Position numbers and translations under genes: made by a program. This document shows, one piece after another, positions 1 to 56,497 of a DNA stretch of 56,497 bases. Location: positions 1 to 56,497 of the IMG/VR virus record IMGVR_UViG_3300044535_001837; one strand, given 5' to 3'. The stretch is from a virus (Duplodnaviria; Caudoviricetes). Position 1 is the first letter of the stretch, and every line of letters begins with the position of its first letter. The notes beneath the pieces are model-generated. The model had not been told where the DNA came from. It did no database searches and worked only from the letters and a program-made list of their open reading frames with translations.

Positions 1-2
1 CA

Positions 3-803
3 AACTATACATTAACATATAGCGAAGGAGTAGAAGGGTGGCCATCCTTCTATTCCTTTTATCCTGACATGATGATCGGGATGAACAATTACTTCTATTC
101 ATTTAAGGGAGGTAACTTGTATCGTCATAATGTAAACGAGACTAGGAATAACTTCTATGGTCAGCAGTTTAATTCTACGATTCAGAGTGTGTTTAATGAT
201 GCTCCTCTTGATAATAAGATATTCAAGACCTTAAACTTAGAGGGTAATGAATCTTGGAAAGCAGAGGCTCAGACTGATATACAGACAAATGGATTAGTAG
301 AAAAGCTTTGGTTCGAGAAGAAGGAGAACTCATGGTTTGCATTCATTAGAAGCACAGGTGGTATCCCTGCTAATGCATCTCAGTATCCAACAAGATCTGT
401 TAATGGTATTGGTAGGAGTTCAACTATATCCGGTACAGGTACTGCTGTTCAGATCAACTTCTCTATATCACCTACCCTTGTTTCAATAGGCAGCATTATT
501 AGTGTTGGAGATTACCTATATTATTCTTTACCACCTAGTTACAGTACTCCATTATTATTAGGAAGAGTTACAAATATCCAAGTAGACTATCCAAATAATC
601 TAAATAGAATTACAGTTAACTCAACAATATCAGGGGCAACTATTCCTACTATTCAGAATCCTTACATAATGTACATTAAGAATGCCACTGCAGAATCTAA
701 TGGTCTACTTGGGCACTACTGCGTATTTACTCTTGAGAATAATGATACATTTAAAGTTGAGTTATTTGCAGTAGAATCTGATGTAATGAAAAGTTATCCT
801 TGA
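3..803 (+). CDS. Tail/muzzle-associated structural protein, 5'-partial
   Basis: The frame is open from the window start (NYTLTYSEGVEGWPSFYSFYPD before the Met at 69). The W-x-SFYSF...YSFKGGNLYRH motif resembles the C-terminal part of crAss-like tail stabilisation proteins, and the gene precedes the ejection-protein block. Confidence 0.55.
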   Translation, partial: NYTLTYSEGVEGWPSFYSFYPDMMIGMNNYFYSFKGGNLYRHNVNETRNNFYGQQFNSTIQSVFNDAPLDNKIFKTLNLEGNESWKAEAQTDIQTNGLVEKLWFEKKENSWFAFIRSTGGIPANASQYPTRSVNGIGRSSTISGTGTAVQINFSISPTLVSIGSIISVGDYLYYSLPPSYSTPLLLGRVTNIQVDYPNNLNRITVNSTISGATIPTIQNPYIMYIKNATAESNGLLGHYCVFTLENNDTFKVELFAVESDVMKSYP

Positions 804-810
804 TTTTGAA

Positions 811-818
811 TATCTTTG
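811..818 (+). promoter_or_regulatory. Bacteroidota sigma-A -7 box (TATCTTTG)
   Basis: Matches TAnnTTTG, intergenic, upstream of ORF 858. Confidence 0.6.
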
Positions 819-857
819 TGTAAACGAGTGAACTTTAAGATATAAAATTATTATACT

Positions 858-1664
858 ATGCCAATTTTAGCAACAATCGCAGCAGCTACAGCACTAGCTT
901 CAACTGCATTTACAACAGGCAAGTCTTTTACTTTGGCTTCTAAGCAAAGAAAAATACAAAGAGAAGCTGAGTCTGATGCGGCAAAGGCTATGGCTGAAGC
1001 TCGTAAAAAACTAGAAGTAAACTTCTATGATAATCTATCTATTCTAAAAGAACCATATGAGCGTGAGCGTGAAGCATTAATTGCTGCAGGTGCTGCAGGT
1101 ATTGGTGCTGCTCAAGAAGCTGATCCACGTGGAGCAGCTGCTACAGCAGGAAGAATTCAGTTAGGTGTTCAGCAAGGTCAAAGAGAAATAGCAGGAGCTA
1201 TGGGTCAGGAAATGCTTGGCCTCCAAAAGCTATCTGCAGATGAAGCATCAAGATTACGTGACATGAAAGTTGGCATTGATCTTGGTGAAGTAGAAGGAGC
1301 TCAGTTGAAAGCACGTGATGCACAAGAATCAGCTGCTGCATTTACTCAGCAAGGAATGCAAGGTATTCAAGACTTTGGTGAAAAAGCATACAAGATGGCT
1401 CCATTATTTGATAGCAAAAGTTTAAAGGGATTCCAATCTGAAATAGGTAATTTATCTTTTACACCTGAGGAGTTTACTAAATTTGGTAATGTCGCTGAAC
1501 GTGGAGGATTAGGTCCTCAATTGGAAGGCCCATTTACAAACTTAGACTTTCAGACTGTAGGTAAATTTGACAGAATTCAATTCGAAAATTTTTTAAAGGC
1601 ATTAACTAGACAACAGAAAGATATGCTGTCTAGAAATTTACTAAATCCTTTCAACCCATATTAA
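858..1664 (+). CDS. Putative internal virion/ejection protein 1
   Basis: Ala/Gly/Gln-rich helical protein with a hydrophobic N-terminus; first of three genes of increasing size after the tail genes, the usual podovirus ejection-protein layout. Confidence 0.55.
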   Translation: MPILATIAAATALASTAFTTGKSFTLASKQRKIQREAESDAAKAMAEARKKLEVNFYDNLSILKEPYEREREALIAAGAAGIGAAQEADPRGAAATAGRIQLGVQQGQREIAGAMGQEMLGLQKLSADEASRLRDMKVGIDLGEVEGAQLKARDAQESAAAFTQQGMQGIQDFGEKAYKMAPLFDSKSLKGFQSEIGNLSFTPEEFTKFGNVAERGGLGPQLEGPFTNLDFQTVGKFDRIQFENFLKALTRQQKDMLSRNLLNPFNPY

Positions 1665-1670
1665 TTAATA

Positions 1671-3494
1671 ATGGCAGGTACATATTATAAATACGCAGAA
1701 CGTGACGTTGATAGTCAGGTAAATTGGGCTCAGGTAGGAAAGGACCTGAGTGATATGCTTTTAAAAGAAACTGAGCTAAGAGAACAGAAGAAAGCTGAGA
1801 TTGATAAACAGTCTAGAGAACTAGGTCAAAGATTAGAGAATCTTCCTACAGGAAATTCTGATGAGGTAAATGCATGGACTACTAATTTTGCATCTGATAT
1901 GCAGTCTTATAGATTGCTTACTGATAAACTTTTAAAATCAGGTAATCTAAAACTAAAAGATTATAATCTGATAAGACAGAATACTCTTGATGGTACAACA
2001 AACGTACTTAATTTATCCAAAGAATTCCAAGCAGAGTTTGACGAGAAAATGAAGAGACGTATGGAAGACGTTTCATCAGAAGCAGAAACTCAAATGATGG
2101 CATTCTTAGAAGGGTTCTCAAACTTAGCAAAAACAAAACCTGTAATTAATGCTGCCACCGGTGCTGTGAGTTTAGCCAAAATGGAGAAGGGGCCTGATGG
2201 TGTATTAAGGATTAAAGAAGGTAATGACAGTACTGTAACTTCTGCTCAAGCTCGTGAAAGATTAAAGCTAAGAATCGATAAGTATAAACTTAATGATGCC
2301 CTTGCTAGTGAAGTTAAATTAATGGGTAAAGTTGTAGAGGAAGTTCAGACTGCTGCCGGTACAATTTATTCACAGGGTATGATTACTAAACTTAGTGATC
2401 CAACTCAAAGGAAAGGATTAAAACAAGAAGGTCAAGAAGCAGTTAATAACTATCTAGATATAGAAAATAAAATTATAGAATCTAAAACTTCTAATCCATT
2501 TCATGTTTCTTCAATCTTATTTGATTGGTCAGGTGGAGTAGATCCCAATACAAATACTCCTTATCAGATAACATTTGACAAGGATCTTGCAGCTACTAGC
2601 TCGCATTATATCCTTTGGGCTGAGCAGGATGGTGTTCTTCAACCTGACTTTGAATCAACAGATAATGGCAAGCTTCAGTATAATAATGCCAAAGAATATT
2701 CTAAGTTAAAATTCAGAAGTATGCTTGAGCAAAGCAAAGAGCTTAAGCCTACATCTCAACTATCAGATCAGAGACGAACTCCTACTTCAACTGATTATGA
2801 AAGACAAGACTTACAGACAAAGGCTGATAACTTTGGTAAGAATGTGGCTTTCTTAGTAGCAGGTAATGAAGCCCAAAAAAGATTAGCAGTAGATTATTTC
2901 AGAGGTATTCAAGGTATAAAAGGATTTGAGGTATTGGATAATGCTATTAATATTCTTAGAGGATCACAATCAATACCTTATGAATACAGAGGGTCAGCAA
3001 TAGACTATGCTAGTTCTCTTATTTCTAATTTGAATAGAGATGTAGGTCTACCTGAGAATATGATTATGAATGCTGTCCAAAGATTCTTACCTAATCAAAA
3101 TATTTCAAGAATAAAGCTTGGAAGAATTGAGAATCTAGCAGCAAGAGATTATAAACCTGAGGTAGCTAAATATAGTGTAGATAATGTAGTTATTTCAGAA
3201 GATAATCCTCAAGCTACAACAGCATATTTAAATGATAAATTTGGTAAATTAGGATTCTCATTTAGTGGTGGAACAGATGGGGCAACTGATGACTACATAA
3301 TAGCTGTCAGTCCTACAGGTGCAGTTTCTCCTAGATTACAAATTGATGACTTGTCTAATTTGAGTGTAATTATTAAATTTATACAGGATAACTTTGACCC
3401 TAATTTAGCAGGGCAAATGTTTGAACCTCAAAATGAACAGCAGGGTAATACAGGACAACAGGGTGGACAACAAGGTGGTGCCCCAAGACCATAA
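1671..3494 (+). CDS. Putative internal virion/ejection protein 2
   Basis: 607-aa helical protein in the ejection-protein block. Confidence 0.5.
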   Translation: MAGTYYKYAERDVDSQVNWAQVGKDLSDMLLKETELREQKKAEIDKQSRELGQRLENLPTGNSDEVNAWTTNFASDMQSYRLLTDKLLKSGNLKLKDYNLIRQNTLDGTTNVLNLSKEFQAEFDEKMKRRMEDVSSEAETQMMAFLEGFSNLAKTKPVINAATGAVSLAKMEKGPDGVLRIKEGNDSTVTSAQARERLKLRIDKYKLNDALASEVKLMGKVVEEVQTAAGTIYSQGMITKLSDPTQRKGLKQEGQEAVNNYLDIENKIIESKTSNPFHVSSILFDWSGGVDPNTNTPYQITFDKDLAATSSHYILWAEQDGVLQPDFESTDNGKLQYNNAKEYSKLKFRSMLEQSKELKPTSQLSDQRRTPTSTDYERQDLQTKADNFGKNVAFLVAGNEAQKRLAVDYFRGIQGIKGFEVLDNAINILRGSQSIPYEYRGSAIDYASSLISNLNRDVGLPENMIMNAVQRFLPNQNISRIKLGRIENLAARDYKPEVAKYSVDNVVISEDNPQATTAYLNDKFGKLGFSFSGGTDGATDDYIIAVSPTGAVSPRLQIDDLSNLSVIIKFIQDNFDPNLAGQMFEPQNEQQGNTGQQGGQQGGAPRP

Positions 3495-3510
3495 AAAAAA
3501 ATAAATACTT

Positions 3511-6500
3511 ATGGATGAGAAATACATACTAGACCTGTATAATACTGTAGTAAAGAATGATCCATCTTTCAAGGTGGATGTATCCTTAGATTTATTCAGA
3601 CAAAAAATGTCTGATCAGAATTATGCCAAAAAAATATATGGGTGGGTATCAGGTGTTGATCAAGAGTTTAAGAACAACAATCCTGAAGATCAGTTCATGA
3701 AACTCCTGTCAGGAGAAATGGCAGGGACTCCTATTGATAGAGAGATAAAAAAAAAAGACAATACGGCATCATCTTTGGAAGATGGTTTATTGGCATACAG
3801 GAGATTTAATCCTACCACAGGAAAGATTGAAGGAGAGGGACCTGAGACTGAGTCTGTCCAAGTAGTAGAACAGGAAGGCCCTGCACAGCAGCCTAGAGAT
3901 TTAAATACAGGTGAGTACATTTTAAACTCAATGAATGCTGTTAGTAGGGGATTCTATAAGAACTTAATTGGTAATCCTATTAAAGGACTTGGTACCTTAT
4001 TGGAGAAAGGTAATCCTTCTAGACTTTTTGGAGACTCCGGAAAGAGTCCTATCAGTGATTCTCTTATTGAATTCGGGACATGGTTTAATAATGCCATTGA
4101 TGAAGTAGCTGAACAAGATGAAGAGTTCAAAGGAACATTAGTTGATCAGGGTTCACAGGCAATGGGTCAAGTACTTTCAACTGTTCTTACTGCAGGGCTT
4201 GGTGGTATGGCATCAAAAACTTTAGGAGGAGCTTCAGCAATACCTACACTTCAAACAGCTGCAACAACAGGTGCAGCTGCAGAGGTAGCAAAGGATGTTG
4301 CAACAGGAATCGTAAGTCTTCCGGGTATAAGCTCTGCATTAACAGTAGGTCAATCAGAGTTTGAAAGAGCTAAAGAAGCAGGTGCTACTGATGATCAGGC
4401 GTTTGAAGCATTCTATAAAAATGCAGGAACAGGATCTGTACTTGAAAGGGTTCCTGTAATGCAGTTCTTAAAAAGATTTAATAAGGCTACTCAAGGAGGT
4501 GTAGTAGATTATTTAGTGGCTAAAGGTAAGGCAGGTGTAACCGGTGGATTGGAAGAATTTAGTACTGAAATATTGCAACAAATATATGCCAACAAAACAG
4601 CTCAAGAAATTTACAATGTTAATCAAGATCTATTTGAAGGAGTAGCTGAATCAGGAGGTGTAGGATTTGGTGTTGGCTTCCTACTAAATGCTTTGGGTGC
4701 CAATGCTAGAATACTTAGAAAGAATGGTAAAGTAGCAGAAGCCAATACAATAGAACAACAGATATCTGAATTTGAGAAAAGAGCTGAAAAGGGGGGTAAA
4801 TCAACATATAAGGTAAATGGATTTAGTATAACAGATCCGAAGATTATCAATGACATGATTGATAAGCTTAGTGGAGTTGATCTATCAAATTCAAATATTG
4901 AAATCATTAATGATCCTGAGCTTAATACCAAACTACAAAATAAGATAGTTGACGATTCACTTAAAGATCAAATAAGAAAAGCCAATCCTGATCTAAATAA
5001 TGCAAGCGTTAATGCTATTGCAGGACTACAGAAAGAATTAAATAATTTAGAAGGTAATACAACTCAGGTCGCTAAGGATAGAGCAGCTGAGATTAGAACT
5101 AAGATAAAAGATATTCAGGCAAATCAACTGACAGAAGAACCAACAACATATAGAGTTGATGGTAAGGATGTGTCTGTAGATTATATTGATGAGCTGATAA
5201 AAACTAAAAGCAAGGAAGAACTTCTTGCTATGAATATTGAAATAAATAATGATCAAACAGGATTAGCAGAAAGACTACAGGCTGCAGGAGGAACTAAAGC
5301 TGCTGCTCCTACAGCAGAGACTCCAACCTCTCTTACAGAGGAGTTGGCACAATCTATTGCTGAAAAAAGAAAAGCAAGAATTACTGAGTTAGAAGATTTA
5401 CTTGATTCAGATTTTGCAATAACTCAAGAAACAGGGAAAGGAAACCTATCATTTGATGAGAGACGAGAAATAAAACAAGAGTTACAAAAATTAAACGCAG
5501 AACAAGATGCCATTCAAGAGCAAGCAGCAGGTCAAGTACCTGTACAGTCAGGAACCGGAGTTAGCCAAGAAGTGGCGGAAGGAACACCCCAAGCAGAACC
5601 TCAAGGCGTTACCCAAGAAGGTCTCCAAGAAGAAATAGATAAGATTAATCAGGAAAGAGAAAAAGAGCTTAAGTCTTTTAGCGGCCCATTAACTCAACCT
5701 TATTTTATATTTGAAACAGATGGACCAACAGTAGAAGAATATATTAATAAAAAGTATGACGATAAGATAAATGAGTTAACATCTAAGTCTTCAACTCAAG
5801 AAGTCAAACCTAGAATATTAACAGAGAGCTTAGGTAGTGGTGTTGTTAAATATTCAAGCGTTGATGAGAACGGAAATGAGATTGGATCTGCAACTGTATC
5901 TGTTGTCGATGACAAAGTTATTGTCGATGATATATTCGTACAAGAAGAATCAAAGAGAAAGGGAGTAGCTACAAGTATCTTTGATAAGATAACAGAAGAC
6001 TACAAAGGAAAGTCTTTCGATTATGTCGATGCCAATAATAGAGAATTTAGCAAGCCTTATCAGTTAGAGTTTGGTACTGTAGTATCAGATGAAGGATCTG
6101 CTTTTGTAGAATCTGTAAAAGAAAAAACAGAAAAGTTTAATGCAGATCAAAAAGGAGCAAGAGATGCTACAGAATTCAGCTTTGATAATCTATCAAGACA
6201 GCCACTAAAAGTATTAGAAGACAAGCTTGAAGAAATAAATAATAGTTTCCCTGCTGATCCTGATGTTGACAAAGCACAAACAGATGCACTCGCTGAACAA
6301 AGGAAAGCTGTTAAGGATGAGATTGAAAAAGCGAAGGCACAAATAAATACTGCGATTGAATCAGCTAAATCAAATCTTGGTAACAGACTACAAGGAGATG
6401 ACTTAGATAATGCTATAGATTTGATCGATGAGCTTTCTGATAACAAGGCTGAGATAGATGAGGATGGTATGGTAACTGTTTACCATAGAACTACTCCTGA

Positions 6501-9500
6501 TAAGAAAGCTGAGATTGAGAAGACAGGCAATATGAAGGGCCTTGAGGATGGGGTATTCTTTTCAACTAAAGAGACAGGTCAAGCAGAAGGTTACGGTGAT
6601 GCAATTGTAAAACTAAAGATCCCTGTAGAACAATTAATTCTTGATGATACATTTGGAGATGAGGCCCATGTAAGAATACCTACAAAGAAAGCCGGTGAGG
6701 TAGTAAAAGTAAAAGACTACATACAAGCTGAACAAAAAGGAAAGTTAGAAGAAGTAGGTCAAGGATTAAATGAGACTGATCTTCCCGGATATGATAAGAT
6801 GATGAATGCAATTAATGATATCATCTATCGAGCATCCAATAGAGCTGATTCAACTCCTGAAACAGTAATGGATGGGGTTATCAAATATCTTCAGACTAGA
6901 TCTCAGGCTTATATAAATGCTACTGACGTTCAACGTGAGCAGATCATTCGTGATGTTCGTAAGCGATTTGGTAAACGTGAGAAGAAGGCACCGACAGCAG
7001 ATAAGATCGTAGGTAAGACAAAGAAGAAGGAAGTTACTGCCGATGAAATGGCAGCTCTTAAAGATCAGATAAAGCTTGAAGAAAAAGCAGCACGTGAGGC
7101 TAAAAAAGATATTAACACTAAGCGTAAGATGATTGCGGATGCTATCAATAAGATGGCTGAAGGAGGAAAAGTTACTGCTAAGAAAGCTGAGGCAATGCTT
7201 AAGAGATTAAGCAAGCTCAATGTTGATAGTCCTGCTATGGTTAATAAGTTTATTGACTACGTATTCAATGTATTTCAAGATGCTGATTATGCATCTAAAT
7301 TATCTACGGCAAAAAGTTTAAGATCTAAGATCAATAAAATATCTAAGAACAAAGACAAGCTTGCTAACCTAAGAGATCTAGGATCTAAGTTTATAAATAT
7401 AGATCCGACTATGCTTAATGCTGATGAATTAGCTGAGTATAATAGCATAGCTGATAAGGTATTAAAATCAATACAGGGATCTACCTTAAAAGGTAAAGGC
7501 AAGTTGGCTGAAATTGTTGTTGAGTCAGATGTAAATAAATACATCGATGATGTTGTCAAGAAACAAAATCAGCAGAGGCTTGATGATGCAGTCAGTGAGA
7601 TGAGTGAATTGATTGGAGTAGAATTAACTGAAGCAGAATACATTCAACTTATGGAAAGTCAGAATGTGGAGGAAGCTTTAGATAAAAAATACGACAAGGC
7701 AAAAATAAGATCATCAATTCAAAAAGCTTTTGATCTTTATTCAACCATGATCAAAGAATCCATTAAGACAGGAAAGGATTTGTTCAATGGCGATGCTGTT
7801 AATTACTCAGCGATTCAGAAAAGAATCTTGAATCAGTTTATTAATATGGATCTCAATTACCTTAATGATAAGGTACTATTAGAATCTGTAGATGCGTTAA
7901 TGAACTTCATGAACAACGGATCTATTGCAAAGATGGATTCCATATTATCCAAGTATAATGGTGAGAAGAATATGGTTGAAGCTTTGAATGATGGAGTCAA
8001 GTCTAGACCTCTACAAAAGTTTTGGTCTAAAGGATTAGGTAAAGTTTTAGTAGAACAAACTGCAAACATAAACATTGTATTCGAAAGAATATTTGGTGGG
8101 TTTACAAAAGGTCAGAAGATGGAGGAGGCTATGGGTGTAGCTGACTTGGTTAATGGCAAAGCAAAAGGTCAGAAAGAATCAGAGAATATTGTAAATGAAT
8201 ATGTAAGTAAGTTCTTCGATAAGAAACCAAATAACAAATTATTTAACGAAGCTTCAAATAATATTGAAAGGGGCATGGGTGCATTCATGTCTCGAAATGT
8301 TAATGGTACTGATGCTGAAATTAAGACAGAGTTTGAAAGAAGAAAGAAATTAATATCTGATTCAATAACTGAACTAGAGAAAGGCAATGAACAGGAGGTA
8401 GAGAAGGCCAAGATTTATCAGGAGATATATGATAAGATCCTTGCTGATTCTAATACAATCGAGGATGTTCAATCCAAAATGGATAAGACTAACCTAGAGG
8501 CTGTTGAATTTTGGCAGGATAAATGGCGTGATAAATACGAGCAACTATATGATGTGGCTCTTAGTGTCTACAATAAAGTGCTAGATAAAGATACCGGATA
8601 CACTACCGATAGATTCTCTAAGCTAAGTTCAGACAAGGATAAAAAGAGTGATCTTCTAAATGAAGACATGGCATTTATTGTTAATAGTGGAAACTCAAGT
8701 ATCTATAAGAAAGAAACAGGGGTATTGATGACAGCTACTAAACCTAAAAAGTTGCCATCAAATGAGAAGGGTAAAACAAATAGATATGTTGATTTATCTT
8801 TTGATAGCAATAATGCTAACTCAATGTATGATGCTCTTGTTGATATCAATACTGCCGCAGCGATTAGACAGATAGATGCAGCGATGGAATCAGATGCATT
8901 CAGCAAGATCATGGATAATCAGAGAGATAAGACTCTTATTCAAAATAGAATACGTTTGTATGTTGCCAACATTAGAAACAAGAATCCATTCTCTAATGAT
9001 GAGTTATCTAGATTTGGTAAAAGACTAAACAGAGTAGCAGCAATAAGTGTTGGCCAATCATTGGGTGGTGTGACTCAACCAATAAAGCAAACTATACCTA
9101 TCGCTATAAATACTTTAATAAATGCAGGGTCATTGGATGTTAAATCAATATTTGATAAATCCAAGCAGTCATTTATTAATCGTTCAGGAAGAGCAATCGC
9201 TAACAGAGGTATTGAATCTCAGGCTCAGGTATCTACATTGAATAAAATGGTAGATGATATAGCCAAAAGCAAAGGAGAGAAAATGTTCAAAGCCATTGAG
9301 AAAGTTAATGATTGGTGGTTGAGAAATTTATTGGTGAAGTTTGACGTAGGTATTGCACGTGCTTCTTGGATGACATACTATGAACAGTCTCTTAAGAAGC
9401 AAGGTATTAATCCAAGTACTATTGATTGGAATACTCATGAAGTAAATGAGAAGGCGGCAAACTATGCACAGAGACAAGTCGATCGTCAGCAGAACGTATC

Positions 9501-10680
9501 TGATTCAGACATGGCCGGAGAGTTATTGTCAAGCAAGGATGCTAAGACACAGATCTTTGTGAAAATGTTGATGCCTTTCGCTTCATTTAGAATGAATCAA
9601 TCTGCAAGACTTGGATCTGATATGTCTGTTCTATTGAATTGGAAAGAATCTGATTCTCAGGATTTGAAGATTGCTGCTAGATCAGTTGCAGGATTTGCTG
9701 CTGAAATGGCTACGTTTAGAATATTATCTGCAGGTATTTCAATACTACTTTATGATGCTGTTAGAGCTATAGTTGGAGGGGATGAAGATGAGGAGAAAAG
9801 ACAGAAGAAGATTGATGCTATCATAAAAGGACAGTTGACTAGTACAGTATCTGATGTGTTATCTCCTTCACCATTGGTAGATCCATTAGTACAAGGAGGA
9901 ACAGCATTTACTTTAGATAATCTACAGAATGCACTTGATATAGAAGATGAAGATCGTGTTTCAATATATGGATCAAATCCAAAAGATCTTTTGCAATCCT
10001 ATGGTACTCTTGGTATGGGTGCTGATAGAGCACTACAACTAGTAGAGATGGGTCAGCTTATTGCAGGTCAGGGATTCAAAGATAATTTCAATAGAACTAA
10101 ATATGTATCTGAAAGATATAGAGATGCACTAGAACTTCTATTTGTTCCTGCAATTATGTCAAACATTGGACTAGCACCTGCTGAAGTAAACAGCATAGTT
10201 AGATCAACGATCTCTGAAGCAAAGAGAAACTCATCTACAGTTGAGGGCGGCAAGACAAAACAAGATGAAGCTATTGAGAAGTTTGATGAGATCAATAAAG
10301 AAGCTGATAAATCAAAACAAGAGCAAGAGGATAGAAAAGAATTGAAAGCTCTTGAAGAATTGAAAGCAAGTGAATATGATTCAGATGTTATAAATGCAGT
10401 CAATGATAGGATCAGAGCTATACGAAATCCTGATGATAAAGACTTAGAGGAGAAGAAGAAGAAGAAGAAGGAAGAGAAAGAAAAACTTCTAGGTGAGTAT
10501 GATAATATGACAGAGATGGAAAGATATGATCCTGAATTATTTGAGGAAAGATTTGGTGAGAACTCTGAGTATTACATGAAAAATAGAGGGGAAGTAGAAG
10601 CAGAAAAGAAACTTAACAAACTTCTTAAGCAGATGGAAGATGAAGAAAGAGGATACTCTAGTAGGAAAAAGAGAAGGTAA
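3511..10680 (+). CDS. Giant ejection/polyvalent protein with GNAT and ART-like inserts
   Basis: 2389 aa with Gly/Ala-rich hydrophobic helices, coiled coils, a GNAT motif A (IFVQEESKRKGVATSI) and ART-like motifs (VYHRT...GVFFST...AEGYG). Confidence 0.7.
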   Translation: MDEKYILDLYNTVVKNDPSFKVDVSLDLFRQKMSDQNYAKKIYGWVSGVDQEFKNNNPEDQFMKLLSGEMAGTPIDREIKKKDNTASSLEDGLLAYRRFNPTTGKIEGEGPETESVQVVEQEGPAQQPRDLNTGEYILNSMNAVSRGFYKNLIGNPIKGLGTLLEKGNPSRLFGDSGKSPISDSLIEFGTWFNNAIDEVAEQDEEFKGTLVDQGSQAMGQVLSTVLTAGLGGMASKTLGGASAIPTLQTAATTGAAAEVAKDVATGIVSLPGISSALTVGQSEFERAKEAGATDDQAFEAFYKNAGTGSVLERVPVMQFLKRFNKATQGGVVDYLVAKGKAGVTGGLEEFSTEILQQIYANKTAQEIYNVNQDLFEGVAESGGVGFGVGFLLNALGANARILRKNGKVAEANTIEQQISEFEKRAEKGGKSTYKVNGFSITDPKIINDMIDKLSGVDLSNSNIEIINDPELNTKLQNKIVDDSLKDQIRKANPDLNNASVNAIAGLQKELNNLEGNTTQVAKDRAAEIRTKIKDIQANQLTEEPTTYRVDGKDVSVDYIDELIKTKSKEELLAMNIEINNDQTGLAERLQAAGGTKAAAPTAETPTSLTEELAQSIAEKRKARITELEDLLDSDFAITQETGKGNLSFDERREIKQELQKLNAEQDAIQEQAAGQVPVQSGTGVSQEVAEGTPQAEPQGVTQEGLQEEIDKINQEREKELKSFSGPLTQPYFIFETDGPTVEEYINKKYDDKINELTSKSSTQEVKPRILTESLGSGVVKYSSVDENGNEIGSATVSVVDDKVIVDDIFVQEESKRKGVATSIFDKITEDYKGKSFDYVDANNREFSKPYQLEFGTVVSDEGSAFVESVKEKTEKFNADQKGARDATEFSFDNLSRQPLKVLEDKLEEINNSFPADPDVDKAQTDALAEQRKAVKDEIEKAKAQINTAIESAKSNLGNRLQGDDLDNAIDLIDELSDNKAEIDEDGMVTVYHRTTPDKKAEIEKTGNMKGLEDGVFFSTKETGQAEGYGDAIVKLKIPVEQLILDDTFGDEAHVRIPTKKAGEVVKVKDYIQAEQKGKLEEVGQGLNETDLPGYDKMMNAINDIIYRASNRADSTPETVMDGVIKYLQTRSQAYINATDVQREQIIRDVRKRFGKREKKAPTADKIVGKTKKKEVTADEMAALKDQIKLEEKAAREAKKDINTKRKMIADAINKMAEGGKVTAKKAEAMLKRLSKLNVDSPAMVNKFIDYVFNVFQDADYASKLSTAKSLRSKINKISKNKDKLANLRDLGSKFINIDPTMLNADELAEYNSIADKVLKSIQGSTLKGKGKLAEIVVESDVNKYIDDVVKKQNQQRLDDAVSEMSELIGVELTEAEYIQLMESQNVEEALDKKYDKAKIRSSIQKAFDLYSTMIKESIKTGKDLFNGDAVNYSAIQKRILNQFINMDLNYLNDKVLLESVDALMNFMNNGSIAKMDSILSKYNGEKNMVEALNDGVKSRPLQKFWSKGLGKVLVEQTANINIVFERIFGGFTKGQKMEEAMGVADLVNGKAKGQKESENIVNEYVSKFFDKKPNNKLFNEASNNIERGMGAFMSRNVNGTDAEIKTEFERRKKLISDSITELEKGNEQEVEKAKIYQEIYDKILADSNTIEDVQSKMDKTNLEAVEFWQDKWRDKYEQLYDVALSVYNKVLDKDTGYTTDRFSKLSSDKDKKSDLLNEDMAFIVNSGNSSIYKKETGVLMTATKPKKLPSNEKGKTNRYVDLSFDSNNANSMYDALVDINTAAAIRQIDAAMESDAFSKIMDNQRDKTLIQNRIRLYVANIRNKNPFSNDELSRFGKRLNRVAAISVGQSLGGVTQPIKQTIPIAINTLINAGSLDVKSIFDKSKQSFINRSGRAIANRGIESQAQVSTLNKMVDDIAKSKGEKMFKAIEKVNDWWLRNLLVKFDVGIARASWMTYYEQSLKKQGINPSTIDWNTHEVNEKAANYAQRQVDRQQNVSDSDMAGELLSSKDAKTQIFVKMLMPFASFRMNQSARLGSDMSVLLNWKESDSQDLKIAARSVAGFAAEMATFRILSAGISILLYDAVRAIVGGDEDEEKRQKKIDAIIKGQLTSTVSDVLSPSPLVDPLVQGGTAFTLDNLQNALDIEDEDRVSIYGSNPKDLLQSYGTLGMGADRALQLVEMGQLIAGQGFKDNFNRTKYVSERYRDALELLFVPAIMSNIGLAPAEVNSIVRSTISEAKRNSSTVEGGKTKQDEAIEKFDEINKEADKSKQEQEDRKELKALEELKASEYDSDVINAVNDRIRAIRNPDDKDLEEKKKKKKEEKEKLLGEYDNMTEMERYDPELFEERFGENSEYYMKNRGEVEAEKKLNKLLKQMEDEERGYSSRKKRR
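5507..5638 (+). CDS. Nested +1-frame small basic protein (MPFKS...-type, 43 aa)
   Basis: ATG-to-TAG frame reads MPFKSKQQVKYLYSQEPELAKKWRKEHPKQNLKALPKKVSKKK with an A-rich leader. From memory it resembles a small stand-alone protein seen in aquatic phages. Confidence 0.65.
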   Translation: MPFKSKQQVKYLYSQEPELAKKWRKEHPKQNLKALPKKVSKKK

Positions 10681-10683
10681 TGG

Positions 10684-11100
10684 TTAGGTGAATCGGATAT
10701 ACTTTAAATCTTTCTGCTGATCAAAGTAAACCATCATCTCATTATCATTGGAGGCTCCCTCTCTTGGGGGCCTTCCTCCATATTTTACTTGACCAACAAG
10801 TGAGAATACTTTACCATATATTATCCCATCATCGCAAGACCATATCAGTACAGGGTTCAGTCTCTTATCAATAAGCTTTGATAGTTTGCTTAATGAAACC
10901 GGCAATGGGTATGCGGTCTTCATTGTCTTGAGTCTGCCCTTCACCTCAGCATAGGCTAATAGGTTCCCTTCTTTATCGAATACTTTATAGTCGATATCAA
11001 GTGGTCCTAGTTTTTGGAATGATCCTTGAAACACATTTACAAATGTGTTGATTGCTCTCTCTTCTCGTTTAAGATCTTGCTCTGTTTCAAAAATCTTCAT
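10684..11100 (-). CDS. PD-(D/E)XK-like nuclease
   Basis: IDY...AEVKGR catalytic-type motif. Confidence 0.55.
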   Translation of the reverse strand: MKIFETEQDLKREERAINTFVNVFQGSFQKLGPLDIDYKVFDKEGNLLAYAEVKGRLKTMKTAYPLPVSLSKLSKLIDKRLNPVLIWSCDDGIIYGKVFSLVGQVKYGGRPPREGASNDNEMMVYFDQQKDLKYIRFT

Positions 11101-11284
11101 CGTATTCTATAGTCTTTATGATATCCCTTAGATCTTTAATCAAGGATTTGATATCATTCTTTACTGATTCATATTCCCTGTCTACTAGCTTCTCATAAAT
11201 CATGGCAACGCTAGTATGAAATCCTTCTGTAGTAAAGGCTATCCGGGCTGCCCGGTCTCTTTCTTTTTGGACTCTTCCATCCAT
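11087..11284 (-). CDS. Hypothetical protein
   Basis: ORF overlapping its neighbours in the leftward operon. Confidence 0.6.
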   Translation of the reverse strand: MDGRVQKERDRAARIAFTTEGFHTSVAMIYEKLVDREYESVKNDIKSLIKDLRDIIKTIEYDEDF

Positions 11285-11700
11285 TCTTTCTCAGTTATAA
11301 ATGTGTAAAATGGTTTCATTTTTTCTTTGAGTAATCTTATCTCCTGCTTAAGTGCTTCATTCTCTTGCACTAATCTACCAACAATATTGTACGAATTTAC
11401 AGGTTCCTCCTTAAATTTATTAGCATCTACTAAAGTCTTGCATTTATCATGTAACTCTCTGAATGCTGAATCTATTTCAATCAAATCATAAAACCTATTG
11501 ATGTAATAGTCAGCAGCATATCTGCTCTTCTTCATGTTATATGCAATGCTTTCTCTGTGCATACCTGTATCATTAAGTAACTTAGCGAATATCATTCTTG
11601 CTTCTACCTCTCCTCTGTATCTTGTGGTAGATAGGATCCGCTCTCCTGTTACAAGTTCAACAATGTTTCTTAGATCATCAATCTTCTTCTGATCTTCCAT
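11239..11700 (-). CDS. DnaA C-terminal-like HTH protein with coiled coil
   Basis: TRYRGEVEARMIFAKLL resembles the DnaA domain IV signature; start placed at MEDQK. Confidence 0.5.
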   Translation of the reverse strand: MEDQKKIDDLRNIVELVTGERILSTTRYRGEVEARMIFAKLLNDTGMHRESIAYNMKKSRYAADYYINRFYDLIEIDSAFRELHDKCKTLVDANKFKEEPVNSYNIVGRLVQENEALKQEIRLLKEKMKPFYTFITEKEWMEESKKKETGQPG

Positions 11701-11932
11701 AAAAGAGTTCCGCTTTAATTCCATGTCTTTGTAGTTCTTTGATTCTATATTCCTGTAGTTTACTTGGCTTACCTGTAGATCGCTTTACCTCGTAGAACTC
11801 AACGTCAGAGTTCTTAGGTATGGCTATGAGATCCGGTATGCCATTCTTATTTGTCTTGACTAACTTGATAACGTAGTACCCCTGATCCTCTAGGTCCTTG
11901 ATAAGTTTAGTCTGTATCTGCTGCTCTGTCAT
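11678..11932 (-). CDS. VRR-NUC domain nuclease
   Basis: EQQIQ...GIPDL...FYEVK...LQ motif. Confidence 0.8.
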   Translation of the reverse strand: MTEQQIQTKLIKDLEDQGYYVIKLVKTNKNGIPDLIAIPKNSDVEFYEVKRSTGKPSKLQEYRIKELQRHGIKAELFYGRSEED

Positions 11933-12158
11933 AGGGCCTAAAGTTTTTCTTTGCTGTCTGTAATGCTTCTACTTCAGTGTCAGCAACACCTGTGTCATAT
12001 GTAAAGCCATCGCTAAACCAATATAGCCAATCACCACCTATTGATTGGAATACACCTATTGATTCTACAGGAACCTCTCTCATGTAGAATAACTTCTTTG
12101 CTTGGTCACCTATATAGATTGTCATTTCACTATGTCTTTTAGTTGATTCTCTCCCCAA
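11907..12158 (-). CDS. Hypothetical protein
   Basis: ORF in the leftward operon; start uncertain. Confidence 0.55.
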   Translation of the reverse strand: MGRESTKRHSEMTIYIGDQAKKLFYMREVPVESIGVFQSIGGDWLYWFSDGFTYDTGVADTEVEALQTAKKNFRPYDRAADTD

Positions 12159-12287
12159 TAGTAATCACATTTATTATCCTCAATAGGCGGTTTCATAAAC
12201 CAAGATTGCCAAAACTCGCTAGGCTTAGCAGTGTGTCGGTAGCATGTTTCTTTGTAGGGACAATTTGTCCCTACGCACATTGTGATA

Positions 12288-12605
12288 TCAGGCATTTCTA
12301 TATTCGTCTAGTTCTTCTTTTAATCTTTCTAAAAACGATTCTTCCCCATCATCACCACTCAACAACCAATCAATTCGTTGGGCATATATGGCTGCTAGTC
12401 TAAGATAGTGTACTCCTTTCTTGAACTCTGCAATAACCTCTTCAGGATATTCGTAATGATGAGTAGGTTTTTCACCATCAAAAAGAAAATAATCTCTTCT
12501 TTCTTCTTCTGTCAATAACCTACCGCTATTATCTATCTCTCTTTGAATATCATCCGCTATAGGATCTATTCTTCTTTGGTCGTAATTAAAGTGTCCTCCG
12601 CTCAT
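12288..12605 (-). CDS. Hypothetical phage protein (MSGGHFNY...IDWLLSGDDGEE type)
   Basis: Recurrent small phage protein motifs; coupled to the upstream stop. Confidence 0.7.
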   Translation of the reverse strand: MSGGHFNYDQRRIDPIADDIQREIDNSGRLLTEEERRDYFLFDGEKPTHHYEYPEEVIAEFKKGVHYLRLAAIYAQRIDWLLSGDDGEESFLERLKEELDEYRNA

Positions 12606-12847
12606 AGTTGTTTGTATGTTTCGTTGTAGTATTGTTCCCCTGAATTTCCATTATCGGGATATCCATCTGAATAGCCCTGTTCATATCCATCTGTAATCTG
12701 CTCCTTCTCTTCCTCAATCAACTCGTACAGTAATCTCTCAATCTGCTGAAGATGATGAGCAGTATGCTTGCCCATTAGAGTTTCATCCATCGATTCCATT
12801 CTACTTCTCACCATCGTAATGGCTTTCTGTATTACTGTCTGTTTCAT
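12602..12847 (-). CDS. MKQT-type hypothetical protein, paralog B
   Basis: MKQTV...EKEQITDGYEQG...EQYYNETY, similar to the adjacent ORF. Confidence 0.65.
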   Translation of the reverse strand: MKQTVIQKAITMVRSRMESMDETLMGKHTAHHLQQIERLLYELIEEEKEQITDGYEQGYSDGYPDNGNSGEQYYNETYKQL

Positions 12848-13037
12848 ATTTTTCTTTATAGATTTGTTCAAAGGTTACATCACTTGGGAAAGGAATAAAG
12901 AACCCATCCTGATAAAACTCCTTCATCTGCTCCTTCTCCATCTCTTTGGCTTTCTCTAAAATGCTATGCCAAATAAACTTATCCTTTGGCGAAGTCCATA
13001 GTTCCGTAAAATACCATTCTACTGCTGTCTGTTTCAT
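12801..13037 (-). CDS. MKQTAVEW-type hypothetical protein, paralog A
   Basis: MKQTAVEW...AKEMEKEQ...FEQIYKEKY. Confidence 0.65.
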   Translation of the reverse strand: MKQTAVEWYFTELWTSPKDKFIWHSILEKAKEMEKEQMKEFYQDGFFIPFPSDVTFEQIYKEKYETDSNTESHYDGEK

Positions 13038-13186
13038 AGTTTATCGATTAGATTGTTTAAGTTCTCATCTGATAGGAAGTTCTCCTTGTCAGTACTCCAA
13101 TAGTCTAGGTACCTATCCCTGTGTACAGCGTACCACTTCTGTGTGTATTCATTCCAATGAAATACGTAGTTCCAAATCTTTTCCAT
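13034..13186 (-). CDS. Small Trp/Tyr-rich hypothetical protein (50 aa, not in the ORF track)
   Basis: MEKIWNYVFHWNEYTQKWYAVHRDRYLDYW...; its stop overlaps the next ATG (ATGA). Confidence 0.55.
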   Translation of the reverse strand: MEKIWNYVFHWNEYTQKWYAVHRDRYLDYWSTDKENFLSDENLNNLIDKL

Positions 13187-13204
13187 ATCATTTATTTTAA
13201 TGTG

Positions 13205-13350
13205 TAGTCAGGACAGGATTCGAACCTGCATGGTAGGCTTATCTAGAAAGCCGTTTGAAGTACCTATTACAAAGGTATTACGGAGCTTTACACCGACTTT
13301 AACGGACACCAACCTTTGCTTTTAGCGTTTACCAATTCCGCCACCTGACT
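13205..13350 (-). ncRNA. tRNA-like RNA with a ~95-nt multi-hairpin insert
   Basis: Acceptor stem AGTCAGG/CCTGACT plus discriminator A, D-arm TGGCGGAATTGGTAAACGC, T-arm GCAGG-TTCGAAT-CCTGT; no anticodon arm at the normal position. Confidence 0.75.
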
Positions 13351-13395
13351 AAGTTTGCTACTGTTGGTAGGCACTAGCGACCGAAACATATAACC

Positions 13396-13563
13396 CTATC
13401 TATCTATTTTAATTGTATATTTTTTCCCATATAGTTTTCTTGCATGCTCATTAGCTTCTGAATAAGTTCCTACAAACTCAGAACTATGGTCCCAATCATC
13501 TATATCTTTATTCCACTTGATATAATGATCACCATAAATAAGATATCTACTTCTAGTCTTCAT
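13396..13563 (-). CDS. Small hypothetical protein (55 aa, not in the ORF track)
   Basis: MKTRSRYLIYGDHYIKWNKD...; ATG overlaps the helicase stop. Confidence 0.55.
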   Translation of the reverse strand: MKTRSRYLIYGDHYIKWNKDIDDWDHSSEFVGTYSEANEHARKLYGKKYTIKIDR

Positions 13564-14933
13564 ATCAGATTTTTTTTAAAATGATTAACTGTGTAGTCCT
13601 TCTTCTTTATCACTGTCTTGTATACGTCATGCTCAATTCCTCCCTTACTGAAGACCCAATACACATGATTGAATGATCGCTCTTTAGTTGTCATCCGATC
13701 CCTGCTCTGCCAATAACTAGTAGCACTGAAGTCAATGTTGTAATATACCAAGTACTTGGCTTGCTTAAGACTGATCCCCTCCCTGCCACTAACTATCTGC
13801 AATGCAATGTTCTTATCCGTACTATCAAATATACTAAGCTCAGTAGTAAGCTGATCACCAAACACATCCTTCAGGGCAGACAGCTCTTCCTTAAATTTAT
13901 AGAAGATCCCTATCTTACTTCCTTGAAATTTTTGTTTAATGAACTCAGCCTTGGTTGTGTCAAGCACCATGCTGTTACCACTCTCAAACTTAATAGTCCC
14001 ACTGCATAGTTGATGTACCTTCATCATCAACTTCACCGGTGTATCTGCAAGGATCACTTCATTCTTACCTTCAATTACTAAGTCCTTCTCAAGTTTCTTG
14101 ATTAACTTCATCGTAGATTCCTTCATCTCCACCTCTAGGATCTCCTCAGTAACTGATGATACGAACCCTGCTTCCTTCTGTGAGAAACTAATCATGTATG
14201 GTTTCATCTCATCAAGGATGCTATCCAACCCATTGCTATAGTCATTGATGAATAGACCATTGATGTTCTTCTGCTTCACCTTGACATGTGTATCAGCAAA
14301 CTTGTAGAAGTTAACGAACCGATTGAATGGGTTACTAGGTATGCCATACACCTGATGGTACATCTGCGAATAACTCTCCGGTGTTGGTGTACCTGACATG
14401 AGTATCACCTTTGGTCTATACTTAGAGATAGCGTGTCGGATCATTACAGCCCGATTGCTAGGCTTTGGGAACGCACCTATACTATGAGCCTCATCAATGA
14501 CTATTAGGTCAAATTTGAAGCTGTCTACCACGTTGTGGAGACTCTCATAATTTACAACCTTTATCTGATAACTAGGCTTGAGTAGATCGTAATCATTCTG
14601 TATACTGCTGATGGCTTTCTTCTTGGTTACAAACAGCACAGACTTAGCACCAACATTATCTGCGATCCCTAGGCTAGTCAGGGTCTTCCCTGTACGTACC
14701 TCCATCGCTAGGTACACGAAGCCATACATGTTTATGGCCTGTGCACCCTCAGATATAATCTCCTTTTGATATGGTCTAAACTGCATGCTGTATGTTCCGT
14801 AATGGGAAAGACTATTCTTTATTTTGTTTACTATTTCTGAATCAATATGCTTACTACTTGATACTACATCGTAAAGTATTCCGCAGTACCTAAGCATTTG
14901 CTCATCAGAGTATCCGGGTATTCTCTCAATCAT
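13560..14933 (-). CDS. SF2 (SNF2-like) DNA helicase
   Basis: Q motif FRPYQ, Walker A EVRTGKT, DEAH, SGTP and QSRDR motif VI. Confidence 0.85.
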   Translation of the reverse strand: MIERIPGYSDEQMLRYCGILYDVVSSSKHIDSEIVNKIKNSLSHYGTYSMQFRPYQKEIISEGAQAINMYGFVYLAMEVRTGKTLTSLGIADNVGAKSVLFVTKKKAISSIQNDYDLLKPSYQIKVVNYESLHNVVDSFKFDLIVIDEAHSIGAFPKPSNRAVMIRHAISKYRPKVILMSGTPTPESYSQMYHQVYGIPSNPFNRFVNFYKFADTHVKVKQKNINGLFINDYSNGLDSILDEMKPYMISFSQKEAGFVSSVTEEILEVEMKESTMKLIKKLEKDLVIEGKNEVILADTPVKLMMKVHQLCSGTIKFESGNSMVLDTTKAEFIKQKFQGSKIGIFYKFKEELSALKDVFGDQLTTELSIFDSTDKNIALQIVSGREGISLKQAKYLVYYNIDFSATSYWQSRDRMTTKERSFNHVYWVFSKGGIEHDVYKTVIKKKDYTVNHFKKNLI

Positions 14934-17316
14934 TCGAATGAATTATGATCCATCTACCCAACATATCTCTACCTTCCTCCGGTGCAACACCATACTTGAA
15001 CATGCCATAAGATATCAACCACTTGTAGAACTTAGTCCTACTGATAGTCATCTTAGACTTTGGTCCGTAGTCAGGGTACTCATTGACGAAGTCATTGTAT
15101 AGATCGTTCTTGTACAGCCTTGTCTCCGGCTCAAGCGTATTGTTCTTAGGTTGTCCTTCCACTAGACCGCACCACTCAATGAAGTCATGAGATGTCTCTG
15201 CAGATAGTTGTCTGATCTTAAGGTTGACAAACTTACTTCTCACTAGTCCGGTATGCAGGTAGTTAGATAGGCATGTGATCATGTAGTTATCGAACTCACA
15301 CCAATCGTCATCATTCCAATCACCAAACATCAACTTACCAAACTCATCCAATGGAGTGAATGACTTGGAATAATATTGGTGTAACTCCAACTCCCACTTA
15401 CGTCTTGCGAATGAGTTGCCTGATCCCTTGATTGCGTAGTTAGTTGTGATGGCAATCTTTGGAGACTTGCTGAATGGGATCTTGATCGCATCCTTATTCT
15501 TCTTCTCTAGAGTTAACCCTTCAGTTACCACGCTAAACAAACGCTCGAAGTCGAAGTACTTCTTCACGTCATCGAATACTAGGATCTGAGTGTCCGCAGA
15601 TACTAGTTGATAAGCGAAGCTCCTCTCGAATGTGAATGACTTACCATCGATAGTTACCACCTTCTTCATTTTGCCTAGGGCATTCATGAACAGACCCTTT
15701 CCGGTACCACCCTCAGGGTTATCGCTTATCACCTCGTCATTAAGGATCACTGCCGGACAGAAGCTCAGGTTCTTGTACCCATGTAGAAGGAATCCCATTG
15801 TACTCTCCATAGATTCAACTCTGCTATCATCATTACCGCAGATGTTTCTGATAAACTTCCGATAACTGCATCGATCCGTTACGCTACACATGATGAAGTT
15901 ACGATCGATCACATGGTCCTTCCAAACATATCCACCTAAGTCTAGGTAGTCAATAGGTTTGATCTCAGTCTTGGTTATATGTACTGCACAGTTCTTATAG
16001 TACAGATATGCTGAGTCCTTGGTATCCTCAATGAAGTAGATGTCTATGGTTGATAGCATAGACAGGAACTCCTCCTTGAAGAATCTAGTGTTGTCTGCGA
16101 AGTAGTTGTATACTCCGATGTCATCCAACTCAAGCAGGTGATTTAGTACAAAGTCCTTGATCTCCTTCTCAGATGTATGGTCGATCAGGTTGTTTGTTAC
16201 CTTGACGAACACGTAGTTCTTTCCACCCTCAGGGCAGTACTTATAGAACCCACTATCCTCAAGGAACTGCTTAAACTGAATGTGGATTATTTTTATAACT
16301 CCCTTATCACTCTTGTTCCAAAATGTTTTCTTCGCATTCTCCTCCTCCACTTTCGAAAGAACTGCTTCGATGGTATCGGAATCCAAGTGGGAGTCTTGTA
16401 GTTGGATCCGGATCTCTTTTTTTGATACGCCTCTTCTTAGTTTTGCTTTGATCTGATTGACCCTTTCCTCATCCTCGTAGTACTTGGTACCGAAGTTAGA
16501 AGTATTCTGATAGGCAGAGTCAATGGTCCTTTGGATCTCCCTGATCGAGAAGTCTTCATTGGCATATTGATTCAATACATATCCGGCTAGACTCTTGTTG
16601 ATGCCGAAGTCATTGAACGCCATCGCTAGGATGTACACGTTATGATTACGCTGACCTTCAACCATAGGATACTTCTTGGTCCACCATTTAACAAGGATCT
16701 CTACGATCTTATTCTCGTCAGTAATCGGGATGGTAGGTTGGTCCTTGAACTTGCTTACCTCTGTGTACTCAGGCTCTTCAAGGATATCCCATACAGATGA
16801 GTTCTCATTCACATGAATCAATGGATCATAAGACTCGTAGCATACACGTGATACGTTCTTGCTAGTCTTATCAAAGTATGGACTATTGAAGTGCTTCTCT
16901 AGGCTGTTGAAATAGTTGATGTGGTTGTCTACATCTGCAGGTATTTTAACCAATACCTTTAGCCCATTCCCTGAAGGGGATATGAATACAGAGTAGACAT
17001 ACTTATTCTTAGATAGGTTCTCCTTGTCCTGAAGCAACTCCTTCTGCTTCTGATATCCATCGAAGTCTAGGCACATCAAACCGCTGTGATCTAGGAGTGA
17101 TGCATCGGATCTCTTTGTGAATGTGCCACTAAAACAAATGGCAGGAAGTAATTTCTTTAATTCATTTCGCTCAGGCTTACGCTTCTCAGCTCTGATCTTT
17201 TTGACCAAGTCCTTTGAAGCACCGGATCTAATTCTGTCAAGGATCACCCCTACATTCCTGTGGAATGGAGTGCTAGTCTCTTTAATGTTTTGAAATATTG
17301 TAATCTGATATGTCAT
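14926..17316 (-). CDS. Primase-helicase (BT4734/VirE-N-like + PriCT + P-loop NTPase)
   Basis: K..LP...FSGTF, HSGLMCLDFD, FISPSGNGLK, DxTSKNVSRVCY, GQRN, Walker A GGTGKG and Walker B LVFDD. Confidence 0.85.
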   Translation of the reverse strand: MTYQITIFQNIKETSTPFHRNVGVILDRIRSGASKDLVKKIRAEKRKPERNELKKLLPAICFSGTFTKRSDASLLDHSGLMCLDFDGYQKQKELLQDKENLSKNKYVYSVFISPSGNGLKVLVKIPADVDNHINYFNSLEKHFNSPYFDKTSKNVSRVCYESYDPLIHVNENSSVWDILEEPEYTEVSKFKDQPTIPITDENKIVEILVKWWTKKYPMVEGQRNHNVYILAMAFNDFGINKSLAGYVLNQYANEDFSIREIQRTIDSAYQNTSNFGTKYYEDEERVNQIKAKLRRGVSKKEIRIQLQDSHLDSDTIEAVLSKVEEENAKKTFWNKSDKGVIKIIHIQFKQFLEDSGFYKYCPEGGKNYVFVKVTNNLIDHTSEKEIKDFVLNHLLELDDIGVYNYFADNTRFFKEEFLSMLSTIDIYFIEDTKDSAYLYYKNCAVHITKTEIKPIDYLDLGGYVWKDHVIDRNFIMCSVTDRCSYRKFIRNICGNDDSRVESMESTMGFLLHGYKNLSFCPAVILNDEVISDNPEGGTGKGLFMNALGKMKKVVTIDGKSFTFERSFAYQLVSADTQILVFDDVKKYFDFERLFSVVTEGLTLEKKNKDAIKIPFSKSPKIAITTNYAIKGSGNSFARRKWELELHQYYSKSFTPLDEFGKLMFGDWNDDDWCEFDNYMITCLSNYLHTGLVRSKFVNLKIRQLSAETSHDFIEWCGLVEGQPKNNTLEPETRLYKNDLYNDFVNEYPDYGPKSKMTISRTKFYKWLISYGMFKYGVAPEEGRDMLGRWIIIHSND

Positions 17317-17470
17317 AAATGCTAATTTGATTCCGTATTTGTGTCGAGTAAGTTGCTGATAATCAGATCGATGTCGATTATGTCAATTTAAAAACTAAAA
17401 TGAAATAGAAAATAAATAATAATATATATAAGTATATATATAGTATAAGGGAAAACTAAAACGTCATAGT
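17310..17470. repeat. Origin-like element, copy 1 (TGTC boxes + TA-rich tract)
   Basis: Several (A/G)TGTC(G/A) boxes followed by AAATAAATAAT-(TA)n-GGGAA; colinear with 26075-26231. Confidence 0.55.
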
Positions 17471-17476
17471 CTAGTG

Positions 17477-17510
17477 GAAAAAAGAGGGGGAATTTAACCC
17501 CCTCATATTT
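17477..17510 (-). terminator. Intrinsic terminator after the SSB-like gene
   Basis: GAGGGGG/CCCCCTC stem with a U-tract on the minus strand. Confidence 0.65.
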
Positions 17511-17779
17511 TAGAAAGGCATATCGTCTGTGTCCTCTACCGGTTGTTCTACCGGCTGTTCACCTTTCTTTTGTGGATCATAAGTATCTAGTGCAACATAA
17601 AGTCCTCCGGATCTACCTCTCTTTACTTCTAGGTTTAACCATCCATCCTTCTCGTGCTTCTTGATAAACTCTAATGCTTCACTAACCTTTAAGGATAGTT
17701 TGGTGATCAAGAAATTTTGAGCATCATCTCTTCTTCTAGCGATGAATCCATCTGCGAAAATTGTTTGTTTGTCTTGCAT
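17510..17779 (-). CDS. Putative single-stranded DNA-binding protein
   Basis: Acidic C-terminal DTDDMPF tail typical of SSBs; follows the Sak and exonuclease genes. Confidence 0.6.
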   Translation of the reverse strand: MQDKQTIFADGFIARRRDDAQNFLITKLSLKVSEALEFIKKHEKDGWLNLEVKRGRSGGLYVALDTYDPQKKGEQPVEQPVEDTDDMPF

Positions 17780-17780
17780 G

Positions 17781-18515
17781 TTAATAAAGGGTTTCGTTTA
17801 TAAAATAGTTTTCAATATCCTCAGTCTTGTTAGGACCAAAGAACTTATGGTACACCTCCATCGCTCGTTCTACCTTTGCTTCACCACCTTTGATGAACTC
17901 CTCTGATGGTCTGAACAACCCTAGTTGTTGGGTTTCCTTGTCAATAACGTAGAAATAAAGAGGCTTTCCAAATAGTTGTTGGTAAATGTAGCACTGAGAG
18001 TCGTAGTTGTAGGACTTGGCAGACCATCTGAACTTGTTGATGTCAGATGTAGTCTTAAGATCTATTAGGAAATCCGAAGATACTATATCTGCCTTGGCTT
18101 TCCAATCCAATCCCTTGATCTTTCCAATGATAGGCTCTTCGTAAATGTTGCCATCCTTGTAGATGTCATCATAGAAAAGTATGTTGGACTTCATTACCCC
18201 TACTAGATCATGAATCTCATTGTACTCCTTAGTCAACAAGGCGAATGAAAGTCCGGTGTCCTCCAAGAACTTCTTATACTCCTTTGTATTACGAGTACTA
18301 ACATCCACGTGTGGTACATTCACCGCCTTCTCAGGCTCTAGAATTAGTTGATGGAATAGTCTACCCTCATGGAAGTGCTTGGAATCCTCTGATCGTGATC
18401 TAAATAACTTAGGGTTAGTAAGCAAGGAATAGATGTCAGAGTTGGAAAGGTAGTACTTACCCTTACCATTGTAGTACTCTTCATCGTCTCTTAGTTCTTC
18501 GATTATTGATTGCAT
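17781..18515 (-). CDS. RecE/ExoVIII-like PD-(D/E)XK exonuclease (DUF3799-like)
   Basis: LSNS, G...H..ILEP, KAKAD, IDLKTT and Y..Q..IY motifs. Confidence 0.8.
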   Translation of the reverse strand: MQSIIEELRDDEEYYNGKGKYYLSNSDIYSLLTNPKLFRSRSEDSKHFHEGRLFHQLILEPEKAVNVPHVDVSTRNTKEYKKFLEDTGLSFALLTKEYNEIHDLVGVMKSNILFYDDIYKDGNIYEEPIIGKIKGLDWKAKADIVSSDFLIDLKTTSDINKFRWSAKSYNYDSQCYIYQQLFGKPLYFYVIDKETQQLGLFRPSEEFIKGGEAKVERAMEVYHKFFGPNKTEDIENYFINETLY

Positions 18516-19150
18516 AGAGTAGATAGTTCTTTTTTAAGTTCACTTGAGATTTTGTACTTAACACCTAGTCTATTTACAAGAGCATCAATACCCTGTGCTT
18601 TGTTAGACTGCACAAAGTTCACAACCTTTTCCCACTCCGGAGTATCCTTCTTCAATTCAATTAAAGAATCTTTCTTCAAAGGCTCCGGCTTTGGTGTTGG
18701 TTCTGACTCCGGAAGATCCTCTCCGGCATAGATGTAGATACCCAATCCAAACATGGCTAGGTTCTTTACCAAGCATCGCATCATTGTCTTGTTGATGTCG
18801 AATGTTGTGGCTGCAGATACGGTCTTTTCTACCTCTACCTTTCTTCCGTTCTCCCACTTTGTACCCTTGTAGGTATAAGATTGCTTCTTCATGCTTTTGT
18901 TAGCACCATCCATTACCGGCAACCACATCTCCAAGGTCTGACCCTCGATGGTTACTTCGCTATGGCACATGAATCCAAGGTCATCATCGTATTCTGTAGG
19001 CAGAATCTTATAAGATGCATCCGGACATTCCTTCTTAGTTACAGACCATGCCCATGCCCATGATAGGTAGGTTAGGTTGTCCTTCTTTTCAACGTGATCA
19101 TTTACATTGATCGCTGATAGTCTTTCGAATACTGATTTTTTTGCTGTCAT
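18503..19150 (-). CDS. sak: Sak (Rad52-like, DUF1071) single-strand annealing protein
   Basis: INVNDHVEKK..LTYLSWAWAW, MWLPVMD, DINKT.MRCLVK.LAMFGLGIYIYAGEDLP. Confidence 0.85.
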   Translation of the reverse strand: MTAKKSVFERLSAINVNDHVEKKDNLTYLSWAWAWSVTKKECPDASYKILPTEYDDDLGFMCHSEVTIEGQTLEMWLPVMDGANKSMKKQSYTYKGTKWENGRKVEVEKTVSAATTFDINKTMMRCLVKNLAMFGLGIYIYAGEDLPESEPTPKPEPLKKDSLIELKKDTPEWEKVVNFVQSNKAQGIDALVNRLGVKYKISSELKKELSTLCNQ

Positions 19151-19437
19151 TTTTCTAGGTTTTTAATTAGTTGTTTGTAATCGGGATCTGTATTTAATTT
19201 ATGTTCAATCATTTTTATGCCATGGATAATTGACGAATGTCCTATCGAATATCCATTGGCCTCCATGTACATCTGTATATACCCTACAGATATGTTCCTC
19301 TGAAAGCATAGGTAGTATAGCATGTGTCTAGCATCAACTACTTCTCTCTTTTTATTCTTTGAAAAGATCCAATCCCTTGGGATCGAATAGAGATTTATAA
19401 TGTTGTTTAAGTACTTGTTGAAGAATTCAATTTTCAT
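19147..19437 (-). CDS. DnaA C-terminal-like HTH DNA-binding protein
   Basis: KKREVVDARHMLYYLC...HSSIIHG signature. Confidence 0.7.
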   Translation of the reverse strand: MKIEFFNKYLNNIINLYSIPRDWIFSKNKKREVVDARHMLYYLCFQRNISVGYIQMYMEANGYSIGHSSIIHGIKMIEHKLNTDPDYKQLIKNLEK

Positions 19438-19440
19438 TTT

Positions 19441-19632
19441 TTAAATGTTGCTAATTAGTAGAATGTAAACTAGGAATAGTGTAATCATTACACCGAAACT
19501 GATCATGTCAATAATGATCTTCTGTTTGCTAGATGCATCATCATATTTTCTACCGAATACTAATTCGGTAATCAGAATATTGACTGCCACCACTAGGAAA
19601 GCAATGACAATCATGGCTATGAAATCACTCAT
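19441..19632 (-). CDS. Small membrane protein with two TM segments
   Basis: Two hydrophobic segments. Confidence 0.6.
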   Translation of the reverse strand: MSDFIAMIVIAFLVVAVNILITELVFGRKYDDASSKQKIIIDMISFGVMITLFLVYILLISNI

Positions 19633-19904
19633 AACCTTCTGATGATCTCTTCAATTATTGCAGATTCAATATCTGATGTTGGCACACAATCTACAGGCAT
19701 GCCACTCTCCCTATCCGCCTTTGCTAGTTGGATGGTACCTAGTATGTTGATAGTGGTCTCACTATCACCCATGTATTCCCAATCGGATTCCTCTCCGGAG
19801 GTAACAACCTCGTAACTTCCGATCCAAAAATAGTCTTCGTCATCAATGCTGAATTCAAGTTCCTCATTGATAAAGACTTCGCTGTCGCTGAATTCTTTTC
19901 CCAT
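19629..19904 (-). CDS. Highly acidic hypothetical protein
   Basis: D/E-rich, 91 aa. Confidence 0.6.
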   Translation of the reverse strand: MGKEFSDSEVFINEELEFSIDDEDYFWIGSYEVVTSGEESDWEYMGDSETTINILGTIQLAKADRESGMPVDCVPTSDIESAIIEEIIRRL

Positions 19905-20076
19905 TAGATTTGATTTAAATTTGATACAATATAAGACAAATAATAAACAATATCAATCTTTTTTTGCAAAAACTCTTCGTCTATTTAACCAATGATGTTC
20001 ATTGCAGATCCGGTCTATGGCCTCCCACTTTGTGGTGCACATTATCCTTGCGTACAAACTACCGCAGTAGTATACA

Positions 20077-23000
20077 TTAAACATTCGCTTCGCTTCCATG
20101 ACTTAACTTTGCTTCGGATCCATACCTTACTTCCCTAGGGCATGGATAAACCTTGAATAAAGTATCAATTGCTTTTACAAACTTCTCCTTGCTTTTGTCA
20201 TCTAGGTATAGCAGTCTGTCATTAATTCCATGTACCAATCTGTACATTTCTATTCTTCCTTCTAGTGTCATTTCAGTTTATCTTTTACAAATTCAATAAT
20301 AGTATCAACCCAATCCCCATTCCATTCCCTTCCGGCATAGGTATTCTCAAACTCGTTGGTAAAGTCTATGCCTAATGCGTATAGTCCACCCATACCTTCA
20401 GTATCTATTACATTTTCTAGTCTAGATGTCATAGTATCATTGTTGATCATGGCATGGATCGTGCATACGATCTCGTGGTGGGTCTCTGCCCAATCTCTGA
20501 ACCCATTTTTCAGTACGCCTTTTGACTTCTTGGATGCTAACTGATCTAGTATGTTTGATACTAGCGTATACTCTAATTGAGTTACATTCTGTGGCAGATA
20601 CAACGCATCTGTCACCGCTTGGTAGGTGTGATCAAGATCAATTTCCTCCGGTACATTTACTTCGATTGTAATTTTCATAGTTGAATTGTTATGGTGTCAC
20701 TTAAATTTGATTTTATAGTTCTGCTTGGATATGCATCTTCCAATGCAAGTAGGTAGTCCTCTATGGAATAATTCATTTCATCTGCCTCGATCGCCATTGG
20801 ACCGACCACCTTTTTAATTTGTTCTTCGGATAGGGTGGTGTACAAAGTACATTGATCCCCATCCCATGTCCCGATCTTTAATTTAAATACATTCATCTTC
20901 CGTGATTTTTTCCTTGTAAATCTTTCTTACTTACTATTAAATTGATGTTGTCTACCTCTCGCTTATGTTTTTGCTTTGTATTTGAAAGTGCATCTTGTAA
21001 TGATTTATTGAGGGGTATTTTTTTAGTCTTGTACCACTTGATTAATTTTAATATCTCTTGATAAGACATCTCATTATATTTATTTTTAATATCCCCAAAC
21101 AAAATATCTTTCCAATGTGGTAATTTACTTGGCTTATCTATTTCAATAAAGTTTGGATATTTATCTTGTAAAATTTCAAGTACCTCTTGATTAAATGATA
21201 TCTTCTCTTGTTCGTAGTAAGTCCTAAGAACCATGAATGGCTTATCATTAATCAACTTTTCAATCGTCCAATTAGGATCGCTATAAAAGAACGCCTTACT
21301 CTTTAGCGTTAATATCCTTAGTCTAGTAATGTCCATCGCTTTCTATTAAGTTTGAGAAAGTAGCAACAATAAACTGCTCGTAGGTTATTAGCCTATCTTT
21401 TTTGGGGATACTTTTGTATGCTTTCTTTAGATCCTTTTCGAACCTAGTAACGAATTCATACATCATTTGCATTTCCTTCTCCATTCCTGTACAATTTTAG
21501 TCGCTTCGAATAATGCATCTGCAGATTCACCCATACCCATGTCCTCATTGGCCATGATCCATTGGTAGATATCATCTACCAACATCTGATCTTGATCCTC
21601 ACGGATCTCCTTGAGTCGCTTCACTTCGCTCCTTAGGAAATCATTTTCTAGTCCTTCAATTGATAGTCCCATATTCATTTATTGATCATGAATTCGTTCT
21701 TAATAACAGGAAACTTCTTTAGGTCATCCTTGGTCACCAACCCCATGATTAAATAAACTTCGGGGTTACGTGTAGTTCTAGCCTTGAACTCATTGGTGTT
21801 AAGCAATTCGTTCCACTCATTTGCAATTTCAATTGCATCCGGTTCTTTGCCTACGTAGTAGGTCTGTACTTCGATAGTTCTTTCCATTAGATTATAATTT
21901 TTGAGGGTATTACTTCTATGATCTGATTATTTTGGTATACATATTCAAGTTCGTCAACTAGATCAGCATTGGTGTAATCTTCGTCCAAGTCACGCTTACG
22001 TTCCACAAATGGCTTCATTACTCCAATTATCTGATCCTCTGTTAAGTCAGTTAGGATTATAAAATCCTCCTCCTCCCATGCAGTGGTGTTTATTCTGTAT
22101 GCTTTCATGATCTTTATTCTGCATAAGACATGTCATATCCTAACTCCTTTAACTTATCGATGATCGATGTAAGCAAGGAATATACCCCATCGTAATCGAC
22201 TAATTTATTCCCTTCAAACCATAGTCCGCCCTCCGCATACCAATCATCCCCTCCGGTCTCTATGTCATAAAGTTCAAAGTATCCATAGTCATCATCCACA
22301 TTTATGGTGATATGTAGTACAACATTATCCTCGTCTTTAATTATCCCAAAACTATTTTCAAGGGCCAAATTTTCTGTTACTTCGAATTCAATTTTCATGT
22401 TATTAGTTATTAGATAGGTTATTAAATGCATCATTAAATGGCTCGAATCCTTCCACTAGATCCATAAGATTTCTAGTGGCAAGCAGTAGGATAATTTTGT
22501 AGTCCACAGTACTATGGATCATTTCACTTATTCTACTTACCTTTTGTTCCCCTCTATCCATTGAGATAGTTAGGACCGCTGCTAACTGCGAAGCATATTC
22601 ATGTTGACTCACGTCCAATGCCCCCACTAGGGACTCCGCATCATGGTTAAATTTCATTTTATCTTTCATGTCTCTTTATTTTTAGTACTCTATATGCGAA
22701 AAATCCGTATTTATTATCCAATTCAATATAGTTTGAATCTTGATCTGCTATCCTAGTTACTTCAAGTACTTCACCCCTTCTAGGTGGATCCCCCACTAGG
22801 GACACGTCATCTAGGACCACTACCAAGTCCCCAATTTGTATGTGATTTCCATCTGAATCTAAAGCATGGAGAGTAGATTCCAATGATTCTGTGATGTCTA
22901 AAATATCACCATCATCCGACCATTTTTCTAGTATTATCCGGAGGATTTCCACATCATCGAATAGTCTAGAAATATTATTAAAGTTTTTAATGACATCAAT

Positions 23001-23485
23001 TGAATGTCCGTTTCTATTATCTAATTGTATCATGATTTTATTTTGTTTTTTCAATTGCTTTTGATATTTCTTTTTGAATTTTAATAGGTAATCCGGCAAC
23101 ACAATGCCACATATGTCCATGTCTTAATTTAAATCCATCATTTACAATATCTACCAATGTAGTATAGTGATATACAATATCTAATGGTTCTACAGGGCAC
23201 TCATTTTTAAAGTCCCAAATGATGTAATCTTGTTTGCTAATATTTTTCATGTTATTTTTTCATTTGTTGTATAAACATTCCGGTTATCTTATCCTCTAAG
23301 GTGTAATCATTTGTGTCCGTATCTTTAGATAGATCCCCGATCACCTTGGTACCTATTACTTTTACCCGATCTTGATTTCGATCCATAAATCTTAGCCAAT
23401 TTTCTAGATGCTTATCATCTTTAAAATCCCTAGTTTGTGCGAAGGATCCGCCGTAGATCCCTCGCATGTATATGACCGCCTTCAT
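20077..23485 (-). other. Array of about 12 small early hypothetical CDSs
   Basis: Tightly packed same-strand ORFs with A-rich leaders: 20077-20271, 20268-20678, 20675-20896, 20893-21336, 21463-21678, 21675-21887, 21887-22108, 22114-22398, 22403-22669, 22659-23033, 23038-23250, 23252-23485. Confidence 0.7.
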
Positions 23486-23487
23486 TT

Positions 23488-23661
23488 TTAGTATGGCAAA
23501 ATATCAAAAATGTAATCCGGTTCTAGTCCGTAGTCCCATAGCAGTTCCTCCGGATCCGCACCTTCTAGGACCTCCGACCGCATGTCTTGAATGATCTCAA
23601 TCGCTTCGCTTTTGTCATGGCCTTGGTTAATCAAGGCCCTAAATAAATCTAGTTTTTCCAT
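23488..23661 (-). CDS. Small acidic early protein (57 aa, not in the ORF track)
   Basis: MEKLDLFRALINQGHDKSEAIEIIQDMRSEVLEGADPEELLWDYGLEPDYIFDILPY. Confidence 0.65.
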   Translation of the reverse strand: MEKLDLFRALINQGHDKSEAIEIIQDMRSEVLEGADPEELLWDYGLEPDYIFDILPY

Positions 23662-23665
23662 GGTT

Positions 23666-23875
23666 TTATTTTATATATATGTAGGATCTTTTTTCGTTAA
23701 ATATTTTACTTAAACTTTTTACCTCTTTTTCAAAATCAAAATTCTGAATACATTCCCACGAAAATTCCTCTATCCGGCTGGAATTATCTTTGTAAAATTT
23801 TAGCCTATTTTTTTTGGCTTTTGTATGGCCCTTAATGGCCTTAATTTTTTCGAGTACGTACGTAGTTTTTTCCAT
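23666..23875 (-). CDS. Basic early hypothetical protein
   Basis: ORF with an AAAACT leader. Confidence 0.55.
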   Translation of the reverse strand: MEKTTYVLEKIKAIKGHTKAKKNRLKFYKDNSSRIEEFSWECIQNFDFEKEVKSLSKIFNEKRSYIYIK

Positions 23876-23894
23876 AGTTTTTTAAAGTTTTAAA

Positions 23895-23921
23895 GATCCC
23901 TCCGGATATCCGGAGGGGATC
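23895..23921. terminator. Near-perfect hairpin GATCCCTCCGGATATCCGGAGGGGATC
   Basis: Intergenic inverted repeat just after the GP88 stop; terminator or processing site. Confidence 0.5.
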
Positions 23922-23926
23922 CGGTT

Positions 23927-24553
23927 TTAGTGTATCAATAAGCCTATCTTATTATTTTCAGTGACCCATTTGGTCGCATTTAGATCCAAATAACTTGAAT
24001 CAAAATAACCTTCCAAGGTCATTTGGTCCATGCTTTTAAAGATCTTTGAATGACGTTCCTTACTTTGGTCGATCAATTCGTCATTTTTCGAACCTAGGCT
24101 AAAAATTAGGTCGAAATTATCCGGCAAAATATATTTACCCCTAATAAATGAATGGCTTTTGGTGTAGGCATAAAACCGGACCGCCGGATTATTTTCGGCG
24201 ATCTTTACCCATTTTTCAAAGTAGGCCGGCGAATAAAAATCACCGGAGTCATGGATCCGGACGTAAATTTGTTTTTTACTTTTTACCTTCGAAAGTTCGT
24301 CGGTAATTAGGTCGACGAAATTATCTTTTTTGCTAGCCTCATATCGATCACTCAAAGCACGTTCCACGTTCCCAAATCGATACATGCCTTTTTTAGCATA
24401 GCAAAGGGATAAACATGATCCGGCAAAAGGGCACGTAATTTTTCCGGTCCTTTTGTCATTACCGGCAGGAATTGAAAAATTGAAAATAGTCACGCCAAAT
24501 TCGGCCGCCGTTTTTTTAAGTTTGGTGTTACCCGATCCCAATAAATTTTTCAT
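23927..24553 (-). CDS. GP88-family (radical-SAM-like, Cys-motif) protein
   Basis: GNTKL, FSIPAG, TCP....C...CYA, RIHDSGDFYS..Y...W and FYAYTKS motifs. Confidence 0.75.
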   Translation of the reverse strand: MKNLLGSGNTKLKKTAAEFGVTIFNFSIPAGNDKRTGKITCPFAGSCLSLCYAKKGMYRFGNVERALSDRYEASKKDNFVDLITDELSKVKSKKQIYVRIHDSGDFYSPAYFEKWVKIAENNPAVRFYAYTKSHSFIRGKYILPDNFDLIFSLGSKNDELIDQSKERHSKIFKSMDQMTLEGYFDSSYLDLNATKWVTENNKIGLLIH

Positions 24554-24589
24554 GGTTTTTTTTGTTTAAGATTTAAATTAATTTAATTG

Positions 24590-24632
24590 ATCCGGCAAGG
24601 GGATTCGAACCCCTTTTTTATCCAATGCCGGA
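24590..24632 (-). ncRNA. tRNA minihelix mimic (acceptor stem + T-arm only)
   Basis: TCCGGCA-11 nt-AGGGG-TTCGAAT-CCCCT-TGCCGGA-T, followed by CAA. Confidence 0.6.
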
Positions 24633-24637
24633 TTTTT

Positions 24638-25011
24638 TTTTACTTCATTAAATGAAGGCCAAACATGTACCCCAAGATAAAAATGGGACTTAAGGCGATA
24701 ATGGTCCAAATAAATAAAATTAGTTTTTTCATGGTTTTTAAAAGATAGTTTTTTCTAATTCAAGGCCAAAAAAATGGCCAATTGTTATAATTACGGCCAT
24801 TATCAAAATGGCTATAATTGTTGATTTTATTTCGTCCTTTTTCATTTTAGTATTTTTTTAGTATTTCAAAAGTTCCGTTCCCATGTACAAAGATTTTTAC
24901 CTTTGTCGGTTTGAATCCAAATTTTTCTTCTTTTGTGATCCAAATAATGTAGGGGATCCCGTCCCCGTACATTAAATCCGCACATGCCTGATAAATAGTT
25001 TTGAATCTCAT
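24638..25011 (-). other. Three tiny early ORFs, two of them single-TM peptides
   Basis: MRFKTIYQACADLMY..., MKKDEIKSTIIAILIMAVII... and MKKLILFIWTIIALSPIFILG..., each with an A-rich leader; boundaries approximate. Confidence 0.5.
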
Positions 25012-25319
25012 TTTAGTGATTTTTTAAATGATTTTAAGATAATATTTAAAGTATAGTTTAAATGCTTTGCACAAAATTCGTCACCGCCTATAGATTTCTT
25101 ATTCATATTATAACGCTCCTTAGTTTCAAAATATGAATACTTTAAATAAACATCATCCGCCGGCCGAATAGTAACGAATTGATTTTTTACTTCAATCGGT
25201 TTTATTTGTACGTAATACGGCCACGTTCCGCCGGCATACGTTACAGGTGTATGGTCCAATTCATTTACTTGGTTGATCATGGAATTAATTAGGTCGATTT
25301 TTTTGAGTAGTGCTTTCAT
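25008..25319 (-). CDS. First gene of the leftward early arm, hypothetical
   Basis: 103-aa ORF with an A-rich leader. Confidence 0.65.
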   Translation of the reverse strand: MKALLKKIDLINSMINQVNELDHTPVTYAGGTWPYYVQIKPIEVKNQFVTIRPADDVYLKYSYFETKERYNMNKKSIGGDEFCAKHLNYTLNIILKSFKKSLK

Positions 25320-25536
25320 GTGTTTTTTTTGTTAGCGTTTAAATCTTTACAAATATGGTTTAAATCTTTATTAAAACAAATAGTTAAAAAGATTTTTTTA
25401 ATATATTTTTTTATAAAACGTGTAACGTGCTGATAATCAAAAAGATAGTTTTAAATAATATTTAAAATTTATTTATTGATCTTTTTTTCGTGGGGATTTT
25501 ATCCCCTACTTAAGATCATTTAACTAGTTTTTTTAT

Positions 25537-25765
25537 TGATCATTGCGAAGGAAGGAAGGAGGGCGAAGGAAGGAAGGAAGGAGGGCCGGCGATCCATGGG
25601 CCGGCGGGCCGGGCCCTAGGGGATCCGATCCAATGCGGGCCGGCATGCATGTAGGTAGGTCCCTAGCAAAAAGCCAAAAAATCAGAGGAAGGCCGGAGGA
25701 CCCGACCCCCACCCCCATCAAAAATAAACGGTTTTCGTTTCCGGCCGGCAACGCAAAACGTACTA
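25537..25765. other. GC-rich non-coding island with GAAG repeats and dense palindromes (candidate terminus/pac/origin)
   Basis: Lies where the two arms diverge; composition far from the genome average. Confidence 0.55.
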
Positions 25766-25797
25766 TATAACCCAACTACTCTTATCATCTAAATAGT

Positions 25798-25805
25798 TAT
25801 ATTTG
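25798..25805 (+). promoter_or_regulatory. -7 box TATATTTG
   Basis: TAnnTTTG immediately before the first rightward ORF. Confidence 0.5.
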
Positions 25806-25808
25806 TGC

Positions 25809-26006
25809 ATGTACGATGGACTAACAATTAAGAATGGTCGTTTGGTAAATGATCGTCCTAACGGTATGACAGGTATTCAAGAGGCTCTTGATATTAAGAA
25901 GACCTTGAAGAAAGCGAAGAAGCTTGAGATGTATTCTGAAGCTGTTTCAGTCGGTATCCAAAAAGCAGAGAATGTCGAAAAATTAAAGGAGATGTTCTTC
26001 AAGTAA
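25809..26006 (+). CDS. Hypothetical protein
   Basis: MYDGLTIKNGRLVNDRP...; followed by a terminator. Confidence 0.6.
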   Translation: MYDGLTIKNGRLVNDRPNGMTGIQEALDIKKTLKKAKKLEMYSEAVSVGIQKAENVEKLKEMFFK

Positions 26007-26026
26007 TAGCTTTTGGGTTTATTTGA

Positions 26027-26057
26027 GAAGAGGGATTTTATGGTCCCTCTTTTTTTA
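26027..26057 (+). terminator. Intrinsic terminator
   Basis: AAGAGGGA/TCCCTCTT stem plus T-run. Confidence 0.7.
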
Positions 26058-26074
26058 TTATTGACTATGCTAAA

Positions 26075-26231
26075 AATCTGACATAGCATGTACGTTTTTA
26101 TGTCGTGTAACTAATTGATTTTCAATCTACTGATAGATTATGTCGATTTTCAACCTAAGTTCTAGTCAGAAATAAATAATATATATAATAATATATATAT
26201 ATATATATAGGGAAGGAAAGCTTTGACATGG
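26075..26231. repeat. Origin-like element, copy 2
   Basis: TGTC/GACA boxes, GATTATGTC and AGAAATAAATAAT-(TA)n-GGGAA, colinear with 17310-17470. Confidence 0.55.
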
Positions 26232-26253
26232 AATTGATGTTCCATTTTTTCAT

Positions 26254-26261
26254 TATCTTTG
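26254..26261 (+). promoter_or_regulatory. -7 box TATCTTTG
   Basis: TAnnTTTG upstream of ATG 26288. Confidence 0.55.
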
Positions 26262-26287
26262 TATACACCAAAAAAACAAAAAAGAAA

Positions 26288-26578
26288 ATGGAGAAGTTTT
26301 TAAGTATCCCGGTAACAAATGAGCAGCGTCAATTGATTTCTGCGACAGGTATTGTATTAATCGAGCAAGAGTCAACTACAGTTGTTCACGTGCACTACAA
26401 GGCTAGCACAGGAACTGATGTTGTTGTAATTACTCATGCGGCAGCACCTGCAGGAAATGAGTCTATGCGTGATGCTATTCAAGATGCTCTTGTGAATGCA
26501 TTGGCTACATCATGGACTTATGTAGCGTTTGAGGTTGATAACCTACCATTTGCTGTATCAGGTATTACAGTTGGTTAA
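26288..26578 (+). CDS. Hypothetical, possibly virion, protein
   Basis: Start placed at MEKFLSIP after the promoter and A-rich leader; has its own terminator. Confidence 0.65.
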   Translation: MEKFLSIPVTNEQRQLISATGIVLIEQESTTVVHVHYKASTGTDVVVITHAAAPAGNESMRDAIQDALVNALATSWTYVAFEVDNLPFAVSGITVG

Positions 26579-26597
26579 TATTCCTGATCTATTAAAG

Positions 26598-26627
26598 AGA
26601 GCCATTCTTCGGGATGGCTTTTTTGTT
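26598..26627 (+). terminator. Intrinsic terminator
   Basis: AGCCATTC-TTCG-GGATGGCT stem-loop plus T-run. Confidence 0.75.
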
Positions 26628-26643
26628 TTATATATTTTTTTTC

Positions 26644-26651
26644 TAGATTTG
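26644..26651 (+). promoter_or_regulatory. -7 box TAGATTTG of groEL
   Basis: TAnnTTTG upstream of the ATG. Confidence 0.5.
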
Positions 26652-26667
26652 GTAAAAATTAAATCAA

Positions 26668-28272
26668 ATGGAACCTAAAGATTTATTCTTCGCCCAAGAG
26701 GGCAGACTCAAGTTGATCTCAGGGATCAAGAAGATTGCAGGAGCTGTAAAGAGTACTTTGGGCCCTAATGGGAACACGGTACTAATTGAGAGTCCTAATC
26801 ACACGCATGGTATCACAGTAACAAAGGATGGGGTAACTGTCGCTAAGGCGGTTGACTTGATTGATCCTGTTGAGAACCTTGCGGTACGAATTATGAAGGA
26901 GGCTGCGGATAAGACAGCTACATCTGCCGGAGATGGTACTACCACGGCGATTGTATTGACCGAGGGGTTAGTTCTTGGATGGGTAGATCATTTTGTAAGT
27001 TCGGGTACTAATGTGAATTCAACAGAGGTATTGCGTAACATTCATGAGTTGAGTGAGAAGGTGATTGGTAATCTTAGGAAGAAAGCCAAGAAGGTAAGTT
27101 CTTCAAAGTTGTTGGACGTTGCTACTATCTCTGCGAATAATGATCGTGAGGTAGGTAGGATTATTTCTGAGGTGTACAAGGAAGTTGGGGACAATGGCAT
27201 TGTAACTGTTGAGCGAAGCCAAACTTCAGATACGTATGCTGATGTAACTAAGGGTTTGAAGATTGACAGAGGATACTCTAGTCCATTGTTCATTAATGAT
27301 CAGGGTAGGGATGAGTGTGTGTTTGAGGATGTGTATGTATTAGTGTCTGACATTGGCATTGATAATATCCTTCAGATCCATGATAAGGTATTGCAGCCGA
27401 TTACTCAGAGTGGTAAGAAGCTATTGGTAATATCACCTTGTTCTACAAATGTGGTGAACACGTTTGCTGCTAACGTAATGAAGAACAACTTTAAGTTCTG
27501 CGTTATACAGCCACCAAGCTTTGGTTACAAGCAGCATGAGTTGATGCAGGACATTGCATTAAGTATTGGTGCGACATACTTCAGTGAGAAGACAGGTGAT
27601 GATCTTTCTAGAATGACTATGAGTGACTTGGGTCATGCATCCAAGATCGTAGTTGGAAAGGATAAGACCATTATTATTAAGAGCGATCTTAAGATTGACC
27701 AACAATTAATTGATGAAAGGGTTCAGCAACTATGGGATGCTCATAGTATTGCTAAGAAGAAGGCTGATCGTGATCATATCTTGGAGCGTATTGCTTCTTT
27801 GACAGGTGGTATTGGAGTGATCTACGTAGGAGGCAACACTGACCTAGAGCAGAAGGAGTTGTATGACCGGGTTGATGATGCGGTGTGTGCGGTACGATCT
27901 GCATTGGAGGAAGGAATCCTTCCGGGTGCCGGCAAGGCTTTAGTAGATGAGAGTGCTAATTTGCTTGCTGAGCTTGGTAATTTGAATAGAAGTGATGAGT
28001 ATGATGCAGCACTTAAGATCTTGATCAATGCGATGATGGCACCGTTTCAGCAGATCCTTGCTAACGCAGGATTGAAACCAAGTGAGATCTACAATGGTGA
28101 GATTCCTGTAGGTCATGGTTATAACTTGAAGACAGGTGAGATGGGTGACTTGATTAAGATGGGGGTAATTGACCCACTAAAGGTTACACGTAGTGCATTA
28201 CAGAACGCTGTGAGTGTAGCAACAACTATTCTATCAACTAACGCTATCATCACGATGGCTAGACCTTACTAA
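26668..28272 (+). CDS. groEL: Chaperonin GroEL (phage-encoded)
   Basis: TLGPNG, TKDGVTVAK, AGDGTTTA, RVDDAVCAVRSALEEGILPG and GVIDPLKVTRSALQNA motifs; no GGM tail. Confidence 0.95.
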   Translation: MEPKDLFFAQEGRLKLISGIKKIAGAVKSTLGPNGNTVLIESPNHTHGITVTKDGVTVAKAVDLIDPVENLAVRIMKEAADKTATSAGDGTTTAIVLTEGLVLGWVDHFVSSGTNVNSTEVLRNIHELSEKVIGNLRKKAKKVSSSKLLDVATISANNDREVGRIISEVYKEVGDNGIVTVERSQTSDTYADVTKGLKIDRGYSSPLFINDQGRDECVFEDVYVLVSDIGIDNILQIHDKVLQPITQSGKKLLVISPCSTNVVNTFAANVMKNNFKFCVIQPPSFGYKQHELMQDIALSIGATYFSEKTGDDLSRMTMSDLGHASKIVVGKDKTIIIKSDLKIDQQLIDERVQQLWDAHSIAKKKADRDHILERIASLTGGIGVIYVGGNTDLEQKELYDRVDDAVCAVRSALEEGILPGAGKALVDESANLLAELGNLNRSDEYDAALKILINAMMAPFQQILANAGLKPSEIYNGEIPVGHGYNLKTGEMGDLIKMGVIDPLKVTRSALQNAVSVATTILSTNAIITMARPY

Positions 28273-28274
28273 CT

Positions 28275-28508
28275 ATGGAGACTGTACTAAACCCATTTGG
28301 CCACGGCCAAGCGAAAAAAGTCGTTGACGAGAACCGCAAGACTTGGGAAGAATACCTAAGTACTGCTGTTGTGCATGATGAGAATGAGTTCTACATTCTG
28401 TTTGAGGATGGTCTTTTAGTAAAGAAGGGTAGATCAAAGTTCCGAACTAGTCAGTATATTAAGGGAGAGCGATTCAAAAGTTTCGCAGATCACTATGAGA
28501 ACGTTTAA
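28275..28508 (+). CDS. Hypothetical protein
   Basis: ORF directly after groEL. Confidence 0.6.
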   Translation: METVLNPFGHGQAKKVVDENRKTWEEYLSTAVVHDENEFYILFEDGLLVKKGRSKFRTSQYIKGERFKSFADHYENV

Positions 28509-28511
28509 GTC

Positions 28512-28817
28512 ATGGATAATTGTTGTGGGAACGGCTGTGATATTTGCACTGCTAACAATACTGTGGTACCATTTTCAATCAAGGTACAATTAGTTCTTGA
28601 TAGCATAGAGAAAATGCTCATTGAGAAGAACCGGAAGTATGGTAACTCAGCTCTTGAACCTATAGGTGTATTCAGTAAGCTCTCCTCTAGGGAGGGTTTG
28701 CTGATACGCATCGATGATAAGTTAAAGCGAATCAAGAACGGTAGCTTAGATAATGATGACGAAGACGTTGTGAATGACCTGATTGGGTACCTAGTCTTGT
28801 TAAAAATTCATGCATAA
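28512..28817 (+). CDS. Nucleotide-modification-associated domain 1 (DUF1599/MazG-like) protein
   Basis: KNRKYGNS...RIDDKLKRI...DLIGY motif. Confidence 0.65.
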   Translation: MDNCCGNGCDICTANNTVVPFSIKVQLVLDSIEKMLIEKNRKYGNSALEPIGVFSKLSSREGLLIRIDDKLKRIKNGSLDNDDEDVVNDLIGYLVLLKIHA

Positions 28818-28862
28818 TTCGGATAGTTTCCGAATAACCACCTATATCTAACCATATAAGTT

Positions 28863-29513
28863 ATGAACATTCTACAAATTCAGTTTCCTGCAAGTCAATA
28901 CATAGCAGAGGAGCATCCTAAGAAACAAATATATCTTCACCATACAGCAGGAAGCCCTAATGGTATAGGTACATTTGGATGGTGGGCATCTAATACAGAG
29001 AGAGTTGCTACTTGTGTATCTATATCCGGTATTGGTAAAGGATGTGTAGATGGTCAGATTGTTCAGGGATTCAATTCAAAGTATTGGGCATACCATCTAG
29101 GATTACAAAGAAGTGTATTTAGCAGTCGCAAGATCCCATATCAACAACTAGATAAGATTAGCATTGGGATTGAGATCTGTAATTGGGGTAATTTGAGAGA
29201 GTCTAATGGTAAGTTTTATAATTATGTTGGTAAAGAGATGACTGATGGGATTATAAAACTAGATAAGCCATATAAGGGATTTACTTATTTCCATAGTTAT
29301 ACTGATGCTCAGATAGAATCTGTAAGGCAATTGCTTTTACTATGGAAAAAAAGATACAATATCCCACTAGACTACAACGATGACATTTGGGATATAACAC
29401 CTAGAGCTCTTAAAGGAGAAGCAGGTGTCTTTACACATAACTCAGTTAGGAGAGATAAGATTGATATCTACCCTCATCCAAAAATGATTGAGATGTTGAA
29501 GAGTTTAAAATAG
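28863..29513 (+). CDS. Endolysin, N-acetylmuramoyl-L-alanine amidase (Amidase_2)
   Basis: IYLHHTAG, WAYHLG, SIGIEIC, YTDAQIES and THNSVRRDKID Zn-amidase motifs. Confidence 0.9.
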   Translation: MNILQIQFPASQYIAEEHPKKQIYLHHTAGSPNGIGTFGWWASNTERVATCVSISGIGKGCVDGQIVQGFNSKYWAYHLGLQRSVFSSRKIPYQQLDKISIGIEICNWGNLRESNGKFYNYVGKEMTDGIIKLDKPYKGFTYFHSYTDAQIESVRQLLLLWKKRYNIPLDYNDDIWDITPRALKGEAGVFTHNSVRRDKIDIYPHPKMIEMLKSLK

Positions 29514-30053
29514 TTTTTTGCTTACACCTATTTGGTGAACACGTTGCATAGGTTGATATTGGTACTGAAACAAATACTTATTATCCAAGTATGAGGCTGA
29601 AGCACTAGGTTGTAGTAGTGAGTTGACTCCTACTCCTAAGTAAATTCCTTTAGGCTTCTTTATAATCGTTTCAGTTTTAGTATTAGTAACAGTGTTAGTT
29701 ATCACAGGGATTTTAAAATCGTTCGTAACATCCATTTTAAGTACCTCTCCAAGGACTTCCCCACTCACATAGGTATTGCCATGCTCAAATGGAGTTGTAG
29801 TACTGAATGATTTAATAGTGGGCTTATGATCAATTAGGATTGTATCCCTAATAACTTTAGTTTTGATTTCTTTTTTAGGGATATAAACTGTCTCCACTTT
29901 GTCGACAAACAAAGTATCAGTCTCTGTAACTGTAGAAAATCTATAAACCTGTTCTGCTTCAGGTTTAGGATAAACTATAAAAGCTAAAATTACACCTGCC
30001 ATAAAAGATAAAATAGCAATTCTGATTCGCTCGTCATCTAATAACTGTTTCAT
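29505..30053 (-). CDS. Membrane-anchored protein, possibly a lysis accessory
   Basis: N-terminal TM, DT-repeat stalk and beta-rich C-terminus; adjacent to the lysin. Confidence 0.5.
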   Translation of the reverse strand: MKQLLDDERIRIAILSFMAGVILAFIVYPKPEAEQVYRFSTVTETDTLFVDKVETVYIPKKEIKTKVIRDTILIDHKPTIKSFSTTTPFEHGNTYVSGEVLGEVLKMDVTNDFKIPVITNTVTNTKTETIIKKPKGIYLGVGVNSLLQPSASASYLDNKYLFQYQYQPMQRVHQIGVSKKLF

Positions 30054-30274
30054 TACTGTTCAATAAATAAATTGTCGTCCAATAGTATTTTTCTTAGTTC
30101 CTCACGGCACCATTTATAAGCTTTATAGGTTTCATCAGATAATTCTTTGTATTTCATTTCAGATCGAAGTAACTGATCAAAGTCCCAAATAGCACTTTTA
30201 TACTTATGACCATTAATTGCTGACTGAAATTCAATATTTTCTTCAGGCAAATCAAATTCTAGTACTGCTTTCAT
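30053..30274 (-). CDS. Hypothetical phage protein (MKAVLEFDLPEE type)
   Basis: Coupled ORF with a recurrent phage motif. Confidence 0.65.
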   Translation of the reverse strand: MKAVLEFDLPEENIEFQSAINGHKYKSAIWDFDQLLRSEMKYKELSDETYKAYKWCREELRKILLDDNLFIEQ

Positions 30275-31152
30275 AGGGGAAACTTGCAACTATCCACTAG
30301 TAATTCATAACTTCTTAATTCTTTCCTGTGTGTTTCTATTCCTGATAGGGTAAGTATCCTTCCACCGGTAGGTTTTACAGGAGCTCCACGTTCTACATGC
30401 CAGCCAAAGGCTCCATCTTCATACTCTTCTTTGTATGAACCTGTAATTGCTAGGTGAATTTGCTTATGAACTAGTTCATGTACGTGTTTACCCGGATTAA
30501 ATTGGATAGCATCACGAACATCATTACGACTAGAGTTCTCATGTATGTGACCCATGATAAATACGTCCATGTTCTCGTACATTTCTAGAGCTCTTGTTAA
30601 GTTAATAGCCCCCTTTGTAACTATACCTCCACCTCCACTGCCATGAAAGTACTTTAAATTTTTTGACATGTAGGTATTATTACCTAAGTGATATTTTATT
30701 ATCAACCATCCTCCATATCCACCTGTATAAACTTGTGTTTTGTTGGTATAGTTTAAAAGATCTACAAATCTTTGAAGAGGATCTGTCTCAAGATTCTTTA
30801 TGATTGCAGTCTCATGGTTACCATATCCGATTACTGTGAGTAAGTGAGCGTAAGGAGACCACCAATTAACTGCATCTTCAATGACTGCATCGATATAGTT
30901 TGATTTGTTATGTTCAGGAAGAATATCTTTCTTATTTCTTCTAGGATCATATTTACCTTGCATGAGACATAGGAAATCTCCGTTGATAAAGATGGGGATA
31001 TTGTGTTCTTTGCAGTAGTCTAGATGATTCTTTAGCTTTTCTCTATCGCACTTTGGATTGTCCCAATGTATATCTGATAGTAATGCTAATTTTGATTCTT
31101 CTTTACCAAGTTCTAGTACGTGAACATTTCTGCTAACCTTTTTTAGATTCAT
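30271..31152 (-). CDS. Calcineurin-like metallophosphoesterase
   Basis: SDIH, GD, GNHE, HG and GHIH motifs; start placed at MNLKK. Confidence 0.85.
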   Translation of the reverse strand: MNLKKVSRNVHVLELGKEESKLALLSDIHWDNPKCDREKLKNHLDYCKEHNIPIFINGDFLCLMQGKYDPRRNKKDILPEHNKSNYIDAVIEDAVNWWSPYAHLLTVIGYGNHETAIIKNLETDPLQRFVDLLNYTNKTQVYTGGYGGWLIIKYHLGNNTYMSKNLKYFHGSGGGGIVTKGAINLTRALEMYENMDVFIMGHIHENSSRNDVRDAIQFNPGKHVHELVHKQIHLAITGSYKEEYEDGAFGWHVERGAPVKPTGGRILTLSGIETHRKELRSYELLVDSCKFPL

Positions 31153-31238
31153 CAGAAGATTATTTGTTGTCCATAAAGTTACTATTTTTTTTGGTTTTCC
31201 AAACCAAAGCTGTATATTGTACACATAATAATAATCTT

Positions 31239-31343
31239 ATGGCACTAAATGAGAGAGATTATCGCAACTTCATAGATGGGCTTATAATAGGGGTTGTATT
31301 TGGATTCATTGTTTCTACCATCTTTTTCCTAGCATTCTCATGA
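31239..31343 (+). CDS. Tiny membrane peptide (34 aa, not in the ORF track)
   Basis: MALNERDYRNFIDGLIIGVVFGFIVSTIFFLAFS; ATGA overlap with the next gene. Confidence 0.5.
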   Translation: MALNERDYRNFIDGLIIGVVFGFIVSTIFFLAFS

Positions 31344-31588
31344 CTATACTTGAACAGATTATCATTGACTATCCTGAAGAGTCTTTCTATATTGCTGATG
31401 GATTTGATGATGCCATAATAGGGTTTGATGAATCAAACAGAAGACTTGTTTATGATATGGATAAAGTAATTGATATTCTTATTCTTGATGGAATGGAATA
31501 TGATGAGGCTATAGAATATTACGATTTTAATATATCAAGTGCTTACATTGGAGAAGGAACTCCTATCTTTGTAAAAAATTATTCATGA
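31340..31588 (+). CDS. Acidic conserved phage protein
   Basis: ADGFDDAIIG...EAIEYYDFNI..AYIGEGTPIF motif. Confidence 0.7.
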   Translation: MTILEQIIIDYPEESFYIADGFDDAIIGFDESNRRLVYDMDKVIDILILDGMEYDEAIEYYDFNISSAYIGEGTPIFVKNYS

Positions 31589-31842
31589 AAGCAATCGGAA
31601 AAAACATTGTAATCAAATCTATTAATGAAGAAGTAAAGACTTCATCAGGATTAATTTTATCAGGAGAAGACACGAATCAATTAAGATACAAACGTGGAAC
31701 AGTAGTAACTCCCGGTACAGAAGTAAGCAACATTAAAGAAGGCGATGAGATATACTATGACAAAGCTCAGAGCTATACGATGATCATTAATGATGATCAA
31801 TTTACAATTATTCAAGAACGTGACGTTGTTCTTGTTCTTTAA
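31585..31842 (+). CDS. groES: Co-chaperonin GroES
   Basis: MKAIGKNIVI, mobile loop KTSSGLILS, GTVV..G, IKEGD and ERDV motifs. Confidence 0.85.
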   Translation: MKAIGKNIVIKSINEEVKTSSGLILSGEDTNQLRYKRGTVVTPGTEVSNIKEGDEIYYDKAQSYTMIINDDQFTIIQERDVVLVL

Positions 31843-32260
31843 GTTTTGAATCTTTAATTTCTTTATTCATTTGAATGATCATGTTGCGGTATACCTTATC
31901 GGTGTACCGTACTTTTTTTGCAAACATTGGATTGTTGCATGCGGTCATTGGAATCTCCTCACCCTCTAACTTTTTATAGATAGAGTTTACCATTCGTTTG
32001 GCTTTATATGATAGAGCGTATACTGCTCTTCTTCCTTTGTATCCGGGCCTAAAGTTTTCTATCCATCCATTTTCAAGAAGTCTATTGAACCTTGATCTAT
32101 CCCAAGAAAGGAGTTCACTAAATTCTTTAAACTTTGTGACTTTGAAATATTTTTCCGAATATAGGAAAAGGATTACGTCAAGGTCTGATTGTGAGATCTT
32201 ATACTTGACTTTAGTGTATTGAGAGATGACCTTCCAATATTTTAAATAATCTGATTTCAT
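31808..32260 (-). CDS. Winged-helix-like transcriptional regulator
   Basis: SQSDLDVILFLY...RLLENGWI...YALSYKA looks MarR-like; start placed at MKSDYLKYW below a minus-strand -7 box. Confidence 0.55.
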   Translation of the reverse strand: MKSDYLKYWKVISQYTKVKYKISQSDLDVILFLYSEKYFKVTKFKEFSELLSWDRSRFNRLLENGWIENFRPGYKGRRAVYALSYKAKRMVNSIYKKLEGEEIPMTACNNPMFAKKVRYTDKVYRNMIIQMNKEIKDSKLKEQEQRHVLE

Positions 32261-32265
32261 TTTAT

Positions 32266-32286
32266 TACATTTGTAAAGCAAAGTTA
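32266..32286. promoter_or_regulatory. Overlapping divergent -7 boxes (+ TACATTTG; - TAACTTTG)
   Basis: Two TAnnTTTG boxes on opposite strands in a 37-nt gap. Confidence 0.6.
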
Positions 32287-32297
32287 AAATATTAATC

Positions 32298-32609
32298 ATG
32301 GCAAAGTCAAGAAACAAAGATTTTCCTTTAAGCAATCCTTCTAATCCCATGAAGAATAAGAGGAAAGATATTCCTTTGGCTCCTACTCCTGATCCCGGAA
32401 ATAGAAAGACTCTTACTAAAAAAGAGTATAAAGAGCAGAAGAAGCAAGCTAGATGGCAAAGCAATATTGATCAAGCTCGTGAGGGAACACTAGCTGATAG
32501 AAGAATTGAAAGAGCAGCAAAAATAGGATCTGCTGTTGGAGATGCTATAGCAACAGCGACAGGAGTTGGAGCAATAGCAAACGCCATTAAGTCAAGAAGA
32601 AATAGATAG
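32298..32609 (+). CDS. Basic hypothetical protein
   Basis: K/R-rich, with an internal KDFPL/KDIPL repeat. Confidence 0.6.
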   Translation: MAKSRNKDFPLSNPSNPMKNKRKDIPLAPTPDPGNRKTLTKKEYKEQKKQARWQSNIDQAREGTLADRRIERAAKIGSAVGDAIATATGVGAIANAIKSRRNR

Positions 32610-32691
32610 TAAATTTAAATAATAAGATTATGAAACCTTGTACACAAAAAGTTAAAACAGCAACATCTTACAAACCAAAACCAAAAACAAA

Positions 32692-32835
32692 ATGAAAGGA
32701 GATCAAATGATGGCAATGGGTATGCCCAAAGCTGCAGTCCTAGGTGGACCAAAGAAATCAATGGTAAAGAAAGCAGTAGCTAAGAAGCCTGTAGTTAAGA
32801 AGGCTGTAGCTAAGAAGATGGGTAAGAAAAAATAA
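32692..32835 (+). CDS. Histone-H1-like basic peptide (47 aa, not in the ORF track)
   Basis: MKGDQMMAMGMPKAAVLGGPKKSMVKKAVAKKPVVKKAVAKKMGKKK; preceded by a coupled 21-aa ORF at 32630-32695. Confidence 0.65.
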   Translation: MKGDQMMAMGMPKAAVLGGPKKSMVKKAVAKKPVVKKAVAKKMGKKK

Positions 32836-32838
32836 CCT

Positions 32839-33051
32839 ATGCTTAAAAGTAAAATGATCGGTGGTGGCAGTCGTGTCGCTAAAGAAGATAAGAAAGAAGC
32901 TAGATTAGCTAAGAGAGTTGATAGACTTATGGATAAGGAGGCGAAGCAATTTGCTAAGTCTAAATATCCTGTTTATGAATTCTTTAAATCTGAATCAAAA
33001 TTTTCCAAGAAGGCTCAAAAGCTTACTGATCGTTATAACAGAAAGAAGTAA
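32839..33051 (+). CDS. Basic hypothetical protein
   Basis: K/R-rich, 70 aa. Confidence 0.6.
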   Translation: MLKSKMIGGGSRVAKEDKKEARLAKRVDRLMDKEAKQFAKSKYPVYEFFKSESKFSKKAQKLTDRYNRKK

Positions 33052-33053
33052 TT

Positions 33054-33344
33054 ATGGCTGTTAAGTCTAAAATGAAATGTAACCGTGTCGTTGCTTCTGA
33101 CAGACCCGGCAAAAAGAGAATGGTTAAAGCTTGTGCTAATGGACAAGAAAAGCTAATTCACTTTGGTGCTGAGGGTTATGGTCATAACTATTCAGCAGCG
33201 GCACGGTCTTCATTTAAGGCTCGTCATAAATGCGATACTGCTAAAGATAAATTATCTGCTAAGTATTGGGCATGTAAGAACTTATGGGCAGGTCCCGGAG
33301 GATCTACTAAATCTTCACCTAAATCAAGAAGAGGTAAGTACTGA
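33054..33344 (+). CDS. Basic conserved viral protein (DUF5754-like)
   Basis: KK.MV...KLIHFG..GY...SFKARH.C.....SA.YWA...LW motif. Confidence 0.6.
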   Translation: MAVKSKMKCNRVVASDRPGKKRMVKACANGQEKLIHFGAEGYGHNYSAAARSSFKARHKCDTAKDKLSAKYWACKNLWAGPGGSTKSSPKSRRGKY

Positions 33345-33628
33345 TGAAAAATCCTATTCAAGTAAATACTTATAGAAGAAGTACCAATAAGAATGGTAAG
33401 TTCTCTTCTGTTTTTACTTCTAACATAGATACAGGTGACACCAAGATGGTCACTCAGAATATAGTTAAGGGTGATAAGGGTAAGTACCGAAGTGCTTCAT
33501 TAAAGAAGAATGATAATGGTACTGTGTCAGGTAACTTTGTTAAGGGAGAAAAAGGTAAGTACTTGACAGGAGGTAGGGCTGAAAGAAAGTTTTCTCGTTT
33601 GTCTACTAGGATGAATAGAAAGAAATGA
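33344..33628 (+). CDS. Basic hypothetical protein
   Basis: K/R-rich, with VKG(D/E)KGKY twice. Confidence 0.6.
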   Translation: MKNPIQVNTYRRSTNKNGKFSSVFTSNIDTGDTKMVTQNIVKGDKGKYRSASLKKNDNGTVSGNFVKGEKGKYLTGGRAERKFSRLSTRMNRKK

Positions 33629-33960
33629 AAGACTCTTGTTACAAAAAGGTAAAGGCATCTTATGATGTGTTCCCTTCTGCTAGGGCTTCTCAAGCTATTG
33701 CTAAATGTCGTAAGGCATCGGGTAATGTAAAGAAAAGTTCTGCAGGGACTAGTCTAAAGCGTTGGCAAGCAGAGAAGTGGAAGGATACAAAAAGCGGTAA
33801 ACCATGCGGAGCAGGTGGACGTAATGAATACTGCAGACCGACCAAAAGAATATCATCAGAAACACCAAAGACTAAGAGTGAGATAAGTCCTTCAAGACTT
33901 GCTGCTAAAAAATTAGAGAAGAGTAAAGTTGGAATGGGTAAAAGAATTTCTAAAGTTTAA
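33625..33960 (+). CDS. Basic conserved viral protein (DUF5872-like)
   Basis: DSCYKKVKASYDVFPSA, LKRW..EKW.D and CRP.KRIS..TPKT motifs. Confidence 0.6.
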   Translation: MKDSCYKKVKASYDVFPSARASQAIAKCRKASGNVKKSSAGTSLKRWQAEKWKDTKSGKPCGAGGRNEYCRPTKRISSETPKTKSEISPSRLAAKKLEKSKVGMGKRISKV

Positions 33961-33961
33961 C

Positions 33962-33969
33962 TATATTTG
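33962..33969 (+). promoter_or_regulatory. -7 box TATATTTG
   Basis: TAnnTTTG upstream of ATG 33994. Confidence 0.55.
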
Positions 33970-33993
33970 TTCATCATTAAAAAATTAAATCAA

Positions 33994-34395
33994 ATGGCAC
34001 AGAAAGTATTAAAGACAAACGCTGAATTGCTAGAACTAGTTAGAGCGTTGAACATGACTCCTACTGAGAAAGGCAGTAAGGCAGAGGCAAAGATTAAAAA
34101 GATCGTAGATAAGATCAAGCCTCTATTTGATGAGTATAATGAGAAGAGAGAAGACATTCGTCTTGATCATGCTCATACAGATTCTAACGGTGTTTTGAAT
34201 CTAAAAGAGAATGGTGAATATAACTTCACTAAGGATGGCATCAAAGCGATGTCTAAGGATATGAAAAAATTGCTTGATGAGACTTTCGAGTTTTATCAAT
34301 TTACTTTCTCAAGTGAAGGTATTGAGAACTTTAAGTTCTTAGCAGGATGGGTTGAAGGTATTGATGCTGAGCAATCTGTTGAAGAAGTTGAATAA
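33994..34395 (+). CDS. Hypothetical protein
   Basis: Start placed at MAQKVL; followed by a hairpin at about 34426-34460. Confidence 0.65.
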   Translation: MAQKVLKTNAELLELVRALNMTPTEKGSKAEAKIKKIVDKIKPLFDEYNEKREDIRLDHAHTDSNGVLNLKENGEYNFTKDGIKAMSKDMKKLLDETFEFYQFTFSSEGIENFKFLAGWVEGIDAEQSVEEVE

Positions 34396-34470
34396 ATTAT
34401 TCACTTAAAAATAAACAGTAAGAACGGCATCAGTCTTAATTGGTTGGTGCCATTCTTTCTTATAAAGAAT

Positions 34471-34629
34471 ATGAAAAGCAAAGGACTAGGAGATACCATC
34501 GAAAAGATAACTAAGGTTACAGGTATCAAGAAAGTAGTTGAGACTGTAGCTAAAGCTGCAGATAAAGATTGTGGCTGTTCAAAAAGACGTGATGCACTTA
34601 ATCGTGCATTTCCATATAAAGAAGATTAA
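34471..34629 (+). CDS. Small conserved phage protein (KSKGLGDTIEK...CGC type)
   Basis: Recurrent motif in Bacteroidota phages. Confidence 0.65.
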   Translation: MKSKGLGDTIEKITKVTGIKKVVETVAKAADKDCGCSKRRDALNRAFPYKED

Positions 34630-34640
34630 TTAATAAGATC

Positions 34641-34898
34641 ATGGCATATCAGAAATTACAACAATCAAGAGCCGCTGTTGTCACTAAGAGTGATACTGTA
34701 AACATTCCAAATCCCGGTAACGGACAAGTAGAGGGATGTGTATTATATGTTGGTACAGGAGGAGTATTACGTGTATTGACAGCAGGTGGTGATGACATTA
34801 CTTTCACAAACGTACCAAACGGATTTCTATCTACTTTCCAAGTGATTAGAGTATTCGCTACTGACACAACTGCTAATAACATTATCGCACTTTGGTAG
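34641..34898 (+). CDS. Small virion protein (head-spike base-like)
   Basis: LYVGTGG.LRV....G..ITF..VP.G...V.RV.AT.TTA..I.AL motif. Confidence 0.55.
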   Translation: MAYQKLQQSRAAVVTKSDTVNIPNPGNGQVEGCVLYVGTGGVLRVLTAGGDDITFTNVPNGFLSTFQVIRVFATDTTANNIIALW

Positions 34899-34899
34899 A

Positions 34900-35031
34900 A
34901 TGGCAAAGGTAATAGTAAGTAGCATCTACAAGAAGAAGCATAAGAAGAAGGGCTTGGCTGCTAAGAATTCTACAAGTAGCAATAAGAGTAGCAAGCTTTA
35001 TAAGAAGACTTATAAAGGGCAGGGAAGATGA
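34900..35031 (+). CDS. Basic peptide ending KKTYKGQGR (43 aa, not in the ORF track)
   Basis: MAKVIVSSIYKKKHKKKGLAAKNSTSSNKSSKLYKKTYKGQGR; ATGA-coupled to the holin. Confidence 0.65.
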   Translation: MAKVIVSSIYKKKHKKKGLAAKNSTSSNKSSKLYKKTYKGQGR

Positions 35032-35459
35032 AATATATACAATATCTTTTTGCCTCCTTACTTTTATTATTTGTCCCAATATATGGGCTTCTTGTTGCCG
35101 TTGCTATGGCTATTATCCTTGACACTTTTACAGGAGTATTTAAATCAATAAAACTTCACGGTTTGAAAAGTATTAGAAGTAGAAAGCTTTCTACTATAGT
35201 TAGTAAAATGCTTCTATATGAAGTAACTGTGCTTTTCCTTTTCCTTATGGACAAATATCTTTTAAATGAATTTGTTGTCTTATGGTTCGGGATTGAGTTT
35301 ATGTTTACTAAAATGTGTGCTATAGTTCTTATATTTATAGAACTAGTTTCAGTTAAAGAAAACATAGAGGAAGCTTACAATATCGATATATGGAATATGC
35401 TCAAGCGTTTATTGAGCAGAGCCAAAGAGATTAAGTCTGATATCGATGACTTAAAATAA
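35028..35459 (+). CDS. Holin (phage holin 4-like)
   Basis: Several TM segments; DTFTGV..S and E..SV.ENI motifs. Confidence 0.75.
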   Translation: MKYIQYLFASLLLLFVPIYGLLVAVAMAIILDTFTGVFKSIKLHGLKSIRSRKLSTIVSKMLLYEVTVLFLFLMDKYLLNEFVVLWFGIEFMFTKMCAIVLIFIELVSVKENIEEAYNIDIWNMLKRLLSRAKEIKSDIDDLK

Positions 35460-35469
35460 ACTTGGAATA

Positions 35470-38400
35470 ATGTCACAGATAAGTTCATATCCGATATTAT
35501 CAAATCCTACATTAAGTGATCTATTAATAGGTACTGATGTAGATAATTTGAATCTTACCAAAAACTTTTCGATAAGTTCTATAGGTGATCTTATTGGATT
35601 GGACTATGTGCCATATACAGGTGCTTTACAAAATGTAAACTTAGGTTCATTTAATATTACATCTTCAGCATTTATTGTTGGAGGTGGAACATCTAGCCAA
35701 TTTTTAAAAGCAAACGGTACCCTCGATTCTACAGTATATGTTCCTGCAACAAGGACTATTACAATTAACTCTGTAGGATATGACTTAAGTGCAAATAGAT
35801 CTTGGGATCTAAACACAATTAATAGCTTAACCACAACAGGTACAAGCGGTGCTGCTACATATGTAGGTAAAGTTTTAAATATACCTATATATCAAGCACA
35901 AGGTAATTATATCACTCAACTTTCAGGAGAAGCAACTGCTGTTGGTCCGGGTAATGCTGTTGTTACACTTGATAATACTGCTGTAATCAGCAAGGTATTG
36001 ACCGGTTTAAATGTAACAGGTGGAAATGTAGTAGCCTCTGATACAATACTACAGGCATTTGGAAAAGTACAGAACCAAATTAATGGGCTTGTTGGTGGTG
36101 TTCAGTACCAAGGTACATGGAATGCTGCCACCAATACACCTACTTTGCAGAGTTCTGTTGGTACAAAAGGACACTACTATGTAGTAAGTGTTCCCGGTAA
36201 TACTAACCTAAATGGAATTACTGATTGGAAGTTAGGCGATTGGGCTATCTATGATGGAACAGCTTGGCAAAAGGTAGATAATACTGATTCAGTAATTAGT
36301 GTTAATGGTTATACCGGAGAAGTTATCCTTACTTATAGTGATGTCGGTGCTCCTCCATCTACAAGAACTCTTACAATTAATGGAGTTGGTTATGATCTAA
36401 GTGCAAATAGAGCTTGGACTGTAGGTGATGTACGTACAGATAATTCTTATGCTAACCCATCATGGATTACTTCATTAGCGTGGAGTAAAATTACTAGTAC
36501 TCCTACTACTCTTGCAGGTTATGGGATTACTGATGGAGTTAATACTTCAAGAACTTTAACTATAAATGGGCAATCTTTTGATCTTAGTGCCAATCGTACA
36601 TGGTCAGTAGGTACAGTTACTAGCATTGCTACTAGTGGACCAATTACAGGTGGACCAATTACAGGATCAGGTACAATTGGGATTACTCAAGCAGGTGCAA
36701 GTTCAGATGGTTACCTAAGTAGTTCAGATTGGAATGCATTTAATAATAAGCAGGAGGTAATATCTGTATCTGCTCCATTAACATTTGTATCAGGTGTTAT
36801 TGGTATTCCACAATCAACAGCTACAATAAATGGATATTTAAGTAGCACTGATTGGACTACATTTAATAATAAGCAAAATGCATTAGTAAATCCTGTAACA
36901 GGTACAGGTACACTATATACTCTTCCTATGTGGGGAGGTACAACATCATTGGTAAATAGTCCATTATCTTATGGATCTGATTCATTTAATTTTCAGTACA
37001 ATAGTACAACAGGAGCATCTGTAGTATTTTCTAATATAGGACTTACTCCATACTCATACACAGTAACTATGAATAACTTTGGATCTCCAAGATCAACAGT
37101 TCATAGTTATACTGATGGAATTGTATATCACAACATTGCAGGCACTCAGTATCAAAGAATCTTTGCTAATGGTAATACTATTATTGGACAAGGTCTTGCT
37201 GATACAGGATATAAACTTTATGTTGAAGGAGAAGTATTCATAAACTCAGTAATAAATGCAGCTACTGATCCAAACAAATATATGGTTTGGGATACAGGTG
37301 CTGTTAAATATGTTACTGCTAGTCAGATGATTACTACTCTAGGTGCAGTACCGTATACAGGTGCTACTGCAAATGTTAACCTAGGGGAGTTTGGACTTAC
37401 TACAGGATACTTAGGATTTGATCTTACTCCTACCAATACACCTGTTACTCAGGGCACAATGTATTGGGATGATAGTGAGTTGACTGTAGCCTTAAATATG
37501 GGTACGGTTATACAACACATTGGTGAGGATGTATATTACAATGTAAAGAATAGTTCAGGTTCAACTATACCAAAAGGAACTGCTGTTAGATTTGCAGGTA
37601 CTGATGGAAATAGTGGACATATATTAATTGCTCCTTTCTTAGCAGATGGTACTTATCCATCTACTTATTTTATGGGAGTAACTGCTGCTGCTATATCCAA
37701 TGGTAGCTTTGGAAAGGTAGTTCAGTTTGGTAAGTTAGAAGGAGTAAATACAAATAGTTTTACTAGTGGAGCTATTTTATATGCATCTACAACTGTAGCA
37801 GGAGGATTTCAAACTACTGTTCCTGTAGCTCCTAATAACATTGTTCAGGTAGCCGCTGTATTATCTTCTGCAAATAATGGGAAGATTATGGTTAGACCTA
37901 CTTTAGGTTCTAACATAACACAAGATGAAGGGGTTGTTATTACATCTCCTGTATTGAATCAAGGATTGTTTTATGATTCAGGTCTATGGGTAAATAAGAC
38001 TATAGCATCTGCACTAGGATATACTCCTGCAAATCAAGCTAGAACACTTAGTGTAAATGGTACTACTTATGATCTGAGTGCAAATAGGACTTGGAATGTT
38101 GGTACTGTTACTTCTGTAAACATGAGTGTTCCTACAGGATTTTCAATAGGAGGAAATCCGGTTACATCTAGTGGAACTCTTGCTTTATCTTTTTCATCAG
38201 GATATAGTTTGCCTACAGATGCTAGTCAATCTAATTGGGATGTTGCTTATAACAACAGAATTACATCACTTAATACTACTCCATCAAGTGGTGCTGCTAC
38301 TTTAATTGGAAATGTTCTTACTATTCCTGTATATCAAGAGCAGGGCAACTATATTACAGCACTTACAGGTGAGGCTACTGCTAGTGGTCCGGGATCTGCA

Positions 38401-39312
38401 AGTGTCACATTAGTAAACTCAGCTGTTACCGGTAAGATCCTTACAGGTCTATCTGTGTCAGGAACAACAATATCATCTACTGACAGTATACTTTCTGCAT
38501 TCGGTAAACTACAAGGTCAAATAAATAATCTTATCGGTGGGCTTAAATATGAAGGGACTTGGAATGCATCTACAAATACTCCAACGATTACATCAGGAGT
38601 AGGTACAGATGGAACATTCTATATTGTCAGTGTTGCAGGAACTACTAATATTGATGGAATTACTGATTGGCAAGTAGGTGATTGGATTGTATTTCATGGT
38701 ACTGCATGGCAGAAGGTTGATAACACTGAATCTGTTGTATCTGTAAATGGATTGACAGGAGCTGTAAATCTTACTACTTCAAATATTTCTGAGGGTACTA
38801 ATTTATACTTTACAAATAGTAGAGCTAGACAAGCAATAAGTTTAACTACTACAGGATCAAGTGGGTCTTCTACATATGACAATGGTACAGGTGTATTGAA
38901 TGTACCTCAGTATACATTAAGTGGATTGGGAGGAGTTCCTACTACAAGAACATTGACTATTAATGGTACTAGCTATGACTTGAGTGCTGATAGATCTTGG
39001 ACAATTGTAGCAGGTATAACAGGCAGTGGTACTACAAACTATATTAGTAAATTTAGTGCTAGTGATACAATTGCAAACAGTTTATTATTTGACAATGGAT
39101 CAGGAGTAGGCTTAGGAACAGCAAGTATTAATACTTCAGCATTGTTTCAGATGGATAGTACTACAAAAGGATTTTTACCTCCACGAATGACAGCTGCTCA
39201 GAGAGGATCTATTAGTTCTCCTGCTGAAGGATTAATAGTTTATCAGACAGATTCGGTAATAGGTTTGTATATTTACAGCAACTCCACGTGGAGATCATTA
39301 ACAATGGTATAA
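35470..39312 (+). CDS. Long tail fibre protein 1
   Basis: Gly/Thr/Ser-rich. A ~150-aa module (YQGTWNA.TNTP...DW..GDW...WQKVDNT) is duplicated, and there are five RT(L/I).(I/V)N...DLSA(N/D)R.W repeats. Confidence 0.85.
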   Translation: MSQISSYPILSNPTLSDLLIGTDVDNLNLTKNFSISSIGDLIGLDYVPYTGALQNVNLGSFNITSSAFIVGGGTSSQFLKANGTLDSTVYVPATRTITINSVGYDLSANRSWDLNTINSLTTTGTSGAATYVGKVLNIPIYQAQGNYITQLSGEATAVGPGNAVVTLDNTAVISKVLTGLNVTGGNVVASDTILQAFGKVQNQINGLVGGVQYQGTWNAATNTPTLQSSVGTKGHYYVVSVPGNTNLNGITDWKLGDWAIYDGTAWQKVDNTDSVISVNGYTGEVILTYSDVGAPPSTRTLTINGVGYDLSANRAWTVGDVRTDNSYANPSWITSLAWSKITSTPTTLAGYGITDGVNTSRTLTINGQSFDLSANRTWSVGTVTSIATSGPITGGPITGSGTIGITQAGASSDGYLSSSDWNAFNNKQEVISVSAPLTFVSGVIGIPQSTATINGYLSSTDWTTFNNKQNALVNPVTGTGTLYTLPMWGGTTSLVNSPLSYGSDSFNFQYNSTTGASVVFSNIGLTPYSYTVTMNNFGSPRSTVHSYTDGIVYHNIAGTQYQRIFANGNTIIGQGLADTGYKLYVEGEVFINSVINAATDPNKYMVWDTGAVKYVTASQMITTLGAVPYTGATANVNLGEFGLTTGYLGFDLTPTNTPVTQGTMYWDDSELTVALNMGTVIQHIGEDVYYNVKNSSGSTIPKGTAVRFAGTDGNSGHILIAPFLADGTYPSTYFMGVTAAAISNGSFGKVVQFGKLEGVNTNSFTSGAILYASTTVAGGFQTTVPVAPNNIVQVAAVLSSANNGKIMVRPTLGSNITQDEGVVITSPVLNQGLFYDSGLWVNKTIASALGYTPANQARTLSVNGTTYDLSANRTWNVGTVTSVNMSVPTGFSIGGNPVTSSGTLALSFSSGYSLPTDASQSNWDVAYNNRITSLNTTPSSGAATLIGNVLTIPVYQEQGNYITALTGEATASGPGSASVTLVNSAVTGKILTGLSVSGTTISSTDSILSAFGKLQGQINNLIGGLKYEGTWNASTNTPTITSGVGTDGTFYIVSVAGTTNIDGITDWQVGDWIVFHGTAWQKVDNTESVVSVNGLTGAVNLTTSNISEGTNLYFTNSRARQAISLTTTGSSGSSTYDNGTGVLNVPQYTLSGLGGVPTTRTLTINGTSYDLSADRSWTIVAGITGSGTTNYISKFSASDTIANSLLFDNGSGVGLGTASINTSALFQMDSTTKGFLPPRMTAAQRGSISSPAEGLIVYQTDSVIGLYIYSNSTWRSLTMV

Positions 39313-39315
39313 GAT

Positions 39316-42300
39316 ATGTCGAATTTAGCAACTATAGTAAACAACATATTAGCTGACAGTGGGATTGATGACATCAGTGTTGTCATTGGATCAGGCACTT
39401 CAGGTTATATACCTGTGTTTACATCTACCGGTAGAACTATTGGAAATAGTATTCTAAATCAAAGTGGAGGTAACTTATTAATTGGAGGGAACATTGCTCT
39501 TCATGCAGGAAACTTTAATTCATATGCTCCTACGCTAACAGGTGTAGGTGCTAGTGGTACTTGGGGTATTAGCATTACAGGTAATGCAGATACAGTTGAT
39601 GGTTACCACATGAATCAAAATTTATTGACTAGTTCAAGTCCTACATTTGCAGGACTTACTTCTAATGGGTCAATATTTGTAAATGGGGTTGGTGTATTTA
39701 CTTCATCTAGTGATCATCAGATTTCTTTAAGAAGTCCGGATGCATGGACAGGGATTGAATTCGATGATTCTCAAAGTGGATTTGACTATATATGGTTCAA
39801 TGGCATTTATCAAACCTTTGCTATTGGTGGAGGAGGAGCTAGTGTATTAGGGAAGAAACTTCACATTGATGGAGGGACAACTATTGGATCTAATTATGAT
39901 TCTACATCTGCTCCTAGTAATGGATTAAATGTTGAAGGAGCTATACAACAAGCAGGTAACCAAGTTCTTCATGCAGGAAATTTCAACTCTTATGCACCTA
40001 CCTTAACAGGTGGAGGAGCAAGTGGTACATGGGGTATTAGTATTACAGGTAATGCAAATACAGCAACTAACTTAAGTAATAGTTGGACTAATTGGAATTC
40101 AGTAGGAGGTATTGGTAGCGTTGTAGGAATGTTAGCATGGAAAAACTATGGTAATAATCATGTTATTTTTGATGCTTCTAACTCTACTTCACCAAGTGGT
40201 AGCGGTGTTAATAGTTCAAATCCTGATGTTACATGGTCAGCAAGTTATCCAACTTTAATGGGATGGAATGGATCATCTACATACGGAGTTCGTGTTGATA
40301 GTGCAAGATATTCAGATTTTGTTGGTGGATTTAGTGCAGCTACTTTTTATAGAAGTCTTGGGTTTGGTTCAGGTTATCCAAGTTGGAATTTGAATACAGT
40401 AGATCCTGATAGATCAGGATTTACTTATGGTAATGGAGGGCCTTATACAGGTCCATTTATACATATAGGTGCTAGTGGATATGGATTACAGTTTAATGCT
40501 CCTTATGGTGGGGATGGTTATGGGTTAGCATTTAGAACTAGAAATGGAGATACAGGAAGTTGGAACTCTTGGAGATATCCTGCTGTATACGGTGTAAATA
40601 TTAATGGTGGAGGAGCTTTATATGCTACAATTTATTATGATCAAAATGATACAGGATACTATGTTGATCCTGCATCAGGATCTAGAATGAATTCTATAAC
40701 CTATGACAATCTTTATTTTTCAGCAGATTCTACTTATGGGTTCTTAGGAAGAAACGTATACGCTGATACAGTAAATGGTAGAGGTTCGGATCCATTAGAA
40801 CTTAACTATTACGATGGTGGAGAGGTACACATTGGATCAGGTGGCTCAAAAGTTCTTAGATCGGGAACATTTTATTCTCCAATATTTTATGATTCTCAAG
40901 ATACTTATTATTATTTAGATCCTAACTCAACATCTAGAGTCAATGTGTTAGGAAGCTTTAGTCTTAGAAATAATTACACTGTAGATGTAGATCATACGTA
41001 TGGTATTTATTTTGATTCAGGAGGATCTAATGGTTATGCAATATATCGTGAAAGCGGTTCTTGGGCTTTTCCTTATCCTGATTTAAGAATTTCATTCCAT
41101 ACAGGAATTAAACTTGGAGCTAATGCTTCTTATAACGGTATAAGATTTTATACAGATACTGACATGGGCACACAAGTTATGTCAGTTAATAATGCATCTG
41201 ATGGAGTTGGGGGAGGTAATGTTTATGTAAATAATACTCTTGTTGCAGGTGACTCTTTAAGAGCTACTATTTTCTACGATTCTAATAATACAGGGTATTA
41301 TGTAGATCCAAGCTCTACATCAAATGATGCTCTTAGGATACAAGGAGGTGCTTTATTTGGGCCTAATCCTACATGGGGACAATATCTTGCAGTTGGTACA
41401 AATGGTCGTTGGTCCGGTTCTTATGCATCTGTTGCTACCACAGATGGAAATTTGCACTTAGATGCTAAAGATGGAAGTAATATTTATTTAGCTTGGTATA
41501 ATGGATCTGATGTAATTGTTGGTGGAGGTATTCAATCTACTATTTATTACGATAGAAATGATACAGGATTTTATGTTAATCCTAATAGTGCTTCAAGATT
41601 AAATATCATATACCCAAACACTAGTTATTTTGGAGTTGATGGTAATAAGGGATATGGTCAAGGGTTTGGAACATACTCATCGTCTCTACATAAGATAGCA
41701 TACATGTCTTTTGATTGGGATTCTAATTACGATACTTATTCAAATCATGGAATCGCTTCCACTAGTCGTTTTGGAGGTTTTTCAGATAGTATGAGTATTA
41801 ACTCATATAATGATATTAATTTAAGAATTGATACTAATGACAATGATTCATCTTCGTATGTAAGATTTCACCATCACACTACAGGAGAAAATACATTTGC
41901 ATACATAGGATACAACCATTGTATTAGTGAATTCCAAATGTTCCTTGCAGGCATGTATTGCACTAGCAGTTATTCAGGATATTGCTACAATGATGGATAT
42001 TATAATGGTGGATATAGTTCATCTGCTTACATGAGAAGTTCTGATTTTTGTCAAATATTTAATACAGGATTCTGTGGATTATATGTAGTTAATTATGGAC
42101 CATCAATAGATTTTGGTACATATAGTTTGATTCAGAGACCTTCTACAGGAGAATGCTTCTATTATGATGGTGGAAGTGGAACTCTTTATATAGGTGGTAA
42201 TATATGTCAAAACTATTATTCTGATTGTAAATACAAGGAAAACATTACAGAGATTGATTCAGCTCTTGATAAGATTGAAGCAATGCGTGGGGTTGAGTTT

Positions 42301-42546
42301 GATTGGAATGAATTAGGTGAAGAAGAAGCATTTAGAAAAGGACATGAGGTTGGAGTGATAGCACAAGAAGTTCAGGCTGTATATCCTCAAGCTGTCAGAG
42401 AAGTTTATAAAGAAAGAGAAGACCATGTAGCAACTGCTCTTGTTGTTGATTATGAAAAGTTCACACCTCTTCTTATTCAATCAATAAAAGAACTTAAGGT
42501 AAAAGTTGACAACATAAAATCTAGATTAGATGCAGGCGGTTTATAA
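39316..42546 (+). CDS. Tail fibre/receptor-binding protein 2 with C-terminal intramolecular chaperone (peptidase S74)
   Basis: 2x LHAGNFNSYAPTLTG.GASGTWGISITGNA and 4x I(Y/F)YD...T..Y..P.S.S repeats; SD..YKENI..I..ALDKI...GVIAQEV...VDY.K..PLLIQSIKEL. Confidence 0.9.
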   Translation: MSNLATIVNNILADSGIDDISVVIGSGTSGYIPVFTSTGRTIGNSILNQSGGNLLIGGNIALHAGNFNSYAPTLTGVGASGTWGISITGNADTVDGYHMNQNLLTSSSPTFAGLTSNGSIFVNGVGVFTSSSDHQISLRSPDAWTGIEFDDSQSGFDYIWFNGIYQTFAIGGGGASVLGKKLHIDGGTTIGSNYDSTSAPSNGLNVEGAIQQAGNQVLHAGNFNSYAPTLTGGGASGTWGISITGNANTATNLSNSWTNWNSVGGIGSVVGMLAWKNYGNNHVIFDASNSTSPSGSGVNSSNPDVTWSASYPTLMGWNGSSTYGVRVDSARYSDFVGGFSAATFYRSLGFGSGYPSWNLNTVDPDRSGFTYGNGGPYTGPFIHIGASGYGLQFNAPYGGDGYGLAFRTRNGDTGSWNSWRYPAVYGVNINGGGALYATIYYDQNDTGYYVDPASGSRMNSITYDNLYFSADSTYGFLGRNVYADTVNGRGSDPLELNYYDGGEVHIGSGGSKVLRSGTFYSPIFYDSQDTYYYLDPNSTSRVNVLGSFSLRNNYTVDVDHTYGIYFDSGGSNGYAIYRESGSWAFPYPDLRISFHTGIKLGANASYNGIRFYTDTDMGTQVMSVNNASDGVGGGNVYVNNTLVAGDSLRATIFYDSNNTGYYVDPSSTSNDALRIQGGALFGPNPTWGQYLAVGTNGRWSGSYASVATTDGNLHLDAKDGSNIYLAWYNGSDVIVGGGIQSTIYYDRNDTGFYVNPNSASRLNIIYPNTSYFGVDGNKGYGQGFGTYSSSLHKIAYMSFDWDSNYDTYSNHGIASTSRFGGFSDSMSINSYNDINLRIDTNDNDSSSYVRFHHHTTGENTFAYIGYNHCISEFQMFLAGMYCTSSYSGYCYNDGYYNGGYSSSAYMRSSDFCQIFNTGFCGLYVVNYGPSIDFGTYSLIQRPSTGECFYYDGGSGTLYIGGNICQNYYSDCKYKENITEIDSALDKIEAMRGVEFDWNELGEEEAFRKGHEVGVIAQEVQAVYPQAVREVYKEREDHVATALVVDYEKFTPLLIQSIKELKVKVDNIKSRLDAGGL

Positions 42547-42859
42547 TTGGAAATTAGGAAGAATAGAAGCTAAGAAAAGCTTTAGAGATAAGTTTGGTAA
42601 CGTAAGAGAAAACGTAATCAAATCAGTAGAACTAATTCTTGTAGGCGAGAAAGGTGATGATAGAAAAGAATATACTACTAATGTTTATTTTAACTTGATT
42701 GATCTATCTAATTTTAAAGATGCATCAACACTTTCAAAAGAGGAAGTACTTCAATGGGCACTTGAAAAAATTGATCCTAAAGAGAAACAGTATATTGAAA
42801 GAATTGTTAAATTACAGCTCAATGAAGAAGAGTCAAAGACTCTAACAATAGAACTATAA
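42530..42859 (+). CDS. Putative fibre-associated chaperone
   Basis: YNWK...F.....LSKEEVLQW; paralogous to 44125-44481. Confidence 0.5.
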   Translation: MQAVYNWKLGRIEAKKSFRDKFGNVRENVIKSVELILVGEKGDDRKEYTTNVYFNLIDLSNFKDASTLSKEEVLQWALEKIDPKEKQYIERIVKLQLNEEESKTLTIEL

Positions 42860-42868
42860 TTTAATAAA

Positions 42869-43747
42869 ATGAACATTCTGCTTGATATCAATGGAGGGCT
42901 TGGCAAGAACATAGCCTCAACAGCATTTTGTGCAAGGATAAAAAAGAAATATCCTGAAAGTAAACTGATAGTATTTACATTTTGGAAAGATGCTTTTCTA
43001 AATAATCCTAATGTAGATGTATGTCTTGAAAAAGGAGAGGACAATGACTTCTATGAAAAGTACGTTGAAGGACAAGAGATTTTATTTTTAGTAACTGATC
43101 CGTATTTAATGAATGCCCATATGAATAAAAAGGAGCATTTAATACAGACATGGTTTTCAATGATTGGAGAGGAATACAATGATGAACTTCCTGAACTTTA
43201 TTTTACCAAACAAGAGAAGCAATACTACAATCAGTTTTTTAAGTTTCCAAAAGATGTATTTATAATTCAGGCTAATGGTGGAGGGAAACCTCAGCAGGGA
43301 ATGGATTCATATAATTGGGCTAGAGATATTCCACCTAATTTGGTCCAAAAAATTATTGATAAGTATAGTGAAGATTATTCTGTTGGAGTAATAAGACAAG
43401 GACATCAAATAAAGTATAACAATTGTCTAGATTTCAGAGACAAATGGAGAATGCTTGCAATAGGAATGAAGTCTTCAAATAAGAGACTATTTATAGATAG
43501 TTCTTTTCAGCATGTTGCAGCAGCATTAAATTTACCATCTACAGTTCTTTGGAGCGTAACTGATCCTAAAGTATTTGGGTACAAAATACATGATAACATA
43601 TTAGCAAATCCTCATACTAAATATCAAAAACCTACAGATATTGCAAATAAGTTTAGGTTTGTTGAACCTTTGCAAAATATGCCATATGAAAGTTTTAGCG
43701 AAGTTTTCAACTTTGATTCTATAATCAAATCTATTAATAGACAATGA
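42869..43747 (+). CDS. GT-B glycosyltransferase (GT9/heptosyltransferase-like)
   Basis: GGLGK.I, KKKYPESKLIV, FLNNPNVD, R..P and FIDSSFQHVAAALNLPSTVLW motifs. Confidence 0.8.
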   Translation: MNILLDINGGLGKNIASTAFCARIKKKYPESKLIVFTFWKDAFLNNPNVDVCLEKGEDNDFYEKYVEGQEILFLVTDPYLMNAHMNKKEHLIQTWFSMIGEEYNDELPELYFTKQEKQYYNQFFKFPKDVFIIQANGGGKPQQGMDSYNWARDIPPNLVQKIIDKYSEDYSVGVIRQGHQIKYNNCLDFRDKWRMLAIGMKSSNKRLFIDSSFQHVAAALNLPSTVLWSVTDPKVFGYKIHDNILANPHTKYQKPTDIANKFRFVEPLQNMPYESFSEVFNFDSIIKSINRQ

Positions 43748-44112
43748 TAGTTGAAGTATCAGTTGGTGAATTGCTAGATAAGTGGACGATACTTAAGATT
43801 AAGTCTGAGATGATTTCAGATTGTGGTAAACTTATGAATGTAAAAAAAGAAAGAGATTATCTTTATAAGCAAATCTTAACTATCGATGGGTTGATCAATG
43901 ATGATCTTTGTGAGTATTTGCTAGATACTAATTATAGTCTTTGGGAAGTTGAAGATAGCTTGAGGAGTTTAGAGTCTAAGAAAAAGTTTGATGAATCATT
44001 TATATCTTTGGCTAGAAGTGTTTACAAGCTAAATGATTTAAGAGCAGAGATTAAAAGAAAAATTAATTTAAAATATAAGTCTAACTTTGTAGAAGAAAAA
44101 TCATACATCTAA
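43744..44112 (+). CDS. DUF6165-like protein
   Basis: VSVGELLDK.TIL.IK...N..LW.VED..R...F..LARSVY..ND.R..IK..IN...EEKSY motif. Confidence 0.7.
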   Translation: MIVEVSVGELLDKWTILKIKSEMISDCGKLMNVKKERDYLYKQILTIDGLINDDLCEYLLDTNYSLWEVEDSLRSLESKKKFDESFISLARSVYKLNDLRAEIKRKINLKYKSNFVEEKSYI

Positions 44113-44124
44113 AAATAAAAAAAA

Positions 44125-44481
44125 ATGGTTTACACTTGGAAAGTAACAGGCATGAAGGGAATAGATTTGCCTAATGAGCCAAATACAATTATACAGACTT
44201 ATTGGACAAAAACCGGAACTGATGATCAAGGTAATGAAGGAATATTTACAGGAGCAACTCCTTTTAATCCTGCTGACATTGATCCTGCTAATTTTATTCC
44301 TTACGATCAACTAACAGAAGAGATTGTACTTGGATGGATTCAAGCTGTTGTTGTTGGATCTTATGCAGAACACGTTGATGCTCAGATTCAAAAACAGATT
44401 GATTCTAAAAAAGTTAAAGATGAGCCACTTCCTTGGGCACCTCCTACTCCTCCTCCTACACCTATTGTAACCGCAGAATAA
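44125..44481 (+). CDS. Putative fibre-associated chaperone
   Basis: YTWK...FIPYDQLTEEIVLGWI...LPW motif, common next to phage fibres. Confidence 0.55.
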   Translation: MVYTWKVTGMKGIDLPNEPNTIIQTYWTKTGTDDQGNEGIFTGATPFNPADIDPANFIPYDQLTEEIVLGWIQAVVVGSYAEHVDAQIQKQIDSKKVKDEPLPWAPPTPPPTPIVTAE

Positions 44482-44482
44482 T

Positions 44483-44722
44483 ATGTCAACTATCAACTCA
44501 TACGCTACAGATACTAATGTATCTTATAACGATAAGCTTATTGGGACTGATGCTGAAGACAGCAACAAGACTAAGAACTTTACCATTGGAAGCATTTTAT
44601 CTATGCCACTTCCAAATGTACCTGTATACCCTAACAATGCAGCAGCCATTGCAGCAGGACTAACTGTTGGACGAGTTTATAGAATTACAGGAAGTACAGG
44701 ACAACTAGCGGTTGTATTTTAA
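44483..44722 (+). CDS. Mini-protein sharing the N-terminal domain of fibre 1
   Basis: MSTINSY...DKLIGTD....KTKNFTIGSI versus MSQISSY...DLLIGTD....LTKNFSISSI. Confidence 0.6.
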   Translation: MSTINSYATDTNVSYNDKLIGTDAEDSNKTKNFTIGSILSMPLPNVPVYPNNAAAIAAGLTVGRVYRITGSTGQLAVVF

Positions 44723-44749
44723 ATACATTCCGAAATAAAATTTAATCTA

Positions 44750-44977
44750 ATGGACATAAGAAAAATATCAGTAGGACCTGATTATAAAGGTAGCTCAATG
44801 CATTACATTGTAGGACAAAAAGTTCTTGGTGATACATATGAAATAGAGGCTATCCTTTTTAATGTTGACTTAGGATCAATACGTGTTTATATTAGAAACG
44901 AAAAGAATGAGACTGTAATGTGGAAAGAATTCAACCACAATATGCCTATTTCAATTGAATACAATATAAACTACTAA
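44750..44977 (+). CDS. Conserved hypothetical protein
   Basis: IRKISVG.DYK...MHY.VGQ motif, upstream of the packaging genes. Confidence 0.65.
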   Translation: MDIRKISVGPDYKGSSMHYIVGQKVLGDTYEIEAILFNVDLGSIRVYIRNEKNETVMWKEFNHNMPISIEYNINY

Positions 44978-45540
44978 TGAAATCCCCATTCGATTTTATC
45001 GTTAGACCAATAAATGGTGAGCGATACAATAACACCAAGGAAAGTGGTGGCGTTGAAATAATTGTCAATACATCAGAAGAAGACCATAGGTTCTCCAATA
45101 GATATGCTGAGGTTATTGAGGTCCCCTATGGATATGATGGTCCTATACAAGCAGGTGATATCTTATTGGTTCACCATAATGTGTTTAAGTTCTATAATGA
45201 CATTAGAGGAAGACGTAAGAGTGGGCGTGCATTTTTTAGAGACGATCAGTTTTTTATAGAGCCTGATCAGTTTTTTATGTACAAGCGTAATGGAGAATGG
45301 CATACTTACAATCGATTTTGTTTTGTAAAGCCTATACCGGCAATTGAGAGTTACATCATGAAGCCATTTACTCATGAGCCTCTTATGGGGGAGATGGTGT
45401 ATCCAAATGAATACTTAATTTCACAGGGTATAAAGTCAGGAGATATTGTTTGTTTCAAGCCTGACAGTGAGTATGAGTTTGATGTTGATGGAGAAAAACT
45501 TTATAGGATGTTTGACCATCAAATAACTATGGTGCTATGA
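44977..45540 (+). CDS. Tandem GroES-like protein
   Basis: Two GroES-like halves (FIVRP...AEVIEVP...IQAGD; FVKP...GEMVY...IKSGD.V.F....YEF.VDGEK). Confidence 0.5.
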   Translation: MKSPFDFIVRPINGERYNNTKESGGVEIIVNTSEEDHRFSNRYAEVIEVPYGYDGPIQAGDILLVHHNVFKFYNDIRGRRKSGRAFFRDDQFFIEPDQFFMYKRNGEWHTYNRFCFVKPIPAIESYIMKPFTHEPLMGEMVYPNEYLISQGIKSGDIVCFKPDSEYEFDVDGEKLYRMFDHQITMVL

Positions 45541-45830
45541 GAGATCCTAAGGAAATAAAACTTAAGATAATTGAAGCAGGTCATCAGGCTGTAGAGCAGT
45601 TAATTAAGGTTGCTAAGGAAGCAATTATAAAGCACGAGGATGATGATGAGTTGTCTGCTGACAGATTAAAGAATGCTGCAGCTACAAAGAAGTTAGCCAT
45701 CTTTGATGCGTTTGAGATTCTAAATAGAATAGAGTCTGAACGTGAAGCTCTTGAGATGTTGGATAAAGGAGTGAACAGAACAGAAACCAAACAAGGATTT
45801 GCAGAGCGAAGGTCTATATCGAATCGTTAA
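45537..45830 (+). CDS. Putative terminase small subunit
   Basis: Helical 97-aa ORF directly upstream of, and overlapping, the large subunit. Confidence 0.5.
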   Translation: MRDPKEIKLKIIEAGHQAVEQLIKVAKEAIIKHEDDDELSADRLKNAAATKKLAIFDAFEILNRIESEREALEMLDKGVNRTETKQGFAERRSISNR

Positions 45831-48036
45831 GGACTATGTTCCTCAAAACGCTATCAGTAAAAAGAATGGCGGTAGATCATGGTTATATGGCTATAATGAG
45901 CAATATGACATGGTCGTTATATCTAGGACCGGTGAGATAGGTGATATCATAAATATCTCAGGACTTTATATTGCGTTACCTAAAGCACCTAAAGAGGTAT
46001 ATAAAAGATCAGATAAGACTTCAGAACAATATTGGGAAAGACATGACTTACCTAAAGAGCTGTCAAAGATACAGTCAATCTTCCATTGGAACGAGATGCC
46101 TGCTGAGTTTAAGGACAGGTGGGTAGACTATATTGAGACAGAGTTTGATAGACGTGAGGATGGGATGTGGTTCATGAACAATGGAGAACCAACATACATT
46201 ACAGGATCTCATTACATGTATCTTCAATGGTCAAGCATTGACGTAGGATATGCAGACTACCGTGAAGCAAACAGAATATTCTTTATATTTTGGGAAGCAT
46301 GTAGAGCTGATAGTAGATCCTTTGGTATGATATACCTAAAGATTAGACGTTCAGGATTCTCATTCATGTCATCGTCTGAATGCGTTAACATAGCCACTCT
46401 TGCTCGTGATTCTCGTGTTGGCATCTTATCAAAGACAGGTGCTGATGCTAAGAAGATGTTTACTGATAAAGTGGTACCAATAAATAGTAGACTACCATTC
46501 TTCTTTAGACCTATTATGGATGGTATGGATAAGCCAAAGACTGAGCTTGCGTACCGGGTACCTGCATCAAAGATTACAAAGAAGAACATGGCAACAGCTT
46601 CTGATAATGAAGTAATTGGTCTTGATACTACTATAGATTGGAAGAACACTGAAGAAAACTCTTATGATGGTGAGAAGCTATTGTTCTTAGCACATGACGA
46701 ATCTGCAAAGTGGGTAAAGCCAAATAACATTCTTAACAATTGGAGGGTAACCAAAACCTGTCTTAGAGTTGGTAGCAAGATCATTGGCAAATGCATGATG
46801 GGATCTACCTCTAATGCTCTAAGCAAAGGTGGTGATAACTATAAGAAACTATATGAAGACTCAAATGTACTTCAAAGAAATGCTAATGGTCAAACTAAGA
46901 GCGGTCTATACTCACTGTTTATTCCAATGGAATGGAACATGGAAGGATTCATTGATAGGTATGGTATGCCTGTATTTAGAAAACCTTCTACTCCTATCAT
47001 TGGTGTTGACAACCAAATGATAAAAAACGGTGCTATTGATTATTGGGAAGCTGAGGTTGACTCATTGAAGAATGATGCCGATGCACTCAATGAGTTTTAT
47101 AGACAGTTCCCTAGAACAGAGAGTCATGCTTTCCGTGATGAGAGCAAGTCATCTATATTTAACTTGACAAAGATCTATCAGCAAATAGACTATAATGATT
47201 CAAACATAGAAGGTCAACTAATAACACGTGGATCCTTTCATTGGAGAGATGGTGAGAAGGATGGTAAAGTTATATGGACACCTGATCAACGTGGTAGGTT
47301 TTTGATAAGTTGGTTTCCCCCACCACATATGCAGAACAATGTATCTACAAGGAATGGTGTGAAGTATCCGGGGAATGAACACCTAGGGTCATTCGGATGT
47401 GACCCTTATGATATATCAGCAGTTGTAGGTGGACGTGGATCTAATGGTTCGTTACATGGTATGACTAAGTACCACATGGATGATGCTCCTGTAAATCAAT
47501 TCTTCTTAGAGTATATTGCTAGACCACAAACAGCTGAGATATTCTTTGAGGATGTATTGATGGCATGTGTATTTTATGGAATGCCAATGCTTGCAGAGAA
47601 TAATAAAGCTCGTATATTATATCACTTTAAGAATAGAGGGTATAGAGCATTCTCATTGAATAGACCGGATAGAGTATTGAATAAGCTTAGTAAGACAGAA
47701 CGTGAGCTTGGAGGTATACCAAACTCTTCAGAAGAAGTTAAGCAGGCACATGCATCAGCTATTGAAACTTATATTGAAAAGTTTGTTGGGATTGATTCTA
47801 CAGGATCATATAGACCTACAGATGAAATAGGTAATATGCCATTCACTAGAACATTAGAAGATTGGGCTAAATTTGATATTAATGATAGAACTAAACACGA
47901 TGCTTCAATTAGTTCAGGATTAGCTATAATGGCAAATCAAAAGCACGTATATTTACCTGATAAAAAAGAGTCAAAAATTAGTGTTAGTTTTGCAAGGTAC
48001 ACTAATAGTGGAACAAGAAGTGAGCTTATTAGATGA
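45799..48036 (+). CDS. terL: Terminase large subunit
   Basis: Walker A-like KIRRSGFS, Walker B HDE, GST coupling motif, nuclease GCDPY and HDASISSG; upstream of the portal. The TTG start is uncertain. Confidence 0.85.
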   Translation: MQSEGLYRIVKDYVPQNAISKKNGGRSWLYGYNEQYDMVVISRTGEIGDIINISGLYIALPKAPKEVYKRSDKTSEQYWERHDLPKELSKIQSIFHWNEMPAEFKDRWVDYIETEFDRREDGMWFMNNGEPTYITGSHYMYLQWSSIDVGYADYREANRIFFIFWEACRADSRSFGMIYLKIRRSGFSFMSSSECVNIATLARDSRVGILSKTGADAKKMFTDKVVPINSRLPFFFRPIMDGMDKPKTELAYRVPASKITKKNMATASDNEVIGLDTTIDWKNTEENSYDGEKLLFLAHDESAKWVKPNNILNNWRVTKTCLRVGSKIIGKCMMGSTSNALSKGGDNYKKLYEDSNVLQRNANGQTKSGLYSLFIPMEWNMEGFIDRYGMPVFRKPSTPIIGVDNQMIKNGAIDYWEAEVDSLKNDADALNEFYRQFPRTESHAFRDESKSSIFNLTKIYQQIDYNDSNIEGQLITRGSFHWRDGEKDGKVIWTPDQRGRFLISWFPPPHMQNNVSTRNGVKYPGNEHLGSFGCDPYDISAVVGGRGSNGSLHGMTKYHMDDAPVNQFFLEYIARPQTAEIFFEDVLMACVFYGMPMLAENNKARILYHFKNRGYRAFSLNRPDRVLNKLSKTERELGGIPNSSEEVKQAHASAIETYIEKFVGIDSTGSYRPTDEIGNMPFTRTLEDWAKFDINDRTKHDASISSGLAIMANQKHVYLPDKKESKISVSFARYTNSGTRSELIR

Positions 48037-50468
48037 AAGATGTCGTAGTTAACATATCCGCAACAGGATTCCCAAGCCAATTTGTAACTGATGCAGAAAA
48101 AGCATCTGATGAATTTGGTCTACAGGTTGGTCAAGCAATTCAGTATGAATGGTTTAGAAAGGACGGCAATCAATGTCGTTACTATAACCAATGGAGAGAC
48201 TTTAATCGTCTTCGCCTTTATGCTCGTGGAGAACAATCTGTTCAGAAATATAAGAATGAGTTAGCTATTGATGGTGACTTGTCTTATCTAAATCTTGATT
48301 GGACTCCTGTACCTATTCTCCCAAAGTTTGTAGACATTGTCGTTAATGGCATGAATGACAGACTATTTAAGGTTAAGGCATATGCACAAGATGCAATGTC
48401 TCAGGCTAAGAGAAGTAAATATCAGGACATGATTGAAGGGCAGATGGCTGCCAAAGATGTATTAACTATTATACAAAATGAAACAGGCATTAATCCATTT
48501 ATTATGGAGCCTGATGAATTGCCAAACACTGATGAAGAACTGTCTCTATACATGCAGCTTAATTATAAGCCTGCAATTGAGATAGCTGAAGAAGAAGCAA
48601 TCAATACAATTTTTGATGAGAACCATTACCAAGATACACGTAAGCGTATTGACTATGACTTGACTGTAATTGGTATTGGTGTAGCAAAGCATGAGTTTTT
48701 ACCCGGTGCAGGAGTACAGGTATCTTATGTAGATCCTGCAAACATAGTATATAGCTATACTGAAGATCCTTATTTTCAAGATGTATTCTATTGGGGAGAA
48801 ATAAAGACTCTTCCTATTACTGAGCTTTTAAAGATTGATCCTACTCTTACTCGTGAGCAGATGCAAGAGATCTCTATGTATTCTCAGAGTTGGTATGACT
48901 ATTATAATGTAGCTCAGTTTTATGAGAACAGTTTGTTCTATAGAGATACATGTACTTTGCTATACTTCAATTATAAGACTACAAAGAAGATAGTATATAA
49001 GAAGAAGATTCTTGAAGGTGGATCCTCAAGAATGATTGAGAAGGATGATACATTTAATCCTCCTGTTGAAATGATGGAGGAAGGTCGATTCGAGAAAGTT
49101 GAAAAGACTATTGATGTATGGTATGATGGAGTAATGGTTATGGGCACTAACATCTTGCTTAAGTGGGAGATGGCAGAGAACATGGTTAGACCAAAGTCAG
49201 CATCGCAACATGCATTACCAAACTATGTAGCAGTAGCACCACGTATGTATAAGGGTGTGATTGAGTCATTGGTTAGAAGGATGATTCCTTTTGCTGACTT
49301 GATTCAACTTACTCATTTGAAGCTACAGCAAGTTATTGCTAGAACTGTACCTGATGGTGTATTCATTGATGCAGATGGATTGAATGAGGTTGACTTGGGA
49401 ACAGGTGCAAATTATAATCCTGAGGATGCACTAAGACTATACTTCCAAACAGGTAGTGTTATTGGTCGAAGCTATACTCAAGAAGGTGATTTTAATAATG
49501 CTAGAATTCCTATTCAACAGCTTACATCAAACTCAGGTGCATCTAAAACACAGATGCTATTAGCAAACTACAACCATTATCTTGATATGATTCGATCTGT
49601 AACCGGATTGAATGAAGTTAGAGATGGGTCTACTCCTGATCCAAATGCATTAGTTGGAGTTCAGAAGCTTGCTGCATTAAGTTCTAACACTGCTACAAGA
49701 CATATATTAGAAGGAGGTCTATTTATATATAGATCTCTATCTGAAGCACTAACATATCGTGTTGCTGATATTTTAGAATACGCAGACTTTAAAGATGATT
49801 TTGCCAATAAGATTGGTAAGTACAATGTATCTATACTTAATGAGATTAAGGATCTTTACATTTATGACTTTGGTATCTTTATTGAGATTTCTCCTGATGA
49901 AGAACAAAGAGCACAACTCGAAGCCAATATTCAAATTGCTCTTGCTAAAGGAGACATTAATCTTGAAGATGCAATTGACATCAGAGAAATTAAAAATCTT
50001 AAGCTTGCCAATCAATTATTGAAAGTCAAGAGAGTTAAGAAGCAAGATAGAGAAGAGAAGATGGCTATGCAAAAGCAGGCCATGATTGCTCAACAACAAA
50101 TTGAATCTCAACAAATGGCTTCAGAAGCTGCAGTTCAACAGATACAACTTGAGTCTCAATCTAAGATTCAAATGAAGCAAGCAGAAGTAGCATTTGAAAT
50201 TGAAAAATTAAAAGCCGAAGCTGAGTTAAAGAGAATGCTTATGGCTGAAGAATTTAGATATCAAATGCAAGTTGCCGGTGTTAAAGAAACTGCACTTGTT
50301 GATAGAGATATGATGAAAGAAAAATCTAAGGCTAAACGTATTAGTCAACAAAATACGGAGCAGTCTAAATTGATTAATCAAAGAAAGAATAATCTGCCAC
50401 CATTGAACTTTGAATCCAACGAAGATACTCTAGATGGATTTGATATGGCAGAGTTCGAACCGAGATAA
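48033..50468 (+). CDS. Portal protein (crAss-like size)
   Basis: 811 aa directly after terL; PILPKFVDIV motif and Gln-rich coiled-coil C-terminus. Confidence 0.8.
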   Translation: MKDVVVNISATGFPSQFVTDAEKASDEFGLQVGQAIQYEWFRKDGNQCRYYNQWRDFNRLRLYARGEQSVQKYKNELAIDGDLSYLNLDWTPVPILPKFVDIVVNGMNDRLFKVKAYAQDAMSQAKRSKYQDMIEGQMAAKDVLTIIQNETGINPFIMEPDELPNTDEELSLYMQLNYKPAIEIAEEEAINTIFDENHYQDTRKRIDYDLTVIGIGVAKHEFLPGAGVQVSYVDPANIVYSYTEDPYFQDVFYWGEIKTLPITELLKIDPTLTREQMQEISMYSQSWYDYYNVAQFYENSLFYRDTCTLLYFNYKTTKKIVYKKKILEGGSSRMIEKDDTFNPPVEMMEEGRFEKVEKTIDVWYDGVMVMGTNILLKWEMAENMVRPKSASQHALPNYVAVAPRMYKGVIESLVRRMIPFADLIQLTHLKLQQVIARTVPDGVFIDADGLNEVDLGTGANYNPEDALRLYFQTGSVIGRSYTQEGDFNNARIPIQQLTSNSGASKTQMLLANYNHYLDMIRSVTGLNEVRDGSTPDPNALVGVQKLAALSSNTATRHILEGGLFIYRSLSEALTYRVADILEYADFKDDFANKIGKYNVSILNEIKDLYIYDFGIFIEISPDEEQRAQLEANIQIALAKGDINLEDAIDIREIKNLKLANQLLKVKRVKKQDREEKMAMQKQAMIAQQQIESQQMASEAAVQQIQLESQSKIQMKQAEVAFEIEKLKAEAELKRMLMAEEFRYQMQVAGVKETALVDRDMMKEKSKAKRISQQNTEQSKLINQRKNNLPPLNFESNEDTLDGFDMAEFEPR

Positions 50469-50479
50469 AAAAAAATATA

Positions 50480-50487
50480 TAAATTTG
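50480..50487 (+). promoter_or_regulatory. -7 box TAAATTTG of the capsid operon
   Basis: TAnnTTTG, intergenic. Confidence 0.55.
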
Positions 50488-50507
50488 TAAATATAAAATC
50501 TAATTAA

Positions 50508-51611
50508 ATGGAAATTAAAGTAAGATCACTAGATGGTATTGAGCCAAAGAGCATGCAAGAAGTAGAAAAAGAACTTCTTGAAAAACATGAAAAAGAAATT
50601 AATGGCGAAATAGAAAGTGGAGTTGTTATTGATACAACTAATATTGATAATAATATTCAAGATACTCCTGCAGAAGAGCAGGAACTATCAGAGGAAAAAG
50701 TTCTTTCTTATATTGGTAAAAGGTATAATAAGCAGATCAATTCATTTGATGAGTTGATGGATCAAAGAGAAAGTAATGAAGAATTACCTGAAGATGTTGC
50801 TGCTTATTTAAAATATAAGAAGGATACAGGACGTGGATTTGATGACTTTCTAAATCTTAGAAAGGATTACGATGCTATGGACCCTGATAAACTTCTTAGA
50901 GAGTACCTTTTAGATACGCAAAAGAATCTTGATGATGAAGATATTGATGTCTTAATGGAGGAATATACCTACGATGAGGATCTCGATGAAGAGTCAAAGA
51001 TTAAGCGTACAAAGATTGCAAGAAAAAAGGCTATTGCGGAAGCGAAGAATTACTTTAATTCTCAGAAGGAAAAATATAAACTACCACTTGAGTCAAGTGG
51101 ATCAGGGTTATCCGAAAATGAGAAAGCTGAGTATGAGGCGTACCGACAATATATAAAGGAAGCTAAGACTTCACAGGAGGAGAACGATCGAAAGAGTAAA
51201 TGGTTTGAACAAAAAACGGACGATGTCTTTAGTAAAGACTTTAAGGGGTTTGAGTTTGACATTGACGAAAAGAAAGTTGTATTCACTCCTGCTTCTGCAG
51301 CTGAACTAAAAAAGATTCAATCAACACCAATGAACTTTATCAATAAGTTTTTGGATGATCAGGGTCTAATGAGTGATGCAGTAGGATACCATAAGTCATT
51401 AGCGATTGCAATGAACCCTGACAAATTTGCTAAGTTCTTTTATGAACAAGGTAAATCTGATGCCACTGACAGTGAATTACGTAAGATTAAAAACATAAAC
51501 ATGTCTGAGCGTAGAGCACCTGAAGTTACTAACAAGGGAGGATTACAGGTAAAGTCGGTGACACCTGACTCAGGAAAGAGTTTAAAGATCCGAAGCATTA
51601 AAAAAATATAA
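50508..51611 (+). CDS. Putative capsid scaffolding protein
   Basis: Acidic and helical, between the portal and capsid genes. Confidence 0.55.
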   Translation: MEIKVRSLDGIEPKSMQEVEKELLEKHEKEINGEIESGVVIDTTNIDNNIQDTPAEEQELSEEKVLSYIGKRYNKQINSFDELMDQRESNEELPEDVAAYLKYKKDTGRGFDDFLNLRKDYDAMDPDKLLREYLLDTQKNLDDEDIDVLMEEYTYDEDLDEESKIKRTKIARKKAIAEAKNYFNSQKEKYKLPLESSGSGLSENEKAEYEAYRQYIKEAKTSQEENDRKSKWFEQKTDDVFSKDFKGFEFDIDEKKVVFTPASAAELKKIQSTPMNFINKFLDDQGLMSDAVGYHKSLAIAMNPDKFAKFFYEQGKSDATDSELRKIKNINMSERRAPEVTNKGGLQVKSVTPDSGKSLKIRSIKKI

Positions 51612-51630
51612 AAACTAACTAAAAAAAACA

Positions 51631-53052
51631 ATGGCAATTTTGAACAACCCCGGTTATCAGCTTCAGCCAAGTGCTGAGCAGGTACCATTATCAACTAACT
51701 ACATTACCAACTTCAACTTCTTGAATCAGTATCTACCTGATACTTATGAGAAAGAATTTGAGCGTTATGGTAATCGTACTGTAGCATCTTTTCTTCGTAT
51801 GGTAGGTGCTGAAATGCCGTCCAACTCTGATATGATCAAGTGGGCCGAGCAAGGTCGTTTGCATACTAAGTATGTGAACTGCGATTCTTCTGCTGCTGCA
51901 GGAGCAGACACTGCTATTATCACTGTTAACGATTCTAACGTAAGTGGTATTGCTATTCGTGTTGGACAAACTGTATTCATTTCTGACAATGCTACAGGTC
52001 TTTCTAACAAGGGTATTGTTACTGCTGTTAACACTACTGCATCTACATTTGACGTAGCTTACTATGAAGGACCCGGACAGACTTTCTCAGGAACTGCTGT
52101 TCTTTCTGTATGGATCTATGGTTCTGAATTTAAGAAAGGTACTGCCGGAATGATCGGTTCTTTGGAAGCTGAAGATGAGATCTTCGACAACTCTCCAATC
52201 ATCATCAAAGACAAGTATGCTGTAAGTGGTTCTGACATGGCTCAGATTGGATGGGTAGAAGTAACTACCGAGAATGGTGCAACCGGATACCTTTGGTATT
52301 TGAAATCTGAGCACGAGACTCGTCTACGTTTCGAAGACTATCTTGAGACCGCAATGATTGAAGCAGTTCCTGCTGAATCAGGTTCAGGTGTAGCTACTCA
52401 AACTGCTAACTCTCAAGTTGGTAACAAAGGATCTGAAGGTGTATTCTATGTTGTTAACAACAGAGGTAACGTATGGGGTGGTGGTATCCCAACTACTCTT
52501 TCTGACTTTGATAGCATCATCTCTCGTCTTGATAAGCAGGGATCTATCGAAGAGAACGTAATCTTCGTTAACAGAGCATTCAGCTTTGACATCGATGATA
52601 TGTTGGCAGCTCAGAACAGCTACGGTGCAGGTGGTACTTCTTATGGTCTATTTGACAATGATAAGGACATGGCCTTGAATCTTGGATTCACCGGATTCCG
52701 TAGAGGTTATGACTTCTATAAGTCTGATTGGAAATACTTGAACGATCCTACTATGCGTGGTGGATTGCCAACAGGTGCACAAGCAGCCGGTACTGTAACA
52801 GGTCTATTGGTTCCTGCAGGTTCTACTACTGTATATGATCAGATCCTTGGTAAGAACGCTAAGAGACCATTCTTGCACGTTCGTTACAGAGCTTCTGAGA
52901 CTGAAGACAGACGTTACAAGACTTGGATCACAGGTTCTGCCGGTGGTGCACAGACTAGCGATCTCGATGCAATGGAGGTCAACTTCTTGTCTGAGCGTTG
53001 TGTATGTACCTTGGGTGCTAACAACTTCGTATTGTTCCGTTACGGATCATAA
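51631..53052 (+). CDS. Major capsid protein
   Basis: 473 aa, position in the module, codon bias typical of high expression, followed by a terminator. Confidence 0.8.
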   Translation: MAILNNPGYQLQPSAEQVPLSTNYITNFNFLNQYLPDTYEKEFERYGNRTVASFLRMVGAEMPSNSDMIKWAEQGRLHTKYVNCDSSAAAGADTAIITVNDSNVSGIAIRVGQTVFISDNATGLSNKGIVTAVNTTASTFDVAYYEGPGQTFSGTAVLSVWIYGSEFKKGTAGMIGSLEAEDEIFDNSPIIIKDKYAVSGSDMAQIGWVEVTTENGATGYLWYLKSEHETRLRFEDYLETAMIEAVPAESGSGVATQTANSQVGNKGSEGVFYVVNNRGNVWGGGIPTTLSDFDSIISRLDKQGSIEENVIFVNRAFSFDIDDMLAAQNSYGAGGTSYGLFDNDKDMALNLGFTGFRRGYDFYKSDWKYLNDPTMRGGLPTGAQAAGTVTGLLVPAGSTTVYDQILGKNAKRPFLHVRYRASETEDRRYKTWITGSAGGAQTSDLDAMEVNFLSERCVCTLGANNFVLFRYGS

Positions 53053-53065
53053 TTTAAAAAAAAAA

Positions 53066-53095
53066 TGGAGGGGCCTATTGGCTCCTCCTTTAACC
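53066..53095 (+). terminator. Terminator after the capsid gene
   Basis: GGAGGGGCC/GGCTCCTCC stem followed by Ts. Confidence 0.65.
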
Positions 53096-53112
53096 TTTAA
53101 ACAAAAAAGACA

Positions 53113-53562
53113 ATGGCAATTGGATTAGGTCCCGGTAAAGGGAAAAAGAAACAAGCTTCTAAGCCTTTAAAAGCTTATAGTAAAGATGGGCAAATGGTTG
53201 CTGCTCAGGGTTATGCAATGGGAACTATCCCAAAGAAAGATGGTAAGACTCATAAAATGCTTCAGTCAAAGTATGGAACTTCAATGGTTCCAAGTGGAAT
53301 TATCGGTCCAAAACCATTAGGCCCCGGAGGAAAAGCTGCTGCTGCTCCTGCTAAGAAAGGTCCTAGTGTAGCGAAAAAGGTAGTTAAAAAAGTAGGACAG
53401 GCTGTTACTGACGTTAAAAATGCTGTAGATTTAGCTAAACGTAAAAGAATCGCTACTTCTGCTTATAGAGGAGGAAGAGGATTAGGCATTGGTAGAGCTT
53501 TGCAAAGAGTAGGCGAAACTTGTGCTGCTTATGCAGGATATCCTGCGAGAAGACGTAGATAA
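53113..53562 (+). CDS. Basic K/G/A-rich low-complexity protein
   Basis: PAKK-like segments; lies between two terminators. Confidence 0.6.
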   Translation: MAIGLGPGKGKKKQASKPLKAYSKDGQMVAAQGYAMGTIPKKDGKTHKMLQSKYGTSMVPSGIIGPKPLGPGGKAAAAPAKKGPSVAKKVVKKVGQAVTDVKNAVDLAKRKRIATSAYRGGRGLGIGRALQRVGETCAAYAGYPARRRR

Positions 53563-53573
53563 AATAAGTTACT

Positions 53574-53603
53574 GAGGGGATCAGTTTAGATCCCCTCTAT
53601 TTT
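53574..53603 (+). terminator. Intrinsic terminator
   Basis: GAGGGGATC/GATCCCCTC stem plus T-rich tail. Confidence 0.7.
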
Positions 53604-53628
53604 AAATCTTTAAATTAAATTATATCAA

Positions 53629-54378
53629 ATGAAAAACAAGTTAATCCCAACAGACAAAATCTATAAGCTTAAAGGTAACTCAGCTCCTTTATCTTATACT
53701 ATCCCATCACGTAATACCAAGAGATATCCATTGCTTTGGTTTGATGAGGTCAACAATGTTAATCGTGTACTGAGATATGCCATCAATCAAAAGTCACCTT
53801 TTGAGGATGAACAAGATGGTAATGCAATTGTAGAGCCAATCGTATTTGAGAATGGGTTCTTATCAGTACCAAAAAATAATCCTGTATTACAACAATTCCT
53901 ACATTATCACCCTCTCAATGGGAGAACTTTTATTGAGGTTGATTTTGAGAAAGATGCTGCTGAAGAAGTTGAGATTCTTAATGATGAAGTAGATGCATTA
54001 ATTCAGGCTAGACAATTAAGTATTGAACAACTTGAAACTGCTACAAGAGTTTTATTTGGAAAAGATCCATCTAAATCTACAACAGCAGAACTAAAGAGAG
54101 ATGTTCTAATATATGCTAAGAGAGATCCACATGGATTTTTGAATATGCTAAATGATCCTATGTTGAAGTTACAGTCAGATGTGCATGTATTCTTCGAGAA
54201 TAAACTATTGGCATTTAGAAATGGACAGAAGGAAGTTTGGTTTAATACGTCTTCTAATAAGAAAAAGATGTTATCAGTACCTTACGGAGAAGATCCATAT
54301 TTCTGTGTGGCTGAATATTTAAAAACAGATGAAGGCATTACTGCTTTAAAAATGTTAGAAAATAATTTAGATTTGTAA
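53629..54378 (+). CDS. Conserved hypothetical protein of the head module
   Basis: 249-aa ORF between the capsid and ring genes. Confidence 0.65.
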   Translation: MKNKLIPTDKIYKLKGNSAPLSYTIPSRNTKRYPLLWFDEVNNVNRVLRYAINQKSPFEDEQDGNAIVEPIVFENGFLSVPKNNPVLQQFLHYHPLNGRTFIEVDFEKDAAEEVEILNDEVDALIQARQLSIEQLETATRVLFGKDPSKSTTAELKRDVLIYAKRDPHGFLNMLNDPMLKLQSDVHVFFENKLLAFRNGQKEVWFNTSSNKKKMLSVPYGEDPYFCVAEYLKTDEGITALKMLENNLDL

Positions 54379-54410
54379 TGTTATTTTTCATGGTTTAATA
54401 AATCAAAAAT

Positions 54411-54449
54411 GGGGGTGTAATAACACCCTCTTTTTTTTGTTTATATTTG
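54411..54449 (+). terminator. Terminator followed by -7 box TATATTTG (54442-54449)
   Basis: GGGTGT/ACACCC stem plus T8, then TAnnTTTG. Confidence 0.65.
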
Positions 54450-54462
54450 TAAAAAGAGAACG

Positions 54463-55203
54463 ATGATAAACTCAGTAAGAAACACCGTATTGGCAATTCT
54501 GAACAAGAATAATTACGGATATATTTCTCCTTCTGACTTTAACCTGTTTGCCAAGCAGGCTCAGTTAGAAATATTTGAGGAGTACTTTTCTGATTACAAT
54601 AAGATTTTAAATCTAGAGAATAGCAGGGTATCGGGTACTGACTATGCTGATCAAAAGAAAGCTTTAGAGGAAGCAATTGAAACATTTGCAACTACATCCA
54701 CTCTTGCTCAGGTAGCATCAGCATCAAATAGATATTATCTTCCTTCCGTAACTACTACAGGATTTGATTACTTTATGCTTAATAAGGTATTGTGCTATGA
54801 TGCATCAGTATCTCCTAGAGTATATAAGGGTGAAGCTGAGAAGGTTACACATGGTAAGATTACTATGCTAGTAAATTCTAACCTAACTGCTCCTACTGAA
54901 AACTATCCTGCATATACTCAATCAGGAAGTATACTTACTGTTTATCCTTCGACTATTAATTTAGCAAATGAGGTAGAGGCTGTATACTTTAGATACCCTA
55001 AGGATCCAAAGTGGACATACATTACTGTTGGTAATGGTAGTCCGGTATTTGATCAGTCTCAATCTGACTATCAAGATTTTGAGTTACCAATAGAAGATGA
55101 GATCAAATTAGTCAGTAAGATCCTTCAATATGCAGGAATGTCCATACGTGAAATTGAAGCTGTTCAATTTGCAAATCTTGAAGAACAAAAACAATCTGTA
55201 TAA
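54463..55203 (+). CDS. Head-tail adaptor/ring protein
   Basis: F...AQ.EIF, YFRYP.DP.W and FELP motifs; position matches crAss-like ring proteins. Confidence 0.55.
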   Translation: MINSVRNTVLAILNKNNYGYISPSDFNLFAKQAQLEIFEEYFSDYNKILNLENSRVSGTDYADQKKALEEAIETFATTSTLAQVASASNRYYLPSVTTTGFDYFMLNKVLCYDASVSPRVYKGEAEKVTHGKITMLVNSNLTAPTENYPAYTQSGSILTVYPSTINLANEVEAVYFRYPKDPKWTYITVGNGSPVFDQSQSDYQDFELPIEDEIKLVSKILQYAGMSIREIEAVQFANLEEQKQSV

Positions 55204-55205
55204 TC

Positions 55206-56129
55206 ATGACTTATATATCACAGTTACAGTATTATGAAAATGGAGGTCAAACTCCTAGAGATGCCAATTGGGGGTCTTACCAATATGTAAGTCTATACGA
55301 CATAGTTAATAATTTTTTGTTGATGTATTCAGGTAACCATTCCTTGGTTAACAATGAGGAAAGGTATAAGGTATTGTTCCATGCTAAGAGAGCTATACAG
55401 GAACTGAACTACGATGCATTCAAAGAGTTAAAGGTTCTAGAACTAACTGTAGATGATACACTTAGATATGTTCTCCCTTCTGATTATGTCAATTGGGTTA
55501 GAGTAAACCTATACAAGGATGGATACCTAAGACCTTTAACTGAGAACATTCAAGTTCTTTCTGCTAAGGCATACTTGCAGGACCAAACCGGTAAGATTTT
55601 ATTTGATGCTCAAGGAAATGTCTTGTCTCCTGAATACTCTGAGATTGATCTGCAAAGACTAGAAGGTACTAAGAAAAGTATTTACTTGAATCCTCAAAGT
55701 AATTATAATGGGCAAGAAGGGTGGAACTATGATGGTCAGTGGTTTTTCGACTATAGTCTTGGAGAAAGATATGGTCTTAATACAGAGACAGCAAACTTTA
55801 ATCCAACATTCAACATCGACAAAAAATCAGGGGTAATTGTTTTTAACTCAGATATGTATGGTCAATCCGTAATTCTTGAGTATATTTCTGATGGAATGGA
55901 GAACGGCAATGATGCTGCTGTCAGTGTAAATAAGCTTTTTGAAAAGTACATTTACGCTTATATTTCATATGAGATCTTAAACTCCAAGCTTGGTGTTCAA
56001 GAATATGTAGTAGTACGTGCACGTAAAGAGAAGCAGTCTCTTCTTAGAAATGCTAAAATTAGAATTAGTAACATTCATCCGGGAAGACTTTTGATGAACC
56101 TTCGTGGAATGGACAAGTGGTTGAAATAA
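55206..56129 (+). CDS. Second ring/tail tubular protein
   Basis: LPSDYVNWVR and ILEYISDG motifs; position in the module. Confidence 0.55.
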   Translation: MTYISQLQYYENGGQTPRDANWGSYQYVSLYDIVNNFLLMYSGNHSLVNNEERYKVLFHAKRAIQELNYDAFKELKVLELTVDDTLRYVLPSDYVNWVRVNLYKDGYLRPLTENIQVLSAKAYLQDQTGKILFDAQGNVLSPEYSEIDLQRLEGTKKSIYLNPQSNYNGQEGWNYDGQWFFDYSLGERYGLNTETANFNPTFNIDKKSGVIVFNSDMYGQSVILEYISDGMENGNDAAVSVNKLFEKYIYAYISYEILNSKLGVQEYVVVRARKEKQSLLRNAKIRISNIHPGRLLMNLRGMDKWLK

Positions 56130-56130
56130 T

Positions 56131-56497
56131 ATGACTAATATTACACGTAATTTTGTAGCAGGTAGAATGAATAAAGTCGTTGATGAACGGCTTATTCCTA
56201 ATGGTGAATACATTGATGCTCTCAATATTCGCATGGGCTCTACTGAGCAATCCGAAATTGGTGTAGTTGAAAATACTAAAGGTAACGAAAGGCTTACCAC
56301 ATTGAAGTACATTAATGGTACTGCATTAAGTTCTTCTGCTAAATGTATAGGTGCTGTAGAGGATAGTGCTAATGAAGAGATCTATTGGTTTATTCATGAC
56401 TCGAACTTTCCGGTAGGTGCTACAGGTAAGCTTGATATGATTGTATCATTCAATGTTCTTACAGGGATACTAACTTATCATTTGGTCAGCATCAATG
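56131..56497 (+). CDS. Tail stabilisation/muzzle protein, 3'-partial
   Basis: MTNITRNFVAGRMNKVVDERLIPNGEYIDALNIR...G.VENTKGN; the frame is open to the window end. Confidence 0.7.
   Translation, partial: MTNITRNFVAGRMNKVVDERLIPNGEYIDALNIRMGSTEQSEIGVVENTKGNERLTTLKYINGTALSSSAKCIGAVEDSANEEIYWFIHDSNFPVGATGKLDMIVSFNVLTGILTYHLVSIN

Follow-up and report, generated by a model that had tools for sequence, protein, structure and literature searches.

We found that the asymmetric tetranucleotide CCAG and its reverse complement CTGG are almost eliminated from both strands of a phage contig from lake water. The window that we analysed is this whole contig, 56,497 bp in length; it covers about nine tenths of the genome of its phage, a lytic freshwater podophage that is related to phages infecting Flavobacteriia. 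The purge runs from position 1 to position 56497 through coding and non-coding DNA, is accompanied by the absence of the palindromes CGCG and GCGC, and is documented by word counts, codon shuffles and codon pairs; an excess of CCGG in the same DNA is secondary. The best explanation, to which we assign a probability of roughly 0.7, is that selection against a sequence-specific host defence reading CCAG purged the phage DNA.

A previous sequence-only reading of the window had reported only two CCAG/CTGG sites, both in GGCTGG context, at an estimated GC content of 35%. Scripted counts on the + strand gave exactly one CTGG (position 23778, GGCTGG) and one CCAG (position 30400, CCAGCC), and the GC content is 36.6%. 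CCGG, CTAG and GATC, described in that reading as common, occur 118, 204 and 338 times on the + strand. When both strands were pooled, the 2 sites seen compare with 219 expected from base composition (put at a hundred or so of each word in the earlier reading), with 295 expected under a first-order model and with 292 under a maximal-order Markov model (ratio 0.007). The Markov expectation is about 146 for each word versus one of each present. In 300 rounds of synonymous codon shuffling within 77 ORF-derived genes we obtained 92.5±7.4 CCAG (minimum 74) and 160.5±9.2 CTGG (minimum 136), and the near-elimination is thus upheld against composition, Markov and codon-shuffle nulls. The 3,405 bases of non-coding DNA contain no site where about 9 are expected. 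CGCG and GCGC are wholly missing from the window (0 vs 18 and 0 vs 35 under the Markov model; 13.1 and 23.9 in the synonymous shuffles), a loss that had gone unnoticed in the earlier reading. No other 5-mer is eliminated from the window.

Codon choice accounts for the way in which the words are avoided within genes. Before Gly, codons ending in CT are never used (0 of 262 cases, made up instead of 187 xCA, 62 xCC and 13 xCG), whereas before other codons they make up 1,602 of 3,295 (49%), which confirms the earlier remark that Thr, Ala and Ser codons preceding Gly are written NCA or NCC. Likewise, Trp follows a C-ending codon in only 1 of 199 cases, as had also been remarked. The same holds for CTG before a codon starting with G (0/425), CCA before G (0/163), CAG after a C-ending codon (0/55) and xCC before AGN (1/173). 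These synonymous choices depend on context, act on both strands and extend to non-coding DNA, and the purge is therefore directed at DNA words and not at proteins.

Selection against CCAG is still acting and is not a relic. Close relatives that are both CCAG-free were compared in 12 independent pairs, which differ by 7,915 recent changes. If these changes were neutral about 179.0 of them would be expected to create a site, versus 5 sites seen. Four of these 5 are two inherited sites that were each counted in both members of a pair, leaving at most 1 new site. Contigs from four lake metagenome runs were also compared with positions 30001-50000 of the window; among the 40 differences listed, out of 482, none created a site, but with only 1.0 expected this is uninformative.

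The purge is a clade-wide trait, yet it is concentrated in one subclade. We scored a word as eliminated when 10 or more copies were expected and its observed/expected ratio fell below 0.1, using the 136 reverse-complement-collapsed 4-mers in 81 related genomes or fragments. CCAG was eliminated in 53 of the 81, the commonest loss of any 4-mer, followed by GATC in 50. Only 10 of the 136 classes were ever eliminated; 8 of these are palindromic sites of the Type II kind and the other two are CCAG itself and CCCG (2/60). Among whole genomes the observed and expected numbers of CCAG were 0/271 (G003), 0/225 (G004), 4/373 (G002), 2/336 (G005) and 4/252 (MW202828), and up to seven different words are purged in G003 alone. 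On a TerL tree built with FastTree, CCAG changed state 14 times, compared with 16 for GATC, 14 for CATG, 11 for CTAG and 9 for GGCC. Loss of CCAG thus toggles along the tree as often as loss of these classical Type II sites.

Other relatives keep the word. The four closest relatives of the window retain CCAG at 0.77-0.84 of expectation, and neither of the two cultured relatives is CCAG-free (phi18:3, 132 vs 181 expected; elemoA, 153 vs 182). More distant TerL relatives were found in metagenome-assembled genomes labelled mostly Bacteroidota; 1 of these 17 is CCAG-free, and it lies in a probably misbinned contig. The accessory GP88 gene also occurs in 13 unrelated phages, and none of them is CCAG-free. 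In one of them, L130, CGCG and GCGC are missing, as they are from the window, but CCAG is kept (25 vs 39). The concentration in one subclade and the retention in the closest relatives count against attributing the purge to host restriction.

The two residual sites also count against host restriction. The CTGG at 23778-23781 on the + strand, which is CCAG on the minus strand, lies within a small minus-strand ORF (23666-23875), and the CCAG at 30400-30403 on the + strand lies within a minus-strand metallophosphatase-like ORF (30271-31224). These two sites, in inverted orientation, persist both in the window and in its strain-level relative L124, which would be unexpected if the enzyme simply cut CCAG. 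The site at 30400 is not imposed by the protein, since synonymous alternatives exist. We found no shared motif extension in the flanks of 44 residual sites from 15 near-free genomes. The orientations of residual sites are mixed, and thus these few sites give no sign of the single tolerated orientation that evasion of a Type III system would predict.

The hosts of the clade are presumed to be Bacteroidota. Megablast of 20 kb of the window against GenBank phages returned no match, tblastn with the helicase matched nothing but unrelated phages, Gram-positive and others, and offered no host clue, and a search of a protein atlas with the amidase returned viral clusters only. DNA methyltransferases of the families PF02086, PF01555 and PF00145 were found in none of five CCAG-free genomes, three of them complete, and in none of five partial CCAG-retaining genomes, and no methylase was detected among the 10 ORFs scanned of the 17 specific to G001. 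Since methyltransferases of these three main Pfam families are missing, the anti-restriction strategy of these phages appears to be site elimination and not self-methylation.

A defence reading the asymmetric 4-mer CCAG, which had been offered only as the alternative in the sequence-only reading, is the best-supported reading of a purge that is near-total, synonymous, present on both strands, still enforced and as labile as the loss of Type II sites. Attack by a host nuclease would select against CCAG/CTGG as well as the palindromes CGCG and GCGC. The agent would belong to a host restriction system, with a nuclease for which the 4-mer alone, in either orientation, is the recognition word, and candidates include an asymmetric orthodox Type II or IIS system or a Type III system with a CC(m6A)G Mod. 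Most likely the defence is a restriction system with an enzyme as yet undescribed. Our literature search for a restriction endonuclease recognising CCAG found none, which counts against host restriction; the published enzymes for this word that we found are methylases only. In Helicobacter pylori A45 the product of hp0944 was shown by knockout to be a CCAG-specific methylase, and CCAG is reported as a methylation motif of Thermacetogenium phaeum (PMC10689673). The lactococcal 936-type phage Phi15 encodes an orphan methylase, M.Phi15I, with the assigned motif CC(6m)AG (PMC4190342). As described in these reports, M.Phi15I and the hp0944 product establish CCAG as a real recognition word of modification enzymes, and a phage that carries an orphan CC(m6A)G methylase implies that there is CCAG-reading restriction activity to evade. 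In the accounts given there, Phi15 (PMC4190342) and H. pylori A45 (PMC10689673) methylate the site, whereas the phage of the window, with no detectable methylase, removes it; moreover the Lactococcus and Helicobacter cases come from organisms unrelated to a lake phage of presumed Bacteroidota hosts.

The closest known parallel to the CCAG purge is restriction-site avoidance in phage genomes. According to a survey of phages with known hosts, avoidance concerns mainly orthodox Type II sites, none of Type I or IIG and rarely those of Type III (Rusinov et al. 2018, PMC6286503). By that account an asymmetric 4-mer is an unusual target, which counts against host restriction. The avoidance described in the survey resembles the window in that short words are completely or near-completely eliminated in a non-temperate dsDNA phage that has no methylases of its own, and in that orthodox Type II palindromes are lost as well (CGCG and GCGC in the window; GATC, CATG, CTAG and GGCC in relatives). 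Unlike in the survey, where avoidance is almost restricted to orthodox Type II sites (PMC6286503), the main word purged from the window is asymmetric and we found no published cognate nuclease. Asymmetric Type II sites are tabulated in Additional file 6 of the survey, which may bear on how unusual the window is. A further parallel is Halovirus Hardycor1, in which CCAG has odds of 0.11, ascribed by the authors to avoidance of restriction-modification (PMC7911831). There too palindromes are absent beside strongly avoided non-palindromic tetramers that include CCAG. However, as reported, Hardycor1 is a single archaeal virus with a GC content of 67.8% in which two other asymmetric words are avoided besides CCAG, and CCAG is not the strongest case among the three, while the window has a ratio of 0.007 and a trait that recurs across its clade and is under current selection (PMC7911831 for Hardycor1).

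The purge might instead protect the phages from themselves. A CCAG-cutting nuclease of the clade, serving perhaps to break down the DNA of hosts or competitors, would require the phage's own genome to be kept free of targets, and CCAG would return when the nuclease was lost or retargeted. This would fit a purge that is centred on one subclade, is missing from the unrelated phages sharing the accessory gene and comes with no self-protecting methylase. There is also a candidate, a small protein predicted from a profile family match to be PD-(D/E)XK endonuclease-like (PF24579, positions 10684-11100), which is kept in all four CCAG-free genomes searched (G002-G005) and was found in MW202828 by tblastn. 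However, the gene is also present in G006, which retains CCAG (180 vs 296 expected), and no phage gene tracks the trait: all core genes present in 3 or more of the 5 CCAG-free genomes turn up in some relative that retains CCAG as well. One nuclease cannot account for the up to seven words purged in G003, and the behaviour of CCAG on the tree resembles that of GATC and CATG. We consider self-avoidance improbable.

A less probable explanation still is that CCAG is the protospacer-adjacent motif (PAM) of a CRISPR-Cas system that the hosts commonly carry, in which case a phage without the PAM could not be targeted on either strand. CRISPR systems are common in Bacteroidota, and the motif is short and asymmetric with both orientations removed, as a PAM would require. 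However, we know of no PAM with the sequence CCAG, and in phages of CRISPR-bearing hosts PAM depletion is reportedly partial and not total. The purge moreover goes together with the complete disappearance of classical restriction palindromes, in the same all-or-none and labile pattern.

The sequence-only reading had preferred a mutational bias, in which the host carries a CCGG C5-methyltransferase and a cognate Vsr, and repair of T:G mismatches turns CTGG/CCAG into CCGG. This preference did not survive the analysis, and we regard the model as very unlikely. Very-short-patch repair bias by Dcm and Vsr is established in E. coli. The window resembles that system as described (PMC4687349) in having a pair of neighbouring words of which one is depleted and the other enriched, but it departs from that system in the size of the effect, the spectrum of substitutions and the way relatives behave. 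CCGG is indeed the most enriched of the 136 collapsed 4-mers in the window (236 vs 113, both strands), as would be expected from the model. However, when we shuffled codons with proteins and codon usage kept and CCAG, CTGG, CGCG and GCGC forbidden, CCGG rose from 62.9 in the unconstrained shuffle to 99.8±6.5, only slightly below the 118 in the window. About two thirds of the CCGG excess therefore follows arithmetically from the ban on CCAG/CTGG. For the most part it would be a passive by-product, since codon pairs such as NCT-GGN give way to NCC-, NCA- or NCG-GGN.

Homologous positions speak against repair as well. The four closest relatives have CCAG or CTGG at 273 homologous sites; there the window most often has TTGG (56), CAGG (52) or CCTG (37), and CCGG in only 35 (13%); T-to-A and C-to-T outcomes dominate. 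CCAG-free relatives show no enrichment of CCGG, with a median observed/expected ratio of 1.18 versus 1.14 in the remaining genomes, and two of them, MW202828 (0 vs 45) and L034 (0 vs 28), lack CCGG along with CCAG. A repair bias would not yield 0 sites in 60 kb and leaves the concurrent loss of CGCG and GCGC unexplained. Neither Vsr (PF03852, 0/5) nor a C5-methylase (PF00145, 0/5) was found in the phages, a weak argument because the model places both genes in the host. An artefact at a modified motif, whether from sequencing, base-calling or assembly, can be all but dismissed, as we found no point in its support, the identical purge occurs in dozens of independent IMG/VR contigs and one GenBank genome, lost sites are replaced by several synonymous words and not by a single systematic miscall, open reading frames are intact, and contigs from four lake metagenome runs contain the 20-kb stretch 30001-50000 too.

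A striking excess of a neighbouring word such as CCGG can arise from a ban and need not signal repair bias. A phage genome that avoids a word totally carries the imprint of a host nuclease, and here the imprint points to the asymmetric four-base CCAG, the most often purged word in a phage clade from many lake metagenomes. The uncultured hosts are predicted to methylate CCAG and to carry a nuclease that cuts it, and the on/off pattern among close relatives could mark host switching. We suggest tentatively, at somewhat less than even odds, that a very common and uncharacterised sequence-reading defence in lake Bacteroidota targets CCAG; it could have a new restriction specificity, perhaps Type III-like with a CC(m6A)G Mod, or lie outside classical restriction-modification. 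If so, no other word-level selective force on this widely sampled clade of lake phages would be stronger, CCAG being purged even more often than GATC.

Exact counting confirmed the impression from the sequence-only reading that just two CCAG/CTGG sites remain in the window. The plus strand (36.6% GC) carries one CCAG at 30400 and one CTGG at 23778; CCGG, CTAG and GATC (118, 204 and 338 copies by our count) are common, as that reading had noted. With strands pooled, two CCAG/CTGG sites were observed where composition predicts 219, a first-order model 295 and a maximal-order Markov model 292. Next, synonymous codons were permuted gene by gene (77 ORF-derived genes, 300 rounds), a null that is conservative because codon usage itself is already biased. 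These free shuffles gave on average 92.5 CCAG, never fewer than 74, and 160.5 CTGG, never fewer than 136. The 3,405 non-coding bases contain no site versus about 9 expected. Thus the depletion is real and extreme.

How the purge works is visible in codon-pair choice. None of the 262 xCN codons before Gly is xCT, a form taken by 1,602 of 3,295 xCN codons elsewhere. CTG before a G-starting codon (0/425), CCA before G (0/163) and CAG after a C-ending codon (0/55) are absent, and only 1 of 199 Trp codons comes after a codon ending in C, bearing out the claim that this almost never happens. Both residual sites lie in the 6-mer CCAGCC, in inverted orientation and 6.6 kb apart, and both are kept in the strain-level relative L124 (98% nucleotide identity). 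Synonymous alternatives are available at both, and their persistence does not fit a simple CCAG-cutting enzyme.

The window, one contig's complete record, encodes a large terminase (45799-48036), portal (48033-50468), tail fibre (39316-42546) and GroEL (26668-28272). Further products are tail proteins, a primase/helicase, a 2,389-residue protein, a crAss-type muzzle domain, a Sak annealing protein, an amidase, a holin and two PD-(D/E)XK-like proteins, one of them small and endonuclease-like (10684-11100). The terminase shares 77% identity with that of MW202828, a circular podovirus genome of 60.8 kb recovered from a freshwater spring, 45% with Elemovirus (Flavobacterium phages) and 37-39% with Cellulophaga phages. 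ORFs at both ends (3-803; 56131-56496) run off the contig. Judging by gene order in MW202828 and the relative G002, only some 5-6 kb, with a large structural gene in it, is probably missing between the ends, so the window would be about nine tenths of a ~61-kb genome, whereas CheckV completeness in its record is 54%. A 10-kb stretch was present in 24 listed public runs under 20 study codes (lake water 15, freshwater 7, aquatic 1, crustacean metagenome 1).

The purge is a clade trait and not one contig's peculiarity. Among 81 sequences (the window and 80 IMG/VR loci with terminases 76-92% identical), CCAG/CTGG was eliminated, at an observed/expected ratio below 0.1, in 53. Only 10 of 136 4-mer classes were ever eliminated: besides CCAG these were GATC (50/81), CATG (22/81), CTAG (16/81), AGCT (1/81), CGCG (19/52), GGCC (19/72), GCGC (5/62), CCGG (2/61) and CCCG (2/60). 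Whole genomes of relatives carry 0 sites versus 271 expected (G003), 0 versus 225 (G004), 4 versus 373 (G002) and 2 versus 336 (G005), and the first 50 kb of MW202828 carries 4 versus 252. The four closest relatives, L001-L004 (terminase 90-92%, nucleotide 80-82% identity), still carry 0.77-0.84 times the expected number of CCAG sites. We mapped the trait on a FastTree terminase tree with 84 rows, of which 54 are CCAG-free, 27 have CCAG and 3 have it at a low level. It requires 14 changes, at least 11 of them forced by well-supported branches, the same order as GATC (16), CATG (14), CTAG (11) and GGCC (9). With phylogenetic distance the purge thins out: 1 of 17 more distant relatives in MAGs is CCAG-free, and neither of two cultured relatives tested is (phi18:3, 132 versus 181; elemoA, 153 versus 182).

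Other words are also missing from these genomes. The window lacks CGCG (18 expected by Markov, 13.1 by shuffles) and GCGC (35 and 23.9), which the first reading overlooked; no other eliminated 5-mer was found in it. L124 has a matching profile (CCAG 2 versus 57, CGCG 0, GCGC 0). GATC, eliminated in most relatives, is mildly over-represented in the window (338 versus 265±10 in free shuffles and 273±6 in shuffles with CCAG, CTGG, CGCG and GCGC forbidden). Pooled over strands, AACGTT (2 versus 15) and CCATGG (6 versus 22) are low. CCWGG is fully eliminated in the CCAG-retaining loci L019, L020, L024, L029, L045 (0 versus 31), L048, L049, L060 and L065; CCAGA is absent from L023 (0 versus 13) and CCAGC low in Cellulophaga phage phi18:3 (3 versus 32). 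L076 (0 versus 13), L077 (0 versus 15) and L107 (0 versus 11) have lost another asymmetric 4-mer, CCCG/CGGG. Two CCAG-retaining terminase relatives (74-75% identity) lie within MAG contigs, L108 in a 3.0-Mb Saprospiraceae contig and L120 in a 1.05-Mb Aenigmatarchaeota 'chromosome', arrangements that may reflect integration, a carrier state or an assembly error.

Selection against CCAG is still acting. We compared close CCAG-free relatives in 12 phylogenetically independent pairs (83-99.8% identity), which together show 7,915 differences. Under the substitution spectrum of the respective pair, 179.0 of these are expected to generate CCAG or CTGG. We found 5 sites, 4 of which represent two inherited ones, each scored in both genomes of its pair. 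Residual sites cluster in two otherwise CCAG-free genomes, L028 (5 in ~450 bp, 1309-1744) and L062 (6 in ~600 bp, 5206-5797), which suggests patches recently imported from CCAG-bearing phages.

The sequence-only reading preferred a host CCGG methyltransferase with Vsr converting CTGG to CCGG, and this model fails. At 273 CCAG/CTGG positions of L001-L004, where one site may count in several of the four, the window carries TTGG (56), CAGG (52), CCTG (37), CCGG (35), CCAA (13), TCAG (12), TCAA (12) and scattered others. CCGG is thus a minor outcome, and changes from T to A occur as often as transitions do. When proteins and per-gene codon usage were kept and the four words forbidden (12 runs), CCGG averaged 99.8±6.5 (range 88-112), compared with 62.9±5.3 in free shuffles and 118 in the window; the ban by itself thus accounts arithmetically for about two thirds of the excess, and about 18 sites are left over in the model's favor. 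CCAG-free relatives have a median CCGG ratio of 1.18 and the others one of 1.14, and MW202828 (CCGG 0 versus 45) and L034 (0 versus 28) lack both words.

We found no phage gene tracking the trait. The core genes shared by 3 or more of the 5 CCAG-free genomes all occur in at least one CCAG-retaining relative covering the region as well; three of these genes were checkable only in G006, an intermediate genome without CCWGG. The endonuclease-like gene at 10684-11100 is among those in G006 (CCAG 180 versus 296). Methyltransferase families PF02086, PF01555 and PF00145 were each absent from the window and G002-G005 (three of the five complete) and from five partial CCAG-retaining genomes, and no methyltransferase was found in 10 scanned of 17 ORFs specific to the relative G001. 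The tail fibre is only 29-32% identical to those of G001, G002 or G005, while neighboring structural genes are 84-93% identical to those of G001; such divergence would fit different hosts. None of 13 unrelated phages sharing the accessory GP88 gene (29-82% identical; seven at 74-82%) is CCAG-free, which counts against a purely host-driven reading, although their hosts may differ from the window's. One such fragment, L130, lacks CGCG (0 versus 14) and GCGC (0 versus 17), yet has 25 CCAG versus 39.

CCAG is a genuine modification motif according to PMC10689673, in which a CCAG-specific methylase of H. pylori A45 is confirmed by knockout and a CCAG modification motif is detected in Thermacetogenium phaeum. 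An orphan methylase of lactococcal phage Phi15 is assigned CC(6m)AG, and its relatives' methylases CY(6m)AG, in PMC4190342. Halovirus Hardycor1 avoids CCAG (odds 0.11), and also CAGC and CATC (PMC7911831). Among the papers returned by our literature searches, none describes avoidance of CCAG across a clade, and none a restriction endonuclease recognizing CCAG. The known CCAG methylases modify just the A-bearing strand, as would suit a Type III-like system; the general rule, as the survey PMC6286503 gives it, that site avoidance occurs mainly at orthodox Type II systems would point away from one. A host nuclease reading CCAG would select against such sites in phage DNA. We put at roughly 70% the probability that the purge is avoidance of a putative CCAG-reading host nuclease, the alternative that the sequence-only reading had offered and the best reading of a near-total purge under current selection; alongside it the phage would be evading, in the ordinary way, enzymes that cut CGCG and GCGC.

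What the first reader, a model, noticed from the sequence alone, without database searches (positions are those of the whole stretch)
5507..5638. Hidden gene overprinted inside the giant ejection protein
Seen: the +1 frame encodes a complete 43-aa ORF, MPFKSKQQVKYLYSQEPELAKKWRKEHPKQNLKALPKKVSKKK, behind an A-rich Bacteroidota-type leader (ACAAAAATTAAACGCAGAACAAG-ATG). The 0 frame over the same bases is a disordered Q/E/G/P linker (DAIQEQAAGQVPVQSGTGVSQEV...), and the stretch is locally GC-richer, as expected if the +1 frame is under selection. From memory, MPFKS..Q..YL....PE.A..W is a small stand-alone phage protein type. Inference: a dual-coded cassette that co-expresses a basic partner with the ejection protein, just ahead of its GNAT and ART domains; it could be a packaging chaperone, an antidote or a DNA-binding peptide. 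Gene callers would miss it.
Basis: partly seen in the sequence, partly recalled or inferred. Interest (0 to 1): 0.85.

Follow-up and report, generated by a model that had tools for sequence, protein, structure and literature searches.

The report
Hidden small gene inside giant phage gene
A 43-residue, very basic protein of a widespread but unnamed phage family is encoded in a second reading frame inside a giant virion-protein gene, and both frames of this DNA are kept by selection.

Summary
ORF 5507-5638 lies in the +1 frame of a 2389-aa phage gene. Its length alone is unremarkable. However, all 80 related viral contigs fetched with the peptide keep the ATG and an open 41-66 aa frame inside a large ORF. 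So do 14 of 15 contigs fetched without reference to the peptide.

In the overlap, variation follows codon positions 3>1>2 of the +1 frame. dN/dS is 0.09 for the +1 frame and 2.5 for the giant's frame. The giant's frame also stays open (78 of 78). It does so through near-total avoidance of T-ending codons, which has a chance probability of about 0.001.

The ATG has the best A-rich Bacteroidota-type leader among the gene's 190 internal ATGs. A +1-frame stop lies 4 codons upstream, which argues against frameshifting.

The peptide belongs to a large phage family with no Pfam or NCBIfam model (4335 clusters). Members occur free-standing, at the end of diverse enzymes, or embedded as here. The model is a confident two-helix mini-domain with a lysine tail.

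Function is unproven. My best guess is a nucleic-acid-binding or tethering protein made together with virion proteins. The small gene appears older than the linker that overlaps it.

The parts
5507..5638 (+). Embedded small gene, 43 codons plus TAG, in the +1 frame of the giant gene. The product is a basic (net +11) two-helix mini-domain with a lysine tail.
   Evidence: ORF and translation. Kept in 80 of 80 peptide-ascertained loci and 14 of 15 loci ascertained by frame 0. +1-frame dN/dS 0.089. AF2 pLDDT 88 with helices 6-15 and 17-26.
5477..5506 (+). A-rich, G-poor leader (translation initiation region) of the embedded gene. It lies inside frame-0 codons of the giant gene.
   Evidence: The window has A at -2, -3, -5, -6, -8, -12, -13 and -14. 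Across 85 distinct embedded copies A is 0.60-0.87 at these places. The leader is 56% A against 36% in flanks. A-3, A-6, A-12 and A-13 are positive determinants in Flavobacterium johnsoniae (PMC6847099, abstract and passages).
5492..5494 (+). TAA stop in the +1 frame, 4 codons before the ATG. It closes that frame to ribosomes shifting from frame 0 further upstream.
   Evidence: The +1-frame open stretch starts at 5495. In 81 loci the upstream stop lies a median of 4 codons before the ATG, range 0-28.
5506..5640 (+). Frame-0 reading of the same DNA: an acidic Q/E/G/A/V/P-rich linker (aa 666-710 of the giant protein, net -9).
   Evidence: The frame is open in 78 of 78 copies although the expected probability is about 0.001. 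Frame-0 dN/dS is 2.5 and its third positions are the least variable.
3511..10680 (+). Host gene: a giant mosaic protein of 2389 aa. Relatives are annotated 'structural protein' in Elemovirus phages.
   Evidence: Modules differ between relatives.
5818..6036 (+). Weak GNAT-like stretch of the giant protein (aa 770-842).
   Evidence: Pfam Acetyltransf_1/7/10, E 0.012-0.028, all below the curated cut-offs. phrog_3810 acetyltransferase, E 6.5e-4.
6316..6738 (+). Stretch of the giant protein (aa 936-1076) with a weak ADP-ribosyltransferase-superfamily fold signal.
   Evidence: Single-sequence AF2 model, pLDDT 82. The best Foldseek rows are Tpt1/KptA, Rhs ART toxins and PARP catalytic domains, but the best E is 0.014 and none reaches 0.001. 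phrog_6170, unknown function, at aa 986-1061.

Best explanation
Bases 5507-5638 carry two protein-coding messages.

Frame 0 is an acidic linker of a giant phage virion protein. The +1 frame is a complete small gene. It is translated from its own ATG, which ribosomes reach through an A-rich, weakly structured leader of the type used by Bacteroidota, which lack Shine-Dalgarno sites. Because it lies on the giant gene's mRNA, it is presumably made together with the virion proteins.

The product is a 43-residue, strongly basic protein. Its N-terminal 'MPFKS' segment packs on two short helices (6-15, 17-26). A conserved T-P...L-P-x-K-V stretch and a lysine tail follow. It belongs to a large, unnamed, apparently phage-borne family. 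Members occur as free small genes, as a terminal module on diverse enzymes, or embedded as here.

Shown by sequence statistics:
- The +1 frame is under strong purifying selection.
- Frame 0 is kept open by codon choice.
- The ATG and its leader are conserved.
- Free-standing homologues exist.

Inferred:
- Translation itself has not been observed.
- The small gene is older, and giant genes came to read through it when neighbouring genes fused.
- The protein acts as a compact nucleic-acid-binding or tethering module, probably on phage DNA. I put this function at about 0.35.

The confidence given below is for the gene-level statement: a real, selected, separately initiated small gene dual-coded with the giant gene.
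For: Conservation
- The peptide recurs in the +1 frame of giant genes in Elemovirus phages and in MW202828, with the ATG and the stop kept.
All 80 kept have an ATG and an open 41-66 aa frame inside an open frame of 387 to more than 2000 aa.
- In a set ascertained by the frame-0 N-terminal module, 14 of 15 loci have a copy.

Selection
- Nucleotide diversity by +1 codon position is 0.204 / 0.123 / 0.386 over 72 distinct sequences. It is 0.248 / 0.124 / 0.409 in codons 21-38, which the search patterns did not cover.
- Pooled Nei-Gojobori dN/dS is 0.089 in the +1 frame and 2.5 in frame 0, over 70 sequences.
- As a control, the N-terminal module in frame 0 gives dN/dS 0.166 with its third position most variable.
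- In contigs of three freshwater DNA runs, 18 variable places in the ORF fall 12 / 5 / 1 on +1 positions 3 / 1 / 2.

Dual coding
- Embedded copies have T at 2.2% of third positions, against 36% in the host flanks.
- With synonymous codons redrawn from flank usage, frame 0 stays open with mean P 0.001 (maximum 0.008). Observed: 78 of 78 open.
- In a second set, embedded copies have T3 of 0.02-0.04 and free copies 0.12-0.28, in matched GC bands.

Start site
- The leader A-score is 8 of 9, the best of 190 internal ATGs in the gene.
- A-rich positions are conserved in 85 copies and match the published determinants.
- There is a +1-frame stop a median of 4 codons upstream, and 74 of 81 loci have no other upstream start.

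Family
- 4335 cluster representatives at E<=1e-3, with the domain almost always at residues 1-38.
- Free copies occur in Streptomyces phage FlowerPower (annotated gene 48) and Mycobacterium phage Barnyard (annotated gp9). Unannotated free copies occur in Phage C75C1, P-RSP2 and S-CBS2.
- In a broad set of 80 loci, 38 are embedded, 35 are free and small, and 5 sit at the N-terminus of a longer ORF.
- The AF2 model has pLDDT 88.
Against: - No direct evidence of translation. There are no Ribo-seq or proteomic data.
- The single RNA-library contig over 5524-5766 (depth 2.5) does not prove transcription.
- The main 80-locus set was found with the peptide itself, so it is ascertainment-biased. The unbiased set has only 15 loci, some near-identical.
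- The leader's A-score positions were chosen after looking at the family.
- mRNA folding at the start is only moderately weak: -2.3 kcal/mol, in the weakest 20% of windows.
- The window peptide alone matches phrog_1375 only at E 0.057.
- Nothing tested here bears directly on function. There was no fold match and no solved relative. Gene neighbourhoods of free copies are mixed: portal, tail fibre and virion proteins, but also ligase and glycosyltransferase.
- One database protein (P0105) has the peptide in frame at the C-terminus of an upstream giant module. So a fused form may exist in some phages.
Confidence: 0.85

Rival explanations
1. Same gene-level reading, different function. The mini-domain is a docking or packaging tag that binds a capsid-interior component (portal, scaffold or coat). 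It would load itself, or enzymes fused to it, into the procapsid for ejection into the host.
For: The domain sits at the extreme terminus of proteins carrying varied enzyme domains: ParB-like nuclease, AAA kinase-like, NUDIX, SAM lyase/DUF3293, DnaJ, cupin, HerA. Hosts of embedded copies are giant virion genes or the gene right after the portal. Free copies lie right after portal genes in L108 and L113, and Barnyard gp9 lies two genes after gp7, whose function is unannotated.
Against: A cargo-less 43-residue peptide has no obvious use as a tag. Some free copies have non-structural neighbours. P-RSP2 carries its copy among small genes annotated only as hypothetical. No partner has been identified.
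Confidence: 0.2
2. Same gene-level reading, different function. The peptide binds a host factor (ribosome, RNA polymerase, protease or similar) and acts in host takeover or counter-defence.
For: Small basic phage proteins often act this way (general knowledge, not tested here). The family spans phages with locus GC of 0.31-0.67, so any target would have to be widely shared.
Against: No homology or fold match to any known inhibitor. Placement in late or virion genes fits a late role better than an early one.
Confidence: 0.12
3. The +1 frame is not initiated on its own. It is reached by programmed ribosomal frameshifting, which would give a truncated giant protein (N-terminal 665 aa) ending in the basic peptide.
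For: One database protein (P0105, 1075 aa) is exactly such a fusion in a single frame. Two others carry the domain C-terminally without a Met (P0036, P0079).
Against: A +1-frame stop lies 4 codons before the ATG in the window, and a median of 4 codons (0-28) in 81 loci, leaving almost no room for a shift site. The ATG is kept in all 80 loci plus the 14 of the frame-0 set, although in-frame fusions show that Met is not needed for the fold. Free homologues start at the same Met.
Confidence: 0.04
4. The conservation reflects a nucleotide-level element (RNA structure, recombination site or protein-binding site) or constraint on the giant's frame 0, not a second protein.
For: The stretch is a sharply bounded island shared by many otherwise unlike contigs, with a depth spike at 5463-5666 and loose ends on both sides. 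It could also serve as a recombination joint between modules.
Against: The three-base periodicity is in register with the +1 frame. Frame-0 third positions are the least variable, and frame-0 dN/dS is 2.5. Amino-acid replacements are conservative. Protein-level homologues exist with different codon usage in unrelated phages.
Confidence: 0.03
5. Chance ORF, or a relic that is no longer expressed in this particular phage.
For: A 43-codon ORF is not unusual in the +1 frame of this gene: 2 of 75 are this long.
Against: All the comparative evidence above argues against it. The window copy is intact and 84-93% identical to several relatives. It also has the best leader score in the gene.
Confidence: 0.02

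Closest known systems
Lambda Rz/Rz1 embedded spanin genes (recalled from general knowledge, not from a call)
   Same: A complete small gene with its own start lies wholly inside a larger phage gene in the +1 frame, both are thought to be expressed from one mRNA, and gene callers miss it.
   Different: No homology. The window peptide has no cysteine, lipobox or signal sequence, so it is not a spanin. The host here is a giant virion protein or a post-portal gene. The embedded gene has many free-standing homologues and appears to be the older partner.
Overprinted genes of small viruses such as phiX174 (general knowledge; review PMC8227390 seen only in the search listing)
   Same: Same-strand dual coding with an asymmetric dN/dS signature, where one frame dominates.
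   Different: In the classic cases the embedded frame is the young, de novo gene. Here the embedded frame belongs to a broad family (4335 clusters), and the overlying frame is a low-complexity linker.
phrog_1375 (PHROGs family, function unknown)
   Same: A small phage protein family. 10 of 14 diverse members of this family match it, best E 1.1e-4, over profile positions about 17-48 of 70.
   Different: The window peptide itself reaches only E 0.057. The second sequence type (MPYKS...) and the Cys-containing type do not match.
Pfam DUF3008 (PF11450)
   Same: ESM Atlas lists a viral cluster of 55-aa proteins, 15% of them carrying DUF3008, as the nearest cluster with a family, at score 0.85. I also recall a similar N-terminal K-S-x-x-Q motif and a C-terminal L-P motif, which is recall and not a test.
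   Different: No hmmscan hit at E<=1 for the 25 distinct peptides tested. The function of DUF3008 is unknown anyway.
Small terminal two-helix binding modules such as SAP/HeH DNA-binding motifs, or the helix-turn-helix coat-binding end of the P22 scaffolding protein (recalled analogies)
   Same: About 35-40 residues, two helices, basic, terminal, and attached to varied partners.
   Different: No sequence or fold match was obtained. This is purely a functional analogy.

Membership tests
Unnamed 'MPFKS' small-protein family (profile built here) | Conserved N-terminal M-P-[FY]-K-S-x-x-Q, two hydrophobic helices with P17, A20 and W/F23, then L-P-x-K-V and a basic tail | tested here: met
   Alignments A1, A2, A3 and A5. 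The window matches the A3 profile at E 3e-21, which is circular because the window is in the profile. Independent members are 63-92% identical.
Unnamed 'MPFKS' small-protein family | Free-standing members exist, so it is a protein family and not a by-product of the host frame | tested here: met
   FlowerPower gene 48 and Barnyard gp9 are annotated. Intergenic ORFs occur in C75C1, P-RSP2 and S-CBS2. 35 of 80 broad-set loci are free. There are 1419 small proteins at E<=1e-5, and every one of the 120 listed that carries a name is called 'hypothetical'.
phrog_1375 | Significant match to the family HMM | tested here: inconclusive
   Window peptide E 0.057. 10 of 14 relatives match, best 1.1e-4.
Pfam DUF3008 (PF11450) | Match to the Pfam HMM at or above the gathering score | tested here: not met
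   No hit at E<=1. There is only an ESM Atlas lead at 0.85.
Embedded same-strand overlapping gene (Rz1-in-Rz type arrangement) | Complete ORF with its own start and stop inside a longer ORF, in the +1 frame | tested here: met
Embedded same-strand overlapping gene | Purifying selection on the embedded frame, with both frames maintained | tested here: met
   +1-frame dN/dS 0.089. Frame 0 open in 78 of 78 against P of about 0.001.
Embedded same-strand overlapping gene | Both products are actually made | not testable with these tools
   No Ribo-seq or proteomics. One RNA-library contig only.
Spanin Rz1 / o-spanin | Lipoprotein signal with a lipobox cysteine | tested here: not met
   The 43-residue peptide has no cysteine and no hydrophobic signal segment.
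Programmed frameshift product | An open path from frame 0 into the +1 frame upstream of the conserved part, and no need for its own start | tested here: not met
   Stop at 5492-5494, 4 codons before the ATG. Median 4 codons in 81 loci, and the ATG is always kept.
Bacteroidota-type (SD-less) translation initiation region | A at -3, -6, -12 and -13, with weak local structure (Baez et al. 2019, PMC6847099) | tested here: met
   The window has A at all four places. The family has A at 0.79, 0.60, 0.75 and 0.87. dG is -2.3 against a mean of -4.7 kcal/mol. Use by ribosomes was not tested.
   The Foldseek top rows are Tpt1/KptA, Rhs ART toxins and PARPs, but the best E is 0.014, from a single-sequence model. 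There was no sequence match in the PDB.
GNAT acetyltransferase (host protein aa 770-842) | Pfam match above the gathering score | tested here: not met
   Scores of 14.8-16.3 bits against cut-offs of 20.7-27. phrog_3810 E 6.5e-4. This is a lead only.

The most novel reading that the evidence does not exclude
The 'MPFKS' mini-domain is an ancient, nearly universal phage module. Giant virion-protein and post-portal genes have repeatedly swallowed its gene by reading through it. As a result, one stretch of DNA encodes a basic peptide (net +11) and, in the other frame, a charge-complementary acidic linker (net -9) of the giant protein. In this reading the two products bind each other. The giant internal protein would then be loaded with its own peptide in fixed proportion, for DNA neutralisation or co-ejection. 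The overlap itself would be the mechanism that keeps the pair together through the rampant module shuffling of these genes.
Probability: 0.1. Interest if true: 0.9.

Novelty: new variant of a known kind. Interest (0 to 1): 0.72.

Why it matters
Embedded genes in tailed phages are known from very few cases, and annotation pipelines discard them. Here a single small gene is embedded in roughly half of the loci sampled from its family: 38 of 80, plus the 80 loci.

The case has unusually clean statistical signatures, which makes it a good model for how two frames share one sequence. It also reverses the usual story: an old small gene is overlain by a young linker created when neighbouring virion genes fused.

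The family has no Pfam or NCBIfam model, and every database name I saw for it is 'hypothetical'. It is nevertheless abundant, with 4335 clusters at 50% identity. Naming it and finding its partner could explain a recurring unknown in phage head and virion modules. It could also explain the terminal tag on many phage enzymes.

Cultured Elemovirus phages carry the embedded form, so the question is directly testable.

Tried and rejected
- Family libraries. Pfam gave nothing for the window peptide or for 24 relatives. NCBIfam gave nothing over the mini-domain in the 9 proteins tested; the only hits fell in the C-terminal parts of three longer ones.
- Fold and structure searches. Foldseek against the PDB gave a best E of 8. 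VIA-align wide gave a best Z of 2.1. A profile against PDB sequences gave only chance-level rows.
- Complex prediction. Complex prediction of the portal (811 aa, 6-row alignment) with the peptide (79-row alignment) returned 'no answer', score 0.00. This is neither support nor evidence against binding.
- Isolates. tblastn of the giant's N-terminal module against isolated phages found no match. megablast of window 11000-20000 found only one weak match, to MW202828.
- Expression. The one RNA run that held any of the stretch gave a single 246-nt contig at depth 2.5, which cannot show transcription, strand or ends.
- Literature. Six motif strings matched no paper. A search on overlapping or embedded phage genes listed nothing on this family, and I saw only the listing. 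The Baltic Flavobacterium phage paper (PMC7077304, find mode only) does not mention mass spectrometry, overlapping genes or 'elemo'. Supplements are closed, so published catalogues of small phage genes could not be checked.
- Internal promoter. I looked for the recalled Bacteroidota -7 motif TAnnTTTG in the 300 bases upstream and found none. This is weak negative evidence only.
- Rejected readings. Frameshifting was considered and rejected. A chance ORF was considered and rejected.
- Neighbour tally of free copies. It is mixed, so it does not settle function.
- Tree of 90 peptides. It has too few columns (42) to count origins of the embedded state. It shows 15 changes against a shuffled mean of 28.9, and a single origin is not excluded.
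Full report
**Observation.** Bases 5507-5638 (+) encode 43 residues beginning MPFKSKQQ, followed by TAG. The ORF lies in the +1 frame of ORF 3511-10680, which is 2389 aa. The quoted leader, the frame-0 translation and the local GC rise (0.508 against 0.361 for the gene) are all correct. Length alone proves nothing. The +1 frame of this gene holds 75 ATG-ORFs, two of them of 43 codons or more, and open stretches up to 50 codons.

**Context.** The window is a linear viral record of 56,497 bases with a CheckV completeness estimate of 54%. It carries one copy of the peptide. It encodes a terminase (45799-48036), a portal (48033-50468) and several virion structural proteins.

**Relatives keep the frame.** tblastn of the peptide against isolated phages gave individually weak hits (E 0.4-0.8) in 82 records. 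Of these, 68 are Flavobacterium 'elemo' podophages and one is MW202828.
- In both records that I opened, the hit lies inside the giant 'structural protein' gene, again in its +1 frame. The ATG and the stop are kept, giving 42 and 43 aa, and nothing is annotated there.
- The protein database holds 12 small called proteins of 42-62 aa, 63-92% identical to the peptide.
380 matches were confirmed and 80 were returned.
- All 80 have an ATG and an open 41-66 aa frame. 76 start MPFKS. Four carry codon-sized changes near the start that preserve both frames.
- All 80 lie inside an open frame in the same relative register. 76 of these frames are 762 to more than 2000 codons long, many cut by the locus ends. 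Four are 387-431 codons and follow the portal gene.

**Which frame is selected.**
- Over 72 distinct ungapped copies, nucleotide diversity by +1 codon position is 0.204 / 0.123 / 0.386. It is 0.248 / 0.124 / 0.409 in codons 21-38, which the search patterns did not touch.
- The third position of the giant's own frame is therefore the least variable.
- Pooled pairwise Nei-Gojobori estimates over 70 copies give dN/dS 0.089 for the +1 frame and 2.5 for frame 0.
- As a control, the N-terminal module of the same giant gene (13 sequences) behaves normally in frame 0. Its mismatch by position is 0.26 / 0.18 / 0.51 and its dN/dS is 0.166.
- blastp of the window's giant protein was run against the frame-0 translations of 82 loci. 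75 have some match and 70 have one over the overlap. In 38, nothing outside aa 590-770 aligns. The median frame-0 identity of the island is 49%, against 53-94% for the peptide.

**Frame 0 is also maintained.**
- Embedded copies use T at only 2.2% of third positions (G 55%). The third positions of the flanking host gene have 36% T. A T-ending codon before a K, N, E, D, S or R codon would create a stop in frame 0.
- I redrew synonymous codons from flank usage while keeping each peptide. Frame 0 then stays open with mean probability 0.001 (maximum 0.008). Observed: 78 of 78 open. This set was 77 loci plus the window; L051, L055 and L069 were left out because their start is offset.
- This codon choice also explains the GC rise (0.489 against 0.384) and the E/Q/G/A/V/P make-up of the linker.
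- Free-standing copies do not show the bias. P-RSP2 has T 0.35 and A 0.55, and L099 has T 0.13 and A 0.46.
- In a second, independently fetched set, embedded copies have T3 of 0.02-0.04. Free copies have 0.28, 0.23 and 0.12 in low, middle and high GC bands.

**Less biased sampling.**
- I fetched loci with the frame-0 N-terminal module (aa 137-543), which does not include the peptide. This gave 15 loci, some near-identical.
- 14 of them have a copy. Nine are in the +1 frame of that giant ORF. Three are in the +1 frame of a second large ORF, 41-54 codons after its ATG. One is free-standing just after a 1013-aa ORF (L099). One is a truncated 25-aa free copy (L101). L095 has none.
- I laid contigs of three freshwater DNA runs on 4800-6300. 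Depth jumps from about 4-20 to about 100-990 only over 5463-5666, with unlike sequence on both sides. The 18 variable places inside the ORF fall 12 / 5 / 1 on +1 positions 3 / 1 / 2.
- These runs come from the same kind of habitat as the viral contigs, so they are not fully independent.

**How it is probably expressed.**
- The 30 bases before the ATG are A-rich and almost free of G. Across 85 distinct embedded copies, A is 0.79 at -3, 0.60 at -6, 0.75 at -12 and 0.87 at -13. It is 0.78-0.86 at -2, -5, -8 and -11. The leader is 56% A against 36% in flanks.
- Baez et al. 2019 (PMC6847099; abstract and passages read) showed that A-3, A-6, A-12 and A-13 promote initiation in Flavobacterium johnsoniae, which does not use Shine-Dalgarno pairing.
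- In the window, the 5507 ATG scores 8 of 9 on these places. It is the only one of 190 internal ATGs to do so, and it scores above the starts of 16 long ORFs, which reach 2-7. The places were chosen after seeing the family.
- Predicted structure over -30..+12 is weak: -2.3 kcal/mol against a mean of -4.7, which puts it in the weakest 20% of windows.
- A +1-frame stop sits 4 codons before the ATG. In 81 loci the median distance is 4 codons (0-28), and 74 have no other upstream start. Frameshifting from frame 0 is therefore unlikely.
- Translation itself is not shown.

**What the protein is.**
- A profile of 21 copies was searched against 1.84 billion cluster representatives. It found 4335 at E<=1e-3 and 199 at E<=1e-10, with the match almost always at residues 1-38.
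- Many hits are 43-80 aa. Others are longer and carry the domain at one end. Of 59 longer ones scanned, a minority have a Pfam domain: DUF5661 (3), ParB-like nuclease, AAA kinase-like, NUDIX, SAM lyase/DUF3293, DnaJ, cupin and HerA.
- Three database proteins carry it C-terminally in frame (P0036, P0079, P0105).
- Free-standing copies exist in Streptomyces phage FlowerPower (annotated gene 48) and Mycobacterium phage Barnyard (gp9). Unannotated intergenic ORFs occur in Phage C75C1, Prochlorococcus phage P-RSP2 and Synechococcus phage S-CBS2.
- In a broad set of 80 viral loci with locus GC of 0.31-0.67, 38 copies are embedded in the same register, 35 are free and small, and 5 head a longer ORF. 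Two overlap other open frames in GC-rich DNA, probably by chance.
- No Pfam or NCBIfam model matches it. phrog_1375, of unknown function, matches 10 of 14 members, best E 1.1e-4. Among 1419 small database relatives, every one of the 120 listed that carries a name is called 'hypothetical'.
- AlphaFold2 with 79 sequences gives pLDDT 88, helices 6-15 and 17-26, and an extended basic tail. No structural or solved relative was found.

**Evolutionary reading (inference).**
- The peptide family is broad and has free members, while the frame-0 stretch is a low-complexity linker that aligns only where the peptide does. I therefore take the small gene to be the older partner.
- In several loci the free gene sits immediately after a giant ORF (L099, L118, L127, L128, L136, L162). 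On a weak, 42-column tree these free copies nest among embedded ones, and L097 (embedded) and L099 (free) are sisters.
- The embedded state needs 15 changes on that tree, against a shuffled mean of 28.9 (minimum 22). A single origin is not excluded.
- The simplest account is that giant genes arose, perhaps repeatedly, by fusion of neighbouring virion genes reading through the small gene. The shared island may also serve as a joint for module exchange.

**Function (inference).**
- The conserved residues look structural: an S-x-x-Q helix cap, P17 at the turn, A20 and W23 in the helix interface, then T-P and L-P. The exposed residues are mostly K and R, giving a net charge of +11.
- Together with the terminal position on varied enzymes, this points to a compact binding module. 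I favour nucleic acid, probably phage DNA, at about 0.35. A capsid-interior docking tag gets about 0.2 and a host-factor binder about 0.12.
- Neighbours of free copies are often structural (portal, tail fibre, virion proteins) but not always (ligase, glycosyltransferase).
GNAT is sub-threshold, and the ART-fold signal at aa 936-1076 is weak but consistent.

**Comparison and novelty.**
- The arrangement works like the lambda Rz1-in-Rz embedded gene and like the overprinted genes of small viruses (both recalled). It is not a member of any named family.
- It differs in three ways. The embedded gene is the ancient one. The host is a giant mosaic virion gene or the post-portal gene. The arrangement is common across many uncultured phages.
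- Two literature searches found no description.

**Limits.**
- There are no expression data.
- The largest locus set was ascertained with the peptide.
- dN/dS in overlapping frames is confounded, so it is used here only comparatively.
- The tree is poorly resolved.
- Function is inferred from shape, charge and context only.

Noticed in passing
L001 3001-3129, L002 3001-3132, L088 9445-9597, L090 9187-9318: A subtype of the embedded peptide, found in Elemovirus phages and their relatives, replaces the second-helix region with a stretch holding two conserved cysteines. It does not match phrog_1375 in the one member tested, L090. It might bind a metal or form a disulfide.
   Followed up: partly
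L093 9631-9795, L097 11438-11590, L098 13515-13661, L099 14902-15066, L092 9394-9546: A second, longer sequence type (starting MPYKS or MPYQS, with an insert between the helices) occurs in close relatives of the window's phage. It is embedded in some and free in L099.
   Followed up: partly
protein P0105 (1075 aa) from the representative library: Here an N-terminal giant-gene module runs in one frame into the peptide and ends at its stop. It is either a natural fused variant or an assembly frameshift.
   Followed up: no
window 3511-10680 and loci L003-L082: The giant genes are strongly mosaic. The N-terminal sequences and the position of the small gene (382 to more than 1000 codons from the start) differ widely, and few modules are shared (aa 137-543 and about 1080-1300).
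   Followed up: partly
window 4800-6300 in runs X3, X7, X19: Near-identical DNA of this phage occurs in lake and freshwater metagenomes of many studies (20 of the 21 listed runs hold at least part of it, 16 studies). Two contigs join 5067 directly to 5504 or 5507, so some relatives lack about 436-439 bases just upstream of the small gene (table 5).
   Followed up: no
L101 15289-15366: A free copy is truncated to 25 residues by an internal deletion. It is possibly a decaying copy.
   Followed up: no
window 13570-14400 (- strand ORFs 13560-14933 and 14926-17316): This is the only megablast match of window 11000-20000 to an isolated or deposited phage. It is 70.6% identical to MW202828, where the gene is annotated as a type I restriction enzyme.
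   Followed up: no
window 45799-56496 and 1-10680: The structural genes run off the end of the record and continue at its start. Terminase, portal and virion proteins lie at 45.8-56.5 kb, and further virion proteins and the giant gene lie at 0.07-10.7 kb. The record is probably a permuted or nearly whole genome, although CheckV's estimate is 54%.
   Followed up: no

What the first reader, a model, noticed from the sequence alone, without database searches (positions are those of the whole stretch)
13205..13350. 146-nt tRNA mimic carrying two anticodon-like hairpins
Seen (minus strand): a perfect 7-bp acceptor stem, a Leu-like D-arm, a canonical T-arm and discriminator A, but about 95 nt replace the anticodon and variable arms. 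The insert has two 5-bp-stem/7-nt-loop hairpins: TACCT-TTGTAAT-AGGTA (U33, GUA = Tyr, A37) and GGCTT-TCTAGAT-AAGCC (central UAG = Leu, no U33). Enclosing helices TGGTG/TACCA and CCGTT/AACGG are also possible, the latter competing with the second hairpin. It is too short for a group I intron or a tmRNA. Inference: a possibly new RNA class matured by RNase P/Z; it might act as a decoy for tRNA-cleaving defences, a synthetase sponge or an mRNA processing element.
Basis: partly seen in the sequence, partly recalled or inferred. Interest (0 to 1): 0.8.

Follow-up and report, generated by a model that had tools for sequence, protein, structure and literature searches.

The report
Phage tRNA frame carrying swappable inserts
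This is a real tRNA-shaped RNA gene in a lake-water phage whose anticodon arm is replaced by a structured insert, and it belongs to a large phage family that keeps one tRNA "frame" but carries many different inserts, whose function is still unknown.

Summary
The 146-nt element (13205-13350, minus strand) is real. It has a perfect 7-bp acceptor stem, a Leu-type D-arm, a canonical T-arm, discriminator A and about 95 nt in place of the anticodon and variable arms. It is not a one-off. The same 24-nt 3' half occurs in at least 120 IMG/VR stretches (row-capped). These gave 149 distinct elements of about 54-182 nt with unrelated interiors, at 4-11 copies in each of five phage records. Only 18 MAG contigs among 185,579 species genomes hold it. 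Positions of the tRNA tertiary core that the search did not fix are conserved.

Closely related phages carry different inserts, or none, at the same locus. It forms a hairpin P-a (CAAAGGT/ACCTTTG) and a second domain made of helix GGTA/TACC, an 8-nt bulge CUUCAAAC and the hairpin GGCUU/AAGCC. Fifteen homologues support this fold by covariation. The proposed "Tyr" hairpin has no comparative support, and no anticodon is conserved. The window shows no stop-codon recoding.

Best reading: a non-decoding, tRNA-derived stable RNA in which the frame recruits tRNA-maturation enzymes and the insert is the working part. Its partner is unknown. Decoy and mRNA-punctuation roles remain open.

The parts
13205..13350 (-). 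Whole tRNA-frame RNA gene (146 nt; RNA position p = 13351 minus the window coordinate)
   Evidence: Direct reading; Rfam tRNA full-length alignment at 24.3 bits; homologues
13344..13350 (-). Acceptor stem, 5' strand AGTCAGG (p1-7)
   Evidence: Pairs with 13206-13212. Position 4:69 covaries (C-G in 11 sequences, G-C in 3, U-A in 1 of 15)
13325..13341 (-). Leu-type D-arm GCGGAATTGGTAAACGC (p10-26) with A14, A15, G18, G19
   Evidence: The 18-nt string is exact in at least 107 viral stretches, canonical tRNA-Leu included. Family-wide conservation of U8, A14, A15 and G18
13270..13318 (-). Insert domain P-a: stem CAAAGGT/ACCTTTG (p33-39 with p75-81) enclosing 35 nt, including the small hairpin CCG-UUAAAGU-CGG (13293-13305)
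   Evidence: MFE fold. 3 of its 7 pairs show compensatory change across 15 homologues. A shorter P-a (CAAAAG/CTTTTG, TAAAAG/CTTTTA) replaces it in other copies
13232..13264 (-). Insert domain 2: helix P-b GGTA/TACC (p87-90 with p116-119), 8-nt bulge CUUCAAAC (13253-13260), hairpin P-c GGCUU-UCUAGAU-AAGCC (13236-13252)
   Evidence: Recurs on frames with three different acceptor stems and in at least 7 flank contexts. P-c covaries at 2 pairs. The bulge is unchanged in all but one copy found by a pattern that did not include it
13213..13229 (-). T-arm GCAGG-UUCGAAU-CCUGU (p122-138), preceded by U at the nt-48 position (13230)
   Evidence: Direct reading. 4 of 5 T-stem pairs covary. U at the '48' position in 126 of 149 family members
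13205..13212 (-). Acceptor 3' strand CCTGACT plus discriminator A (13205). The next base, 13204, is C
   Evidence: Direct reading. C follows the discriminator in 145 of 149 family members and in 232 of 253 canonical tRNAs of the same loci
13351..13382 (-). Conserved 32-nt upstream box GGTCGCTAGTGCCTACCAACAGTAGCAAACTT (likely 5' leader)
   Evidence: Kept in relatives that lack the tRNA-like element (L004, L008-L010)
13034..13186 (-). Downstream 50-aa ORF (MEKIWNYVFHW...). Its ATG lies 18 nt after the element
   Evidence: ORF list. Conserved in relatives with and without the element
13396..14933 (-). Upstream 55-aa ORF (13396-13563) and DNA helicase gene (13560-14933)
   Evidence: ORF list; PHROG 62 DNA helicase, E=7e-60

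Best explanation
The element is a functional, non-decoding RNA gene derived from a tRNA-Leu.

Shown: it keeps the whole tRNA frame. This comprises the acceptor stem, D-arm, T-arm, discriminator A and the nucleotides of the tertiary core (U8, A14, A15, G18/G19, U48). Its anticodon and variable arms are replaced by a two-domain structured insert. It belongs to a large family of phage genes that share this frame almost letter for letter but carry many unrelated inserts. Each of five phage records examined holds several copies. Inserts are exchanged, gained or lost at the same locus between close relatives.

Inferred mechanism: the transcript is recognised by the host's tRNA-maturation enzymes (RNase P at the 5' end, 3' trimming, CCA addition). 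This would release a stable L-shaped RNA. LeuRS, which does not read the anticodon, may charge it. The frame therefore acts as a universal handle and scaffold. The insert is the specific working part and binds a partner not yet identified. In this element the working part would be helix P-b with its near-invariant 8-nt bulge CUUCAAAC and hairpin P-c. The RNA cannot decode.
For: Frame and significance.

Family size: the exact 24-nt 3' half occurs in at least 120 IMG/VR stretches (row-capped). This gave 170 instances, of which 19 have no AGTCAGG within 400 nt, and 141-149 distinct elements of about 54-182 nt. Five phage records hold 4, 5, 8, 8 and 11 copies, all on one strand. Only 18 stretches, all MAG contigs, were found among 185,579 species genomes.

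Selection on the tRNA fold at positions the search did not fix: U8 141, A14 126, A15 130, G18 123 and U48 126, each of 149.

Same gene layout as real tRNAs of these phages: C after the discriminator in 145 of 149 elements against 232 of 253 canonical tRNAs. Many copies lie inside tRNA arrays. 29 of 49 members in 19 loci pass Rfam's tRNA gathering score.

Distinct from the resident tRNA-Leu genes, whose acceptor stems differ widely.

Insert under selection: on 15 homologues 97.8% of cells pair and 11 pairs show compensatory change. The covariation score is 0.120 against 0.049 +/- 0.006 in shuffles (0 of 500 reach it), and slid controls stay at or below 0.028. Domain 2 has 0 differences in 24 unconstrained columns between the window and L364 or L401, while their frames differ at 8-9 of 53 (p about 0.05). 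The module recurs on three acceptor variants and in at least 7 flank contexts, in mosaic combinations. Across the family, interiors fold better than their shuffles (132 interiors, mean z -0.61, p=2e-11).

Cassette exchange at orthologous loci.

Weak hint of expression: metatranscriptome contigs of two studies carry the frame ends with other interiors, and one is a variant-A-like contig.
Against: No maturation, CCA addition, aminoacylation or partner was observed.

The RNA-library contigs are assemblies 170-792 nt long. They may be DNA carry-over or parts of longer transcripts, and they show no discrete ends.

The invariance of the 3' half is partly an effect of searching with that exact string.

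The excess structure of the interiors is modest: 27% of 132 have z above 0.

The domain-2 conservation test is borderline (p about 0.05) and could reflect recent transfer, not constraint.

The window's own copy scores below Rfam's tRNA threshold.

The element is dispensable in this lineage. Only 4 of 80 helicase-linked loci hold the standard 3' half with 4 or fewer changes, and three more hold a variant with an odd T-loop.

No linked protein gene points to a function. The best gene cluster lies near elements in only 26 of 153 loci and has no Pfam or PHROG match.
Confidence: 0.45

Rival explanations
1. Top-half decoy or sponge. Only the frame matters. Many copies of an acceptor/T-arm/D-arm mimic soak up a host factor that recognises the tRNA body. 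Candidates are a defence nuclease or toxin aimed at the tRNA tail, acceptor stem or type II tRNAs, or LeuRS or EF-Tu. The inserts would be tolerated filler that keeps the repeats from recombining.
For: The frame and tertiary core are the conserved part across 149 elements, while the interiors are unrelated. There are 4-11 copies per record. The element is accessory and sporadic in this lineage, as counter-defence genes often are. [quoted passage not shown]
Against: Minimal forms are rare. About 10 of 149 elements are 72 nt or shorter, and most are longer than a tRNA. Insert helices covary, and domain 2 is kept letter for letter on diverged frames. Filler would not be expected to behave so. No target defence system was identified.
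Confidence: 0.2
2. Cis-acting mRNA punctuation, a phage 't-element'. The tRNA-like fold is a cleavage signal for RNase P and the 3' tRNA-processing enzymes. It cuts polycistronic transcripts and sets the 5' end of the downstream mRNA. The excised RNA would be a by-product.
For: In the window it lies between a conserved 32-nt leader box and an ORF whose ATG is 18 nt downstream, on the same strand as its neighbours. An ORF of 40 aa or more starts within 40 nt downstream in 56 of 149 elements, against 16% of random positions. No sigma-70-like promoter or intrinsic terminator lies beside it on its strand. Plant mitochondrial t-elements work this way (passages read in PMC1920247).
Against: Many copies lie in tRNA arrays with no ORF next to them. 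At one locus type a TAnnTTTG motif sits 4 nt upstream, which suggests these copies are primary transcripts of their own (the motif's meaning as a Bacteroidota -7 box is recalled, not tested). Random positions are a weak control in gene-dense phage DNA. Punctuation does not need long, conserved, covarying inserts.
Confidence: 0.15
3. DNA-level or selfish element. The near-identical frame ends serve as homology arms or recombination sites that spread and shuffle cassettes among co-infecting phages. The RNA itself would have little function.
For: Presence, absence and replacement at the same site in close relatives. Mosaic combinations of modules. Near-identical frames in very different phage contigs of about 4-270 kb. 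Genuine tRNA-Leu genes of the same phages differ widely.
Against: Compensatory changes in the acceptor, T, P-a and P-c stems and the conserved tertiary-core nucleotides show selection at the RNA level. No target-site duplication and no linked recombinase or endonuclease gene was seen.
Confidence: 0.08
4. A decaying tRNA-Leu pseudogene.
For: Default ARAGORN and Rfam at gathering threshold do not call it. No anticodon arm is present. It is absent from most relatives.
Against: The stems are perfect and covary. The tertiary core is conserved across 149 elements. The insert module is conserved in at least 7 contexts. The frame is unlike the resident tRNA-Leu genes.
Confidence: 0.04
5. A true decoding tRNA, for example a UCA suppressor read from the CUUCAAA bulge or a tRNA-Leu, that is made after removal of the insert by an unknown splicing route.
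For: In L292 and L436 helix P-b sits exactly where the anticodon stem belongs, and CUUCAAA has the form of an anticodon loop with U33 and A37. A few family members look like near-canonical tRNA-Leu(UAA).
Against: The window shows no sign of TGA or TAG recoding. ORFs of 100 aa or more cover 85% of it under code 11, TGA ends 20 of 61 ORFs, and no neighbouring ORFs merge when stops are read through. The insert is far too short for a group I intron, and Rfam finds none. In the window an extra domain (P-a) precedes P-b and only 2 nt follow it, which leaves no room for a variable loop. Bacteria are not known to splice protein-dependent tRNA introns (established knowledge, recalled).
Confidence: 0.03

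Closest known systems
Canonical bacterial or phage tRNA-Leu (class II tRNA; Rfam RF00005)
   Same: 7-bp acceptor stem, U8, Leu-type D-arm with G18G19, T-arm GGTTCGAATCC, discriminator A, C after the discriminator as in the phages' real tRNAs, and location in or near tRNA arrays.
   Different: No conserved 5-bp/7-nt anticodon arm. About 95 nt of other structure takes its place. Total length is 146 nt. The score is below Rfam's gathering score. The acceptor sequence is almost fixed across phages, whereas real tRNA-Leu genes vary.
t-elements of plant mitochondria (tRNA-like processing signals; PMC1920247, passages read)
   Same: Non-canonical cloverleaf with a conserved T-arm, embedded between genes. 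Expected substrate of RNase P and RNase Z. The excised element can be stable.
   Different: The phage elements keep a full D-arm and tertiary core, carry long conserved inserts, occur in multi-copy clusters and tRNA arrays, and are swapped between relatives. Cleavage was not tested here.
tmRNA (tRNA-like domain split by a large internal region)
   Same: The two halves of a tRNA top half enclose a long structured interior, followed by discriminator A.
   Different: No G3:U70 (here U3-A70). No tag reading frame with a resume codon. The interior is 17-130 nt, not about 260 nt. A full D-arm is present. ARAGORN finds no tmRNA at default settings, and Rfam finds none.
Phage T4 small stable RNAs RNAC and RNAD
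   Same: Phage-encoded stable small RNAs of unknown function ('RNAs of yet unknown functions', passage read in PMC9697503).
   Different: No sequence comparison was made here. The T4 RNAs are two fixed genes, not a family with one frame and many inserts.
Engineered 'tRNA scaffold' for recombinant RNA expression (seen in a search listing only, PMC3753655; the design itself is recalled)
   Same: The cargo RNA replaces the anticodon arm of a tRNA, so that the cell processes and stabilises the chimera.
   Different: That is a laboratory design. Here the architecture occurs naturally, with many cargoes.
Bacterial Y-RNA-like YrlA and other tRNA mimics (skipping-rope, DUF2693-FD, salivarius-1; abstracts or outline seen)
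   Same: Non-coding RNAs that imitate the tRNA L-shape.
   Different: In YrlA the tRNA-like module is closed at the acceptor end and opens at the anticodon side (recalled). None of these Rfam families matches the element at E up to 10.

Membership tests
Decoding tRNA (RF00005) | 7-bp acceptor stem, D-arm, T-arm with GTTCRANYC, discriminator | tested here: met
   Direct reading; full-length model alignment
Decoding tRNA (RF00005) | 5-bp anticodon stem with a 7-nt loop (U33, purine 37) at positions 27-43, conserved among homologues | tested here: not met
   ARAGORN at default finds no gene. The candidate loops vary or vanish in homologues. ARAGORN's intron-mode stem is broken in 5 of 8 homologues
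Decoding tRNA (RF00005) | Score at or above Rfam's gathering score (29 bits) | tested here: not met
   24.3 bits for the window's copy. Its L016 homologue reaches 37.5 bits, but only by skipping the anticodon arm
tRNA interrupted by a group I intron (as in tRNA-Leu UAA) | Intron of roughly 200 nt or more with the P1-P9 core, inserted in the anticodon loop | tested here: not met
   The insert is about 95 nt. No Intron_gpI match at E up to 10. No flanking anticodon stem
tmRNA | G3:U70 alanine identity, tag ORF with resume codon and stop, pseudoknots | tested here: not met
   U3-A70. ARAGORN at default finds 0 tmRNA. Only spurious calls appear at relaxed thresholds. No Rfam tmRNA match
Suppressor tRNA of a recoded phage | The genome reads a stop codon as sense | tested here: not met
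   Code 11 ORFs cover 85% of the window. TGA ends 20 of 61 ORFs and TAG ends 7. ORFs do not fuse under read-through
t-element-like processing signal | tRNA-like fold with a conserved T-arm inside a transcript, between genes on the same strand | tested here: met
t-element-like processing signal | Cleavage by RNase P and RNase Z at its ends in vivo or in vitro | not testable with these tools
   Only assembled contigs of RNA libraries were available. They show no ends
Phage 'constant tRNA frame, variable insert' family (defined here) | Acceptor AGUNAGG/CCUNACU plus A73, T-arm (A/G)CAGG-UUCRAAU-CCUGU, tertiary-core nucleotides, and a non-anticodon insert between the D-arm and T-arm | tested here: met
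Leucine-accepting RNA (LeuRS substrate) | A73 and the D-/T-loop tertiary architecture of tRNA-Leu. The anticodon is not required (E. coli rules, recalled) | tested here: inconclusive
   The sequence features are present. Charging was not tested, and the host's LeuRS rules are unknown. No phage LeuRS in 0 of 5 records

The most novel reading that the evidence does not exclude
Freshwater phages, probably of Bacteroidota, may run a natural modular 'tRNA-scaffold' system. One nearly invariant tRNA-Leu-derived frame would act as a universal handle that makes the host process, stabilise and perhaps leucylate any RNA placed inside it. Many different structured cargo modules, aptamer-like and with their own conserved motifs such as the CUUCAAAC bulge, would be carried on it. 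Each genome would hold several of them (4-11 in the five records examined), shuffled between phages by recombination at the frame. The result would be an exchangeable RNA toolkit for host takeover or counter-defence.
Probability: 0.3. Interest if true: 0.85.

Novelty: new variant of a known kind. Interest (0 to 1): 0.7.

Why it matters
tRNA mimics are known as single cases (tmRNA, Y RNAs, viral 3' tRNA-like structures, t-elements). This family differs in scale. The same tRNA frame occurs in at least 120 viral stretches with 149 different inserts. Each phage record examined holds several copies, and inserts are exchanged at orthologous sites.

If the inserts are working modules, this would be a large, unexplored class of phage non-coding RNAs. 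It would also be a natural precedent for the engineered tRNA scaffold. If only the frame matters, it points to widespread RNA decoys against factors that target the tRNA body.

There is also a practical point for annotation. In 19 loci examined, 29 of 49 such elements pass Rfam's tRNA threshold, so they are likely to be counted as 'tRNAs' in phage genomes although they have no anticodon arm.

Tried and rejected
- GenBank phage collection (blastn, distant mode): no match for the element or for two other long Leu-frame elements. No cultured phage or depositor annotation was available.
- nhmmer with the whole 146 nt against 80 helicase-linked loci: only L006 and L016 matched.
- The 14-nt pattern GGTACTTCAAACGG gave mostly chance hits. 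124 matches were examined, and about 17 lay in a tRNA-like context.
- Antisense or sense matches of the insert elsewhere in the window: none of 12 nt or more. 10-mers were at chance level, 18 against 15.6 +/- 7.3. The complement of the bulge is not enriched.
- Linked protein genes: 2,934 ORFs around elements in 153 loci were clustered. The top cluster (26 loci) is a small protein family without a Pfam or PHROG match. The other clusters are ordinary phage genes.
- LeuRS-type synthetase in 0 of 5 phage records and a CCA-adding-type enzyme in 1 of 5: uninformative.
- Stop-codon recoding: rejected.
- Sigma-70 promoter and terminator scan: nothing on the element's strand.
- RNA-library contigs (4 runs, 4 studies): they cover frame ends and the downstream ORF region but give no ends, strand or level. 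The parts without cover say nothing.
- Literature, 6 full-text searches: no paper describing this family turned up. A catalogue of 8,495 candidate structured RNAs from IMG/VR exists (PMC10690425, passages read).
Full report
**Context.** The window is an IMG/VR virus record of 56.5 kb, estimated 54% complete. It belongs to a tailed phage with terminase, portal, tail-fibre, helicase, primase and GroEL-like genes. DNA runs that hold the stretch are labelled lake-water and freshwater metagenomes. The element lies on the minus strand. Upstream are the helicase gene and a 55-aa ORF. Downstream is a 50-aa ORF whose ATG follows 18 nt after the element.

**Checking the observation.** Read 13350->13205, the sequence has these parts in order:
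- acceptor AGTCAGG
- UG
- D-arm GCGGAATTGGTAAACGC
- about 95 nt of insert
- T-arm GCAGG-TTCGAAT-CCTGT
- CCTGACT, which pairs perfectly with the 5' end
- discriminator A

The 18-nt D-arm string is found exactly in at least 107 viral stretches, including canonical tRNA-Leu genes. Default ARAGORN finds no tRNA or tmRNA in the whole window. Rfam at gathering thresholds finds nothing. Given only the element, Rfam's tRNA model aligns end to end at 24.3 bits (E=0.003), below the gathering score of 29. The almost identical copy in L016 scores 37.5 bits by skipping the anticodon arm. The fold energy is -42.3 kcal/mol with z=-2.6. The tRNA-like frame is therefore real and not a chance resemblance.

**Relatives at the same locus.** A helicase-based search gave 80 related loci. 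Downstream of the helicase the close relatives (79-90% helicase identity) differ sharply:

| Loci | What lies there |
|---|---|
| window, L006, L016 | the 146-148-nt form |
| L002, L003 | a 70-nt form: same acceptor, T-arm and a related D-arm, interior reduced to a 4-bp hairpin |
| L012, L014, L015 | same acceptor stem, another interior of about 55 nt, an odd T-loop |
| L016 | also a second element 207 nt further on, with a third interior (CATACAAC...GTTGTATG) |
| L004, L008-L010 | only a 32-nt upstream box |
| L007, L011, L013 | nothing |
| L017, L018 | no element within the 420 nt shown |
| L005 | ends at the contig edge |

Over all 80 loci only 4 hold the standard 3' half with 4 or fewer changes. 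The element is accessory here, and its interior is replaced wholesale between near-identical genomes.

**A large family.** Up to six copies lie in one 5-kb locus. Pairing each hit with the nearest upstream acceptor strand gave 170 instances. Of these, 19 had no AGTCAGG within 400 nt, and 141 were distinct. Allowing [AG]GT[CT]AGG gave 149 distinct elements. Lengths run from 54 to about 182 nt. Most have the Leu-type D-arm. The interiors share no common 7-mer beyond small sub-families. Some also carry a hairpin inserted in the D-loop.

Five phage records examined with up to 2 mismatches hold 5, 4, 8, 8 and 11 copies, all on one strand. Two of these records are 99-100% complete genomes. In 185,579 species genomes the string occurs in only 18 stretches. 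All are MAG contigs, many labelled Bacteroidota (Chitinophagia, Sediminibacterium, Flavobacterium, Saprospirales). The frame is therefore carried by phages and is not a copy of a host tRNA in that collection.

A second locus type shows the same cassette behaviour. Identical flanks enclose elements of 90, 93, 97, 110, 133 and 160 nt.

**Is the frame selected as a tRNA fold?** At positions that the search did not fix, the tRNA core is kept in the 149 elements:

| Position | Conserved in (of 149) |
|---|---|
| U8 | 141 |
| A14 | 126 |
| A15 | 130 |
| G18 | 123 |
| U before the T-stem (nt 48, partner of A15) | 126 |

The base after the discriminator is C in 145 of 149 elements. The same holds for 232 of 253 canonical tRNAs predicted in the same loci. 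The gene layout thus matches that of the phages' true tRNAs. 66 of 134 loci contain ARAGORN tRNAs, and many elements lie inside arrays of them.

In 19 loci, 29 of 49 family elements pass Rfam's tRNA gathering score at 31-50 bits, and 20 do not. This count is my matching. The genuine tRNA-Leu genes of these phages have ordinary and widely differing acceptor stems. The family is therefore a separate lineage and not a decayed copy of the resident tRNA-Leu. A few members still look like near-canonical tRNA-Leu(UAA), for example L289.

**The window's insert.** A pattern taken from the insert, and a second pattern that avoids the bulge, recovered further copies of the same module. There are about 12 distinct sequences in at least 7 different flank contexts. 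They sit on frames with acceptor AGTCAGG, AGTGAGG or AGTTAGG and with T-stems ACAGG, ATAGG or GTGAG. They occur with or without the D-loop hairpin, and with a long, a short or no first hairpin. This is a mosaic pattern that suggests recombination between family members.

On 15 distinct sequences the following structure is supported (a 10-sequence version):
- acceptor, D-stem and T-stem
- P-a (CAAAGGT/ACCTTTG)
- the small hairpin CCG/CGG
- P-b (GGTA/TACC)
- P-c (GGCTT/AAGCC)
- the D-loop insert hairpin

97.8% of cells pair, and 11 pairs show changes on both sides. The covariation score is 0.120 against 0.049 +/- 0.006 in shuffles (0 of 500 reach it). Structures slid by 1-3 columns score 0.028 or less. 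P-b never varies, which is partly a consequence of the search patterns.

The 8-nt bulge CUUCAAAC between P-b and P-c is unchanged in all copies found by the pattern that did not include it, except L447 (CUUGAAAC). In L292, L436 and L361 the same P-b and bulge carry different, compensated P-c hairpins. Between the window and L364 or L401, domain 2 has 0 differences in 24 unconstrained columns, while the frames differ at 8-9 of 53 (p about 0.05).

Its strands belong to P-a and P-b. TGGTG/TACCA, CCGTT/AACGG and ARAGORN's AAAGC/GCTTT are not kept outside the closest copies. The loop 'GUA' is GAA in L016 and L126. No anticodon is conserved.

**What it is not.**
- The insert is too short for a group I intron, and no such match exists.
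- There is no tmRNA signature.
- The window shows no stop-codon recoding. ORFs of 100 aa or more cover 85% under code 11, TGA ends 20 of 61 ORFs, and read-through does not fuse genes. A UCA suppressor read from the bulge is therefore unlikely.
- The insert has no significant sense or antisense match elsewhere in the window.
- No protein gene is consistently linked to the elements.

**Expression.** Four metatranscriptome runs held small shares of the stretch. In two of them (X17, X20) contigs match only the two frame ends, with other interiors of 45, about 120 and 144 nt between them, at depths up to 39. One 329-nt contig matches the window's element over 127 nt. These are assembled contigs from RNA libraries. 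They may include DNA carry-over and show no ends. This is a weak hint that family members are transcribed, and no more.

**How it most likely works.** Two things are shown. The tRNA frame is conserved as an RNA fold, and the insert is conserved and structured within its sub-family. The rest is inferred. Such a frame is the substrate that RNase P, the 3' tRNA-maturation enzymes and the CCA-adding enzyme recognise. LeuRS does not need the anticodon (established knowledge for E. coli, recalled). The product should therefore be a stable L-shaped RNA that cannot decode.

I favour the reading that the frame is a scaffold and handle and that the insert is the working part. Here that part would be P-b and P-c with the bulge, binding an unknown partner (confidence about 0.45).

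The main rivals are:
- A pure top-half decoy (0.2). [quoted passage not shown]
- A t-element-like cleavage signal for the flanking mRNAs (0.15; PMC1920247, passages read). 56 of 149 elements have an ORF start within 40 nt downstream, against 16% of random positions.
- A DNA-level selfish cassette, a pseudogene and a spliced decoding tRNA. These are less likely, for the reasons given under the rivals.

**Comparison and novelty.** The closest known things are tRNA-Leu itself, plant mitochondrial t-elements, tmRNA, the T4 RNAs RNAC and RNAD (function still unknown; PMC9697503, passage read) and the engineered tRNA scaffold. The element fails the defining tests for a decoding tRNA, tmRNA, an intron-bearing tRNA and a suppressor tRNA. 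Structurally it fits a t-element-like RNA.

Six full-text searches found no description of a constant-frame, variable-insert family. A catalogue of candidate structured RNAs from IMG/VR mentions tRNA-like motifs (PMC10690425). I rate the finding a new variant of a known kind (tRNA mimics) and of high interest because of the family's size and modularity. Its function is undetermined.

Noticed in passing
window 13351-13382 (-); L004, L008-L010 just downstream of the helicase stop: A 32-nt box (GGTCGCTAGTGCCTACCAACAGTAGCAAACTT) directly upstream of the element is kept in relatives that lack the element. In L002/L003 it is preceded by TATGTTTG, which fits the Bacteroidota -7 promoter consensus TAnnTTTG as I recall it. 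It may be a promoter-proximal leader of the downstream small-ORF operon.
   Followed up: partly
L016:4327-4533; L126 downstream of 12384; L006 downstream of 4565: Conserved non-coding stretches follow the element in some relatives. One is a spacer of about 207 nt beginning CGAGTAGTGAGAACCTCGGTCGCAGC between two elements in L016 (also in L126). Another begins CGACAGTTAGATACAAGTC (L006, L192). They may be further non-coding RNAs.
   Followed up: no
L014/L015 downstream of the element; L296; L126 upstream of its 108-nt element: A conserved hairpin of about 60 nt (…GGGACCCTACCTGCCTGCAATTAGGGTGTGAG…GCAGGTAG…) recurs next to family elements in several phages.
   Followed up: no
L082-L188: The same Leu-type D-arm string also heads other over-long tRNA-like elements with different acceptor stems. 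Examples are GAAGGAA (98 nt, 25 stretches), GGATAAG (115 nt, 20 stretches), AGATGAG (127 nt) and ACGGGAA (129 nt). Expansion of tRNA-Leu frames therefore seems wider than the AGUCAGG family.
   Followed up: partly
window 12801-13037 (-) and 12602-12871 (-); 26 of 153 element-bearing loci: A family of small proteins (MKQTAVEW…AKEMEKEQ…YYNETY, 60-110 aa) without a Pfam or PHROG match often lies just downstream of the elements, frequently in two or three tandem paralogues.
   Followed up: partly
L278, L286, L289, L295, L208, L236, L251, L259: At a second cassette-swapping locus a perfect TAnnTTTG motif ends 4 nt before the element's first base. In all, 13 of 165 elements have such a motif 3-11 nt upstream, against about 1 expected. 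Some copies may therefore be primary transcripts starting at A1.
   Followed up: partly
canonical tRNA genes in the 134 family-bearing loci: 232 of 253 ARAGORN tRNAs in these phage loci have C directly after the discriminator, followed by A/T-rich sequence. Only the first C of CCA is encoded.
   Followed up: no
window 3511-10680 (+); 26668-28272 (+): A 2,389-aa ORF has no PHROG match and only sub-threshold Pfam hits. The phage also encodes a GroEL-type chaperonin (PHROG 5725, E=1e-132).
   Followed up: no
L443:1802-1955 (-): One copy of the window's module has a disrupted 3' acceptor strand (an extra base). It may be a decaying copy or an assembly error.
   Followed up: no
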